The translations under genes and the position numbers were made by a program. Shown here in pieces: positions 1 to 64,000 of a DNA stretch of 64,000 bases (the stretch's first letter is position 1; the number at the start of each line of letters is the position of its first letter). The stretch comes from Ramazzottius varieornatus (taxonomy: Eukaryota; Animalia; Tardigrada): assembly GCA_001949185.1 (NCBI GenBank), contig BDGG01000003.1, forward strand, positions 4,647,092 to 4,711,091, read 5' to 3'. Below the pieces are notes generated by a model. That model saw only the letters and a program-made list of their open reading frames with translations. It had not been told where the DNA came from and searched no databases.

Positions 1-660
1 ATTCAGCACAACTTCCTTTGCTTACCTTTGCCGAACTTCCAGGTGCCTCTTGAGTATGTACGATTAGTTCAGCCCAAAGTTTCCTCGAGGGTCCAACAGG
101 GTGCTCGCGAGATGTGCAAAACAGAAGAGAAGCAAGAAAAGTAACAGAGAAGATGGAAAAGAAAATAGAAAACGAAAATTCGTCGAGAAAATCAATTTTG
201 AAGTGAAGTCGAAGCTTGTGCCGGACCACAGCTCGGCTGGTTTGCTAGTCCGACCCGATCGAGCTGGTGTGTAAGACGTTGTCAGTTAAGTTACAGGGCA
301 GGACTGGTCCGGTTACAGTTAAACCGTTACGAGAATCGACTCAAGCCGAATTTGTGTACGAGTACCGATTCACGCTACAGGGCGGGCCCTAAAATTTTGT
401 CCATGCCCAACATTAGGTAAAGTACGATTACTGTACAACGCGATTAGCGTTCGAAGCTTTGATTTTTGATTGAGGCGATTGTTGAAGTCTTGAAACTGAT
501 TTTAATCCCGTTTTCCTTCTATGTGCTTGTGGTCGTGGACTGTGGACTAGCGCCATTCTCACGGCTTTCTTGGCGTCGTATCTCGCTGCATTCGTAGCTA
601 AAGTCATATCGCAAATAGGTTTTCGTGCGAAAGCATGCTAGAGGGTTGTTACTTTCGGGA

Positions 661-1638
661 ATGGCGAAGCTCAGCGGAGTAGAAATTATCATTATAATCG
701 GAGTGGGATTCGCCGTCTTCGTCATCTTATTCATCGTCGCTCATCGCCAGATTGCTCGTTTCAAAGTTCGGGATCTCTTGTCCAAGCCCCTCCTTCGTGC
801 TACCCAGTTAGGAGCCTCACCAGCACATATAGCTTACATCCAGCGCCGTGTTGGAGAGATGTTAGACCTGGACGTTCAGCCTCAAATGTGGGACGATCAC
901 TGGCTCCAGTACTTCAAGCTGGATGAGGGAGCTCCCAACTACGTTCCCCGGGCCAAAGCGCTAGACTTCTGCGTTCTTCTGAAGCTCGAACTACTCAGAT
1001 TCGGACGTCAGTTCGACTGGACAGCATTCGAAGACTTGGGAGAATATTTCGAGCGATTAAAGTCCGAATATCCGATTGATCAAATCCCACCTCAATCAAT
1101 CGCTGATCTCTGCAGATTGTACCGTATGGCTCGCTTTGACGAAGCTGAATTTGGTGAGCCAGAGAGTGATCGGATGATACGGACTACGCGGGAAATCCTC
1201 GGATACCTTCGTTTCCTCAACACCTACCCTCCTCCCGCTGGCTCAGACGCAGTTCTAAATGATCACTCAAACAATTTAGCAGGTACATCAGCCCCACCTA
1301 GTCCAGTATCCACAAACCCAGGGGCCGGTGGAAGTCGACGAGAGTCCAGTCTTCGGGAACGCGAGAAGGAGAAGGCCGCTTCCAAGAAGTTTCTCAAAGG
1401 CTATGAACTGCTGGAAAGCGATGCGGGAAGCATGGCTGGATCTGTCTTGACGAAGAAAGAGAGGTCGATAGGATCGCTGGCTAAGCTGAAGCGAGCGAAG
1501 AAGACTAAGCAGAAGATGGCTCACCCGTCTACTTCTTGGGAGGAGGAAGTGCCTTTACATACGTTCCATGATAACCCTCTGATAAACTTTGAGCCTACAA
1601 GTACTTCTTCCTCGAATTTGAAAGATCAGATAGTATAG
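661..1638 (+). CDS. C1orf43: C1orf43/NICE-3 family protein, single exon, N-terminal TM anchor
   Basis: ATG 661. LSGVEIIIII..VILFIVAHRQIARF, QPQMW, NYVPRAKALD and YRMARFDEAEFG match recalled NICE-3 motifs. Confidence 0.8.
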   Translation: MAKLSGVEIIIIIGVGFAVFVILFIVAHRQIARFKVRDLLSKPLLRATQLGASPAHIAYIQRRVGEMLDLDVQPQMWDDHWLQYFKLDEGAPNYVPRAKALDFCVLLKLELLRFGRQFDWTAFEDLGEYFERLKSEYPIDQIPPQSIADLCRLYRMARFDEAEFGEPESDRMIRTTREILGYLRFLNTYPPPAGSDAVLNDHSNNLAGTSAPPSPVSTNPGAGGSRRESSLREREKEKAASKKFLKGYELLESDAGSMAGSVLTKKERSIGSLAKLKRAKKTKQKMAHPSTSWEEEVPLHTFHDNPLINFEPTSTSSSNLKDQIV

Positions 1639-1690
1639 TGCGTTCATTTTCAATCAAATCGTTTTCCTTCCGATGTGCTCTAGCCTCTTG

Positions 1691-1797
1691 AAACAAACTT
1701 GACCAGCTCATTTTCCCAAGTGGCGCATGGGGTCAGCCAAGAGAACCCAGAACGTGCGTCATGTGGGAATACGATCTGGTGAGTTTGTTTGTCGAGT
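1691..1797. repeat. TGGCGCA palindromic element (MITE-like), 1 unit, 3' of C1orf43
   Basis: aaacaaacttgac..AAGTGGCGCA..GTGCGTCA..gagtttgttt. Confidence 0.8.
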
Positions 1798-2483
1798 TGC
1801 CATTTCGCGATCTCTGACGTCCTTTTCTGTGATGTTTAGATTCTGCTTCATCCCCGACGGCTCAATAGAGATGGCAAAGAAAGAAATCTCGTGCGTGTGA
1901 TTGCTGGTGGCTGATGGGCAGGCTGAACAGTCGAACTGGTCAATCACGTTTCGGTTCTTTCCGGCCCATTGTAGAAGATGGATGTGGTTCGTCACGATGG
2001 GCTCATCCTGAATGAGGCGAGTGATAATCCTACTGACAACAGTGACTGTTTGCTGACGAGTGAGCTGTTCAACTGTTGCCGTTGTCAACCAAGACCCGAC
2101 GGGCCACAACACTGGTCAAAGCGGTCGTGGTCTATTGTTTGCTCTAGAACTGGCTCCTCGGACTTTAGCGGCGGCATTCCGAAACTGGCTCCATGAGCGG
2201 GTAAAATACTTGTTACAATGACAGTTGTCAGGTTGTCGGTGTCGGCTTTCTGAAGACTTTGCTTTTCAAGGATACCTTGACGTCTTCAAGTGATTTGGCT
2301 TTTGATGTAAGAGGGCAGTCGAGATGAGGAGCCATCACAAATGAGCATCTACCGTGAAGACCTCCAGAAGTTAGAAGTACAGTCCACCGATAGCAGCATG
2401 ACTTCGACTGACGTCTCTTGGGCTTTTTCGTGTCAGCACAGATTGCTGGCAGGATTTTCTCTTTTCATCGGAGAAACATTCAG

Positions 2484-5400
2484 ATGAGAGAGATTATGGA
2501 CACGTCGAAGCTCAGCTGGAATTTTCTCTTGTGGATTTTCGTCTATGTGGCTTTGAAGTTTTCCTTCGCGCATGGTAAGCTCATTTCGTTGATTTGTGGA
2601 GTTCAGTGCCAATTTGTGGAAGTTGGAACTGAGTATTGTTTTATGGAGAACCAACAACCGTGGTATTTAAAGGAGTTCCGATCCTTCACATGGACGTCAC
2701 GCCTCCCGTGGTGGCCATCGTGGGAACAGACGTCAAGTTGTCCTGCTCTGCCGTCCAGTGGACTGACGGCTACACGGTGAGCATTTGGCCTAGAAGCTTG
2801 GAATTCAGCAGAGGGAAAGACCAATTCAGTAAAGGAACAGACTCTTTCGTTGCAGATTACTTGGAGCAAGAACAGCACCGGTGAGGTTCTCTCCAAGAAC
2901 CTCCATATCGTCTCGGACCCGTCAAAGTACTCCGTTACCACTGTCACAAGCTCCGAACTTGGTAAGACTTTTCTGATGTAAGCTTCCAGCTGGCGTCTTC
3001 GTTATGGTCTTTTGTTCTTTTCGATGTAATCGGAAATGGAAGGCCCTCAAACAAACTCGAGCAGATCGTTTTCCCCAAGCGGGCGCAGGCTTCCAGCTAA
3101 TATCACCGGAAATGTGCGCTACTTGGAGAAACGATCTGCTCGCGTTTGTTTGCCGGCCTCTGAAAGTGTAATTATTCTTCCAGAGTCGACAACGTGGACC
3201 TTGACGATCAAAGATGCGATGCAGACAGACGGCGGCGAGTATACTTGCTCCCTGAAAACCGAACCGCCGCAGTTCGTAACTGTTCCAGTAAGTACCATCT
3301 TTAGATGCTGCTATTCCCATAGAATATTCCTTCATCGATGTTTTCTTTTGTCAGGTCATAATGCAGACTCCTGTGATATCAGACCTACCTACCGAAGTGG
3401 TCCGCTGGGACGTCAGCGAATGCTGCCTTTCTCGCGGTGTCTCTCCGCCCTGTATGCCCTTATGCAACACAATGGTCTTCGGCTTCGACATCTTCGAAGC
3501 CCTCCGAGTCTCGGACCGCTGTCGCTCCCACCACGACCACTGGTTCAAATGCCTGGCTAGCGAACGCAACCACACGCCCTGCTGCAAGAGACAGCATGTC
3601 CCCGAAAAGTGCATGGACCTCTGTCTGGGCAACTTCTCCACCGTCTTCCGCGAAGGCAACCTGGACTGCCTGCATTTCGTGGCGGTCATCTTTCAGTGTT
3701 TTCATGATGGCCGAGACGCCATCCCTACTCCACCACGGAATGTCAGGGTTGCGCGCTTGGGCACGGATGCCTTGAGGATTAGCTGGTCACCACCGTTGAA
3801 GCATGGACGACAGGTCAACTACACGGTGATCTATAAAGCGACAGGGAATAATGTGGGCCATGGGAAGGCTCTGGTACTGTTACCCAGTGTCGGTGTGGCC
3901 AAGACCACCTCTACTTCGGAACTTGGGTTGATTCTTCCTGGACTGATTCCTGGGGAGAAGTATCAGATTTACGTGGTTGCGCTGAACGTGGCGGGGTCCT
4001 CACAACCTTCGGAAACTGTCACGGTGGAAATACCCATACCGAAGACTGTCGGTCTCCCGGAGAGCCTCCTCGAAGGTAAACTCGTTCTTGTCTTTATTAG
4101 TGCAGCCTCATTGTTATTAATTCATTAAGCTCATACTGATTCAAGCTGATTTAAGGTTAGTTCGACCTCTTTGCGTTTCTCTTTGGAGATCGTTGGAGGT
4201 CGTTTTCTCAAGTGGCGCATGCCCTCAGCTAAAACAACCGAGGCGTGCCGCACTTGGGCAAATTCCACAAGATTGCTTTTCCAAGTGACGCACGTCTTTC
4301 TGCAGTAGCTCCGACAATGTGCGCCACTTCGGAAACAACCTTGTGGAGTTACTTGTCTATCTTACCTTCCATATTGAGAAAATTTGGCTAGTGTGCAACT
4401 TGCTGGATTTCATCCATATCTTAGATTTATACTTGCGACAAAGTTTGGTTGTAGGTATCCTGACAAATACAACACTGAATTCACTGACGGCCTTGAACGG
4501 TGACAAACGTCTGCCAAGTGTAACCGGAGAAGTCCTCGATGTGACAACCACTACAGATCTCAACTTACGAAAGACTGAGACTCTCCCTCAAGATGATTAC
4601 ATTGTCTTTGACAAGTGCTTCAAATCTCGCGACTTTCGCGCGACGTGCGCCGAAGTTTTCAAGGTGAGCAGTGTCATGGGCAAGAACGCCACGGTCATTC
4701 AGTGTCGCGACTCGCTACCCCGCTTCGTCAAATGCGCGGCGGACGGAGCGGACCACCGGAAATGCTGTACGCGCAACGCCGTACCCGACACTTGTACCAA
4801 CTGGTGTGCTGGACAACCCACTGGGCTCTTCGATGTCTGCCATGTCTTCCTGCCGAGAATACTTGCCTGCTTCAAAGAAGGTAATCAAATTCTTGGCAGA
4901 CCGGCAAACTAAACACCGAAGATTGTCAGCCCAAGTGGCGCATGTTTACATTGCTACTAACTGGAGACGTGCGCCACTTTTGATGACGATTCCTGCTCGT
5001 TTGGTTTGCCAGCTTCCCAGTTTGGAATCCTGCAGGCACCAGATACATCTCGATTTGTGAAGATAAGAACAAATGACTCAAAATTTGCAGATATCATGAT
5101 CATTAAAATTTATATGTCACTCGTTGCGTTGTTGTTTCAGGTCGACTGTTTTTGCCCAGTCAGCCACTAGACGTCGAAGGATCTCTTCAAGACGGTCGAG
5201 TAGCAGTGCAGTGGAGAGCGCCGGAAGTAAGAGCAGAGATGGTCGAGAACTACGTCATCACGGTGGAGGATCGCAAGACAAAGAACCAGTCTAATTTAGT
5301 GGTTCCAAAGGGAGGGAACTCGACCGTTCTCTTACCACTCACTTATGGTACCGAATATGAAGTCTTCGTACAAGCGGAAAACTTCCATGGACTGTCGAAC

Positions 5401-6465
5401 CACAGTGCCACGCTGCTAATCGAGATGGGCGAGCTGTCCAATAATTACGAGCAGAATGTCCAGCATGCTAATGACAGCTCTTCGGGACCTGCCATAGCCG
5501 TCGGAGTGGCTTTGGCCGGTATCGGCCTGATGGTAGCCTTCGTTGGGGTCGCTTACTGGTTACGAAGCAAACGGACCCGGAAGCTGACCACCCATCCCAA
5601 GTAAGGTTATTTCCATTCCATCATTTCAGACTCGACACCTCCCAGCGATCGGTTATTCAGTCATTGAAGTACTTGCTCTTCATCTTGGTGGCCGACAACA
5701 CGCGCATGCTTCCAGCAAAGCACAATGAACCGGTGCGCCACTTGAAAAAAGTGACGCACGGTTCCAGCCAGCAGCAACAAAAACGTGCGCCACTTGAGAT
5801 GACGATCTTGTGCCTTTCGTTTACCGACCTCCCATCTCGATTTCAACAATACGTCCTTTAGAAAGCCAATTTTGCTAACAGTTTAGTTCAGACGGGAAGG
5901 AAAATACTCCCCTGATTATTTTTAATGAGATCCTTCCTTGGCGACATCAGTGGAATGTCATTATTGGAAAACAGGAATGTCAAAGCTAATTTACTTCGTG
6001 TTTCGTGATGGTGACTTCTCGACCTGGGAATCCATCAACATGTCTATAAGCTTCATAAATTCTTGTCATACTAATTTTTGCAGATGCAACTCTGCCGAGC
6101 CGTTAGCCGAAGGAGAACAGCTTCGGAACCCAGTGAACGCCTTCTACATTCCGGGATATTTTGGGAAACGTGGAGTTTCACGCAAGACCAACTGCTCCAA
6201 CGATAGCGAGTCGTACGCCACTTCGTTCAGCTGTGTGCGCCAGGCCAGCGACGTCAGCGACGCCGTCTATTCCGACGCTACCGCTGTTTCCGACTCGGGT
6301 GCCTATTCATGGATGTTCAAGAACGACAAGAAGACTGCCGCGCAAGTCATCTCCCATAACCCGTCGCCGTCAGCCAAGCCTGTACCGCTACGACGCTCAT
6401 CCTGTTCGAGAACAACCAGCACTGAACAGAATATCTACGATAATAACCTTCCCATAAAACCATAA
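2484..6465 (+). CDS. Type I membrane protein: signal peptide, Ig domain, DB module, FN3, DB module, FN3, TM, cytoplasmic tail
   Basis: Spliced exons about 2484-2574, 2673-2776, 2856-2961, 3184-3288, 3355-4075, ~4455-4880, 5141-5600, 6084-6465. Ig motifs VKLSC..W..LTIKDAMQTDGGEYTC; DB-module Cys pattern CC..GV..C..LC / NHTPCC..VPEKC..LC; FN3 motifs PPRNV..WSPP..Y..L.PG..Y..V.A.N..G.S; TM AIAVGVALAGIGLMVAFVGVAYWL. Confidence 0.8.
3042..3158. repeat. TGGCGCA palindromic element, 1 unit, intronic
   Basis: caaacaaactcgagcagatcgttt..aaacgatctgctcgcgtttgtttg. Confidence 0.85.
4195..4360. repeat. TGGCGCA palindromic element, 2 units, intronic
   Basis: Two AAGTG(G/A)CGCA..GTGC(G)CCACTT units. Confidence 0.85.
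4896..5020. repeat. TGGCGCA palindromic element, 1 unit, intronic
   Basis: AAGTGGCGCA..GTGCGCCACTT with arms. Confidence 0.85.
5695..5835. repeat. TGGCGCA palindromic element, 2 units, intronic
   Basis: Two GTGCGCCACTTG half-sites with partner half-sites. Confidence 0.85.
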
Positions 6466-7465
6466 AAAAGTATTTCCCCCACGAATAACTGGTTTCGCCA
6501 CCACAATGGGTAACTATTTCGCCCACCTGCAGACACTTGTTTCATGGTGTACACGGTAAAGTGTATGCAGGTTCTTGATGGGGCTTTCTTAGCAAGAACA
6601 TCCTGTCCATTATGGAAATTATGATTGATCAGTATTTGGTCGTCGCTTCTTGTTAATGCTTGTGCTCTGTACTCGGGATAGTGGTTTGCCTTCACTTGCG
6701 CCGATTGTTTGCTATTTCACGAGCCTTTCCGGCGTGGTGAAGTGTTTGAGAAGCCATCTCCTACTGATTGATTCCCGCCTTTCCTTTTCTTCTGCCGGCA
6801 CACTGGGCGATTGTTTGACCATGTCACGGGGATCGTATCCGTTATATTCATACCCACATATAAACCTACAATCTATCGATTTCTGTTCAAACATCCGATG
6901 TTATTCTCTGTCCCTTCCTCTCCCATTGAATGTTGATGAAGCCGGCGGTCATAACGTCTGAAGCTTCATAATGGATGAACAGTTATGGATTGGCTGGCAA
7001 TTATCTCGATATCCCACTGGAAGCTCAAACAGCGCGTAGCCTAATTTTTTTACGTACTCTGTAGCCGAGAATCAATTTCCGAATGCTTCGACGCTAAAAC
7101 TTCAATCATAACTGCTGATCCGTAGAAACTCTAGACAAACATTCTAAAAGAACTCATTAACGCCCACTGTGTGCGGCTCAAACTGTGCACTAAAAGCCAA
7201 AAACAAGAAAGCATCATCAATGCGCTCTCATGGAGCGATCTGCGCCCAGTTCGGCTTAGAGCGAACATCGGACGGGAGAGTATTTCTGGAAACGAGAACA
7301 TGGCTGGCTGGGCTTAAACTGAGAGAGGAATAATTCTGAAAGCAACTTTGGTCCAGCAAGAGAAATCAATACTATTAAAAGTTTGACTGTTTGACTAGAA
7401 GAGAGGCCGGGAAGGCAGGAAGGAAGTGCACTACATGTTTGTCATCGGGCAAATTTAGGCTCTAA

Positions 7466-9798
7466 TTAGACACTCTGTGGCGCATGATGATTAGTTATAT
7501 TGGCTCTTGATGGAGACATGGTTGTTGTTGGTTCTTTGAGCTCTGTAGTCTTTGGACTCTTTCCTGTGGAGTTCCCCGGGAGGACTCTTGTGTCGCTGGA
7601 AGCAGGTGGAAAGCGCGGGGAAGAAAGACCTAATTGCTTGTCGGTTGACGTCGGGGAATAACGGGCTAAAGTGGAGGTGATTAAGGGCGTCTTACTTCGA
7701 TCGATGGTGGCGAACCCGTTCTCGTGCTGCTTGGACGTCTTCTCAACCGGCGTGATTGTCGTTGTAAGAGTTTCTTGGGCGAAAAACGTCTGCACTGAAG
7801 TAGGTCGGGAAGGGATCTTCGTTAGCTGCATGTCGCCGGGAGGGTTGGTATTCTCCACATCGAAAAGAAGACTCTGGAAAAATAGTTTAAAAGTAGCGGA
7901 AACATACTGTATGACAAGGAAACAGGCAAACGAACTCGGCATAATCGCTCAAACCAAGTGGCGCACGCTTCCTGCCACCTACAGTGCACAACTGCGCCAC
8001 TTGAAGTAAGTGGCGCACGGTGTCAACCAATAATACTGAGCACATGCGCCACTTGAGACAACAGTCTTGTCGAGTTTATTCGGCCTGCTTTCATAAACTC
8101 TGGAAAAACTGGAAAAAGTTTTCCACTCATTTTCTTCTCTTCAGAAAGCTTCACGGAACATTTCAGTTTACTTTTCTTGCTTTAGACTTGGAGTCGGAGT
8201 AATTACGGAGGCCGAGCATGGGAGAATCTTTGGCGGTGTAACGGCTATTGAATCGAGAGGCTGCCGTTCGATCGCCAATGTACAGAGTTCCTTGCTTCAT
8301 TTCCAGCTGAATAAAAGAAACGGTTGTTAACGAGGAAGGGTTGATGTTCCTTTTTGTGAAAGTACTTCAAAAGCAACCAGAGAAGTTAGTGGGGTCATTT
8401 CTTACATGTATTCGCGTCTTTTCTCTGACTTGATAGATCCGCCATACACATCCCCAAAACACCAGACCTAATGACAGCAACAAGATCCCGGCGCAGAAAG
8501 ACGATATACCAAACCAAGCGAGGATCCTATAAACAACACAAACAGATACTTCAACGATAAAAAATTTGTCAAGTGGCAAATGCGATGGTTTAGGCGGTCG
8601 AGAGAACGACAACTGCTACAACGACGTGCACCTGCGTACACGTACCTAGGATAAAGGCACATGCACTGTAAGCAGATGCAGTTGATGTCAGAAAAAGTAT
8701 GGGTGCGCGTCAGAACAACAGAAAAACGTTCAAGTCATGCAGCTACATACATGCGCGCGCAATTGGCCGCACAAGCAAACGTTTGCAACTGCATGAAAGT
8801 TGCTCCACTCTGTTAGCTGTTGACCGTAAGAAGGAAGAATTTCTTGCAATAATTTATGCGATCGTCTTTGACTGTATTTCTGTCTCCAAATTTGTCAACA
8901 TGACGATTTGCATCCTACAGATTGAGCTATCTTACTAATCGGCAAAACGCCCCTGCAGAGTTCATCACGAAATCTGGGACACTGCAGTTCACACTCTGTG
9001 GATCATGTCATTCCATGCCGAACATTAATCTTGCCAATCTGGCATACCAACACAACAATTACAGATGTGCTGGTCAATTCACCCTGGATAATACCGCCCG
9101 GGAGATATTCAACCATTCTAAAAGCTTTGCAATCAACGCTCAAGATCCTTCGAGAAATAATCTCCGACCTCCCAGACAAAATTTGCATGCGAGAAACAAG
9201 CTCTGCTGGCTTACCGTAACTTCACGTCCTCCGAGTTGTGAAAGTCCACGTAATAGATCATCAAGGTCAGTCCAGTCGGGATGAGAACGAAGGCGAAAAC
9301 CAAGAAGACGATCCTGTGATCCAAAAGTAAAATGAGTCTGAACGCAATTCTGGAAAAAGTGCGAGAGCTCGGTAAAAACACTCCACAGGACCTTTTCTCA
9401 AGTGGCGCACGTTTTCGGTGTTATTGGCTGGAAGCGTGCGTCACTTGAGACAACCATTCTGCCCAGTTTCGAGATCGTTATCCCGAGTGGCGCAAGTTCC
9501 CCATGTTACCGGCTGGAAACGTGCGCCATCCGGGAAAACGATGTTGAATAGTCTGTTTATCGAGTTCCTATGTATTTCTGGTTGGGACATCTCTAGCTAC
9601 ATATAAAAAAGTTTGTTGATTTTACGATGGTTTTTTGGAAGATGGAATATCTGAGATAACTCACGCAGCGATGGAGCAGCCTTTCCACGGTTGTCGAAGA
9701 TGGCGGCGAACCTTACAAAATTCGCACAAGCTTTTGCAAGTGGAAACCACCATGTCCGTGCAGCAGCAACAACAGCAGCAACGAGGTGTGCAGCACAT
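7466..9798 (-). CDS. Uncharacterised two-TM protein with N-terminal cysteine string and Ser/Thr-rich tail
   Basis: Five phase-compatible exons (about 9798-9665, 9349-9215, 8522-8406, 8307-8173, 7874-7466): MCCTPRCCCCCCTDM..|IAFRLILLLDHRIVFLVFAFVLIPTGLTLMIYY..|ILAWFGISSFCAGILLLSLGLVFWGCVW..|LEMKQG..|SLLFDVE..stop. Confidence 0.7.
7924..8087. repeat. TGGCGCA palindromic element, 2 units, intronic
   Basis: TGGCGCA 7959 / TGCGCCA 7993 and 8011 / 8045; both spacers 27 bp. Confidence 0.9.
9365..9568. repeat. TGGCGCA palindromic element, 2 units, intronic
   Basis: gagctcgg arm..two cores..cgagttcc arm. Confidence 0.9.
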
Positions 9799-12700
9799 AT
9801 TTCCAGAAGAGAAAGTAGAAAAGGTGCTAAGAATATCTCAGAGCTGAACGTGTGGCGTTAAAGACTAAACGTGAAAGCTCAAATGGAAGGATTAGCCGGC
9901 AGCTGTAGCAGCGTAGAGTAAACACGAGAGTATGCATGGGCGACTTTTCTTTGTGGTGGGAAGATCAGCTGCAACCAGGATGGATATGCGCTGCAACAAC
10001 AAACAGACATGCCTCGTTAGACCATCCACAGCAAGAATCACAGCGATGGTAAATAACCGCGCGAGTCTAATTGGACAGATAGTTAATATCAATGCTGACT
10101 GTGGGCCAGATCAACTCTTCCCACTTCCCATTTTGTGCACTGAGGAAAGAGGATTTCCGGTCACTTCATCCTCACTGAATACGTACCAGGAAGAGCATAG
10201 GCAGCAAAGCGTCTGGATACTTGCTAATCGTCCCTCACTTGCTCGAGGACGACGTGATCCCTCCCCGTTATCGTGTGTATCCAACCCGATCTTCCTCGCT
10301 TCTTCTGCGCCGTCCTGAGTGGAAGATAAACGATACTGAGACGTACGTCGAGCGAGCGTTAATCCAGCGCGGCCTTCAAATCTGCAGAAAATCCGGCGGA
10401 AACAACGGAAAGATTAGGAATCAATCGATGTTACGCGGGTAATTGAAAAGTCAATCAAGCGTTGAGTGGCCATTGGAAAATAGCCATCGGTCAGCAGCTA
10501 CTGTAAACAATTGTTGCCAGAAGGCACAGTATCGATCCGATCCATTCCTCTGAAGCTTTTCCACAACATGAAATCTCTGTACTCTTACCTCAAGCATCCG
10601 CTGGATAAATAAGCCGTCCAGAGATCTCGGGCGCTGGGGAGACACGACGGGTGGAAAACAATCAATGTGATTAAAATTCCGCCATTCCGCTCGTCAGACT
10701 GGTAAATCGCGCTCGAGCAATCAATGATATTCAATCCATGATCAATCCGTGCTTAAAACGGCACTGATCGCAATTTCGCGATTAGCCCAGGTCCCGGGAG
10801 TCGAAACAATAGGCTTATCCGCGTTATCCCCCAAAATGCCTAGAGCATCAGAATTTCCCCGTATCCCTTGGATATCCCTAGTAAAAAACCACTTCTTTGC
10901 TGTTTTCGCGGCAATCTGGAAAAATTGATGTGGCAGCGGTCAAGCGTGACTTGTGTATGCCTTCCTCTCATCTGCCTCACGGGATGTCTTCAAATTTCCG
11001 TCGGCCACGCCTGACCTCACCGACTCTCACCGGATGTGCCGCTCGTTCGCCACAAACCGCGTCGATATGAATTTATTGTCCCATATTCATCCGGAAAGCC
11101 AACGGAAGGAAACTACGCTTGATGGATTCCGCAGACCTAAATTCTGAACAGAATGATATCCTCGTCCTCAAGGGATATCAACCATTCTTACTATCTGAGC
11201 AAAAGGTGGGATGATAAATACATTGTCGGGAAAACAATTCTTTCACAATTTGTGGACTACCGGTTCCATTGCTTTCCATCTTCCAGAAATCCAGATCATG
11301 TTTCCCCCACGTTATGAACGTGCAAGCCGCAAAACGCCGGGTGGTATCGGTGAATAGACTCGGACGAGGAAACGCAGCTGGCGGATGGTAATCTATGCAA
11401 AATGTGCTCTTGTCCTTAATTGCTAAATGTGTGAAGATTTCTTTCTTCTCTGCTCACTTCAATGCGAATCTTTCACGGCTCGATCCCTAACCCACTTTTT
11501 CTTTCCGCGCAGATGATGTAAAGGAAAATGCGCGGAACATGGCGTCCGTCTGTAGTGTATCGTAAGCCATTAACAGGCTCTCATGGACAACAGCAGCTGC
11601 GTTCTTTCTTTCGAGTCAATTTGGCTGAACCATTGACGACCGAGAATGTATGGCCAAATTTAGCGAAACCCATTAATCCTTTCACAGTAATCCATCACAC
11701 TATGCACATGACCGTAATAGATGTGTAAGTTAGCCAGATCCTCCCCCAGAATGGCACTACATTTTTCTTCCGGCAGTAAAATATTCCCACACCGAAACAA
11801 CCTTCCTCCTCAAGACCTTAACCCACTCATTTGATACCACTCCCGACAGAGCAAAAGAAGCCTGTTTCGCGACCTCAATGACAGCAAAGCACAACTTCCA
11901 GGTGGCGCCATCTATGGAGGACCACTGCGCGAGTTCAGCTGGGCACAGTAGGGATCCCCTGTTTTGAAATCGCCAATTTGCATGGGCGAGTAACTCTTGC
12001 TGCTTTTTCGGATGTTTAACTCGAACTTTAGAGTACCACACGTCTTCGGGCGATATCTCACAAGAAAGGGAACATCTTACGAGATTTCGAGGTACAAAAC
12101 TGCGGAGTACTTCCGGCTCGTCTGCACCGTTCGTTGAGTACAGGCCGGTACCGATGCCCGTTGGACGCGGATTAGTAGCGGCCTAGCAGAAAACCACAGC
12201 ATTATGTTGCACTGCGGTAAGCGCGTCACGCCCAGCTGAATTCAACAATCTTTTTTTGTTTCCGGCGTTAATTTCATATGGTGGAAATGCTCGAAGCCGC
12301 GGTGCGGCCAAATCGCCGTCTGCTGTCTATTTACAGATACTCCTCAGGACCACAAATCGGAAGCATTTATGGCAAGCTGGTACCGAACAACGAAGTAAGT
12401 ATGTCTTATTGCTTTGCGGTGGTTGCATAATGGCGGAAGTATTGACCTTCCTGCAGTCATCATCGTCTGGCACTGACTTTCGGCAATGACATTGAAGACT
12501 CATTAACTTGGACGTGGACCAACTTGCTGCCAAAGTCAAAGTTCTAAGTTAGCACTTCCCCTCGACATACTCGCATGTTTTCTGGCAGCTTTCTGCTGAT
12601 CAACCGTCAACGAAAGAGTTCATCAAGAAACACCCACAAGACGACTTTTTATGCAGAACGTGGTCTCCGCAGCCAACGTCTTGGAAGAACATACTCAACA

Positions 12701-13741
12701 GTTCACGGGTCCCTCCAACAGTTTCCTTTCATATCTGAACGATCACTTCTTTCTGCAGACCTTGCTTCCCATCTTTCGGCTACGAGGAGAGGCATCCAGA
12801 AAACCCATTGCTTTCATCGGTGAGAACAATTTGGCTCTGGGAATTTTCATGTGCTTTCTTCATCGACCTATTTGCTTTCGTGTTTGCTCGCCAGTCAAGT
12901 ACAATCATTTAACATCGAGAATCTACGAGTACTGCACTTAGGCTCTTGGCGCACTACCCAGCTAGCTGAACCTTGAAGGACCTGCAGGAGAACAAGGCCA
13001 GTGTGGAGCGGAGTATGTAAAACCTTGCACGCATCGATTGGCTTCTCCCATAAAGAGTCCCAAATTGCATTAGTGGGCACAAAACCACAGTGTACGTTTT
13101 CGATACGAGGCCTGCTCTAATTCCCGCCTATGTTTGGCTTTATCAACACTCTATTTAACGCGCGTGCACCAAAGGTTCCCCACGTTCCGTTATACATATA
13201 CATGGTTCAGTCTGCGGATTAATCGATGGTGCATATCGATCGACGTCCTCGCTGTGTCTGCCAATCGCAAAGAATTGTGCACAGCTGGAGATCAGCAGCA
13301 AACAGTAAAAGTCTCCTCCGTGTGTGAAAGTGCAGCTATCTTGGCTCGTCTTCCAAAGGGAAGACCTCAATCGAGCGAGTCGGTTTCCACATCGTCCTGG
13401 CTTTGGACAAAGATAGACTGTATGTTGGAGATACACGCATGTTTAATTATTCCTCTCGTATGGCTCTGTTCTACTGTGCCAACGCGATCGTTAACATCAG
13501 CTCGCTTTCTTCTTTTCAGACGCCAGTCTTCCTCCTTGCGATCGCCAAGGTCGCCTTCCCCATTACGTAAATTTAGCTTCGTGATGAACCTGTCCACTCT
13601 GGTAATGATCAGAAATTACTGACGGACATTCTTCCGTCCTTGACTTCCGGAAATGAACATTCCCCTTCAAGGTTGCAAATTCGACAATATTCGGTTGGAA
13701 TATTTCTGAATATTTCTGCATTTTATGGAATAGTTGGGCGA

Positions 13742-14947
13742 ATGATGATGTTCGCCGGGACGACCGATCATCACACTGGTGGCAGAATCGCCCCTCCCGG
13801 AAATGGGCCCCATCGACACTGGCGCTTTCCGCCGTGGATGGTATGGGGAGGTCTTCACGAACAACAGAGAAATTACCGGAGTTTCAACCCTCCCCCTTTC
13901 ATCCGACGCATTCCACCTCGAAGTCATACCATCAGTTCCGATTTCAAGATTTGTGATTGCCCCATCGTCTGCTATTTTTCCATGTCCATTTCCTTGATAT
14001 TGATCGGATGTCTGACCACCTTCTTCGTGCTCGACGATACATTCGATAGCTTTTCACATGCGGTGTCGCAACTGTGGCTGGTTGGTCCGCTCTTCATCTC
14101 ATGCGGCATTGTTATCTTTGTGCGTACTGTGATATTCATGAGAAGGAAGAGAATGATGCAACGGCAAAGAACGGTGAAAACATGTTTTCAAATTTTCTGG
14201 CGACTGTTTATTTTTCTTGTTGACCGTTAATTATCTTGCTTATTTTATCTCCAGGAGCTGAGGCGAAGAAGACGTCTTCATCGAAGGTCCCCGACCGACG
14301 GACGCCACATCGATGTCGAAGCTGCCTGCAGTCGAAGGTATGAGCCTCGTAGAGCTACGCCAATGTGGAACCAATATCGATGAAGATTTTCATGTCAATT
14401 ATTTGGGTGCTCGGCAGCCATATTCGACAAGAACATTTATCGAATTGGCGCAGGCTTTGGGCCTGTAACACTGACAGCGTGCGTCACTTGAGAAGACGAT
14501 CCGGTCGAGTTTGTTTGCCGAGTTCCCATCTCGTTCATTATTCTAAACATCTTTTTGGTCGGTTCTTTTTTAGTCGCTAAAATAATGCTCGTTTTCCGTT
14601 TCAGGGATTCCTTCTCGTCGCTTCCGCCAGATTACGAGGCCGTGATAAATGGCGTATATTCCTCTTTTACTCCTCGCCATCATTCGTTGTCGTCAGCCCG
14701 CGGGCGTCGGCTTTCCCATCAGTACCAGCGTCCATCATTAGCATTCTTGAATCTTGAAGAGCCTCCACCTTCGTATGACGAAGTTACTAGACTTCCTTTT
14801 ACTACAAGAGCTCCGCGCTATGTCGATGTCCAAGCGGCGCTGGGACCAAATGGACCGATCTCAACCATCCAGAATGAAGTGCGCCGCTTCTCGACCAACC
14901 GTATAACTTCTTCCACAGGTATGGTTTCCAGCACAGAAAGTTTGTAG
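13742..14947 (+). CDS. Two-TM protein with PPxY motifs (PIRT/TMEM171/TMEM200-like architecture)
   Basis: Exons 13742-14173, 14255-14337 and 14605-14947 join in frame. Two hydrophobic helices, a basic stretch RRKR..RRRRR, then LPPDYE and PPPSYDE. Confidence 0.7.
14404..14528. repeat. TGGCGCA palindromic element, full-length 1 unit, intronic
   Basis: TGGGTGCTCGGCA...TGCCGAGTTCCCA termini. Confidence 0.9.
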
Positions 14948-15554
14948 ACCACATTTCAACAATGGCCGTTTGCTTCCTTGCAGTGATCCCGAAAAGTAAT
15001 CTCGATCGTGCGTCGAAGGTTTAGGGTTCCCATATGATGGGTTCCCGCCAGAGGACAACGAGGAACCGCGCGATGCGCAGTTGCTTCGGCGTGCACTCTT
15101 GATCTAATCCATATTAATGTGAATAGAAGAAATTCGACTGCTGTTAAGAAATTAAGGCAGGAAGTCTACACGTACTTCTGCTGGTGGAGTTCGTTGGGTG
15201 GTTTGATGTTTGTGACTTGTCAACTTTAGTACGCACAGACAGCCTATCTGGATCCTTTCCTGTCCTTCGAGTTACCCAAGTATGTAATAAATAATGGACA
15301 TGGTCTCGTCCGACTTCCGCTTATACTATCGGCAACCGGTGGATCGGGGAGCAGTAGACTGCAGTTGATGAGGCTGGGCCTGGCTGGCGCTTTCCGGTCG
15401 AGAAACGACGTGACTTCCCGAGATCGTTGCAGATCCGGAGGAGAAATGGCAGAAAAAAACCTTTGTTATCTGTAACTGGCGTAGTCGACATGTAATTTTG
15501 AGTTGTCTCGTGGAGAGGTTAGCCAGCTTCTGCGTTCGCTGCACAACGAGTACT

Positions 15555-18110
15555 ATGTTCACTCGCGGTGGCGGAAAAGTTTGTTCTACGGTGTAGGATG
15601 CATGCGCAGCCTCGATCCGGTACCGTGCTGCTGCTCATAGTTATTACTCATTACGTGCTTCACATTATATAACACACCGTTACATAATACAGGCTTACAT
15701 ACTGCTGTACACCCTTACATCTCTTACATCGCAAATTACACATTACCTTACAAGGCTCACATCGCACTCTCCTCACAGTAGTATTCTTTGCTTCTTCCCT
15801 GAAGTCGAAGGCAGAAGTACATCGGAGTGCTCCCGCAAATACATGTGATACTTCTTCGGGGAATCTTTTGAACCGTGGTATAACGCGTTCTGGTAATTCA
15901 CGCAGGGATCGGTTGTTGGATATACTCAGCGATGGTCTTATGGCGGCGGAGCGCTCTGCATCAACTACAAAATTCCGTAAGTGTGTATTATCTATGAGTT
16001 GTTTCTTCTTCGGTCTGTTGTCACAGTCCTCTCTGGTTTCAGATTCAGGCACGAGGACTAACCGGAAGTTTCCACAGGAGTAAGCCCATTGCTTCGACGG
16101 CAGGTTCCGACGACCGGGCCAAGTCATCGATGTCTCGCAAAGCAAGTCCGGATGGCCGATCCATACAAGCTTTTCGCCCTAAGAAAGTTTTGGTCCTGTC
16201 AAAGATCACCCGATATGAATTCGAGAAGCAGAAACAGTCACCGCTTACGGACGAAGAGCTTGCGGAAGCGGTAGGTATTATTCTCTATCTCGTAGCACTT
16301 GTGGGGCGCTCGGCTGACAAACTCGACAAAATCGTTTCTTCAAGCCGCGCACGGTCCCGGTCTTATTGAGGGAGCGCATGGGCCACCTAGATATCTGCAT
16401 CGCTTAATTACTCACGCTTTCATTTCTTTGTAGCTAGCAAAGAAAGGATCTAATCTAGCAACGTTGAAGAAGTACCATGACTTTCACAAGGAACAAGCCC
16501 ACAACATTGTGAAAAGTCTCACGTAGGTGCGAGTTGACTTTTACTCACCTGTAGTCCTGTATAACAGTAATTTGATCGTAAGTACCGGCAGAAGAACCGA
16601 AAGTGAGAACGCTATCAGTATCGGAGCCTCGCGTTACAGATTTTCTTTTGTTTCAGAGAAAGAAAGATCGAAGCTCACATAGTGAATCGTTACGAGTACG
16701 GACCGGAGACTGTCAAATGGGCTGACGCCATCATTACCGCCGGTGGAGATGGAACGTTCCTGCTCGGAGCTAGTATGGTTAAGGATGCCAGAGTACCCAT
16801 AATAGGAGTCAACACAGACCCAAGAAGGTACTTTACGGACAGATTAAACGTTAACCGTCCAGTTCAAGATGTTCCTTTCAGATCCGAGGGTTATCTTTGC
16901 CTGCCGAAGGAAGATTCTCTCAGCTTCCCTGCATCGTTAGACAAGCTTCTCGACCAACAGTTCCGTTGGGCGTATCGTCAAAGGATCCGGGTCGAGCTGT
17001 CAGGTCCGCATGCCATGGAAGCTCCTGTTGAACTACACGAGCAAGAACTCGATTTTCCGCGGCACAAGTTCGCTGACTTTGCGGTGGACCTTGACGATAA
17101 GAACGAAGAACCTTCGTCTAAAGACAATGCAACTTCCACTGCGCCAGGGACATCTAGTCAGGAGACCTTCTCCCGCGTCCTCCCCGAATGTGCCTTGAAT
17201 GAAGTTTTTATCGGTGAATCTCTGTCTTCACGGTAGGTACGGGATTCTTTATCGCTGTAGTTACTTTTTATTCTTTGGGAGCTCAGCAAACAAACCCGAC
17301 AGGATCGTTTCTTCAAGTGCCGCATGCTTTCCGCTTATAACACCGTAACCGTGCGCCACTTTACATGACAATCAGAATCGAAAAGATCGGTTTTTTAAGT
17401 GGCGCAGACTTACAGCTTATAGCACCAGAAATGTGCGCCACGTGAGAAAATGGTTTTGTCGATTTGGTTTACTGCCTCTGATTTCGCTGGTTCGAGGTTT
17501 TTTCGTGTTGTAGGGTTTCGTACTATGAAATCACCGTGGACAACTATCCTGCTCAGAAACAGAAGAGCTCCGGTGTGGCCATCTGTACGGGAACTGGTTC
17601 GAGGTCTTGGGCCTTCAACATCAACAAGCTGACGAAACAAGCTACTGCCTCCATCATCAATATCAGTACGTTCCGGGCATTAGTACCAAGTTACTATTTA
17701 CTGATGTTCCTTGTTGTGTGGTTGCAGTTCGAGAAACTTCGCTTCTGCCGATTCCCTCTGAAGATGAGTACATCGAGATGATCACTTCCCGTTTCAACGA
17801 CAAACTCTTGTTCGATCCGAGTGACGAAAGGATGGTCTATACAGTTCGCGATCCGGTGTCGAACAGAGTGTACGGTGCCGAGAACCCAAGAGGCTATGCT
17901 CAACGGTGAGGTGCTACGTACTGCCGTGTTCGCCGAAAGGTTTCAGATGGAAAACGAGAGGTGTCTTTTGTTAGGGTTACGATCAAGTCTCGATGCAGCG
18001 ATGCTTCGTTGGTCATCGACGGCGGATCTTCTTACAAGTTTAACGATGGAGCGACCGCAGTGTTCACAATCAACCCAGAAGACGCATTGCGGACTGTACA
18101 GTTGTTATAG
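15555..18110 (+). CDS. NADK2: Mitochondrial NAD kinase 2
   Basis: KVLVLSKITRYEFE, GGDGTFLL, IIGVNTDP, RQRIRV, ALNEVFIGE, QKSSGVAICTGTGSRSW; stop TAG 18108-18110. The 5' exons (15555, 15906-15976) are less certain. Confidence 0.92.
16302..16390. repeat. TGGCGCA palindromic element, degenerate or truncated, intronic
   Basis: Left arm ctcggctgacaaactcgacaaaatcgttt plus a decayed core. Confidence 0.65.
17277..17480. repeat. TGGCGCA palindromic element, 2 units, intronic
   Basis: tgggagctcagcaaacaaac arm and two cores. Confidence 0.9.
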
Positions 18111-18506
18111 ATCTTGTTTTTAACCCTTAGAGAACAATAACTGAAATCCATATTGCTCATGTTTGAAATTTTATTCTTGCCTTGTCTCGATAGAGAACCT
18201 TTTTCTAGCTCGAAGTTTTCTTTGTTATACACTATTTTAACGTTTGACAGTGAAACGATTATCGTGCATATATTCATAAGGAATTCCACCGGAAACTCAA
18301 CTGTAAGTAAAACATACAAGCGCCTGACGACTGGTGGAAACTTTCGACGAAATAGACAACTGAAGCAACGGTATCGACTGGGTAAATGGAAAATGAAGTG
18401 GCTGAAAACATAAAGCTGACACGAACAAAGATAATTTACATCACAAGGTATGCCGGTATGTATACAGGATAGATCGTTACACATGCTCCGAAACTGCTTT
18501 CAAAGA

Positions 18507-20015
18507 TCAGAAAATTGGAATGTAGTTGTCGATCTTGGTTCGATGGCGTTGAGCCACGCACTCGGCAATCCACACAATGTTTCGACATTCTTGCTCCTTC
18601 AGCTTGAAGAGCGAATAGAAGACGCCATAGTGGAACTGCTGCATGAACCCATTCACGTTCAACTTAACCTGCAAACAGAAGCGCAAGTTGCAAGACTGTG
18701 TTCTCCAAGGTCTGAAAAAGAGATGCGTACCTCATATTCGAAGAACTTGTCTTCCAAGGTCTTCTCGCCACCTTGTCCTTGCGTCCCAATATCGTCGAAG
18801 ATCTTCTTGTACTCTGCAAAGTTCTCCGCCACCATCCGAACTTGATCGTAGTCTGATGCCCGAGTTAGACCAGCGATACCATACGGGTATAGCTTCCCAC
18901 ATGTCGGGTACAAATTCACACGATCGTCCTTCGACAGCTCTGTTCCGAAGGAGTTGATCGTGATGGTGAAGCATCGACGATCCGCTTCAAACTTGAAAGT
19001 AAAACAATAGTTATCCTCTACAAGACTATCTTCGTGCGAATTTGCTCTACTACTTACAGCTAGAATTTCGCACATGACTTCTCTCGTCGTTCCGCCCAAG
19101 CCATAGCAGAAATCGTAGAAGGCTTCCAAGTAGGCCTACGAAGGATATAACATAATAAAAAGATGTTTTCTCGCGTGACGCATTTTCTGCTTCCTACTGG
19201 CTGGAAATGTGCGCCACTTGCAGAAACGATCTCGTCGAGTCTGCTTGCCGAACCCCCAAATAAATATTTTTGTTCCTTACCTTGTACAGTTTGTTACGGA
19301 TGATTTCAATGTTCATTTCGTCTAGATCTTGCTCCGAGATGCAGTCCGCGAAGAAGGGTGCCAGTGGGGTGTCCACAATGACTGCATTGTACAGCTCAGC
19401 TGTGGTCGAGGCGATGTTCAGAGCCTCCATCTGTTCGAAGCTGCCCAGTGGATGACACTTGGCGATCAACTCGCCAATGGGGCGACCGTGAAGACTTCCC
19501 GTAATCAACAGGACGATGTTGTCGATCATGTAGGAATACCTGGAGAAGACATCCAAGTTAACTTCCTGTCCGTATATCATAAGAGAAAATGATAAGGATG
19601 ATTAGCTCACGTGACATAGTCCAGAAAGGTGCTGAGAGGTTCCACAGCTTGATTCCTGATGTGACGAAACTCCTGGACCATCTTCTCTTTCAGCTTCTCG
19701 TCGATGACAGCTACTTGTAGGGGACTAGGCTCATTCGCGAGGAAGTTTCCATAGTCTGTGCTTTGCAGATGCAGTTTCAAATCTGTAATTAACAAAGCAT
19801 GTCGTATGACCGGAAGTGATGCTAGACTCCGTCAGTAGAGCTTTCAACCACCTTCCAAAGTAGCTGGATTTCTTACCATCGATGGTCTCACACTGTACCA
19901 AGTTCAGGTAGTCCGTTCTGTTGAGAATTCCAGCTTTGAAACCTCGAGCCAGTCCTTCGAGGTAGCCATCGTCGATGTTGAAACGCACTTCGGGAAACCA
20001 TCTGTCCAGAAACAT
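18507..20015 (-). CDS. ATP6V0D1: V-type proton ATPase V0 subunit d
   Basis: [67 protein letters not shown]; C-terminus [23 protein letters not shown]. Confidence 0.97.
19160..19258. repeat. TGGCGCA palindromic element, 1 unit, intronic
   Basis: GTGACGCA..GTGCGCCACTTG..gtcgagtctgcttgccg. Confidence 0.85.
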
Positions 20016-20900
20016 CTTCGACTTGGCTGGAAATCCGCGCTGCTCACTTAGGACGCCTCGGTAATCTACAGTTATCGATGACAGGAGAACTCAGGAAGTG
20101 AATGCAGAACTCAGATCGGAAAGGGGAGAAACCGAGAAGGTGAAATGTCTGCACTCATAAAGAGAATCGCATCCACGCCTTCATGTTGACAATATTTCCA
20201 GCACTAAAGAGTTGCGCGGTCTGGGAGGGGCATTTGACGGGATGCCTAATCGTGTTGCGATATGTTCGTAACCGAAGACCGGGTAAATCCGTGCTCGGCT
20301 CTGTCAACTGGCAGCCAGCTTTGGTGAGCCGTACGCGCTACAAGTTCCACTGAACTGCCTCGCATCACCACGATGAACAAAAACGTACAGCTTACCATCA
20401 AAATGATCCACATTCAAATAAACAGCGAAATAGGCTGATTGCCTGATTACTCCTTTCCTAGTCAAACTGTTGTAAGATTTTCGCGTCATTTTCCCGGAGT
20501 AAACCCGATTTCGAAGGAATATTTTCTGGGTCTACCGTTCTCTTTTACCATAACACTTGTAGGTCACTCATCGTTTTTGGACCTGTTGGTGAGGATAGAA
20601 TGGAGAACGCTCAGGAGCTGAAGGATTGATTCGGTCGTTGTTGGGAGCGATGAACGGCTCTGGACTGCAGACCATTCATTGCATCATTGATCGACGCTGA
20701 CTTCATCTGACGGAAAATCTTCCCAGGAAGAGTGAGTTATTCCTGTGTGAATCCTGAAAGGGAGTACACAACCGTGTATTCAGACGTTCGTTACTCGTTA
20801 TCATAAGCTGTCTGGGGAATTATTCTTTGGGTTATAGGTGGGCGCACTCAGCTGATCGCCCCGCCACTTCTTATGTCTTTCCTGACCATCTCATGTTGCT

Positions 20901-23900
20901 ATGAGGTACATATCTTCCATGAAACGTGAGATCATCAATAGCCGAAACGTCCGGCGCTACCACGCTCTTTCCCACGCCAAGAGACAGCCATGTACCCTGA
21001 TCCTTCGTGTGCCGCGTCCTCTGGTTGGCACTCCCGTCATGGGTGTTCGTTACTTTGGGATCGGCCTTCTTGCTCGTCAGCTGCTCAAAGTACGCTACTG
21101 GATTCTCGGAGGTTCGGTGGCAGGAGGTGTAGCCCTGAAGGACAAATATAACAACCTCAAGCAACAGCTACCGGACATACCCGATTTCACTCAGTTCTTC
21201 CCGGAGGCGACTGCAGATGAGCTGCACCAAATGTGGGATCGGATAAAGGAGAGGGCTGAAAGTGGTAGCGGAACGCTGGCTGGCTTTGCTCATGACAGGC
21301 TGAATCGGGCCAATACATGGCTGCTCGATTTGGAGAAGTCACTGGGAAGCCAGATACGAAATGGAATTACGGAAGGACCAAGCACGGCCGTAGCAAATAT
21401 TTCAGATACGGAAACTGAAGGTACTTCATTTGCCCACGTCTGACGTCACGAGTAATCGCTCGGTAAATGGTGGGCGTGTGTAACTTGCTCGAATTTGTCG
21501 CGTCTGATCGTGATGTCGTACGCCAGTTGTTGTAGAGCTGGTGTAATGCTGTCATGTCATGTTACATCACGTATTGCATTTCTTGTGTTTTCAGGGCCGG
21601 AAAGAGGGAGTATTTTCCCTCTCGCTGTACTCGCAAACACGGCTCCAGTACCTAAGGAGACCATCGAGGAACGGAGAAAGCGTGCTGAACAAGAACGACA
21701 ACTGCGAGAGATGGAAGACGAGTTAAGAAGGCTTCACTCCGCAGGCCAACTAGCAATCGACCGTCTAGAAGCTGAAAACCGGGAGCTTCGCGACACTCTC
21801 AACAACATCCGCGATGCCAGTCCGGAGTCACGGGCGGTGAGGTCATCTTCTCAAAGCCCCATCGAGATGTACTCCGAGATACTGGACCTACTTTCGACGT
21901 ACGACAGCAACTTTAATACACAAGATCATCTACCGAGAATAGTCGTCGTTGGTGACCAAAGCGCGGGCAAAACTAGCGTCTTGGAAATGATTGCTCAAGC
22001 CAGGATATTTCCTCGTGGCGCCGGCGAAATGATGACTCGTGCTCCTGTTCAGGTAAGGTGAACTGCAATGACCAAAACTTGACAGAAATCTGCGAACAAA
22101 ACTCTGGACCTCGGCAAACAAACTCGACCAGATTGTTTTTCCAAGTGGCGCACGTTCGAGTTAAGAACAGTGGATGCATGCGCCACTTGAGTCGAGTTTG
22201 TGTACCTAGCTCCTTCTTGATGTCATGTCATATATGTCGTGCATGTGATGTCCTACTGTGTTATGTCATGTTGTACCGAATTAAATTTTGAAACTGGTTG
22301 GATTTGCAGGTGACCCTGAGTGACGGACCAGATCGCATCGCTCGCTTCCGTGATTCCAGTCGTGACTACGATCTGGATAACGAACGGGACTTGGTGGATC
22401 TTCGGAGAGAGATCGAACAAAGAATGCGCGCCAGTGTCCGCGGTGGTCGCACAGTCAGCAAAGATGTGATATCCTTGTCGGTGAAGGGTCCTGGGCTAAG
22501 CCGGATGGTCCTGGTGGACCTTCCGGGCATCATAGCCACCGTCACAGCCGAAATGGCTTCCGATACCAAAGACACAATATACTCACTCAGCAAATCGTAC
22601 ATGAAGAACCCTAATGCCATCATATTGTGCATACAAGATGGCTCGATTGACGCGGAAAGAAGTAACGTGACAGACTTGGTCAGCTCCATCGATCCAGACG
22701 GTGCGAGGTAGCTAACAAGCTTCTTTTCACAATTGAAGATTACAATCACCGAACATTCCAGAAGTGAATTTCTGGTGGCTGTAATTGGAACATAGACAAA
22801 AATACTCTACAAGTTTGTTTAGTTAAGTGGCGCACGCTTCCGGCCAGTAACACTGGTCATGTGCGCAACTTGTGAGAGCAGCCTTCTCGAGTTTTCCAAG
22901 CGGCGCATGCTGTCAGCCAGTAATACCGCTATAACGCGCCACTTGGAAAAATAATCTTGTGGAGTTTGTCTGCCGAGCTTCCAACTGGATTTCTGAACCT
23001 TTTGGCTGAACTTCACTCCCCGTAGCTTTCATCGAAAGTACGAGGTATCTCGATTAAAAACCAGATTTCAAAAGCATAATGTCAGCGTGGTAGGACCAGA
23101 CCGCACACAAAAACTGATTTGACTGAACTGGTTTTTTTTTAACTTTAGGACGATTTTCGTACTGACAAAGATCGATGTGGCCGAGAAGTCTGTGATGAAC
23201 CCAGAAAGGATAAAGAAGATCCTCGAAGGTCGGCTGTTCCCCATGCGTGCTCTGGGGTACTTTGCTGTGGTGACAGGAAGAGGTAACGTGTCAGACAGCA
23301 TTGAAGACATCCAAGCCTACGAACAGGACTACTTCAAGAACTCTGCGCTGTTGAAGAAAGGAGTCTTTAAGCCATACCAGACCACCACGAAGAACCTGAG
23401 TCACGCCGTGTCAGAACGGTTCTGGAAGATGGTGAGGGACACAGTGGAGGCGCAGTCATTACAGTTAAAGGCTCAACGGTTCAACCTGGAAGCCGAGTGG
23501 AAGAACCATTTCCCGAAATACCGGCCGATGGACCGCAAAGAACTGTATGAAAGATCGAGAGTCAAGATCATGGACGATGTCATGTCTGCTTGTCTGAGCA
23601 CGAACGTCAACTGGGTCTGTTAAAAGAAATTTCCGAACGATTTCGGCCTAAGCAAGTGGCGCACGCTCTAGCCAATAACATCAGAAGCGTGCGCCATTTC
23701 GGAAAAACAATCTAACTCCACAAGATCGGTTCTCCGAGTGGCGCATGCTTTGGGCTAGCTACACCGAGAACGTGCGCCACTTTGGAAAAACAGTTGTGTC
23801 TATTTGCCGAGCTGCCATTATTTTACCATATCTCTTTATTCTTCCAGGTGCGGAATATCGAGGAGTCGTTATGGCGGCGCTTCTCTCCCTACCTCTTTGA

Positions 23901-24930
23901 CAACGTTTACTTCACGGCCGCCGCCGCCGAAACTCGTCCGATGTTCAACACCATCATCGACATTAAGCTGCGCGAATGGAAAGAGAAGAACCTGGAGCAC
24001 ATGTGCCTGACGGTCGGTTCCGACGCCATGAAGCTGGAGATGCGCAACATCGTGGCCAAGGCCCCCTCTGAAGGTGAACAAGACCCCATCTACGACGCAG
24101 TCAAGAAAGCCGCGGTGGAGATGGCTCTCGATAGACACAAGTGGGAACGTCAAGCAGTCGATCGGTTAAGAACGTTAGTGACGAACGCCTTGGACGATAA
24201 CTCGATAGCCAGTAGTCTCATGTGGGACCACGCGGTCGAGTTCTGGCAGACTGCCTTAAGTGAGAAGTTGGCTGAGTTAAGAGGTAGGCTCAAGGAAGAA
24301 ACAGGGCCGGGTTTCACGGAGAAGTGGGCAATGTGGAAGTCGGTGAAACCTGAACAGAAGATAGCGTCTGAAGCTTTGATTGAGCTGGAGAAGCTGCAGA
24401 AAAGTATAGGCGATAAAAAGGCACCCTTCTTGTTCGATCTCTCACCCGATGATCTGAACGCGGTGAAGAAGAACCTGGAATTGAAGAAGGTGGTGGTGGA
24501 AGCGGACATGGTGCAACGGCTGTGGAGTCTGTTGAGAAGGCAGAATTTCCTGAAGGATTCCATGAAGCGAGCGGACGCTTGTCGCAATTCGTTTTATTAT
24601 TTTAAGAAGGGCAGTTTGGATGAGGATATGAACTGTGATGATGTACTACTGTTTTCCCGAGTGAGAAGAATGATCAGCCAGACTAGTCGGTCACTGGCTC
24701 AGCAGATCGACGAGTCGGAAATCCGAAGGTTCGAGAGGGAACTGAAGAGGGCCGTCAATGATATCGGGCAGGACAAGGAAGGGCTGCAGACGTACTTTGC
24801 CGGGAAAAGAGTGGAGCTGGCGGAGAAGCTGAAACAAGTTCGGCAGATTCAAACGAAGCTAGACTTGTTCGTGGCCACTCTTTCTGATGAGGAGAAAACT
24901 AAAAGGGCCAAGTTGGGTTTTGCCGTATAG
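20901..24930 (+). CDS. OPA1: Dynamin-like mitochondrial fusion GTPase OPA1
   Basis: [94 protein letters not shown]. Exons about 20901-21421, 21595-22052, 22311-22707, 23149-23614, 23848-24930. Confidence 0.97.
22105..22212. repeat. TGGCGCA palindromic element, 1 unit, intronic
   Basis: ctcggcaaacaaactcgac arm; core 22146 / 22179 (26-bp spacer). Confidence 0.9.
22795..22984. repeat. TGGCGCA palindromic element, 2 units, intronic
   Basis: Two cores plus right arm gagtttgtctgccgagc. Confidence 0.9.
23640..23815. repeat. TGGCGCA palindromic element, 2 units, intronic
   Basis: Cores 23657 / 23690 and 23739 / 23773. Confidence 0.9.
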
Positions 24931-25316
24931 TCTTTAACTGTGTGATTTCTCTTATCTTCTTTGATGTAGAAAAGTGTTCTTCCCTTCTTGCGCAGTTGTT
25001 AGTTTGCTTTCTTACTCGATGGTTTTCAGTGTTAATGTTAGCAAAGTTTTATGAATTTGCCCGGTAAATTATCAAAACATTGGAATCCAAACTTCAGAAA
25101 GTGAATTTGTTCGGTCTCGGAGGAAGATTCCGAATATTTGACATCATCCACCTGCGCACAGCGAGCCCTGTATTTATTAGGGACATATGCGTATGTACGA
25201 AATATGTGCGAAATCTCAGAAATGGTTCGACTGTCAGCCTTTCTGTTATGTATAACACAGCCTTGCATAATCACTGATTACTGTAATGCGATGGAAACGC
25301 GACAGTTGGTTGACTG

Positions 25317-26361
25317 TCAGCTGGATTCCCATTCCAAGGAGTTGGACGCTGTTGCGGGACAGGAGTGCTGGTCAACGTCGTTGAAGTGTCCAGCATCAAT
25401 CTTGTTCAGTCGAAGAACGATGTTAATCTTTTCGCTTGTTTCTTGGCTGTATCCTTCCCGGTCGCGACTGAGCAACCAGGAAGACACTGTGGCAAAACAA
25501 CGTTATATATACGAACAGAGTATCATATTTTACAGTAGGTCATTTCTGGCGGTTCTTACCAAGTCGGAAGTAGCCAGCAATGTTTCGACAGGAGTGGACC
25601 TACCAAAATCTATTTTTGTCAGTCCCCTCATGGTACAGGAGGAATCGTTCGGAACTTACCACACTGTAAGTCTGGTAATCAGTATCGACGACCCACACGG
25701 AAGCGTCTCCGATGGGGAAAACAACGTGCTGCTTGGCCGGCACGGTAGGATCAGGGATAGAAGCGACGCCTTCCAGGATGTTGGTCGCGCCAGTCAACCT
25801 TTAAGAAAGAAAATTTAGTGCACGCCGAGACCCGAGATGTGGACTGCAAACTTGGAAAAAAATGCTACGTTTACCTCACGATGCTGTGGCTGATAACTTT
25901 GATATCGCCGTTCTCCAGGGGACTATAGTTGATCGCGACGCACTTCTGACCGAGCTCGAAGGCGGCAAAGTAACGTTCTTGCTCGTACTACGTGCCCATG
26001 TACTGTCAGTGTCACAGGAAAAAATCATACAGTATCACAAGAAATAAACTGGGACGTCAGCAACTGAAATGAGCAAAATCGTAGTCTCAAGTGGCGCACC
26101 TATTCATTGTGCTTGGTTCAGAGTGTACGCCACTTCGGAGAATGATCATGTTCTAGTCGTTTTCCGACGTATTGGGCGAAAATGGAAACGAAACTCCGCA
26201 TAACAATTTTGAAATCGATTCCGTACCTGCTTCTGGTCAAAGTTGCTCATGGCAGTTACAGGTTGGCTTTCACACCGGCCAGTAAGAAGCACCTGACCAG
26301 TGGCTCCTTGGAAGATGCCGACCAAGGATAGTGCGCCGCATACGACCACAACCGAGTTCAT
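25317..26361 (-). pseudogene. Apolipoprotein D-like lipocalin with one in-frame TAG (null allele, recent pseudogene or recoded)
   Basis: Signal peptide plus GRC; exon 2 reads YMGT*YEQER (SCR1 GxW); WVVDTDYQTY (SCR2); WLLSR (SCR3); terminal DQHSC. Five exons in phase; the only lesion is TAG at 25990-25988. Confidence 0.8.
26065..26160. repeat. TGGCGCA palindromic element, 1 unit, lipocalin intron 1
   Basis: AAGTGGCGCAC..GTACGCCACTT. Confidence 0.85.
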
Positions 26362-26939
26362 TTTGGCTCTTGCATCAACGGACAACAAACCTGAAGAATT
26401 GCTATCCTGTCTACTACTCAAGGGAGCTTTCAACGAATTCACCCTAGAGAAGACTCTACTGTACGAGTACCCGTGTAGTCGGACATCTCTGAATGACTAA
26501 TCGAACTCGATTTTATGCGGATGTCGTACTACCGCGCCCGGGTCATGTGGCGTGGGCTGTTGATTTTGCATCCAAGATAGATGTATCGCTGGTTTCATAT
26601 TGGTATTTGACGGACTTTGGTTTTCTCCTAACCTCTAGAGTATTGAGCTATGCTTAACCTATCAGACATTTCTTTGAGGCCACCGATAGCGGTGCGTATC
26701 AATCGTGGGCGCTGAAATGACCGCATGTTCACCGAGTTGCGATTCGTTTCTTCCGGGTTTTCGTGATCGGGAAAACAATCCGGTCTTGCATTCGCAGCAT
26801 TCCACACGTCGTCTGATTTGGTATCTTGATTATCCTCAGCAAAGATAGAGAAGGAGCCGAACGTTGATAATTCCCGTGTTTAATCCATAACCACCTCAAC
26901 TGTCCAAAACAGAGACCTAGGCAGAGAAACCGATAAGGT

Positions 26940-27033
26940 AGCTTTCCCAAGTGGCGCACGCTATCAGCTAACGTCACTGGATACCTGCGCCACTTCGGGA
27001 ACCAATCTTGTCGAGTTTATTTGCCGAGTTTCC
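26940..27033. repeat. TGGCGCA palindromic element, 1 unit, 3' of QPCT
   Basis: Core plus right arm tcttgtcgagtttatttgccgag. Confidence 0.9.
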
Positions 27034-27193
27034 GAATATCGAAGGAAACTTTGTAGCGTTTTTGACCTGAGCCACAAAATGTTATATCTTTGACTGCGAC
27101 AAAAGAACCCATAAGGCTCACAGCTGCCAAATGTTATTGTATAAAAACTAAACAAAAATCTGTAAAAACCATCAAAGAAGGAATGATGTAACT

Positions 27194-28999
27194 CTAAAAC
27201 CGGCAAGAAAGATACTCACAAACAAATACTCTCAAAATTTTATTCAAATCATCAATCGTCTGGTAATGTAAATTATCCGCATTATCCGACAGCTGATGCC
27301 AAACCGAAGGAAAAGGCACTGAAATTAAATGCAAAATTTTAACCCCTCTCTCCATGAAAGGCTTATGGTCGTCATCGATGAAGGACCCAACCGGCATGGC
27401 GTCCCTTCCAAAGTACACCCCGTCTTTGCCCCACTGCTTGATCTGGCCTAAGCTCTGCAACCTGTCTTCATTGTCCGTGAGCCTACTATACAACGGTGCA
27501 GTCGCGGGAAACAGACTCTGGAACTTAGTATCGATCGTACCGATCAAATCTAACAAGACAAGGACATCCATGCTGTTTAGCTGTGACATGGTGGAAACCC
27601 CCGGTGCGAAACTATTGCGTGTCTGGGCGAGTCTCGAAGCGAGGTGTCTCGAACCGTAGATCGAGTCCACAGCTGACCAATCTCCAAAGGCTTCTTCGCC
27701 ATCGAAGAAGATTAACTGGAGTGTGATGTCTTGTTTTGTCGAACGAGAGTCGACGCGACCGCGGAGGACGCGAGCGAGGTCCAGCAGCATGGCGCACGGG
27801 ACTGCCGAGTCCGTGGCGCCGATGAAGAGGCCGCGGTTATCGAACTTGGAGTCGAAGTGACAGGCCAGGAGTAAACGACGGGGAGCTTTGGGGTCAAGAG
27901 TGGCGATAATGTTGGTGAAGGTTCGACGAGCGTGAGGAGCTGGAGGAGAGTCGTCAAACGAGTCGGTCTCAACTGTGTAACCGAATCCTCTCAGCGTGTT
28001 GATCAGAAACTGCAACAATAACACAAAATATCATCGTGTGAGTGTTTGACATCAAACACATTCCACTGGCATATGTGGGGCGCCGGTAAACGATTCATAC
28101 AAGATCTTCGTCTCACGTGGCGCACTGCTTCGTAACGAATGGCCGGAAGCGTGCGCTACTAATTTCAAGTGGCGCACTTGAGCATTGTTACTGGCTGGAA
28201 GCGCGCGGCGCTTATCGCTAGAGGCGCCCATGAGTTTTCTCATCAGCTGGAACAGTGCGCCACTTGAGACAACGATCTTGTGCTCTTCGTTTAGCAGTCT
28301 CCCATTACTGAATTATTTCAAATTATGACTTAGCAGGCGTACACGCAAGACGAGAAATTGTGGTACAGTAAAAATAATGGGACAGGCGGAAAGGACGGCG
28401 AAATGGAAATTCGACTGTAGGAAAGTGTCGAAAAATGTATTACTGTAAATCGGTCGCGTACGTACATGCTCCCGCACCGCCGTAGCGAAAAGGCCTGTAC
28501 CATAATTTTTACTGCACCATAATTCATCGTCATGCGTGTACTTTTTGAACTTTGGTGTTTCCGGGTGTGCCCGACACACGCGGAATCAAAATTGGTTGCA
28601 AGAGCCTGAGAAACTGTTCTTTATCGGAAAGACCACTCAGAGTTCGCAACTGGTCGTCGGGAAGTGGAGCGATCTGCAGACGACTTTGTGCGGACACCCA
28701 AGCCGGAACTTGACTTCCGAGAGCTCTTTTGTTGCTGGGCCCAACCTCGATGGTCGTCTCCAGCATCTCTGGGTATGGCTGTTCCTTTTGCGACGTGGCA
28801 TAGCTCAGCAACTGCAGAAGCAAGGAAAAAGTCCTATCATCATAAATCGACGTTAGGTTCATGGCTATCGGAATTCCGCAAGAGCACGCATGCAGCAAAG
28901 TAAATTAGGAGCACAGAATATTTTGAGTGTTCTGTCAGAGCCAACTTACAATGTGATCATGATGATGAAGAAGAGGCGTTTGATGGGTACGCGACACAT
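27194..28999 (-). CDS. QPCT: Glutaminyl-peptide cyclotransferase (M28 family), N-terminal signal/anchor
   Basis: LLQPILIPRVSGTPGN, LACHFDSK, GATDSAVPCA, FFDGEEAF, DSIYGSRHLA, LLDLIG, IDDDHKPF, PFPSVWH. Exons about 28999-28950, 28833-28542, 28009-27194. Confidence 0.93.
28075..28304. repeat. TGGCGCA palindromic element, 3 units, intronic
   Basis: Three tandem cores between the arms. Confidence 0.85.
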
Positions 29000-29474
29000 T
29001 CGTTCTGCGACAGGTATTATAATTCAGTATCCGATGTCTCTCTCGCAACAACGCCACCCGTATTGATTGCATTAAGTTGCCCAGCGGCTGTAACTGTAAA
29101 CGAATACATTTGAATGATTAACATTACAGCATGAAAACGATGTCAGGTCAGCAGAAACGTTTGGGCTACTCGTACTAGTGTGAAATTACGGCTACTCACC
29201 TGCTACTGTCGAACTTACAAGTTCACATCCTCAGCCAGCTCAGTATAGTCGTTAGAGCACCTCAGATGCAGAGGACTAACCAGAACCATCAGGGTTTGTG
29301 ACGAGGAAGCTTATCTCGAGTCTTGACTCTCGAGTCTCTCGACTCACGAGCTCTAGAGGTACTGTATTATGGGAAGTTTAATTTCACGTTTTCCATTCAT
29401 TTAGCCCGTCAATCAACAATCAACTGCGCTGTATCTGGTTCAGCCTCAAAGTTTACTAAGAATTTAGAATTTGC

Positions 29475-29555
29475 GGTAGCGTGGCCGAGTGGTTAAGGCG
29501 TTGGATTTAGGCTCCAATCCAGAAATGGGCGCGGGTTCGAATCCCGTCGCTGCCA
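29475..29555 (+). tRNA. tRNA-Leu, anticodon TAG
   Basis: GGTAGCGTGGCCGAGTGGTTAAGGCG TTGGA TTTAGGC TCCAA, long variable arm, GGTTCGAATCCC, CGCTGCCA. Cloverleaf with A and B boxes, followed by a T5 Pol III terminator. Confidence 0.97.
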
Positions 29556-30298
29556 GATTTTTGCCATCGAGACGTTCATGGTCGTCATGTATATCCCTGC
29601 TTTCCGTGTGAAATCTCGGTCAAGTCTAGGATTTTGAGTTTTCCGCACGTACGACGTAAACAGCGCCGTACCTACGCGAACCGGATTGTTCTCGGAAAAT
29701 CAATGGAGCGTTCGGGCTTGCCCAATGCCCGACAAAAATTACACAATGAAAGGACTGCCAATCAACAGCTGCAAATCAGCAACCACACCCACGTGCAGGA
29801 TCGCTAATGGAGGTCCACTAGACAGGGGCGATTTTCTTGCAGCGCTGGTTGCACCCAAGCGCCTGCTGACGAAATTTTCAACATGAGCTTGCGGTGCCTT
29901 GTTCTGATGAACGGTGCACGATGGCGGCGGGTACCGCATCGATTCTCAAATGATTACCTTTTTACCAAAATGATACATCGTGGCAGACCATAAAGGTATA
30001 TGACGCGCCGTCCTGGTCGCCTCTGATATTTAACCTTACACAACGACGTGTTTTCAGAATTTATCGGATTCGAGTGTTTGTGAAATTTCTGGATCGTCCG
30101 CGCTGTTTTCTGACCATAGCGGCTTATCCCTTCCCTTGAATCTCTGACCAGGCTGCTATTGAAAACTGAGGAAGAGCGTGAAGGAATCGAGCCTTTCCCT
30201 GCCAAGAGAGAACGCTGAGATCCAAACGCTGATCGCCACACCGCTGGACCGACCTGCTGGGCTCATCTTGTGATGCTGCTTAGAAGTCCCATACTACA

Positions 30299-33200
30299 AT
30301 GTCAGATAAAAGGAAGCTCCTCGGTAAGGTAGCTTAATTCACGGTTTTGATGAAGCCTTACGGCTGTGCCCAATGGTTTGTATGTCGTTGCCAGCTGAGG
30401 TTGATCGTACCCTCAAGAAAATCCAGGAGGGAATGGACGTTTTCGACGATATATGGTCCAAGGTGAGACTGAAGAATACTCGGTCGACAGGGAAGGGGTT
30501 TCTGATACAATGATATGAGAGTTTGCAGGTCCAAGAGGCACCTACCCAGAGCCACAAGGAGAAATACGAGCAAGATCTCAAGAAGGAGATCAAGAAGCTG
30601 CAGGTAAGGCTTGGCGTGGTGACTGATTGATGATTCACTGTGCTAATTTCGAAAATCGAACTCGGGCTTCGAAATAATCTTGTTTCTATTTCGCAGAGGT
30701 TGCGTGATCAAGTGAAAACATGGATAGCTAGCAGCAACGATATCAAGGACAAGGAGCCGTTGCTGAAAGCAAGAAGGGACATCGAAACAGTAAGCGTGGA
30801 TTTTACAGTCGTGAGGAATATTAGAAACTAATCATAGTGTGTGCTCTTTGGTAGAAAATGGAAAAGTTCAAAGATGTCGAAAGGGAAACCAAGACAAAAG
30901 TGTATTCGAAAGTGGGACTTGCACAGGCATCCAAGATGGATGTCAACCAGAAGAAGAAATACGAAGCGCGGACAGCGTTGACGGTTGGTTTCCTAAAATA
31001 TTTTTACGCTCGTGCTGAATTTATCTGCACATTGATGTCGGTCTACAGGACTTCATTGAGAAGATGAACATTGATCTGGAGCAGTTCGAAAGTGAAGTGG
31101 AAGACCTGGAAGCTGGTGCGCGGAAGAAGAAGCTCGAAAAAGACGTACGTTCGTTAAAAAAAATTGGTATAAACTCGACAAGATTGTTTTCCCAGTGGCG
31201 CACGTTTGCAGTGTTAGTCGTTCGAAGAGTGCGCCACTTGGGAAAACGGTTGTTGGATTCGTTCACTCAGGTCCCGTTTGTCGGTGGAACTGTACGCTCG
31301 GCTTGCAAAAAGAAATTTCATACTGATGTGGGTTTTAGAAACAAGAAAAGCTGGATTTTCTGAAAGCAATAACCGAGTCGCATAATTCGCACATCACTAA
31401 GCTGGAGATCATGTTACGGATGCTGGACAATGACAGCCTCGACTCGGATACCATCTTTGGTGTCACCGACGATTTCAAGTTTTACTTGGACAAGGCGGAC
31501 GAAGGCCAGCTCGAGGATATCCAGTACATTTACGAAGGCATTGACTTGGAGGAAACACGTAAGACCGGTTTGACTTTTCACCACTGACACTCTCGATGAC
31601 TTGCTGCTAATTTATCTGATCATCGAACTGTAGTTCTCGAATCGCCACCACAAAGTCCCGAACCGAGTGTAACATCGAAAGACTCGGATGAGATGCGGAG
31701 AAAGAAGACTGACGATCCACCTTTACTTGAACCATCACCCAACAAACCTCTCCCGAAGCTTTCGATGCCTTCGAGAAGCGAAGCCACGACACCGGCCAAG
31801 ATCCCTGAACTGAAAAGTCCAGCAACGACGGACTTACGAACGACACAACCACCGAAATTCAGGCAATTTCAAGCTTCTGATTTATTGCAGTAACATACTT
31901 AATCAGTGGGTTTCTCGTCAACAGTCAATCCTTACCCAATTCAGCACCTGTACAAGCGTCACCGTTAATAGCTTACGCAGCTGCAGCTGGTAATTATTGT
32001 CCTTTCAGAAAATTATGATCAAGTCATGCTGATCATGATTGATTCGTGAATGTTTGGGCTTTGGTACTAAAATATGGCTTTTATTTTTGCAGCGAAAGCA
32101 TTGCCCCAAGTAGCGGCTGTGAAACAGCCGGCTCGAATTCCCTCTCCTTCGATATCGGAAGAAATGGAGAATAAGAGGCCCGATGGAGACAAACCTCCTG
32201 CGGACTCTCTACCTGCACCAACAGCACCCGTACCGACGACAGGTGTGTCTTGTGGTTGTCTAAAAGTGAAATGGGGAATCGGCAGAGAGAGTTTTGCTTT
32301 TCTGACGAACCTGCATACACCTCTTTGCGTAGCTTACACAGTCAGCTCCATGCAGGTTCTTGACGTACAGGTCAGATGGGTACTTTACATACTTGAACAC
32401 AAATGCCCGTGTATTGCTTACTTGCCTGCGTGTGCAGGGTGGTGAATTGGTATCTCTTCCTTTATGTGGACTGAATAGTTTTCTTTAGACTATTCTCTTC
32501 ATGTCTTTATACCTTTAACTTGTTCAGTGCTGGAGTTTCTTTCAATGTACAGGTGCGACGATGGAAGATACTCAGAGAAGGACTTCCTCCGACTTTCAGA
32601 GGCCAGCAAAAGCCACGACTCCCGGCCTGCAGTTTCCCCTGTCAGCGTCACCAAGGCTGATGAACACGGGTTTCGGCAGTTACGCTTCGTCCATTGTCAG
32701 CAGTACACCAACGACACCTCAATCGACGCCTCAGTCAACACCCGTAAAAGATCCTTGGAAAGACGCAGGACGAAGTGCCCCGAAGTCCGTTCCCGCCATG
32801 CAGAATGGCCTTAATCGTCCATCGGATATTCCAACCCAAGCAGGCCAAGTCCCAGCGGCAGCCAGCTTACAACAACTGGCCTCGGCGGCTGTCCAGCAAC
32901 AGACAGTCAGGAGCGATGAACCTGCAAGGCACTCCCTCTTCGCATCCTTTCCTGACATGGTAAATATTTGCCTACAAGATTATTTTGTTTTGGGGCTCAG
33001 CAGAAAAATTCGACAAAATAGTTTTCCCGAGTGGCGCATAATTCTCTCTGATGACGCTAAGAAAGTGCGTCACCTGGGGAAACTATCAAGTTGCACAAGA
33101 ACGTTTTTCCAAGTGACGCACTCTTTCAGCCAAAACCATTCTTCAAGCGCGCCACTTGGTAGAGTAATCTGGTTTAGTTTGTTTCCCAAACTCCCATTAC

Positions 33201-34297
33201 ATTAGATGTCAATTTTTGACGTTTGCATGGATATACTCGGCCAGAGTTTGTTTACTGCTGTTTTTCCAGGCGAATAAAGATGAGAAATTGGCCACCTTCA
33301 GTGTGGGGCATTCGCGGAACGCCTCGGAAGACCTGGGAAAGGAACTGTCCGCCATGTCGCTCGCCTCCTCTAGTCCGGCTTTGTCGTTGAGGAGTTCGGG
33401 ACTGGTACCGGATGGCCCGACGTTACCAGTCGCGCCACTCATCACCAAGGCGGAGCTGGAAGCGAGGATAACGCCGGGAATGGCCATGGTACCGCTCGGG
33501 CCAGAGAAGCCCACCAGAGATATGCTGATACAGCATACGCTACTCGAAACGGCGTTCCTCAACCCACCGAAACCGTGCGACTCCGAAAGGAGGAAGTGAG
33601 TACTTCTTGGCATGCTTTATGCTTAACTGGCTCGGATCTCTATACTTCTCTCTTTATCCGTAGAGCGTTTATTCCGTGTGTACAGTGTCCCATACCACCT
33701 GGTTGGCCAAGGCAGCCTCCGATGCCGCTGGCTTGCGACCTGAAGTTCTACGCAAATCTCTCGAGCGACACTCTTTTCTTTATATTTTACTATCAAGAGG
33801 TAAGAGCTTTCTTGAAATAGCGTTTAGCCTGTATTTGAGGGTCGAATTGCAAAATACGTCGATCTTTCGTCTACCTGTATACTCGCGTATCATTGGTGGA
33901 GTAGGGGTTTGTGCATGCAGGTGCACGAGGTGGGACTTTTTTTTTCTTGCCGGCCCCTTTTCTGGACGGTGTGAAACCGTACTGTATTTGCAGGGAAGTC
34001 TCGCTCAAGTTCTTGCCGCAAGAACGTTGAAAAGCAAGAACTGGAGGTTTCATAAACAGATGAACGCATGGTTCCAGCGGCTGGAAGAGCCGAAAGTGAC
34101 GACGACGGAGTACGAAAGGGTGAGAACCATGGGTGCAGTTGATCTCTCTGTATGGGGTGGACGTAAAAAGTTTGGTGTGGTCTTAGGGGAACTACAAGTT
34201 TTGGGACTTGGAGTCGTGGTCGGAGAAGCAGAAGAGCGACTTTACGTTCGAATATCGCTTTTTGGAGAACGTCGATCTCAGTAGATGGGTCTACTAA
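30299..34297 (+). CDS. CNOT3: CCR4-NOT complex subunit 3 (Not3/Not5)
   Basis: [63 protein letters not shown]; NOT box DTLFFIFYYQEG..LKSKNWRFHK..WFQR..FTFEYRFLE. Confidence 0.95.
31168..31268. repeat. TGGCGCA palindromic element, 1 unit, intronic
   Basis: Core 31196 / 31230, 27-bp spacer. Confidence 0.9.
32991..33196. repeat. TGGCGCA palindromic element, 2 units, intronic
   Basis: tggggctcagc...aaactccca termini and two cores. Confidence 0.9.
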
Positions 34298-34821
34298 CAG
34301 TGGTCCTGACGGGATGGCTCTGACAGCTGCGTCTTGCTCCATTCACTCAGCACACACAGACAGACCCAGAGCTATCCCCGCTACTCAATGTTGTTTTTTA
34401 ATTTCTCAATAGTAGTTTTACCACTGTACCTAAGCCCTAATCCTCATATTCATGTGTACGCAGTATGCACCACCCTTTTCCGTATTGGAAACTTGTTCGC
34501 GCGCACACGCATATACTGATTCGGCGTTCGCCATGTAATTTTTTCCCCATAATAATCGTGCACGACGTTTGATGAGTTGAAGTTTCGTGATATAGTATCG
34601 TCGAGAGTACTATTACGGTTATCTTCTGTCGTTCAAATGTCCTCGGAGGGTAGAAATAGGAAACTGACACAGGAAGGATCTTTCTCGGTCTGTTTGCTTC
34701 CATGCAACGAGGTTAAGGCTTCACTGTACTGTCTTCTCTTTGGGAAAGTTAGCGTGGGATCCTTGCGGAGAACTTTTCTTTGTACTCTAGTCAAAACTCA
34801 AAGTGCTGATCCTTGCGTAAT

Positions 34822-35298
34822 AATGGTGGTGTCGAAGGTTGGGGTGGTTCTTGGAACGGTGTTGAAAGGTACCTTCATCACATCTAGGATATTATCGACT
34901 TCCTGTAGGCCACTTGCCACCCTCGCACAAAGACCAGACAGCGGTTTCACTTTCTCGTCGATCTCACCACCGTTGAATGACGCACTGTCTCGGAGGTTCA
35001 TTAGTAAGAAGTCGGATAAAGGAGCGATGAAGTCACCAGGTGCATCGGGAAGCTCCAAAGAGGGAATGAACTCGCCAGGAGCAACACCGTCGTCGAATGC
35101 TTCCGGGAAGAAAAGTGATGCGAAAGAATGGGAGAACGCAAAGTTGGATGAGTGGCAGGTATTTTCTGTTCGATAAGATAGCTCGCTGGCGGGTTAATTT
35201 TCCTCTTCAACGAGACAGCTAGACGAGGTATACAGACATCCTGCTTTCCAGGAATACAAGGACCTATTCACAAAGAGTCCATCAAAACCTAAAGAATG
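34822..35298 (+). CDS. Small orphan protein with putative mitochondrial presequence; 3' exon structure uncertain
   Basis: ATG 34822 starts a basic/hydroxylated leader without acidic residues (MVVSKVGVVLGTVLKGTFITSRILSTSCRPLATLAQR), then a Ser/Gly/Lys-rich segment. Donor CAG|GT at 35158/35159; further splice-like sites to about 35570. Confidence 0.45.
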
Positions 35299-36258
35299 AA
35301 ACGAACAACCAGGCACTCGACCGTGAGTTTGACGAGCTCTTTTTGTGAACAGGTCCGCGTGTTCCTGGAAGTGAATGACCCAGGCATGAACTGTTTACAG
35401 ATGGAAGCCGTAGAAGGGGACCGGAAGTGGCAGCAACAGAACCCAACGCGCGGACCCGGGTATACGGGAAAAGACGGCAACAAGAAAACCAGTACGTATG
35501 ATTAAAGTTGAGCAATCGTCTACCTGCGAAAGCTAACGAAAAACTTGTGTTGCAGATAAAAACTTGCAGACTGAGAATGAAGAATGACCGTTACTCACCG
35601 GAATGAAATGTATTTTTTTGTTGAGTTCGTCGCGCTGTAAATAAACGTTTGGTCCGAACCTGCAGTACAAAATACCTTAGGGAGATGGCGTGTCAACGAA
35701 ATACAAGTTGCCGGATACTTGTCAGAATAAGGAAGAGTCCCTGAATCACACGAAAAGTTGATAGGGTCCTTTGGGTATTCAGACGGTTCCCGGCCCACGA
35801 GGGGCGTGAGATACAGTCTTTCGCGCTTCTACCGTTATGAGCAGGTGAACGTTTTGACCTGGTTATGTTCCTTTTCACCTTGTCTTCAGTCTGACGGATG
35901 AGGAATGTGTGAGAGTTCGGAAGCGCTGGCAGGAAAGCCATCACCGCTGGTTCTGACTTGGGTTTGACTTCCGGTTCAGTTTCAAATTCGAGTGCCCGAG
36001 TACGTACGCACATAGGTACGCGTCGTACAGACGTACACTCGTACAGTGAGTCGTGCCTTCAATGGTTGATTCCTCTCTGCTGATTGTCCGCTTTGCATAC
36101 TGTACCAACTACCAAGTACCAACCGGAAGTGCGACAAAAGGGATGCTTGTAACTTGCAAGTTGAAAGTTGCACTTTTCTCCCTCCCGACTACTGGGTTTC
36201 GACATCTTGCATCTTCGTTGTCCTAACCTTGCGCCACAGCAAAACTTTGTCCATCACG

Positions 36259-37061
36259 ATGGCTGCCGCGTCCAAAGGTCTGATGGCTCGCCTGACGAGC
36301 AAAGAGATGAAGGATTACTTCATGAGGTACGCGTTAAGAATTCCGAATAACGATCATGCGACTCCCTTTTACTGTTGCGAGTGATGTCTTTCTTTGAACC
36401 GTCTTTCTTTAAACCGTCTTTCTGTTTTGCAGCACGGTGAGCTTCGAAGCACATGAATATGATGATCAGTCCAACGTTGCAGGTGTTTAGTGTCCGTCTT
36501 GTTTAGCACTTCTGGGGACCTGTTGCAAACTGGGGCTTGCCTCTAGCAGCTATTGCTGATCTGAAAAAGAATCCAGAATTCATCAGTGGAAAAATGACGA
36601 CAGGTATGCTACAAGTCTTCCCGAGCGTCTGTGGGTTGGGCTTGAACGGGAGGTCAGCAGGCGAAGTGTTGCACACCGTAACTTCAAACGGCGTACGCTT
36701 TCAGCCGATAGCAATGATGACGTGCGCGACTTGAGAAGACGATCCTGTACGTGTGAACTTCCGTAATAACATAGATCGTTGTTTTTCCAGCCATGGTGCT
36801 GTATTCGGCAATGTTCATGCGATTTGCATGGATGGTCAAGCCGAGGAACTTACTCTTGCTGTCCTGTCACGCCACCAATGAAACTTGCCAGCTCGTACAG
36901 CTCGGCCGACTTATCAATTACAGGTACGGGCACTTGTCCAGTCCACCCTCTCGAATGTACTGTGCAGTACTGTACCCTCAAAGCGCCTTCCTGTGTTCAG
37001 GATGTCCGCGCCAAAGCACACAGAAGCAGTCGCAATGGTAGCCCATCCCGAAAAACATTGA
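36259..37061 (+). CDS. MPC1: Mitochondrial pyruvate carrier 1
   Basis: [57 protein letters not shown]. The frame needs the 4-nt exon 36433-36436. Confidence 0.96.
36640..36762. repeat. TGGCGCA palindromic element, degenerate, MPC1 intron
   Basis: GGCGTACG..cagccgatagcaatg..GTGCGCGACTTGagaagacgatc. Confidence 0.75.
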
Positions 37062-37217
37062 TAAGTAGAGGCAATCTTACTTTTATCGCCTTTACACTAC
37101 AAATTTCTCTTCGCATAAAAACTGTTATATTCCATGGTTTCACGATGTAAGTGAAACATTTTAAGAAAGTTACTGTATAGCAGTTCCTTATAGAAAACCG
37201 AAGATGGAAATCACAAG

Positions 37218-40200
37218 TTAAAACTTTGCTCGGCTTTCCGGGTTATTTTCACTCAAATGCCGCTTTCTAGACAGTCTGATAGTATGTCTCTTTTCCAAAA
37301 GCTCTTCGACGGTGTCACTGTCCCTCGATTCTTCGGACTCTTCCGAATCAGCTATCAACCCACGATACTATAAAACACAAAAATATTATCACTCCCATAT
37401 CCCAACTCCACTCATTTCCGCCGAAGAAGCTCCAACGCATTCATACCTTCACGTCTTCCGACGTGCCTTCCACTACGACCGGTTCGTCGTACGTTCGATA
37501 CTTCGACAGGATGAACCTCTTAGACCTACGAAGAAAACCCATGTCAATGACTGAATATGGATACTCTGCAAGCAAACTTGACAAGGCTGCTGGTCCAGGT
37601 GGCGCACGCTCTCAGCCAATACAGCTGGAAGCCTGCGCCACTTGAAATGATGCTGTCGAGTTGAGTTTTCTCAAGTGGCGCACGTTCTCAATCACACTGC
37701 CTACTAGCGTGCGCCACTTAGGCCTTGTCGAAATTTGCCGAAGTCCCGATTTCGAAGTTCTGATATGTCGCGAAGAAGTGTTGGCTTACCTTTTCAGAAC
37801 GTAAGGTTCGAAAGGGAAGAATGTATGCAGTGGGTTCGCTTCGTTCACTTCTTGGATCGTTGATTTCGGTCCGGAGAAGATCGCCAACCGGTTATTCCGT
37901 TCTATCACAGTGTAGCAGAAAAGCAAGTTGTACTGCCTGAAGGAAGAAACAGCACAATCAGAAATTTAATCGCCAGTAAAAACAGTACTGTGATAAACAT
38001 CTCACCTTGTGACGGTGGCGAACAGTCCCATCACCACTTTCTGGCAATACTTAAACGGGTTCAGCTTGGCGGTTATGATCCGTTCAAAGTTCAGCGTGCG
38101 GAACCATGTCAGTCCCTTCTGCTGGCTGAATATCTCCCGATGACGGAACGTCAGCAGGTAGAAGCAGTTCTGACAAACCGCGTAGAAAACTCTGTGGATG
38201 TTTTCTCTGTCTACCAAATTCGGCGCAGTATCGTGCTCTGTAATGTAATCGTGGATCCACTGGACCATTTGATCCACGAACCGAATCACTATCCTGGAAA
38301 AAAAAGGCAAACAATTTTTCACAAACTTGATAAATAAAAATGATTATATTGATGAGATATTCAGAAGGAATTCAAGATAAATCTTAGATCAAATTTTTCC
38401 GACTGAATTACACTTGTTCCGGTGCAGCATCATTTACAGCCTTCTCGTTGCGGCAGAGCTGCACGGTTTCATCCCTCTCATGCCGAGGTTTCTCTTCCTT
38501 TGAACTTTGTGCTTGAATGCGGGGGCTTGAAAAGCTATTAAAGCTTCTGGGCAAAGCTTGTCCAACACGAATCACTTCCACTTCGTGACTGCGTCGTGTT
38601 TCGATCGATGCGAGCGCGAAGACCCACGCATCACACCCATCGTTCCTCAATTCCTAAGACAGAGAAAATGACCATCCGCAAACACACAACCATTCACCCG
38701 AAACCACCGCAAAACTAAGCCAAATAGCGATAAATAACATTTCGAATTTTGTTTCGAGTTTTATCCATACCTCCTGAGAGCTCAAACAAACTCGACAATA
38801 TTGCTTTTTCAGGTGGCGCACGGTTTCGGCCAATACGACTGGAAACGTGCGCCACATGAAACGATCTTGTTGAATTGGTTCCCAAGTGGCGCACGCTATT
38901 GGTGCTATTGGCTTACGGTGTGCGCCGCTTATGAAAACGATCTTGTCGAGATTCCGATTTTACTTCAGAATATTATTTTGGCTCTTTGCCGACTTACTTT
39001 ACGGGTGCGAATTTCGCCCGGGCCAGGTAGCTACTAGCATAGCATGCTGCGTACTGTCGAAAGACGGTGGGGATATTCGACGTGGTGATTTTCTGCACCA
39101 CTCCGCGAAGGAAGTCTTCGGCGATTTTCTCTTGCAAGGAAGCCAGGTAGAACCAGAGAAACTGTGCATGTGTTAGACCGTTGCTTTTGAAGACTATCGA
39201 ATCGAACACCGGGAGGGAATCTTGGTAGAAGCTCCTGAGCTGCGAGGAATTGTTTTCTTCGTGAGTAGCTAACGTGTCGACGTATTCGAAAAGAAGCGTC
39301 ATGATGAGGTCCAGCCGTTCGACGGTGGGGTGCTCAATGATCCAGGAAACGGGTCGAGCTGTCTGGCCTTGATCGTCTTCGGCATCGTTCTCTTCTTCAT
39401 CGTTGTCGTCGTCATCCAAGTCGATTTCACTCAATTCTGGAGACGCCTCGGCCTGTAAGAAGGACAAAATTAGAGCTCGTCTCTATCTTGCATGCCCCTT
39501 CATGCATTAATAACCATGGCCCAAACGCGAGCATGTGTATGCAGGTACCTGAAGACTTCTCAGTCTGCTCATGTTACCGTAAAAATTAAAACATAATCGG
39601 GAAGATTTCAATGGTTCAAGAAGAACAGAAGCTTACATCGATCTTGGCAATGTATTCGATGAGGATCGTAATGATAGCTGAGCGGCTCGTCGGTTGACGA
39701 TGATGAAGCTGGAGGAGGTTGTACGTATAGAAGAAATGCTCTTCTTCCGGACGTAGCTTGAAAGGTGCTGCTTCGCCCAGAAACTTCAAAAGCTTTGGCA
39801 TACTCCTGCAGACAAAATCACTTTAGTAATCTGCAAATACAAAACGGAAGTGAGAGGTTGATGTAAACTTACAAGGGGACGATTTGGACAGCTCTTCCAA
39901 GCAAAGACAGTATTTTGTCAAAGTATGCCTTGATTTTCTCGTCGACTTCTCTAAAAGAGTTCCTATTGACGTCAGGCTTTGGCTCGAAGGGCCCGGTACG
40001 CAGTCGTTTGACCCAAACTCGGAGACAGGAATCCACAAAGCTGGGATGAGCTGTCAGGAGACTGGAGATAAATTTGAAGTATTCGGTGAATTCGTTCGCT
40101 GAGGAATCGCACCATTCACAGCGCTGTAAACCATCGAGTCTCAGTCAAATGTTTCTTATGGATAAAAGTGGAACCAGATGCTTACCAGGATGAGATTCAC

Positions 40201-40593
40201 CAAGGACGAATGGTCTTCAGTAAGGAAGGACGAGAGCTGTTGCAGCAGACTCAGGAACGAAAGCAATCTGTCTTGCTTTCTCCCCGACTCTGAGTATGTT
40301 GTGACTCCATCTGCACGATCCTGGAACTCTTTGATCATGCGCTGATACTCAGCAGACTTTTCCTGCAAACAAAAAGATCAAAGTTAAAGTATCACTCTTA
40401 CTGTACTTCCGGTCAAGTTTCCATGCGTCTATCTCTACTTCCAGTGCCTTCTGTACCCTTCCGCAAGGAGCACACTTACTGTCCGGTAGTTCTTGAAGAT
40501 GTCCCGAACTGTTTCCACGTCCCAGTCTTCGATCTTCTGCGGAGGCTGAAGATCGTTCCATTTCTCCTCCACTTTCTGCTGGGCCTGCACCAT
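37218..40593 (-). CDS. RRN3: RNA polymerase I transcription initiation factor RRN3/TIF-IA
   Basis: AQFLWFYLAS, RQYAACYASSYLARAKF, FYAVCQNCFYLLTFRH, LNFERIITAKLNPFKYC, CYTVIERNNR, TFFPFEPYVLKRS. Termini approximate. Confidence 0.92.
37568..37747. repeat. TGGCGCA palindromic element, 2 units, intronic
   Basis: Two cores with arms. Confidence 0.9.
38778..38992. repeat. TGGCGCA palindromic element, 2 units, intronic
   Basis: Core 38814 / 38848 (27 bp) and a second core with the opposite spacer orientation. Confidence 0.9.
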
Positions 40594-41357
40594 CTCGAAC
40601 GAAGCAACGACGCCGGCTCAGTGCGCTCTTCTAGTGGATGTCCGTCCCTCAGTCTTCGACTGTAATCCACTCCTCTACCATCCGAAGACTTGATCGACTA
40701 CAGGAGAAGACTGCCGTTCCGGATTCCTGAAAATTAGCGGATCAAACTTTAAACTGGACCAAAGAGGTCCAAAGTACTGTACGATGTGAACAGATTTCGC
40801 AATCGCATCCGTGGCATTCCGCAGAATCCGCACCGCTTTGACAACGTATCGAGCAGTCCGCTCGGTTCTATCCGACCGCGTGGTTTGACGAGTAATAGTA
40901 CAGTCAAGTACAAAAATACTTTTACTGATAGCTGACTGTGTTTGGAAGGATGATGTCAGCCCGGGTGGCAGATTCCCAGCCACTCCTCCGCCTCCGCATA
41001 CCTGTTCCATCAGTTCCATTTGTGCGAGTTTTGCGGAACGGACGTACGACTCCATTACGACCAGAAGTTTCTTGAGTCTGTTGCAAGAGTGCTCCTCGTT
41101 TTCACCGCATCCCTTTTATCGTCGCAGAACGCCCTACCGACCCGTGCTCTTCTACATCCTCAGGAACATCCACTTTCGTAGCAGTTTTCATGTCTAACAG
41201 ACGAGTCGAGAACTTTGAATCATTCACTGGACGTGACTCTGGTCTTAACGGTAAAGATCGTCTGATGAAACCGACGTAACATTCACGATTTCGGTTTTTT
41301 TCCCGATTTTGACTTCATGTGTTGTCTTTCTCCATTCCAGATCAATCCTCATTTAGA

Positions 41358-42172
41358 ATGAACGTTCCTACTGCTTTCACCCCCATCACCTGGAAATATG
41401 GAGCCGTGGCTGCCGGAGCTGCCCTGACGCAAGGCTTGGGCGCGGTAAGATGGCTTCTCGACCTTGAAAAGTTCTGACTGCAATGTCCAATTGTGTTGCT
41501 TTCGTTCAGGTCTGGTACTCTCCCCAAGTATTCGGCCCTATCTGGCAGCGAAACCACCCCATTACTGCTGCCACTATGACCGAGAAGGATCACACCACTT
41601 CCATGGCCGTGTCGTTTGTTTCTGACTGCGCGTTTGGCATGTTGTTGAACTATCTTCAAAGGTATCGCTTGATTGATTCTTCACCTTGTTGACCGGTTGA
41701 ATCGTCGTAGCTTTCTTCTCACTAACAATCCCTTTCGTTCTCTTGCAGCCGATATTTCCGTCCTCTCACACCCACGGTAAGGAACATGAAATTATTTTGG
41801 TAGCTAGAAATCACAGAAAGAAAAGTAAGAAACAACCGAGATTTCTCGCCCATCCGGTCAAATTTCCATTGAGGTTTTCGGGACGGAGCGATCTTCACCA
41901 TTGGTTGTTCCGCTGGCTCTTGACTTGTTTATTGGGCGCTTTAGTTGGAAATTCAATAAACGTTGAATTGTTGGAGCAAAGTCTTACGGTTTCGCTGTTC
42001 CCTGCAGGACGCTCTGATCTTCACTGCCATCATCGGAGGCATCCAGATGCTGCCGCAGATTGGACACTTGTTGTGGGGCAAGAAGAAGCCTGATGAGTTC
42101 TTCGTCGACCACGGATACAACATGGCTGGTATCCTGATCAAGGTTCTGTGCTTGATGTACATCCCCTACTAA
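41358..42172 (+). CDS. Small multi-TM protein, DUF1761-like
   Basis: Exons 41358-41444, 41510-41661, 41749-41776, 42008-42172 in phase: ..AVAAGAALTQGLGAVWYSPQVFGPIW.. and ..LWGKKKPDEFFVDHGYNMAGILIK.. Confidence 0.75.
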
Positions 42173-42479
42173 AGCGCCAACAAGGAAGGACGTCATTTTG
42201 GGCTGGCATTCTTGTCGGGGGTTGCTTGGTTGTTTCTTAATGGTCTTAGTAAATCTGTCTTCAGTCACGATACGAGTAGTGTGTTTCCTACCACAAGTTG
42301 TGACAACAGAAGTGTTTGAACGATACCAGCTTAGCGAATTACCTATTTATCTATGTTTTAGCATTATTTCGTGGCTTCGCCTTGCTGAGATGAAAAACGG
42401 TCAGTTTTCACTGTTTGCAGCTGCACTCTTGGGAATAAAATTTCATCAGTAGGCAGGAAGTCAGACCTAGCTTAAAATG

Positions 42480-42668
42480 AGGCAAACAAAACCGGCTAGA
42501 TCGTCTTTCTTAGTGGCGCACGCTTTCACCCGAAATACCGTAAACATGCGCCATTGGGGTCAAACTCGACAAGGTTGTTTCTCAAACTGGCGCACATTCG
42601 CAGCTGATAGAAGTGACATGGTGTGCCACTTGCGAGAACATCTTCCCGATTTCGTTCGCCGTGCTTCC
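42480..42668. repeat. TGGCGCA palindromic element, 2 units, between convergent genes
   Basis: ggcaaacaaa arm and two cores. Confidence 0.9.
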
Positions 42669-42857
42669 AAGTAAAATTTCGGAGTCCTCCAGGAAGTCTG
42701 AAAAAGCGGGCTCGCCTGATCGAAGTTTCCAAGTTTTTTATTGACAAATGAAACAGCAAACGTTGGTCACTACGTGGAACATACACGGGCCAATCTGTAA
42801 AAACTATTCAAGTTTAACCAACGAAGAAGAATAGAAAGAAAACACATCTTGACCGAA

Positions 42858-44345
42858 TCACAGATAAACAGACAGTTCAGGAAGTTCCATCTGGGAAACC
42901 TCTTCCAAATTCGCTAAATTTACCAAAGGATCCACATCAAACTCTGTATGGATATCCCGTAGCAAGCTTTCGATATCAGAACTACTCATACTATTTTCCG
43001 TTTCTTGTAAGCTTTCGTCTGGTCGAAGAGGCGAAGCTGGAGACAGGATCCGTTGGTCGAAGGAAAACTCTGAAATCATCTGGAAAAGCTCCTTCGTTTC
43101 CACCGAAGATCTTCCATCTTCTGTCGTCACTTCCCGATTTGACACTTCGTTCTTTAGCTGCACTTCGTTCCTTTGTGGCTCAACTTTCTTCTTGGTCGTT
43201 CGTGGCTTTCTGGGCTTCGCTACCTTCTTTGGCTTCTCAATCACAGCTCCATCTCCGGAATCCCCACCTGTCTCTCTGTTAATCGAGCTACCAACGGGCT
43301 GTTTCTTCCGCCTGCTCACGGATACCCTCTTTGGTAGTGGCATTTGAGGAAGGATTGCTTCGGTTGGAGAGGTGAATGCTGATGGAGGTGTTTCAACCGA
43401 AGATACCTTCTTGGGTGGTGGACGCTTGCGTTTGTTTGTAACGGTTAAAACTGGCGGAGAAAGTGAAACGTAAGACGGTAGAATGTCTGAAGAAGGCACA
43501 AGGCTGGATGCTGGTAGGGCAACATCGACTTGAGCTACAGTTGATGGTGTTGGCTCAGGCTGAACGACTGGAACGGAAAGAGTAACGTCATCAAAGCCGA
43601 GAAGCTGATCGATGTCCATCGCCATCGTGTCGAGAGAAGATTCTGATAACACAGGAGCTTCTTTCTGAGGAGGTTGTTTCGGATTAGGTGTTGCTTTCCT
43701 CCGCTTTGACTTCGGTGGAGGAAGACCATCGTTGGGAAGAGGACTTTTAGTGGAGGGAATTTCGACGGGCTTCTTGGCTGGTCTTCTCCGCTTCTTTGGT
43801 TCAGCTGTCGGCACTTTCGGTAGATTCGGAGAAGCAGACTTTTCTGAGAAGCCACTGTCACTGGCATTGACGCTCAACGAGCCTGGGGAGGAAGCAGGTG
43901 ACGGTACAGGAGAGAAGGAGAAAGACGTATGGCTAGGCATCGACTGATTGGTTGATTCGATCACGCTATTGAGGCTTGATTGATCAGTCTGAGTGGCGCA
44001 TTCAGCAGTCTTCTTCAGAGTTCCCGTTACTCTGGCCAGTTCTTCCGTCAACATCGCGCTTTTCGCCAGTTGCTCTCGGTACTTCTGTTGGACTTTCCCA
44101 CGGAAGCTCTTTTCTTTCCTGAGTTCTTCCTCCAGGTTGGAAGCATACTCGTGCAGCTTCGTGTAGTCTGTTCTTAGACCTTTGACTACGTTCTGAAAGG
44201 CTGCGCTCCGCTTCCGACTGTAGACCACTAGCTTCTTGCAATTCTGACAGGATGACAAAGCAGTCTCTTCTTTCGGAGATGTGGATGGAGTAGGTTCGGC
44301 ATTGTCGACGGGAAGAGGGAGCTTGAAGACTCCAGTAGAGTCCAT
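42858..44345 (-). CDS. Orphan 495-aa protein: CxxC and coiled coil, long Pro/Ser/Lys-rich disordered region with basic NLS-like clusters, acidic C-terminus
   Basis: Uninterrupted 1488-nt ORF; CQNC, heptad-like region, KKRRRP, KSKRRK, KRKRP, RRKK. Confidence 0.75.
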   Translation of the reverse strand: MDSTGVFKLPLPVDNAEPTPSTSPKEETALSSCQNCKKLVVYSRKRSAAFQNVVKGLRTDYTKLHEYASNLEEELRKEKSFRGKVQQKYREQLAKSAMLTEELARVTGTLKKTAECATQTDQSSLNSVIESTNQSMPSHTSFSFSPVPSPASSPGSLSVNASDSGFSEKSASPNLPKVPTAEPKKRRRPAKKPVEIPSTKSPLPNDGLPPPKSKRRKATPNPKQPPQKEAPVLSESSLDTMAMDIDQLLGFDDVTLSVPVVQPEPTPSTVAQVDVALPASSLVPSSDILPSYVSLSPPVLTVTNKRKRPPPKKVSSVETPPSAFTSPTEAILPQMPLPKRVSVSRRKKQPVGSSINRETGGDSGDGAVIEKPKKVAKPRKPRTTKKKVEPQRNEVQLKNEVSNREVTTEDGRSSVETKELFQMISEFSFDQRILSPASPLRPDESLQETENSMSSSDIESLLRDIHTEFDVDPLVNLANLEEVSQMELPELSVYL

Positions 44346-46084
44346 GGCGAGGTTGAGCTACAAACTACAAAACGAAAACGTAACGTGGTGGTTGTTCCAA
44401 GGGAGTCCCGGATCGAGTTGCTACTTACTGGATGGACCAAATGTAGCTCTTTCGCGAGTTATCATTACGGGTATTTACGACACTATTACTCCAATTTCCA
44501 AAACTTTAGAGCATCTGTTTGACTCAAACAATCTACGACGAGGGAAGAAACAGAAATGCCGCAGATGATCAGATCTCTCGATTTTCATTTCTCAAAGAAT
44601 AAAAATCCGAACAAAGTGCCGATCGATGCACAGTGCACATGTCTAAAGTGTTTAACGGGTCATCTTCCTGCATACCCAATTCCTCTCTCATTTGTACCGC
44701 TGTTCAGCATGCCGGTCTCCGACGACCAGCGTGCGCCGGTGACCAGGCTCCTCCCCGTAGTTTCAGGTGTACGTCCCATTACGGTAACGCAATTTCGTTC
44801 TTGTAAGGCGGATTTGTTTTGGTCTTTTTTGCTCAATAAAATTTCACTTCCGGCGCACTTTCTTTAGGAGGAATCTGTTATTTGTGGGACGGAGCCATGA
44901 AACGCCAACGCATCCCCACTTAGTTCTTCGTGGTGGAGCTGCAAGGCGGGAACGGGAATGCTGGGCAAGCTGAACTGTCTAATAAGGAAGAAAGCCCCGA
45001 CGAGTTAGCGGAGTCGGACAGCGAATCGGAAAAGTTGCTTCTTTCTTCACCCCACCGGAAGTCGTTAAAGATGAGCCACCACAAGCGTGCCAGAGACGAA
45101 ACCCCGAACTCGGACGATGAGTCTGAAGAATGCGCGTCCAAGTCCCATCCTACGGCACCGCTCCGGCCGATCGCTTCTCCCGTCTTTCAATTCTGCGTGT
45201 CGATGGTGTTCCACTCGTCTGCATTTTAGCATTCAGTGAAGTGGCCGACTACGTCGAGACCAAACGCCTTTCCTGGCAGTCCTACATCGATTACTCCAAA
45301 GAAACTGTTCTGCTGTATCGCTTGGATGTCGACAGTCTCATTCCTACCATCGCACGGAGTGTGCAGACGCTTTGCCCATGGAGAGATGGCGCGCCGGAAG
45401 ATTACAGTAAACGTCTCTGGGGAGAACAAGCTACCGGACAATGACTTCGTCATACCAGCTCTAAAGAAATCAGAACTATGTAGTGTGCAGGATATCGGCC
45501 TTCTGCTGAAGCACGTCGAGCAGGTCGACAGTGATACTTCTGACCGAAATCAACCGACGCGAAGCACTCCATCCTTCTCGCTAAACGACCCTGACAAGTT
45601 TAAAGGTTCTTCCGCCAGTCTTCTCCTGTCCATTGGCACCGATCTCCACCGTGAGAAATGCCGTAACGCCATGCTATCTCGGAAGAAGAATACGGAGAAG
45701 AGGTTCCGAGTAGGCCCACCGGTTCCTGCGAGAAAGAGCCTTCCAGTTTCGATTGATATCACAGCTGACAGTGACAGATCGCCTAGTTTGGAGAGTGCGG
45801 TTAAAAATCATCTCTTTCCGAACAATGAAATCGGCGGTTCGAGCTTGGCTTCTTCTGTTGCAGGTTGGACCTGGGGTTCGCCCACTATTAAACTTTCCAT
45901 TTCCGTCAAGAGGTATCTTCGTAGGTTGGCTTTCTGCGACGTCTGCGGAAAGCCAAGGAAAGAGCGAACAGTTTTTCTGGTTTGAGCCTGCCGACAATCG
46001 GGCGAAACAGCGAACATGGTTACAGGTACTGTTATCGTACCGTTATTTCGGAGCACGTCAAGCAACCATGAGTCAAGTTACTGT

Positions 46085-46185
46085 AGTTGACAAGATTGTT
46101 TTCCCAAACGGCGCATGTTTCCAGTGTTATTCGCTAGAAGCGTGCGCCACTTCGAAAGATAGTCCTTGTCTAGTCAGTTTGCCTA
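46085..46185. repeat. TGGCGCA palindromic element, 1 unit, pseudogene intron
   Basis: GGCGCA..cagtgttattcgctag..GTGCGCCACTT. Confidence 0.85.
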
Positions 46186-46800
46186 TGTCCGATTTTATTA
46201 AATTTTATTGAATCATTTATTTTTACTGGTTTTTCACTCAGTCTTTATTTGTATAGAGCATGTCCAGCACAGTTTCTTCTCCAGGAAACAACGGACCCCA
46301 GAAATATTTTCTCCGGAAGTCTTTACGGAAGCCATCAACAAGAAACTCTTCGACCTTCCGTCCACACAAGACCCGAAGAAAATGGTTGCCGACAAAGCCA
46401 GTGCCAAGCTGAAATAACCCGCTTCGGACAGCGGTGATAGTGATGGAGCCGACGATAACGGAAAACGTATGAAAGAGAAGCGGGATGGTGTCATGCATCC
46501 TATTCATTCCAAAAATACGTGCAAAGCACCTGGGCGTGTGCCGCTCTGCTCGAAACACCCTAGCATCTATATAGACAAGGACAGACTGGAAGAAATTCAG
46601 CGAGTCCATGACCCTGGCGCTGACGACCGTGAAGGTTTCAAAGGCCTTAGGTGGTATGGATATAAAGTGTTAGAGCACTTGATTGGAGGTGAAGAGCAGC
46701 TGAGACAGTGTCGAACGAAGTTGGACAAGCGAAAGGGAGGCATGACTCGCATGGTGGGAAGAAAGCTGATCGAAGTTGTCTTAGGTACGTGACTGAAATT

Positions 46801-46990
46801 TGGGCAAACAAATTCGCCGAGACCTTTTCCAATTAGCGCACGGCTTCAGCCGATAACCGTAAAGACGTGCGCCACTTGCAGAAAGGATCTTGTCGAGTTC
46901 GTCCAAGCGGCGCACATGTCGGGTGTTAATGGTTGGACGAATGTGCCACTTGGAAAAAATATTTTGTCGCGGTTGCTTGCCGAGCTCCCA
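46801..46990. repeat. TGGCGCA palindromic element, 2 units, pseudogene intron
   Basis: Two cores; right end gccgagctccca. Confidence 0.9.
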
Positions 46991-48175
46991 ATTGTCTCAG
47001 CAGCTATGAAGTGATAGAAAGCTACGATAATGCGTTTTTGGTAGATCATTGCATTGAGACATACCCGACAGTTCCTTCCATGAAGCGAGGGTACTTGACG
47101 TACTGATGTGCGATCTACGCTAGACACACGCTAATCCGCGACGACAAAGTCATCGACCGCAACGCCCTGGTGTCGGTCCTGTTCGTGGGAGACACCCCAG
47201 ACGCACCTCCACCACCGACAGACCCTCCGTGTGAACCCCACGTCAGGTACTGGTCCACACCAAACCCTAGCCGTGTTCGGCTCGACGAGAACCACGAGTA
47301 CTATGTCGACAGAGTGGGCCTAGCTCAATATCAGCGGTACTACGGCCCAGAGTCCGCGTTAGGGATGCGTCCTTCACCGAGTACACTAGTCAAACAAAGA
47401 ACTAGTGACCGACGAAGAGACCGCAGTGACCGCAAGCAAAGATATCAGCAGAGGTATTCGCTCACGTAGTTTGCCTTGTATTTATTTGCCCCTGCTTACC
47501 GAATAGCCATCTGTTTTCTGTTTTAGTCTAATAATCCACGACATTGATTTCGTTAGGACTGTGTTTAATGTTCAATAAGATATTGTGCGCAGTATTACTG
47601 TGACACCTGACAAGTACGATAGACCGCTGTGGTATGTCTTCTTTATGAATCATGAGTAACAAGCAGAAACACCCGAAAGCAAAATGTCTATGTACATGCC
47701 AAATTAGACTTCACACCGGCTTTGACGGACAAAACTCCGAAGGAGACGCCAAAAAAGCACAAAAAAAAACAAGTTAACGGCACATCTCCCGTATACTGTA
47801 TCACCTCGTGCACGACATTCTCCCTAGTACGCCTGCCCAACCATTCGTCTAAAAGGTTTTGCCCCATGGTCAACCGTTCAACGCAGAAAAAGTCCGTCTT
47901 GACCGGCTTACCGTAACCAGGGTCCTGATACCGGGCGAGCTTGCCCGACTCACCCCAAAAACCACAAAACATCTTGATGACTTTATTCAGGTACGAAGCA
48001 ACTCCTCTTCGGACATGGACCAGTAACGAATCATCTCGCCGCTCTCCCCATGATATTCTTCAGAGTTTCTTTTTTTCACGATGAATTCTGCACTTGTCGA
48101 GCCCCCCTAAGTCGAAAACATCATTTAGGTCACCATTTCGCAAGCGAAATCACAAAACCTCCCGATTTGAGATCT

Positions 48176-48280
48176 AGGCGAACTCGACCAGATCGCTTAT
48201 CCAAGTGGCGCATAACTCTAGCCACTGGCACTCACAACGTGCGCCACTTGGGTAACAATCGTGTGCCGACTGCCTCGGTC
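48176..48280. repeat. TGGCGCA palindromic element, 1 unit, intergenic
   Basis: Core 48206 / 48240, 27-bp spacer. Confidence 0.9.
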
Positions 48281-49579
48281 CCCGAATATCAAAGGCCAGT
48301 GCACGTTTGAAAAGGAAGTTTGGGCCAGTAAGAAGTTTGGGTCAGACGATTCCGAAACAGAGGAACGGAAGTTCGTACGTACGTCTGTACAGTAATTCAC
48401 ACCCATGCTTTTTCCTCAGTTTTCTACGGTTGAACTCTCAGTTTGCCGTCTCTGCGTCTGGCCGAAACTTCCCTTTCCTGCGTGTACCAATATTTTGATA
48501 CGAGGAAAAAAGGAGGGAAAGAGGAAAGGAAGAGTTTCCCGTAAACATTCTGAAGCACGCTCCGTGATCCCAAAGTGTTTCACCTGTGAGCGTTTTCGGG
48601 AATTCATCAGCAATTAACGAGAATTGGGATTGATTTTGGAATGAAAACAATTGAAAAGAAAACCTGTCTTCAGAGTGCGTCAGAACAGCTGGCTGCTTCG
48701 CTGCTCGTTCGCTGCCGCGCTGAGACAAGTGTCACAGCGTGTTGAATATTTGGTGGAGACAAGATACACGGTTCGTAGTGTCCAAGGACAGGCCAAAATC
48801 ATCCAAGAACCTCTGTTCGGTACTGCACACTGTGCAGTTTTTGTAGGTGCGTGATGGAATGCGCTCGGCCTTTGTACATAACACAGCACGCCATTCAGAT
48901 TTGTATTCATGTGCGTGAGGTTGTGCACCAGATGCACTTGCCATGGTGCAATGCACTGCGCCGGTACAAGAGCGATATCGTAACTTCGTGACTCATAATA
49001 TATAATCTTCATTATCGGATGGTGATCCTTCGTACTGAATTGCTTTCTCTCTCCCTCTCTTGAACTGGTGTACTGCTGGTGCCTGTTCTCTTATCTCTTC
49101 AGTCCATGATTTGAGGTGACTCACGACTGTCTAATCTTGTTCGAGAATTGCCACGTCAAGAGGCTGACAAGCCAGGCAAGCAAACCGCCGGCAACTACAC
49201 CGACGCAAGATCCTCTGTGACTTTTGCAGGCTTTCTGCGTTCCCCTGGCTGCTCGACAAGCTGTCAGGGACTTTCTGGGACGTTCTTCACACATAAACCA
49301 ACAGACGGTGTTGATCAGATTGCTGGCCTATTGATCGTGGTAGGTTTCTTCAGTCGCAAACGCCCAGAAGTTAACGGTTGAGTATGAGCGGCGCATAAAG
49401 TCACGTAATCTTGCGCCTGTTTACTGCTAGTCACGTGGTACTCCGCGCAGTTACTCGGTTACGGTCCTAAACGATGACGTAATCTGAGCTTGCGAAATCG
49501 ACTCGCAAAGCTCATGCTAAAATTTTCGGAAAATCACGTGATTTTTCGCCCATGTGCAGCATTAGGTCCGTCACGTGTC

Positions 49580-49925
49580 CGGATCGCTTCTTCAAGTTGC
49601 GCACATTTTCAGCCAGAAACACCGAAAGCATGCGTCACTGTGAAAAATGGCCAAACTTGACAACATTGTTTCTCCAAGTGGCGCAAGCTACTCGCCAGTA
49701 CGAGGTAAAACTAGTGGAGTTGGCAATGTGAAATTGCACGGTGGGGTTGTCAACAAGAGAAACAGAGAGANNNNNNNNNNNNNNNNNNNNNNNNNNNNNN
49801 NNNNNNNNNNNNNNNNNNNNTTCTCTTGTTACAACTTCCCCATGCGATTTTGCATTGACAACTCCTCTAGTTGTACCTCGTAACGCTGCAGCTGTGCGTC
49901 ACTCTGAAAAACAGCCGAGCTGGCG
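49580..49925. repeat. TGGCGCA palindromic element, 2 or more units, one split by the TA-flanked insertion
   Basis: Intact unit at about 49594-49640; interrupted unit at about 49676-49903. Confidence 0.85.
49701..49880. mobile_element. Tc1/mariner-type TIR element or MITE with TA target-site duplication; interior hidden in the N gap
   Basis: TA|CGAGGTAAAACTAG...CTAGTTGTACCTCG|TA, with about 60-bp imperfect inverted arms on each side of the gap. Confidence 0.75.
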
Positions 49926-50424
49926 CGAAACCTGTGACTTCCACAATGTCGAAAATGCATTTAAAGAAGGTTCCGTTTTTGAACTCTTTCGAAGTTAAAC
50001 ACCAAAAGGGCGAGAAATTTCTCTCGAAAACGGTTGAGATAAGCATCTAAGGAAGAAAATGTGGCAGGCGAATCCTGGATGAGGGTGAAATATGATGAAG
50101 ACATTCTGTGATGTAAGGAAGACATTTTCTGCTGATCGGGATAACGCTCCTTTATCATGGGTCTTCAGCAACGACTCTTTCCTGTCCATCAATGTGGATG
50201 GCTCGCAAGATGAGCACGGGACTAACGCCCAAGACCTAGATGAGTTCGCGCAGCCCCTTGCTCGGTTGCAATCTGATGGACCAGATCACTATGTCCCATG
50301 ACAGAAAATATAACGCAGTTGGAATTTTATGAAAAGATACTTACCTTCCCCATAATATTATTGGACGTGTGACTAACTCCGGGATAAAAATAGGATTTCG
50401 ACAAAGAAACGTACAAGATGGATA

Positions 50425-50480
50425 TCAGAAGTGGGGCAAACTTCTAGCCAAAACCAATGAAAAAGTGCGCCACTTCGGGC
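50425..50480. repeat. TGGCGCA palindromic element, core only, intergenic
   Basis: GAAGTGGGGCA..agccaaaacc..GTGCGCCACTTC. Confidence 0.75.
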
Positions 50481-50679
50481 CAACGTTTTTGTTCATTCCA
50501 TCTGCCGATTTCCCAAATGCACTGCGCGGGTACGTTAGTGAAAGTCAAATCTTCTTCACACCACCACATGGCAAAGTTATGAAATTCTTATAAATCGTCA
50601 AACCAACAATCCACGAAGCTTTGTCCACAAAAGTTTTCTCTCGGCCTACGCATCAACCGATTTATATCTTATTCACAAA

Positions 50680-50950
50680 ACCAGGTGTTTCCGGTGGTAT
50701 CGAAGAAGTCCCTTATGAAGAGGTAATTCGTTTCCGGTACGTCCACAGACTCTCAACCCATTTCGGGTAGCTCTTTGAGGTCCGTATGATTTTCCGTGTA
50801 TGTCTCCGTAGATGGTAACATGTGAGTCGATCGTCTGTACATTCCCTTCCTCCGAACCTTGGCGCACAGTGCTTCTACCTCCAACTCGCTGATAGGCTCG
50901 TAGTTCCACAGCATCTCGATCTGACGCTCCAAGTTGTTAGTCGGCACCAT
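50680..50950 (-). pseudogene. Ser/Thr phosphatase catalytic subunit (PP4C/PP2A-like) pseudogene fragment
   Basis: NLERQIEML..SELEVEALCAK / EEGNVQTIDSHVTIYGDIHGKSY / DLKEL..*..DVPETNYLFIRDFFD, across two frameshifts and a stop. Confidence 0.8.
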
Positions 50951-52221
50951 CACACAGTCTACTATACCTGGAGCATTGAAACACATAGGGTCGCGAAGGG
51001 TATCGAAACGATTCACAAGATTCCGAAGAAAATCAGTGGTTGGACCAATAGCAAGTCAAAATTGGCCATATTTTCGCAACAAAATAAATTCCGTACTTAC
51101 GTTATCATGTTCGCAGTCGATTGTGGAGCGACGACGTTAGACCGCCGAATTGGGAGACCACGTTGTCAAATACAAAACGGGCTGTGCAGTCAGCTGGGCA
51201 TCAATCAACAGAACGAGGCGAACATTCGGAACGTTTAGCTATCCAAAATGAAGTTCAGACTAGGTCGTGACGTCATATTCTCCACCAGAAAATGTGTACC
51301 TGGAACGGCGCCCGCTGTGACACTAGTCCCCCCGAGGCCATAGCACGCACTATGCTGTCTTGACTCTTGATGACGGGATGATGCCCGTTCTCGTTCTTGT
51401 GGCTGTTGGCATGCTTTACCATGGTGATGCCCATGGCGAAACGATGTGGGGTCGCCAAGGCATGAGTAGAGTTGCTGGAAATTCTTCATTTCCTGTATAA
51501 ATCTGCGATTGGCTCAATTCAACTGCTTTGTTCAGCCTCTTTACCGGCTGAATGCACGCAGTGCAAGTTCTCGTCAACCAAGCAGTCTTGTAGTTATTCA
51601 GCGTTCGAGTGAATTCAATCGAGTCAAACGGTGACGAAACCGCTGTTTCTAGGTGCGTGTCGTCGTGTTCTGATGCTCACTGCACACCTACGCTCGACAC
51701 CTGTTCCTTCATTCGCCAAATTCGCTAAAAACTGAGAATTTCCAGCAAGTCTAGGCATGAGCAGGCTGGCCAAGTGAGTCACTCCGAGTTCGAATGGAAT
51801 GATCGTGTAATGAGTCATTCGAGATGTTTTCGCCCATTGAGATTCTGATCTGATCCGCCTCACTACGTCATTCCGCACTCTAAATTTCAGATTTCTTTCC
51901 ATATCGCGCTTCAGTTAGTCCATCTTCCACCCACAATCACACGTAGTCAAATCACACTCTTCGGATGGAGTTTTGGTGTTCATCGGATACGATCGGCAGG
52001 GGATCGCTTTCGACTGATCGTGGGTGCTGAGGTGGTAAGTCGTTGTGACATTCCGGCCTATCGCGCTCCTCCTTCGGTACCTTCACCTATTGTTTCCGAT
52101 TCTAGCCTCCGCAAGATTTCCTTCGTGGACTGTTTCCGGAAGCCGAGGAGTGTCTGACCCATCCGTTCTATTCCTTTGCCACGTGTGGCGTTGTCTTGCG
52201 GATCAAGCGGAGCGCGGCGTC

Positions 52222-53802
52222 ATGGATCACTTGAGTAAGTGCAGTGTTTACTGAGGCAAACTTGATCTTTAAGCTGGAGCGTAACCAGTGTTTGTTGTTT
52301 TTGCTACTCTACCTCTTGGATTCCAGCTATTTTTCGTGAGCATCAATTGGTATGGGATAACTGGAATAAATGTCTTTGCTTGGTAGTTAACAGCGACGCC
52401 AACGCGAAGAGGATCCAACGGGTGGAAAGCTCCTTCACGGCAGGCGAGCCCTTAATGAAACCTGGACGTGTCCTTCTGGGCGAAGGAGTGCTGACCAAGA
52501 TCTGTAAGAAGAAAGGAAAGGCCAGGCAGTTCTTCTTGTTCAACGACATCCTCGTGTATGGCAACATTGTCATCAATAATAAGAAGGTGACTTACGTTAA
52601 CGAAATAGTTGGGGAGCTCGGCAAACAAATTCAGCGGCATCATCATCTGAAGTGGCGCACTTTTCCATTTCTACAGCTAGAAGTGTGCGCCACGTGCAAA
52701 AACGCCCTTGTAGCGTTTGTTTGCTCGAATTAGCAGCTCTGCTTTCCTCTACTGTTCGAAGCCATACAATCTAACTGCGGTTTCTTTTCGTAGTTCAAGC
52801 AGTTTAACAAGCAGCGAGTTATACCCCTGGAAGAAATTAAGCTCGGCGACATGGAGGACGAAGGCAGTAAGAACTTGATATCGTCATCGAGGATAACTCT
52901 ATCGTGCATATAAATGCACTGTCAGCGCATTCTCCTCCTTTCCTTTTTTGTAGATATCAGAAATGGCTGGTTCATCTGCAGCAGAAGCAAGTCCTTCGCG
53001 GTATTTGCTTCGACACCGATAGAGAAGCAGCAGTGGATTGACCATATAAACAGGGCTGTCGCCGATCATGTCCGACATGGTGAGAAGTTCTTCGGACTAA
53101 AGTAGAGTTCTTGTACTAAGCGAACCGTCCGTTTTTTCCAGCCAAAGTAATCCTTCCCTCCACTTTCGCCGCAACAATGGTCCCGGACAGCGAAGCGAAA
53201 AGCTGTATGCATTGCCAAAAGTCCCAATTCACCTTCGTGAACAGACGAGTAAGCTAGGACGCCAGCAGATGCTTTGAACAAAACCGTTGTCCCAAGTGGC
53301 GCACTCTTGCAGCCAAAAACAGATAGATTGTGCGCTACTTGAGGTAACGATCCTGTCCCAGCTCTTACCCAACGTACTTCAGTTCCGGTTGTTTACGGTT
53401 TACCCATGGTTCTTTTTCTCTCTTTAGCATCACTGCCGAAAGTGCGGCTACGTTATAGGTGCCTGTTGTAGCCAGTTCGCCGTGATCCCGGAACAAAGCA
53501 ACAAATCTCAAAGAGTGTGCCCGACCTGCGCAGCTGAACTACAACGAATCGAACAGCGAAACGGCCGACTGTCCAACGGTAAGTCGTTTTATTGCTTGTT
53601 CAGACAACTTTATTGTAATTTCCATCACCGTTCTGTAGGGTCCATGGGTAATACTCCAGAGTCTCCCGCGCCGGAAGAGTCCGACGACGACAGCTACGGC
53701 AGTCCGAATGGTTCGCGCCAAGCCCACTCTGCCGGCATCTTCTACGACCGTGAAAGCCATATCAAAAGACTGTCTTCCGAAGACGAAGGCCAATCAGTAT
53801 AG
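52222..53802 (+). CDS. PLEKHF2: PH and FYVE domain protein (phafin)
   Basis: NSDANAKRI..PGRVLLGEGVLTKICKKKGKARQFFLFNDILVYGNIVI, RNGW..KSFAVFAST..EK..W, RRHHCRKCG, RVCPTC, acidic ESDDDS tail. Confidence 0.93.
52611..52740. repeat. TGGCGCA palindromic element, 1 unit, intronic
   Basis: ggggagctcggcaaacaaa arm plus core. Confidence 0.9.
53275..53365. repeat. TGGCGCA palindromic element, 1 unit, intronic
   Basis: CAAGTGGCGCAC..GTGCGCTACTTG. Confidence 0.85.
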
Positions 53803-54282
53803 TCGTCCCTCACCCTCATTGTGCCTTGTTTGTTTTTCTTCCCTTTGGAAACCATGGTTATAAATTCCAGCCAGTTGTACAAAAGTGGAATTTTCTTGTT
53901 TGAATGAAAAGTCCATCCGCTGAGCTTTTTGTATATTATATGCATTCCCGGATCCTGGTTGGAAAAATGCATATTTTTACGACATTGTGAGTCTTCCTGG
54001 CTTTTGTTTACAATATCTGATTCTGTACGACAACCGATGTGATTCTGTCGATAATCGAATATAGTTTATACGGTGTTGACTTTTTGTTTACAGCCGTTTT
54101 GTGCGCTTCATAGCATGCGTTGAAATAATGACATAAACAATGCTTCATAATTATTCAATATTGAAAATGAATTTAACGAACGTTCAAAACAAGAAAAAAT
54201 ACGGAAAAATTCAAAACTCAACATCACAGATTAATAACAGAGTAATACTTCGATATAATAAAATGCTCCATCATAGAATCGA

Positions 54283-56319
54283 TCACATAGTACGAGTGGG
54301 ATGCCATGGATCGGTAAAGAGCTCTTTAGGCAGCTGCGTACAGTGCGTCTCCTGTAAATCTTTCATATACAAGTGCGCTAAGTATATCGTCAACTTGCGT
54401 CTTGTATCAAGGTCCAACTTTCCTCCAATGTCCAGAGGAAACACTACATCTCTGGGAGAAGCCATTGCCGTTTCGACGAGCAGGCTGTTCCAGGTATGAA
54501 TCGGAGAACTCTGACTATCTTTCAGGTATTCAGCTTCCAATGCTCCTGAAAGATTTCAGTCTGAAATGAAACTTTACGGAACTTTGAAAGGGAACATCTT
54601 CGCTTACTTTTCGAGTTTGGTTCGGCTCGCAGCCAGGCGTTCAACAGGGGAAAGGTTTCCTGGTTGACGATCTGCGGATACCGATGAGAAAGAATCATCT
54701 TCAGCAGAACATCGCCCCTGTTTACTAATGCTTTCACTTCGCTATCGTGCACCGAGAGGATCTCGTCCATCGTTCTCCTGATCAACAGAATGGGCCCGTT
54801 GTACTGACACAACAGCTCAGCCACATTCAAATTCAGGTAGGTGCGGACTGAATGCTTCACTACTGTACTCATCGCTGGAGGCATCCTTGCGAGCGCCAGC
54901 GGCAGAAGATCGTCGAAAGTGGCATCCAACACCACCCCTAAACCAGAAGAAACATCTTCAGCATTGACAACATCAACGTGGAGCTCGACAGACTCGTCCA
55001 GATCATCTCCCCGGGGTGGCGCACACTTCCAGTGAATACCACTGGAAACGCGCGCCACTGCGACAAACTCGATAACACTGCTTTTCCAAGTGGCGCACGC
55101 TTCTGCCAATAACACTGCCAACGCGCTCCACTTGAAAAAACCGCCTTGGACGAGCTTTGATGAGCTTCCAACGTCAAAATAATCACTTTTCTTCTTACCT
55201 TTCATTTGCGGGTAGGCGGAAGCCAGCCAGCTTGCCGGATACCCACCGATGGACCAGGCGAAGACCATGACGTCCGCTTCACCGAAGCCTAGATGTTCAA
55301 CAGCATACCGCATGACGGCGTCAGCAGCGTGGAGTTCTTGGCTTGGTAGTGGTTCGCCAGTTGAGCAGCCGAAGCCTGGGTGGTTCCATCCGAGGACAGA
55401 GTACTGGAGCTGCATAGGTGTGGCCATGATACCTATCTCGTAGAAGCCTGCGTTGCCTTCGCAGCAGATCACCAGAGTTCGTCCCTTTTGGTCTAGAGTG
55501 TGGCGGTTGTCGACGAAGAGCGTGTCGATGAAGCTGCCATCGAATGTGCGAATCTTGGCTCTTTTTGTGTTCAGGTTCCTCTGAAAACAGACAGAACCAA
55601 GTTAAGACCCCCCCCCCCTGCCTACCTTCCAGCACTACGAGGGAAAAGACCAACTTTGAGTATGCAGGTAGGCGAGATGTAATTAGCTTTTATCTCATGC
55701 TCCTACGTACTTCCGGTACAGCATCAAGGATGCGGATAAGTGCATGCAGTTGCTGAAGCATCGTTTTTCGACTTACGCTTTCGATAAACTTCGCTCGACC
55801 ATCTCTCAAAGCAGGCATAAGCATCGCTTTCATGATCTGTAGCGATCCGGGATACAGCATTCTTCTGCCAATGGTCTTGAGCAGAACATATCCGATGATC
55901 TTCCAGACGATGCCTAATCGACCCATCGAGCGATTCGCCATCGGTGACAGAATGGGTTTCTTCAAAGGCGCACTCGCCAGGTACTCGACAGGAAGACTGG
56001 CAAACTCAAAGTCGTACATCTTGAGCAACTGCAACCTACTTTCTTTCGTTGGATTCTTTCTGTGTTCGAGGAATGTCCGAAGAAAGGTGGTGTACTGCGG
56101 GTTGGATCGTCTTCCAACACCTTGCACGAGGACAGCGGCGCCCGCGACGGCGACCACAAAGCCGAATGGCCGAAGCCATCCCATGTCTTTGGCGTACACT
56201 TCGTCCAGAGCGAAGCCATGTCGGTAAAATGCCCCAAGAAGCCAGATGGGAGAGTAGATCTTGAAGAGGATCCATACGCAGCGAGTGGCCAGCAGGACGT
56301 ACGAACTATACCGCTCCAC
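54283..56319 (-). CDS. ABHD16A: Phosphatidylserine lipase ABHD16A (BAT5)
   Basis: GRRMLYPGS, VICCEGNAGFYEIG, LGWNHPGFGCSTG, AWSIGG nucleophile elbow, LDATFDDLLPLA, LIRRTMDEI, THCTQLP. Confidence 0.95.
54985..55170. repeat. TGGCGCA palindromic element, 2 units, intronic
   Basis: Two cores in an ABHD16A intron. Confidence 0.85.
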
Positions 56320-57164
56320 TCTCGTGGGGATGTAATGTCCCTACAAGGAACTACCATCTAATAAGGCTTCTATCAAACGGCCAGCGCTGGTCACGCTTTC
56401 ATATTCTCGAACGACTTTGCTGGAAGAAACTTACGCGAAAAGGTCCAGCGTGAATGTGATGCAGCTCCGGTCCGAGGATCGCTTTCAGAAAGAGCCGCAT
56501 CCTCGCTGGCTCTTATTCCTCTGCGTTTGCAGCGTCTCCGGTTTCACCCGAGTATGTCAGATCCAGTGGATCAAAGGAAAAGCTACGCGAGGAAGTTGGG
56601 AAGAGCTTCGAAAGAATTAAAGAAACGACGATGCCGAGGAGTCGGCCGAGAAAATTCGATCATCATTTAAGACCTGAATTAAAAAAATAAAAACAAAAAT
56701 TTCGAAAGTGGCTGCATTTGGGTTTGTTGGTCTTCATACAGTGTGCAGCCTTCATTACCGATGAAGCTCCGCCTATACAGCTGCGCCATTGTAGAAAATG
56801 TTCCGGCTCCGCCCTTTTCGTCTGCCACTTGACGTCACGCTAAATTCCCACGTTCTTTTGATACGATGCCTTTCAGTCGACCTTGACGAATTTTTCCCAG
56901 ACGTGCACGCACCTGCCAAATTCGTCACGTTTCTTGTACAAACATCCTGCTGCTCATCTCCCGCTCCCCAGTCCCACTTGTGCGGAAGTAACCGGTAAGA
57001 GCGCTCATCCACAATTACATTCCGTGACATACGTTGATGATCGCAGTTGTGAAATCGACAGGCCGGCTCGCATCAGCTGCTCCGTTTTCTGCAGGCAGGT
57101 TGCAGGTCACTTCCTCCTACCATTCCGTTCTGTTGTTTTGCAGATCTGTTCGAACAGAGTCACA

Positions 57165-59992
<2,828 letters not shown>

Positions 59993-60263
59993 TTCCATTA
60001 CTAGCTTAGAGTTTTTTCTGATGGAACACATGTATGAAATGGGTTTCTATCCTGTGGTTTTTGTTTTCGGTGCATCGACTTCCTGTTTCGCGTTAGGCAA
60101 AGCATTGAGTTTATAGTATCGTGACGTCTTGAATTTCTTCTGTACTGGTTTGCTGTTTTGGACGCTACATACGTTTGTGCTTTCCTTAATCAGATTTGAT
60201 AGTTTGCTTCGCCTGCTCATTATCGTTCAAAATTCATACTGTACTGTATTTCTAAATTGAACA

Positions 60264-60370
60264 TTCTGCGCAGTCACATGACAGGCCCATAAATTAGGCT
60301 CCGGGTGACCTTGGTTCGTTCAGCAGGTCCCGGGGATCATTTTATGGACTTGTTATGTGACTGCGCAGAA
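60264..60370. repeat. Long imperfect hairpin between the convergent GPI and FAM98 3' ends
   Basis: TTCTGCGCAGTCACATGACAGGCCCATAAA...TTTATGGACTTGTTATGTGACTGCGCAGAA; arms about 45 bp. Confidence 0.8.
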
Positions 60371-60424
60371 GTTTGGAGGGAATACAGTAAAAATCATCAG
60401 ATGCAAATCTTTCCCTCTAATTGG

Positions 60425-60540
60425 GGAAGCCAGCAAAGGAGACGTACAAGATCGTCGTGTCAAGTTGCGCACCCTTCCGCTTGGTAACAATGAAACGATG
60501 CGCCAGTTGAGGTGACGATCTTGTACGAATAGTTGGCCGA
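60425..60540. repeat. TGGCGCA palindromic element, 1 unit, between convergent genes
   Basis: gtacaagatcgtc..AAGTTGCGCAC..TGCGCCAGTTG..gacgatcttgtac. Confidence 0.85.
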
Positions 60541-60725
60541 TCTGTCACTTCATTGCGAAAGTGCAATATGGATAGACAAAAAGGAGGGAAGCATTGAGAA
60601 GCATCAAGTATCGTGAAACCGTAAGAGAATATTGAAATTAGGATTCCGTTAAGCGAGTGAAAACCGTGGAAAGTACCGGGGTTCGAACAAGGAACAGTAC
60701 GAGTACCAAAATTCCCACATTTCTT

Positions 60726-62420
60726 CTACCAGAAATCATCGCCGCCATCTCCACGCCGTCCACGGCCTCTTCCACCTCCGCGTCCGCCTCCACCGCGATG
60801 CCCTCGTCCGGCTCCGTATCCATGCTGAACCCGTCCTCCGCCTCTTCGGCCACCGCCGCTGCGGTTCCCACCTCGGAATCCGCCCCCTCCACGTCCTCGG
60901 AAACCGCGGCCTCGACCACCAGCCACACGTTCACTAAAGCCGGGCATACCGATCACCGACTCATGCGGGCGACCACCACGATCAGGCACATTACCCATCA
61001 CCGTCTTGTTCACGTTGCACTCGGTGAACTGGCGCACTCCGTGGCTGGAAGTCTTTTCGAGAAGCAGCATGTCGTCACGAGCGGACAGAATGTCCGCCAC
61101 CCCGACCTACGGAAACCGGAACTGAAAAGCCGCCCACCAAAGCGGAAGATCGACATCTCAAGTGGCGCACGCTTCGGATTTTTAACAATAAGAACGTGCG
61201 CGACTTGACGTAACGATCTTGTATGTATGTCCTTATGCCCGTTTTCTACGGAAATTATGCCAAAGCTCAAGCAGGTAAGTGCCCGGCACGGCCCTGGCAG
61301 CAAACTTCGCAGAAAAGGGTAAATTCAACGAGCCAGCAAAAACAAAGTTTGTTCGTCAGATCGTTTCTAGATGCATGACGAGTGATTACCTTTGAATCGA
61401 GGGACATTTCGTGTCGGCTAGGCATGCACACTTCGCTCAGTTGCTTTTCCTTGTTCCGCGCTTTCTCCGACCACGTGAAAGACTGGACCGTCACATCGAA
61501 ACGTTTCAGCAACATTTCGCGACGAAGACGGTACTCAGCGCTCAGAGCGTCGTTGATCTGCTCGAGCTGTTGCCACTGAGCCTGGCTCAACTGAGTTTTC
61601 AAGAGCGCGTTTCCCAGAACTTGGGGTGGAAGATTCTGCATGGCGTTCTGTAGGGTCGTTTCTATCTTGGAGAAAATGCCTGCTGTATCCACGTTTTTCG
61701 GCGGTACACCCAGTCCCAACGCGCTACAGATCTTCCTGATGTCGTCCTCTACCGGAGAAGAGGCCACTCCGTTCTGCATACTGAAGAGATAAAAATGCAG
61801 GGCGATAACAGACAAACGAGAGATCGGTGCGCAAACTGTACCGTCCATCTCACATACCTGCATACTTCCGGTTCATGATACGTGCGAGACAGAAAGTATG
61901 CAGGTACGTGAAAAACGTATGGAATGTCGCTCAAGTGTGTCTATTTCGAAAGAACCTCCTTTCCTTTTTCTAGAAAGCCGGCAAAGTTGTCAAATGGATC
62001 TTGAACAGTTATTAGACCGCTGCTAAACCTTTTGTCCGGTCCAAAGTTGGTGTAGTTCATTCGAGCAGCTGCCAGTTCGCCAAGAAGGAAGTCCAGCAGC
62101 AGCAGACGATTCTCCGGAGTCGCCAGTCGTTCGGCCAACGGTGCGCTCACTAGGCGATTATACGGACACTCCAGCTCGTGTAAGAGACTGCTGACATTCA
62201 TAACGAACGAGTTGAGGTCTTGTGGTGACTGCATGGCGTGGACTTCTTGCTGAAGACGGACATAGCCTTGCAGCTGTTTCGAGATCGACTGAACCAGCTG
62301 GCTGAACTCTGGAGATTCCAACCCTTGGTTGACAAGCTGCTTGAGGCTTTCTTGGCTTAGCGCTTGTCCTCCAAAGGGCACACCCTGTAGCTCCTTCAAG
62401 ATTTCCTCGTCCGCAACCAT
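60726..62420 (-). CDS. FAM98A: FAM98 family protein with RGG-rich C-terminus
   Basis: SSLLHELECPY, RLLLLDFLLGELAAARM, EYRLRREMLLKRFDVTVQSFTWS, KTVMGNVPDRGGRP, RGG tail. Confidence 0.92.
61135..61230. repeat. TGGCGCA palindromic element, 1 unit, intronic
   Basis: TCAAGTGGCGCACG..CGTGCGCGACTTGA. Confidence 0.9.
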
Positions 62421-63264
62421 TCCCGATCCGTTTCTGAGTTTCTACAACGGAAAACCCCCAATAATATTGCACCGTTATACCGTATAAAAAGTTTAGATGC
62501 GTCCGCAGCCGGTGTCTGGACGATTAGAGGCTCACCCAGAGCTTATCTACCTGCAGACAACCTCTGGATATCTGTCAGAGTATCTTGCGTGAAACCGAGA
62601 GGCTGAGAATGATAACACTCCCCGAGAAGATTCACAGCTGTTCAGTTGCTCAGCTTTCTGTTTCGAAAAAAGTGTCTGATGAACTCGGCCTCTGACTCGG
62701 CATCGAAAAGGCTCATACCGCCCGCCATACGGCCGGAACCTCCTCATCAGATCGCAATATCGCGATCTCATAAGTCATAACACTGGTTCTGCGGTGGAGG
62801 AGGCACCTTTGGGATTTTCTCCAGCTCCAGGAAATGACCATTGGCATATCTTCCCGATACTTTGTAGAGAGCCAAGGGTCTCAGCTATCACGTAAAAGCG
62901 TTGATATCGTCATCGGCGAGTGACATGGTCTGAATGATCCCTCGTCAGCAAAATGTCGCAAAGTCTGTCTCCCTACACGTCCGGCCAAAGTTTACTGTCA
63001 ATGTGAATTCCAACCTTCCTCGTGACTGCATTTGTTCAATACTTTCTCGCACCGTCAGCGACTCTATTCGCCGAGTGCCAAAAACCCGCCAAGCGAACTT
63101 CTTACTGTGAGGTTTTGTTGTTTCCTTTCATGTATGTTTCCTGTCGAAACACTCAGTCTAAGCCCGAAGGGTTTCAAGCCCGTAAGATTTTTCCGGGGTT
63201 TCCAAATTTTAACACAGCACTTCCGGCTGTGTAGTTTGTAGTCCAAACTTTTCTCTTCTTCGCC

Positions 63265-63715
63265 ATGAGCACAGTCCAGCAGCTTCAGCGCGGTTTCGCC
63301 AATCTCTTGACCCCCAACGAAGCTGACAAGAAGCCGGTGATTTTGGTGCTGGGCTGCACAGGGCGCACCGGAAACCTCGTGGCACAGGAGCTGGAGAAGC
63401 ACGGGGACGTCGTTGTCCGCCGGACAGCTCGTAAGCCCGACCAGCTCAACGCGTGGAAAGCCGAAGGGACAGATGCAGTTTTCCTTAATATGGACGACCC
63501 AAAGACGTTCGCAATGGCCATGCACGGGGTTGACCGTCTGTACTTGATGACGGAAGCTACCGTTGGAATGTCGACACATGGGAAGACCCTCATTGATGCG
63601 GCGGTTAAAGCCGGTGTCCAACATGTCGTCAAGCTTTCTTGCTACTATCAATGGGACTGTATCGTACCTCAGTGGGCTTGGCTTTAACTGACCGACACCT
63701 ACCTCAAGAATTCAG
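63265..63715 (+). pseudogene. NmrA-like atypical SDR (NAD(P)-binding), first exon, with in-frame TAA; gene runs off the window
   Basis: ILVLGCTGRTG, GVDRLYLMT, KTLIDAAVKAGVQHVVKLS. The frame continues past TAA 63685-63687 as LTDTYLKNS to a G|GTAAG donor. Confidence 0.7.
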
Positions 63716-63721
63716 GTAAGA

Positions 63722-63925
63722 GGGAACTGAGAACTCGGCAAGCAAAGTCGAAAGTTCGCTCTTCTAAGTGGCGCACGTCCCCAGTAAGTAACAATGTGAA
63801 CGTGCGCCAATTGGGAAAGCATGCAAACTCGACTAGTTGGTTTCCTGAATGGCGCACATATCCAGCTAATTTCACCACGTTGTGCGCCACCTCGGAAAGC
63901 AATCTTGTCGGTTCGCTGAGCTTCC
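63722..63925. repeat. TGGCGCA palindromic element, 2 units, intronic
   Basis: Core 63769 / 63803 (27 bp) and a second core. Confidence 0.9.
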
Positions 63926-64000
63926 ATTCGAGGTCTTGAAGCACCCCGAATCCTCCTCACCATGTACCAGACTTTAAAGGGTTCGTTTCAAAACAGGAAT

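Follow-up and report, generated by a model that had tools for sequence, protein, structure and literature searches.

A short palindromic element found at 36 loci of a 64-kb stretch of the Ramazzottius varieornatus genome (the window, analysed over its whole length) is probably a dead MITE whose inverted dyad has been kept by selection as a putative protein-binding site of fixed geometry. Its membership in a known transposon family, the uneven conservation of its parts and the fixed spacing of its half-sites were demonstrated directly. An earlier note on this DNA had proposed uneven conservation, narrow spacing and an origin in an old MITE, all of which held, and additionally a hairpin stem, which did not. 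Every count given here comes from this one window, and genome-wide figures are extrapolations from it.

Census of the element

The 36 loci contain 54 dyad cores and occupy 9% of the window (Table 1). One core is present in 19 loci, two in 16 and three in a single locus, and the loci follow one another at 1,774 bp on average, in agreement with the earlier count of about 36 loci, one per ~1.8 kb, with at least 50 cores. Fifty-three cores were identified at ≤4 mismatches; the 54th (49677) has a degenerate right half, lies near an assembly N-gap and was added by hand. Fuzzy scanning with AGTGGCGCA-gap-TGCGCCACT (gaps of 15–40 bp, ≤3 mismatches) gave 43 matches at 27 bp, 7 at 26 bp and no more than 2 at any other gap, as against a mean of 0.2 matches at 26/27 bp in ten third-order Markov controls scanned in the same way. 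Single-core copies are 118–127 bp long, and 61 of the 72 outer arms could be aligned to a single arm consensus. The placement of the element is non-coding, 31 of the 36 loci lying wholly outside a crude coding mask. Tandem Repeats Finder returned four rows for the window, the element being absent from them, and the Rfam search of the window found one tRNA and nothing else. The dyad was found in none of the viral contigs scanned; seven loci matched the 20-base dyad in the metagenome scan, all of them without the arms and the density seen in the tardigrade.

Table 1. Loci of the element, with cores by position in the window and gaps and periods in bp. RNA-type contigs come from runs presumed, rather than recorded, to be RNA.
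Locus	Cores	Location and remarks
1678..1804	single, 1719 (gap 27)	probably intergenic
3038..3164	single, 3079	probable intron of DB/fn3-domain gene (from flanking ORFs)
4170..4369	double, 4211 (gap 26) + 4284, period 73	probable intron
4893..5019	single, 4934	probable intron
5657..5835	double, 5698 + 5750, period 52	probable intron
7916..8094	double, 7957 + 8009, period 52	
9360..9571	double, 9401 + 9486, period 85	
14403..14529	single, 14444	probable intron
16302..16428	single, 16343	probable NAD kinase gene intron; right arm lost
17275..17483	double, 17316 + 17398, period 82	probable NAD kinase gene intron
19133..19259	single, 19174	probable V-ATPase d gene intron
22103..22228	single, 22144 (gap 26)	dynamin/OPA1-like gene intron, skipped by RNA-type contig
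22785..22984	double, 22826 + 22899, period 73	intron, dynamin/OPA1-like gene
23614..23822	double, 23655 (gap 26) + 23737, period 82	within intron 23614-23846, skipped by RNA-type contig
26049..26175	single, 26090	also in runs X14/X17, one spacer SNP
26909..27035	single, 26950	downstream of QPCT gene
28075..28305	triple, 28116, 28168, 28220, periods 52 + 52	QPCT intron
31153..31279	single, 31194	skipped GT-AG intron 31144-31339, NOT2/3/5-family gene
32989..33197	double, 33030 + 33112, period 82	skipped GT-AG intron 32958-33269
36646..36772	single, 36687	
37557..37759	double, 37598 + 37674, period 76	loops opposite in orientation
38771..38970	double, 38812 + 38885, period 73	probable RRN3 gene intron; loops opposite
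42471..42671	double, 42512 (gap 26) + 42586, period 74	
46066..46192	single, 46107	
46791..46991	double, 46832 + 46906, period 74	loops opposite
48163..48289	single, 48204	
49554..49762	double, 49595 + 49677, period 82	final half-site degenerate, assembly N-gap nearby
50389..50515	single, 50430	
52610..52735	single, 52651 (gap 26)	probable PH-domain gene intron
53254..53380	single, 53295	probable intron
54974..55173	double, 55015 + 55089 (gap 26), period 74	probable ABHD16 gene intron
58165..58364	double, 58206 + 58279, period 73	probable phosphoglucose isomerase gene intron
59616..59742	single, 59657	probable phosphoglucose isomerase gene intron
60422..60548	single, 60463	
61120..61246	single, 61161	probable DUF2465 gene intron
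63726..63932	double, 63767 + 63848 (gap 26), period 81	

Dyad architecture and spacing

The half-site AAGTGGCGCA (10 bases) occurs as an inverted pair with 27 bases between. This "27-bp spacer" consists of a 9-bp inner arm, a 9-nt asymmetric loop and another 9-bp inner arm, so the ancestral element would have been a single hairpin of ~125 bp. The spacer length is 27 bp in 46 of 53 cores and 26 bp in the other seven, which is the opposite of the broad distribution that would have spoken against the earlier reading. All ten gaps listed in the earlier note were re-measured as claimed, namely, 27 bp at 7959, 8011, 23739, 31196, 38814, 48206, 58208 and 63769, and 26 bp at 22146 and 23657. None of 53 spacers had a length change other than 0 or -1, in contrast to 16 of 61 arm stretches of equal size (p = 2e-5). 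Exact half-sites lie inside a 26/27-bp dyad in 44 cases out of 44, and one-mismatch half-sites in 85 out of 90, the five orphans comparing with 3.8 expected by chance.

Tandem cores are separated by periods of 52, 73–76 and 81–85 bp, and their helical phasing (R = 0.75) is suggestive at most, since only three to five junction types are available. In-place duplication was rejected as the source of double cores: adjacent spacers resemble each other no more than randomly paired ones do (p = 0.16 and 0.36 for 13 pairs). Separate loci are never closer than 518 bp. The loop has the same orientation as the probable host strand, taken from ORFs, in 26 of 39 cores (by locus, ~15 versus 9 in a hand count); cores of one locus are not independent, and there is no clear bias.

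Uneven conservation of the half-sites

Mismatches affect 15 of 424 bases of the CGCA tetramers and 64 of 530 bases of AGTGG. The half-sites, described earlier as nearly invariant, are not so uniformly, conservation being uneven within the half-site itself. The edges are sharp: identity is 0.94–0.97 in CGCA and 0.74 and 0.59 in the following two bases. The arms and spacer show decay of about one third.

The pattern does not depend on how the copies are found. A core-blind search was performed with arm columns -41..-4 and the spacer, leaving out one locus at a time, at a score of ≥16 (0.1 false matches expected). All 68 matches fell in known loci, and a near half-site was missing in none. Identity in these matches was 0.918 for half-sites, 0.577 for arms and 0.67 for the spacer, so the uneven conservation claimed earlier persists when copies are ascertained from the arms and spacer. 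In 30 simulations of uniform decay (planted copies, substitutions only) at the same score, half-site identity was 0.665, with a maximum of 0.698; the search and the simulation together exclude ascertainment as the source of the pattern. No more than two mismatches in 18 positions were found in 46 of 53 cores, when 14.6% would be expected at the spacer divergence of 0.33 (p = 2e-31). Mismatch in the cores shows no correlation with spacer identity (rho -0.03) and the spacer variance is binomial (ratio 1.01), therefore a mixture of ages is no explanation. Sequence context is not the cause either, since the same trinucleotides (GGC, GCA, AAG) and CpGs are poorly conserved in the arms. In the arm-only scan (score ≥14), 6 of 56 matches had no half-site versus 1.9 expected by chance; one of them, 27037, is a shifted match adjoining a known locus; several are situated within ORFs, and a few core-less arms may exist. 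No paper reporting this conservation pattern was found in the literature.

Family identity and transposon class

The sequence of the element is not new: it is already catalogued as the ramVar1-0 family. In the R. varieornatus TE library, ramVar1-0, -6, -8, -16, -23, -26 and -39 (labelled DNA) and ramVar1-7 (DNA/Sola) share with the window element the half-sites, the 27-bp middle and the arms, at entry lengths of 103–125 bp (PMC11071193 Tables S1, S3). Peona et al. 2024 describe ramVar1-0, -6, -7 and -23 as palindromic non-autonomous DNA transposons of 113–125 bp (PMC11071193). By eye, the arm and spacer consensus of the window agrees with the library rows except in two arm columns and one spacer column, and about 50 RepeatModeler entries within ramVar1-0 to -55 consist of this element alone (by-eye count, 69 library matches). 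The element has the usual features of a MITE, being short and non-coding with terminal inverted repeats and a high interspersed copy number (36 loci/64 kb), and the proposed origin in an old MITE is supported. The earlier note had named a described MITE family with no binding or footprint as contrary to its reading; of these two parts, the family match was found (PMC11071193 Table S3). The available portions of Peona et al. 2024 handle ramVar1 purely as a transposon consensus and do not mention uneven conservation, spacing or binding.

The family is likely of the Sola1 type. The library gives the target duplication as "unclear" for ramVar1-0, -6, -16, -23 and -26 and as 4 bp for ramVar1-7 (PMC11071193). 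In the 22 loci retaining both arms, the 4-bp A-N-N-T flanks matched at 40 of 88 bases where permutation gives 32.5 (p = 0.02) and their inner two bases at 20 of 44 where it gives 12.3 (p = 0.007), these being two of 24 tests with uncorrected p-values. The flank logo shows T at -1 in 45 of 55 flanks and A at -4 in 29 of 55, then GGG. Such a faint 4-bp A-N-N-T duplication would fit a Sola1-like MITE. Sola1 MITEs (e.g., Sola1_NA, Bombyx, Rhodnius) are non-coding, with TIRs starting with GG and AWWT/AWDT 4-bp target duplications (PMC3845634). The window element is likewise non-coding, and its A-N-N-T flanks with their weak duplication signal would agree with such an assignment, but it differs in being almost entirely palindromic and ~33% decayed. 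No long library entry with the termini of the element, as expected of an autonomous partner, was present among the 69 matches (400 characters per entry), and none of the 20 window ORFs scanned had a transposase family.

Comparison of sequencing runs and strains

At 11 of 12 loci, contigs of DNA run X1 continue through the element without a break, which is evidence against near-identical young siblings, and among the joints listed (15 of 85) none skips an element. In runs X14/X17, the few covered loci all carry the element. A 1-bp deletion in the third spacer of the locus 28075..28305 (27 to 26) segregates in these runs, so the spacing is not absolute. Across strains, two elements were compared (72 half-site bases of ~350, too few sites for power): none of three located SNPs and one deletion fell in a half-site, with a chance of ~0.4, and one more difference had no located position. 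Runs X21 (organism B) and X22 (organism C) contained no contigs matching 26040-28330 at 90%, which is no proof of absence.

Alternative explanations

The conserved feature could instead be a DNA cruciform or the stem of a pre-mRNA hairpin, with ~10 bp closing a 27-nt loop. Eight of ten single-core copies folded better than their shuffles (z below -3.5), and derived changes common to left and right arms were more numerous within the same locus (2.19) than between different loci (1.47; p = 0.002), although this arm covariation is consistent with the palindromic subfamilies of the TE library. However, symmetric changes at half-site positions 0–8 were absent from 47 cores, those of the inner arms occurred at the independence expectation, and conservation is ~0.65 in the inner arms, into which the stem would continue. 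On the probable transcribed strand, G-U pairs numbered 17 versus 23 A-C pairs. Since compensatory half-site changes are lacking, a selected hairpin is very unlikely, and this option of the earlier note falls away. An ordinary MITE, the core of which is a transposase-binding site conserved only among mobile masters, could give the same picture through subfamilies, recent copying or ascertainment. The family is indeed catalogued among the DNA transposons, its subfamilies have distinct arms around a common core, and even the 82-bp dimer is a library consensus (ramVar1-25, -50; PMC11071193). Nevertheless, subfamily masters are symmetric, yet left and right arms are scarcely more identical within a locus (0.59) than between loci (0.56); most divergence is private to one side and the two sides have decayed independently. 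With the unbroken X1 contigs and the exclusion of ascertainment, this explanation is largely refuted and retains little probability.

Ectopic gene conversion among copies might homogenize their most similar stretch, as the very high copy density would permit; the animal survives desiccation and irradiation, so many breaks are probably repaired. Conversion tracts are expected to be longer than 10 bp, but the data show two sharp-edged 10-bp islands around a middle that is 33% diverged, and shared 31-mers are rare, so that we consider gene conversion extremely unlikely. More weight, though still a minor share, goes to persistence of the sites with no benefit to the animal under a putative dyad-bound protein. 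Its footprint might shield them from damage-induced mutation, or conversion drive might operate, with breaks falling mostly on the unbound allele and repair from the bound homolog favouring the intact motif. Both versions would account for the sharp edges and for near-universal conservation whatever the position (68/68), with no need for selection to act site by site at tens of thousands of loci. The lack of length changes in the spacer is not readily attributed to shielding alone, because spacer bases substitute freely, and the roughly ten-fold effect that it would require appears large.

Proposed mechanism and meaning

For selection on the dyad, the favoured explanation, we suggest the following course. 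A single old burst of insertion may have been followed by loss of mobility, after which the arms and spacer would have decayed by about a third while the half-sites, CGCA foremost, and the 27-bp spacing persisted. A putative host protein would bind both half-sites together, and selection would keep that binding; a dimeric binder is suggested because the two CGCA tetramers of a dyad are 31 bp, i.e., three helical turns, apart on one helix face. The role may be chromatin-architectural or repressive in gene bodies rather than that of a promoter; the insulator, chromosome pairing, condensation or recombinase functions put forward in the earlier note are guesses. The examples of SETMAR and HIM-17 suggest, as a first guess, that the binder could be a domesticated transposase DNA-binding domain. 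R. varieornatus is said to be parthenogenetic in the title of a study that reportedly applied CRISPR editing to it (PMC11175437); parthenogenesis would make selection per site weaker.

It is conceivable, though unlikely, that nearly all of one dead transposon family has been turned into a lattice of putative protein docking sites of fixed geometry, spaced evenly throughout the genome, with ~30,000 loci if the window is typical. If so, the chromatin of a desiccation- and radiation-tolerant tardigrade would be organized or protected by it. In such a lattice, paired CGCA tetramers would stand three helical turns apart and tandem cores five, seven and eight turns apart. Known MITE co-options concern a minority of copies, while here every core-blind match retains a half-site, which suggests constraint at nearly every copy of the repeat family that seems to dominate in a model extremotolerant animal. 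Shielding or conversion drive, if true, would be a different and likewise unusual route to motif persistence. The 47-bp dyad, with 26/27/28-bp and CGCA-mutant controls, is an exact bait for the candidate protein, and in-vivo reporters exist for R. varieornatus (PMC11609603).

Comparison with known systems

The half-site is the STREME motif MRv-8 (AGTGGCGCACD) of Ishikawa et al. 2024, which occurs at 312 sites upstream of R. varieornatus genes (PMC11609603 Table S1) and which the available part of that paper lists without discussion. The Hypsibius motif list contains no GCGCA motif and a single TGCGC motif, MHe-37, unlike the half-site (PMC11609603). A literature search found no tardigrade ATAC/ChIP study of the element. 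The idea of a holocentromere was dropped; the available text of PMC13320866 calls the related Hypsibius exemplaris likely monocentric. Closely spaced inverted Alu pairs are depleted, with deletions verified, according to the accessible part of PMC3215922. Because any two palindromes form an inverted pair, the empty zone below 518 bp may reflect the same exclusion, which would account for locus spacing only and not for motif conservation.

The m1m2 motif pairs of the CERP2/CELE2 MITEs of Caenorhabditis are bound by HIM-17 and have raised phyloP (PMC9757741). They resemble the window dyad in being MITE-borne, set in spacing and better conserved than their neighbours, in thousands of copies. In CERP2/CELE2, however, the two motifs differ and binding and promoter function have been shown, whereas the window dyad has identical inverted half-sites intact in essentially all copies. 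Pairs occur in 284 germline-specific promoters versus ~4,000 pairs in closed chromatin (PMC9757741). Beside this minority of promoter pairs, the claim that selection acts on nearly all copies is a strong one. Half-sites were present in 3.9% of upstream regions (PMC11609603 Table S1) versus 21% of 500-bp window tiles, with differing site definitions and a window perhaps richer than the genome; the half-sites seem scarce near start codons, unlike the CERP2/CELE2 promoter pairs. SETMAR, a domesticated transposase domain, binds Hsmar1 ITRs and the palindromic Made1 MITEs, with phased nucleosomes around the sites (PMC6326780). Made1 and the window element are both palindromic MITEs with many intronic copies, the binder being known in the case of Made1, and the ~6,300 ITRs available to SETMAR in a 3-Gb genome contrast with one locus per 1.8 kb in the window.

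Copy Number and Structure of the Element

The window, with a GC content of 48% and a CpG observed/expected ratio of 1.03, is populated by metazoan genes with short introns. A glutaminyl cyclase exon of 240 residues shows 100% identity to RvY_08115-2 of R. varieornatus and 72% to Hypsibius exemplaris. A scan of gaps of 15–40 bp, allowing up to 3 mismatches over 18 positions, detected dyads mainly at 27 bp (43) and 26 bp (7), with no more than 2 at each other gap and 0.2 matches in Markov controls. When 4 mismatches were allowed, 53 cores were found, and one core at 49677 was added by hand. With this core included, the window contains 36 loci (19 single-, 16 double- and 1 triple-core), which span 5,860 bp, or 9.2% of its length. 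All element counts rest on one 64-kb window; simple scaling of its density to the 55.8-Mb genome (PMC5531438) extrapolates to ~30,000 loci. S3 Table of the same paper gives 65,730 unclassified repeats.

The monomer (118–127 bp) consists of a 41-bp arm, a half-site, a 9-bp inner arm and a 9-nt asymmetric loop, followed by the mirror image. One consensus fits 61 of the 72 outer arms, with 29% substitutions and 46 indels over 2,445 columns. Judged by a crude coding mask, with which 31 of the 36 loci have no contact, the copies avoid coding sequence. Contigs from runs guessed to be RNA leave out loci 22144, 22826, 23655, 28116, 31194 and 33030. The introns displayed are mostly 62–75 nt long, and the monomer-bearing intron (194 nt) has approximately that size plus one element.

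Conservation of the Half-Sites and Spacer

Copies were sought by scoring arm columns −41 to −4 and the spacer, but not the half-sites, in leave-one-locus-out mode at a cut-off with 0.1 false matches expected. All 68 matches lay inside known loci and had the near half-site at ≤3 mismatches. Identity was 0.918 in the near half-site versus 0.577 in the arms used for selection; the far half-site was lower (0.862), since five matches with 7–8 mismatches are 26-bp copies read out of register. Under uniform 33% decay, 30 simulations gave a half-site identity of 0.665 (maximum 0.698), and 1.8 of 54 cores had ≤2 mismatches versus 46 of 53 observed. The uneven conservation described in the earlier note thus holds when copies are ascertained from arms and spacer, and is no artefact.

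In a profile-independent count, all 44 exact AAGTGGCGCA words belonged to dyads, and orphans among one-mismatch words (5 of 90) equaled chance. An arm-only scan yielded 6 of 56 matches lacking a half-site, with 1.9 expected, which leaves room for a few arms without a core. Within the half-site, where ascertainment is even, mismatches reached 3.5% in CGCA and 12% in AGTGG (p = 1e-6). The half-site trinucleotides and CpGs, when located in arms, had an identity of 0.4–0.75. Spacer variance is binomial, without relation to core quality, and contigs from DNA run X1, possibly the data set from which this assembly was built, pass unbroken through 11 of 12 loci; by these signs the copies look about equal in age.

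All ten half-site gaps measured in the earlier note proved correct on re-measuring, and its claim of a fixed spacer was borne out: the length was 27 bp in 46 of 53 cores, 26 bp in 7 and never any other. Of 61 arm stretches of equal length, 37 kept their length, 8 had lost one base and 16 showed some other length change (p = 2e-5 versus spacers). The spacing between half-sites is under constraint. Two other sequencing runs, X14 and X17, probably represent another strain, with ~1% of exonic sites differing from the window; both have a 1-bp spacer deletion at 28235, and X14 has another, of low depth, at 33055, so the 26-bp spacer is tolerated. Arithmetically, the 27-bp spacer puts the two CGCA tetramers 31 bp apart, i.e., three helical turns.

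Distribution of Loci

With elements removed, the minimum distance between loci is 518 bp; no minimum as large was reached in 50,000 simulated placements, whether positions were drawn uniformly or only from non-coding-like sequence. The coefficient of variation of gaps is low (0.67, p = 0.001–0.007). An ordinary explanation would be loss by deletion of close inverted pairs, which would empty the short distances; two palindromes are always inverted relative to each other, and inverted Alu elements lying close together are removed in this way (PMC3215922). Multi-core periods are 52 (n = 4), 73–76 (n = 8) and 81–85 (n = 6). As 54 independent insertions would give ~21 gaps <450 bp, near the 18 multi-core junctions, close neighboring insertions may have fused. 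The identical loop orientation at 15 of these junctions and an 82-bp dimer consensus in the library (PMC11071193) argue that many multi-core loci were dimeric from the start.

Other Features

Features of the window and of metagenome loci from the dyad scan
Position	Feature	Observation
13577–14230	Long ORF	No Pfam match at E 0.01
26176–26394	219 bases left out by X14 and X17 contigs	Non-canonical ends GC..GA on +; a gene whose product looks secreted loses its first coding stretch; junction adjoins element 26049–26175
28338–28540	Second, unrelated repeat with inverted ends	Same QPCT intron as the triple-core locus
29475–29555	tRNA-Leu(TAG) gene	
42858–44357	Long ORF	No Pfam match at E 0.01
45230–45985	Long ORF	No Pfam match at E 0.01
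49554–49762	Element locus	Run of 50 N (assembly gap) just downstream
50466–50520	Element copy	Right arm and flank resemble library entry ramVar1-729.raw (compared by eye)
L001:1–205	Long foldback palindrome	Same central half-sites as the element, 26 bp apart, other arms, repeated GGCGCA-like motifs; adjoins decayed retroelement-like stretch
L003:1039; L004:728; L006:131 and 1215; L007:1005	Intergenic palindromes, GC-rich bacterial contigs	Same half-site 26 bp apart; the L006 copies flank one gene, a similar gene adjoins the L004 copy

The second repeat is probably a younger high-copy MITE, since X1 depth is 822 in bin 27944–28607 versus ~25 elsewhere and X1 contigs break there. The 219-base gap is a strain deletion, an odd splice or an assembly artefact. 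The degenerate last half-site of locus 49554–49762 may be related to the assembly gap, and the copy resembling ramVar1-729.raw in arm and flank may therefore sit in a duplicated segment. The L001 palindrome may reflect convergence or distant kinship with the tardigrade element; the bacterial palindromes are REP-like repeats, apparently unrelated to it.

Family Assignment

Peona et al. 2024 (PMC11071193) catalogue the element as ramVar1-0, -6, -8, -16, -23, -26 and -39 (#DNA) and as ramVar1-7, filed under #DNA/Sola with a 4-bp TSD; many further raw entries of that library also belong to it. The half-site is present in 69 supplement rows of this source, none of them in its Hypsibius table, and the source reports no TE family common to R. 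varieornatus and H. exemplaris. In its Table S3, ramVar4-518, a 490-bp hAT element, contains a copy as an insert whose half-sites are intact and whose spacer has diverged, so some copies may travel as passengers. In PMC11609603, the half-site is listed as STREME motif MRv-8.

Element flanks in the window read A-N-N-T, then GGG. Matches numbered 40 of 88 versus 32.5 for a 4-bp duplication (p = 0.02) and 20 of 44 versus 12.3 for its inner two bases (p = 0.007), each being one of 24 uncorrected tests; this level is that expected for a duplication decayed by one third on each side. Since AWWT is a hallmark of Sola1 (PMC3845634), these flanks make a Sola1-like MITE likely, although not proven.

Possible Mechanism and Known Analogues

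An old MITE-like palindrome retains two conserved islands at a fixed distance. The hairpin stem offered as an option in the earlier note did not withstand the covariation check: symmetric changes at half-site positions 0–8 numbered 0 in 47 cores, and G–U pairs on the inferred transcribed strand (17) were not above A–C pairs (23), which makes a selected hairpin unlikely. Symmetric changes in the inner arms were at the level of independence. Outer arms of the same locus have some derived changes in common (2.19 versus 1.47, p = 0.002), and 8 of 10 copies still fold into significant hairpins; both observations would favor a hairpin but are attributed to palindromic subfamilies and ancestry.

Some factor would read the duplex sequence of both half-sites simultaneously, a protein dimer being the simplest candidate. 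Judging from this one window, selection rather probably keeps these putative protein-binding half-sites; that shielding or conversion drive does so in its place seems unlikely. Between strains, 0 of 4 located differences, too few to give the comparison any power, fell in half-sites, which make up 72 of the ~350 bases compared. The motif occurs in 3.9% of upstream regions (PMC11609603) versus 21% of 500-bp window tiles, under differing site definitions, so a promoter role seems unlikely.

The transposon family is already known; searches of open-access full text yielded no description of this constraint pattern. In working mode, the putative binding sites would resemble CERP2/CELE2 with HIM-17 (PMC9757741) or Made1 with SETMAR (PMC6326780). 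In known co-options a minority of copies keep their sites, whereas in the tardigrade element essentially every copy does.
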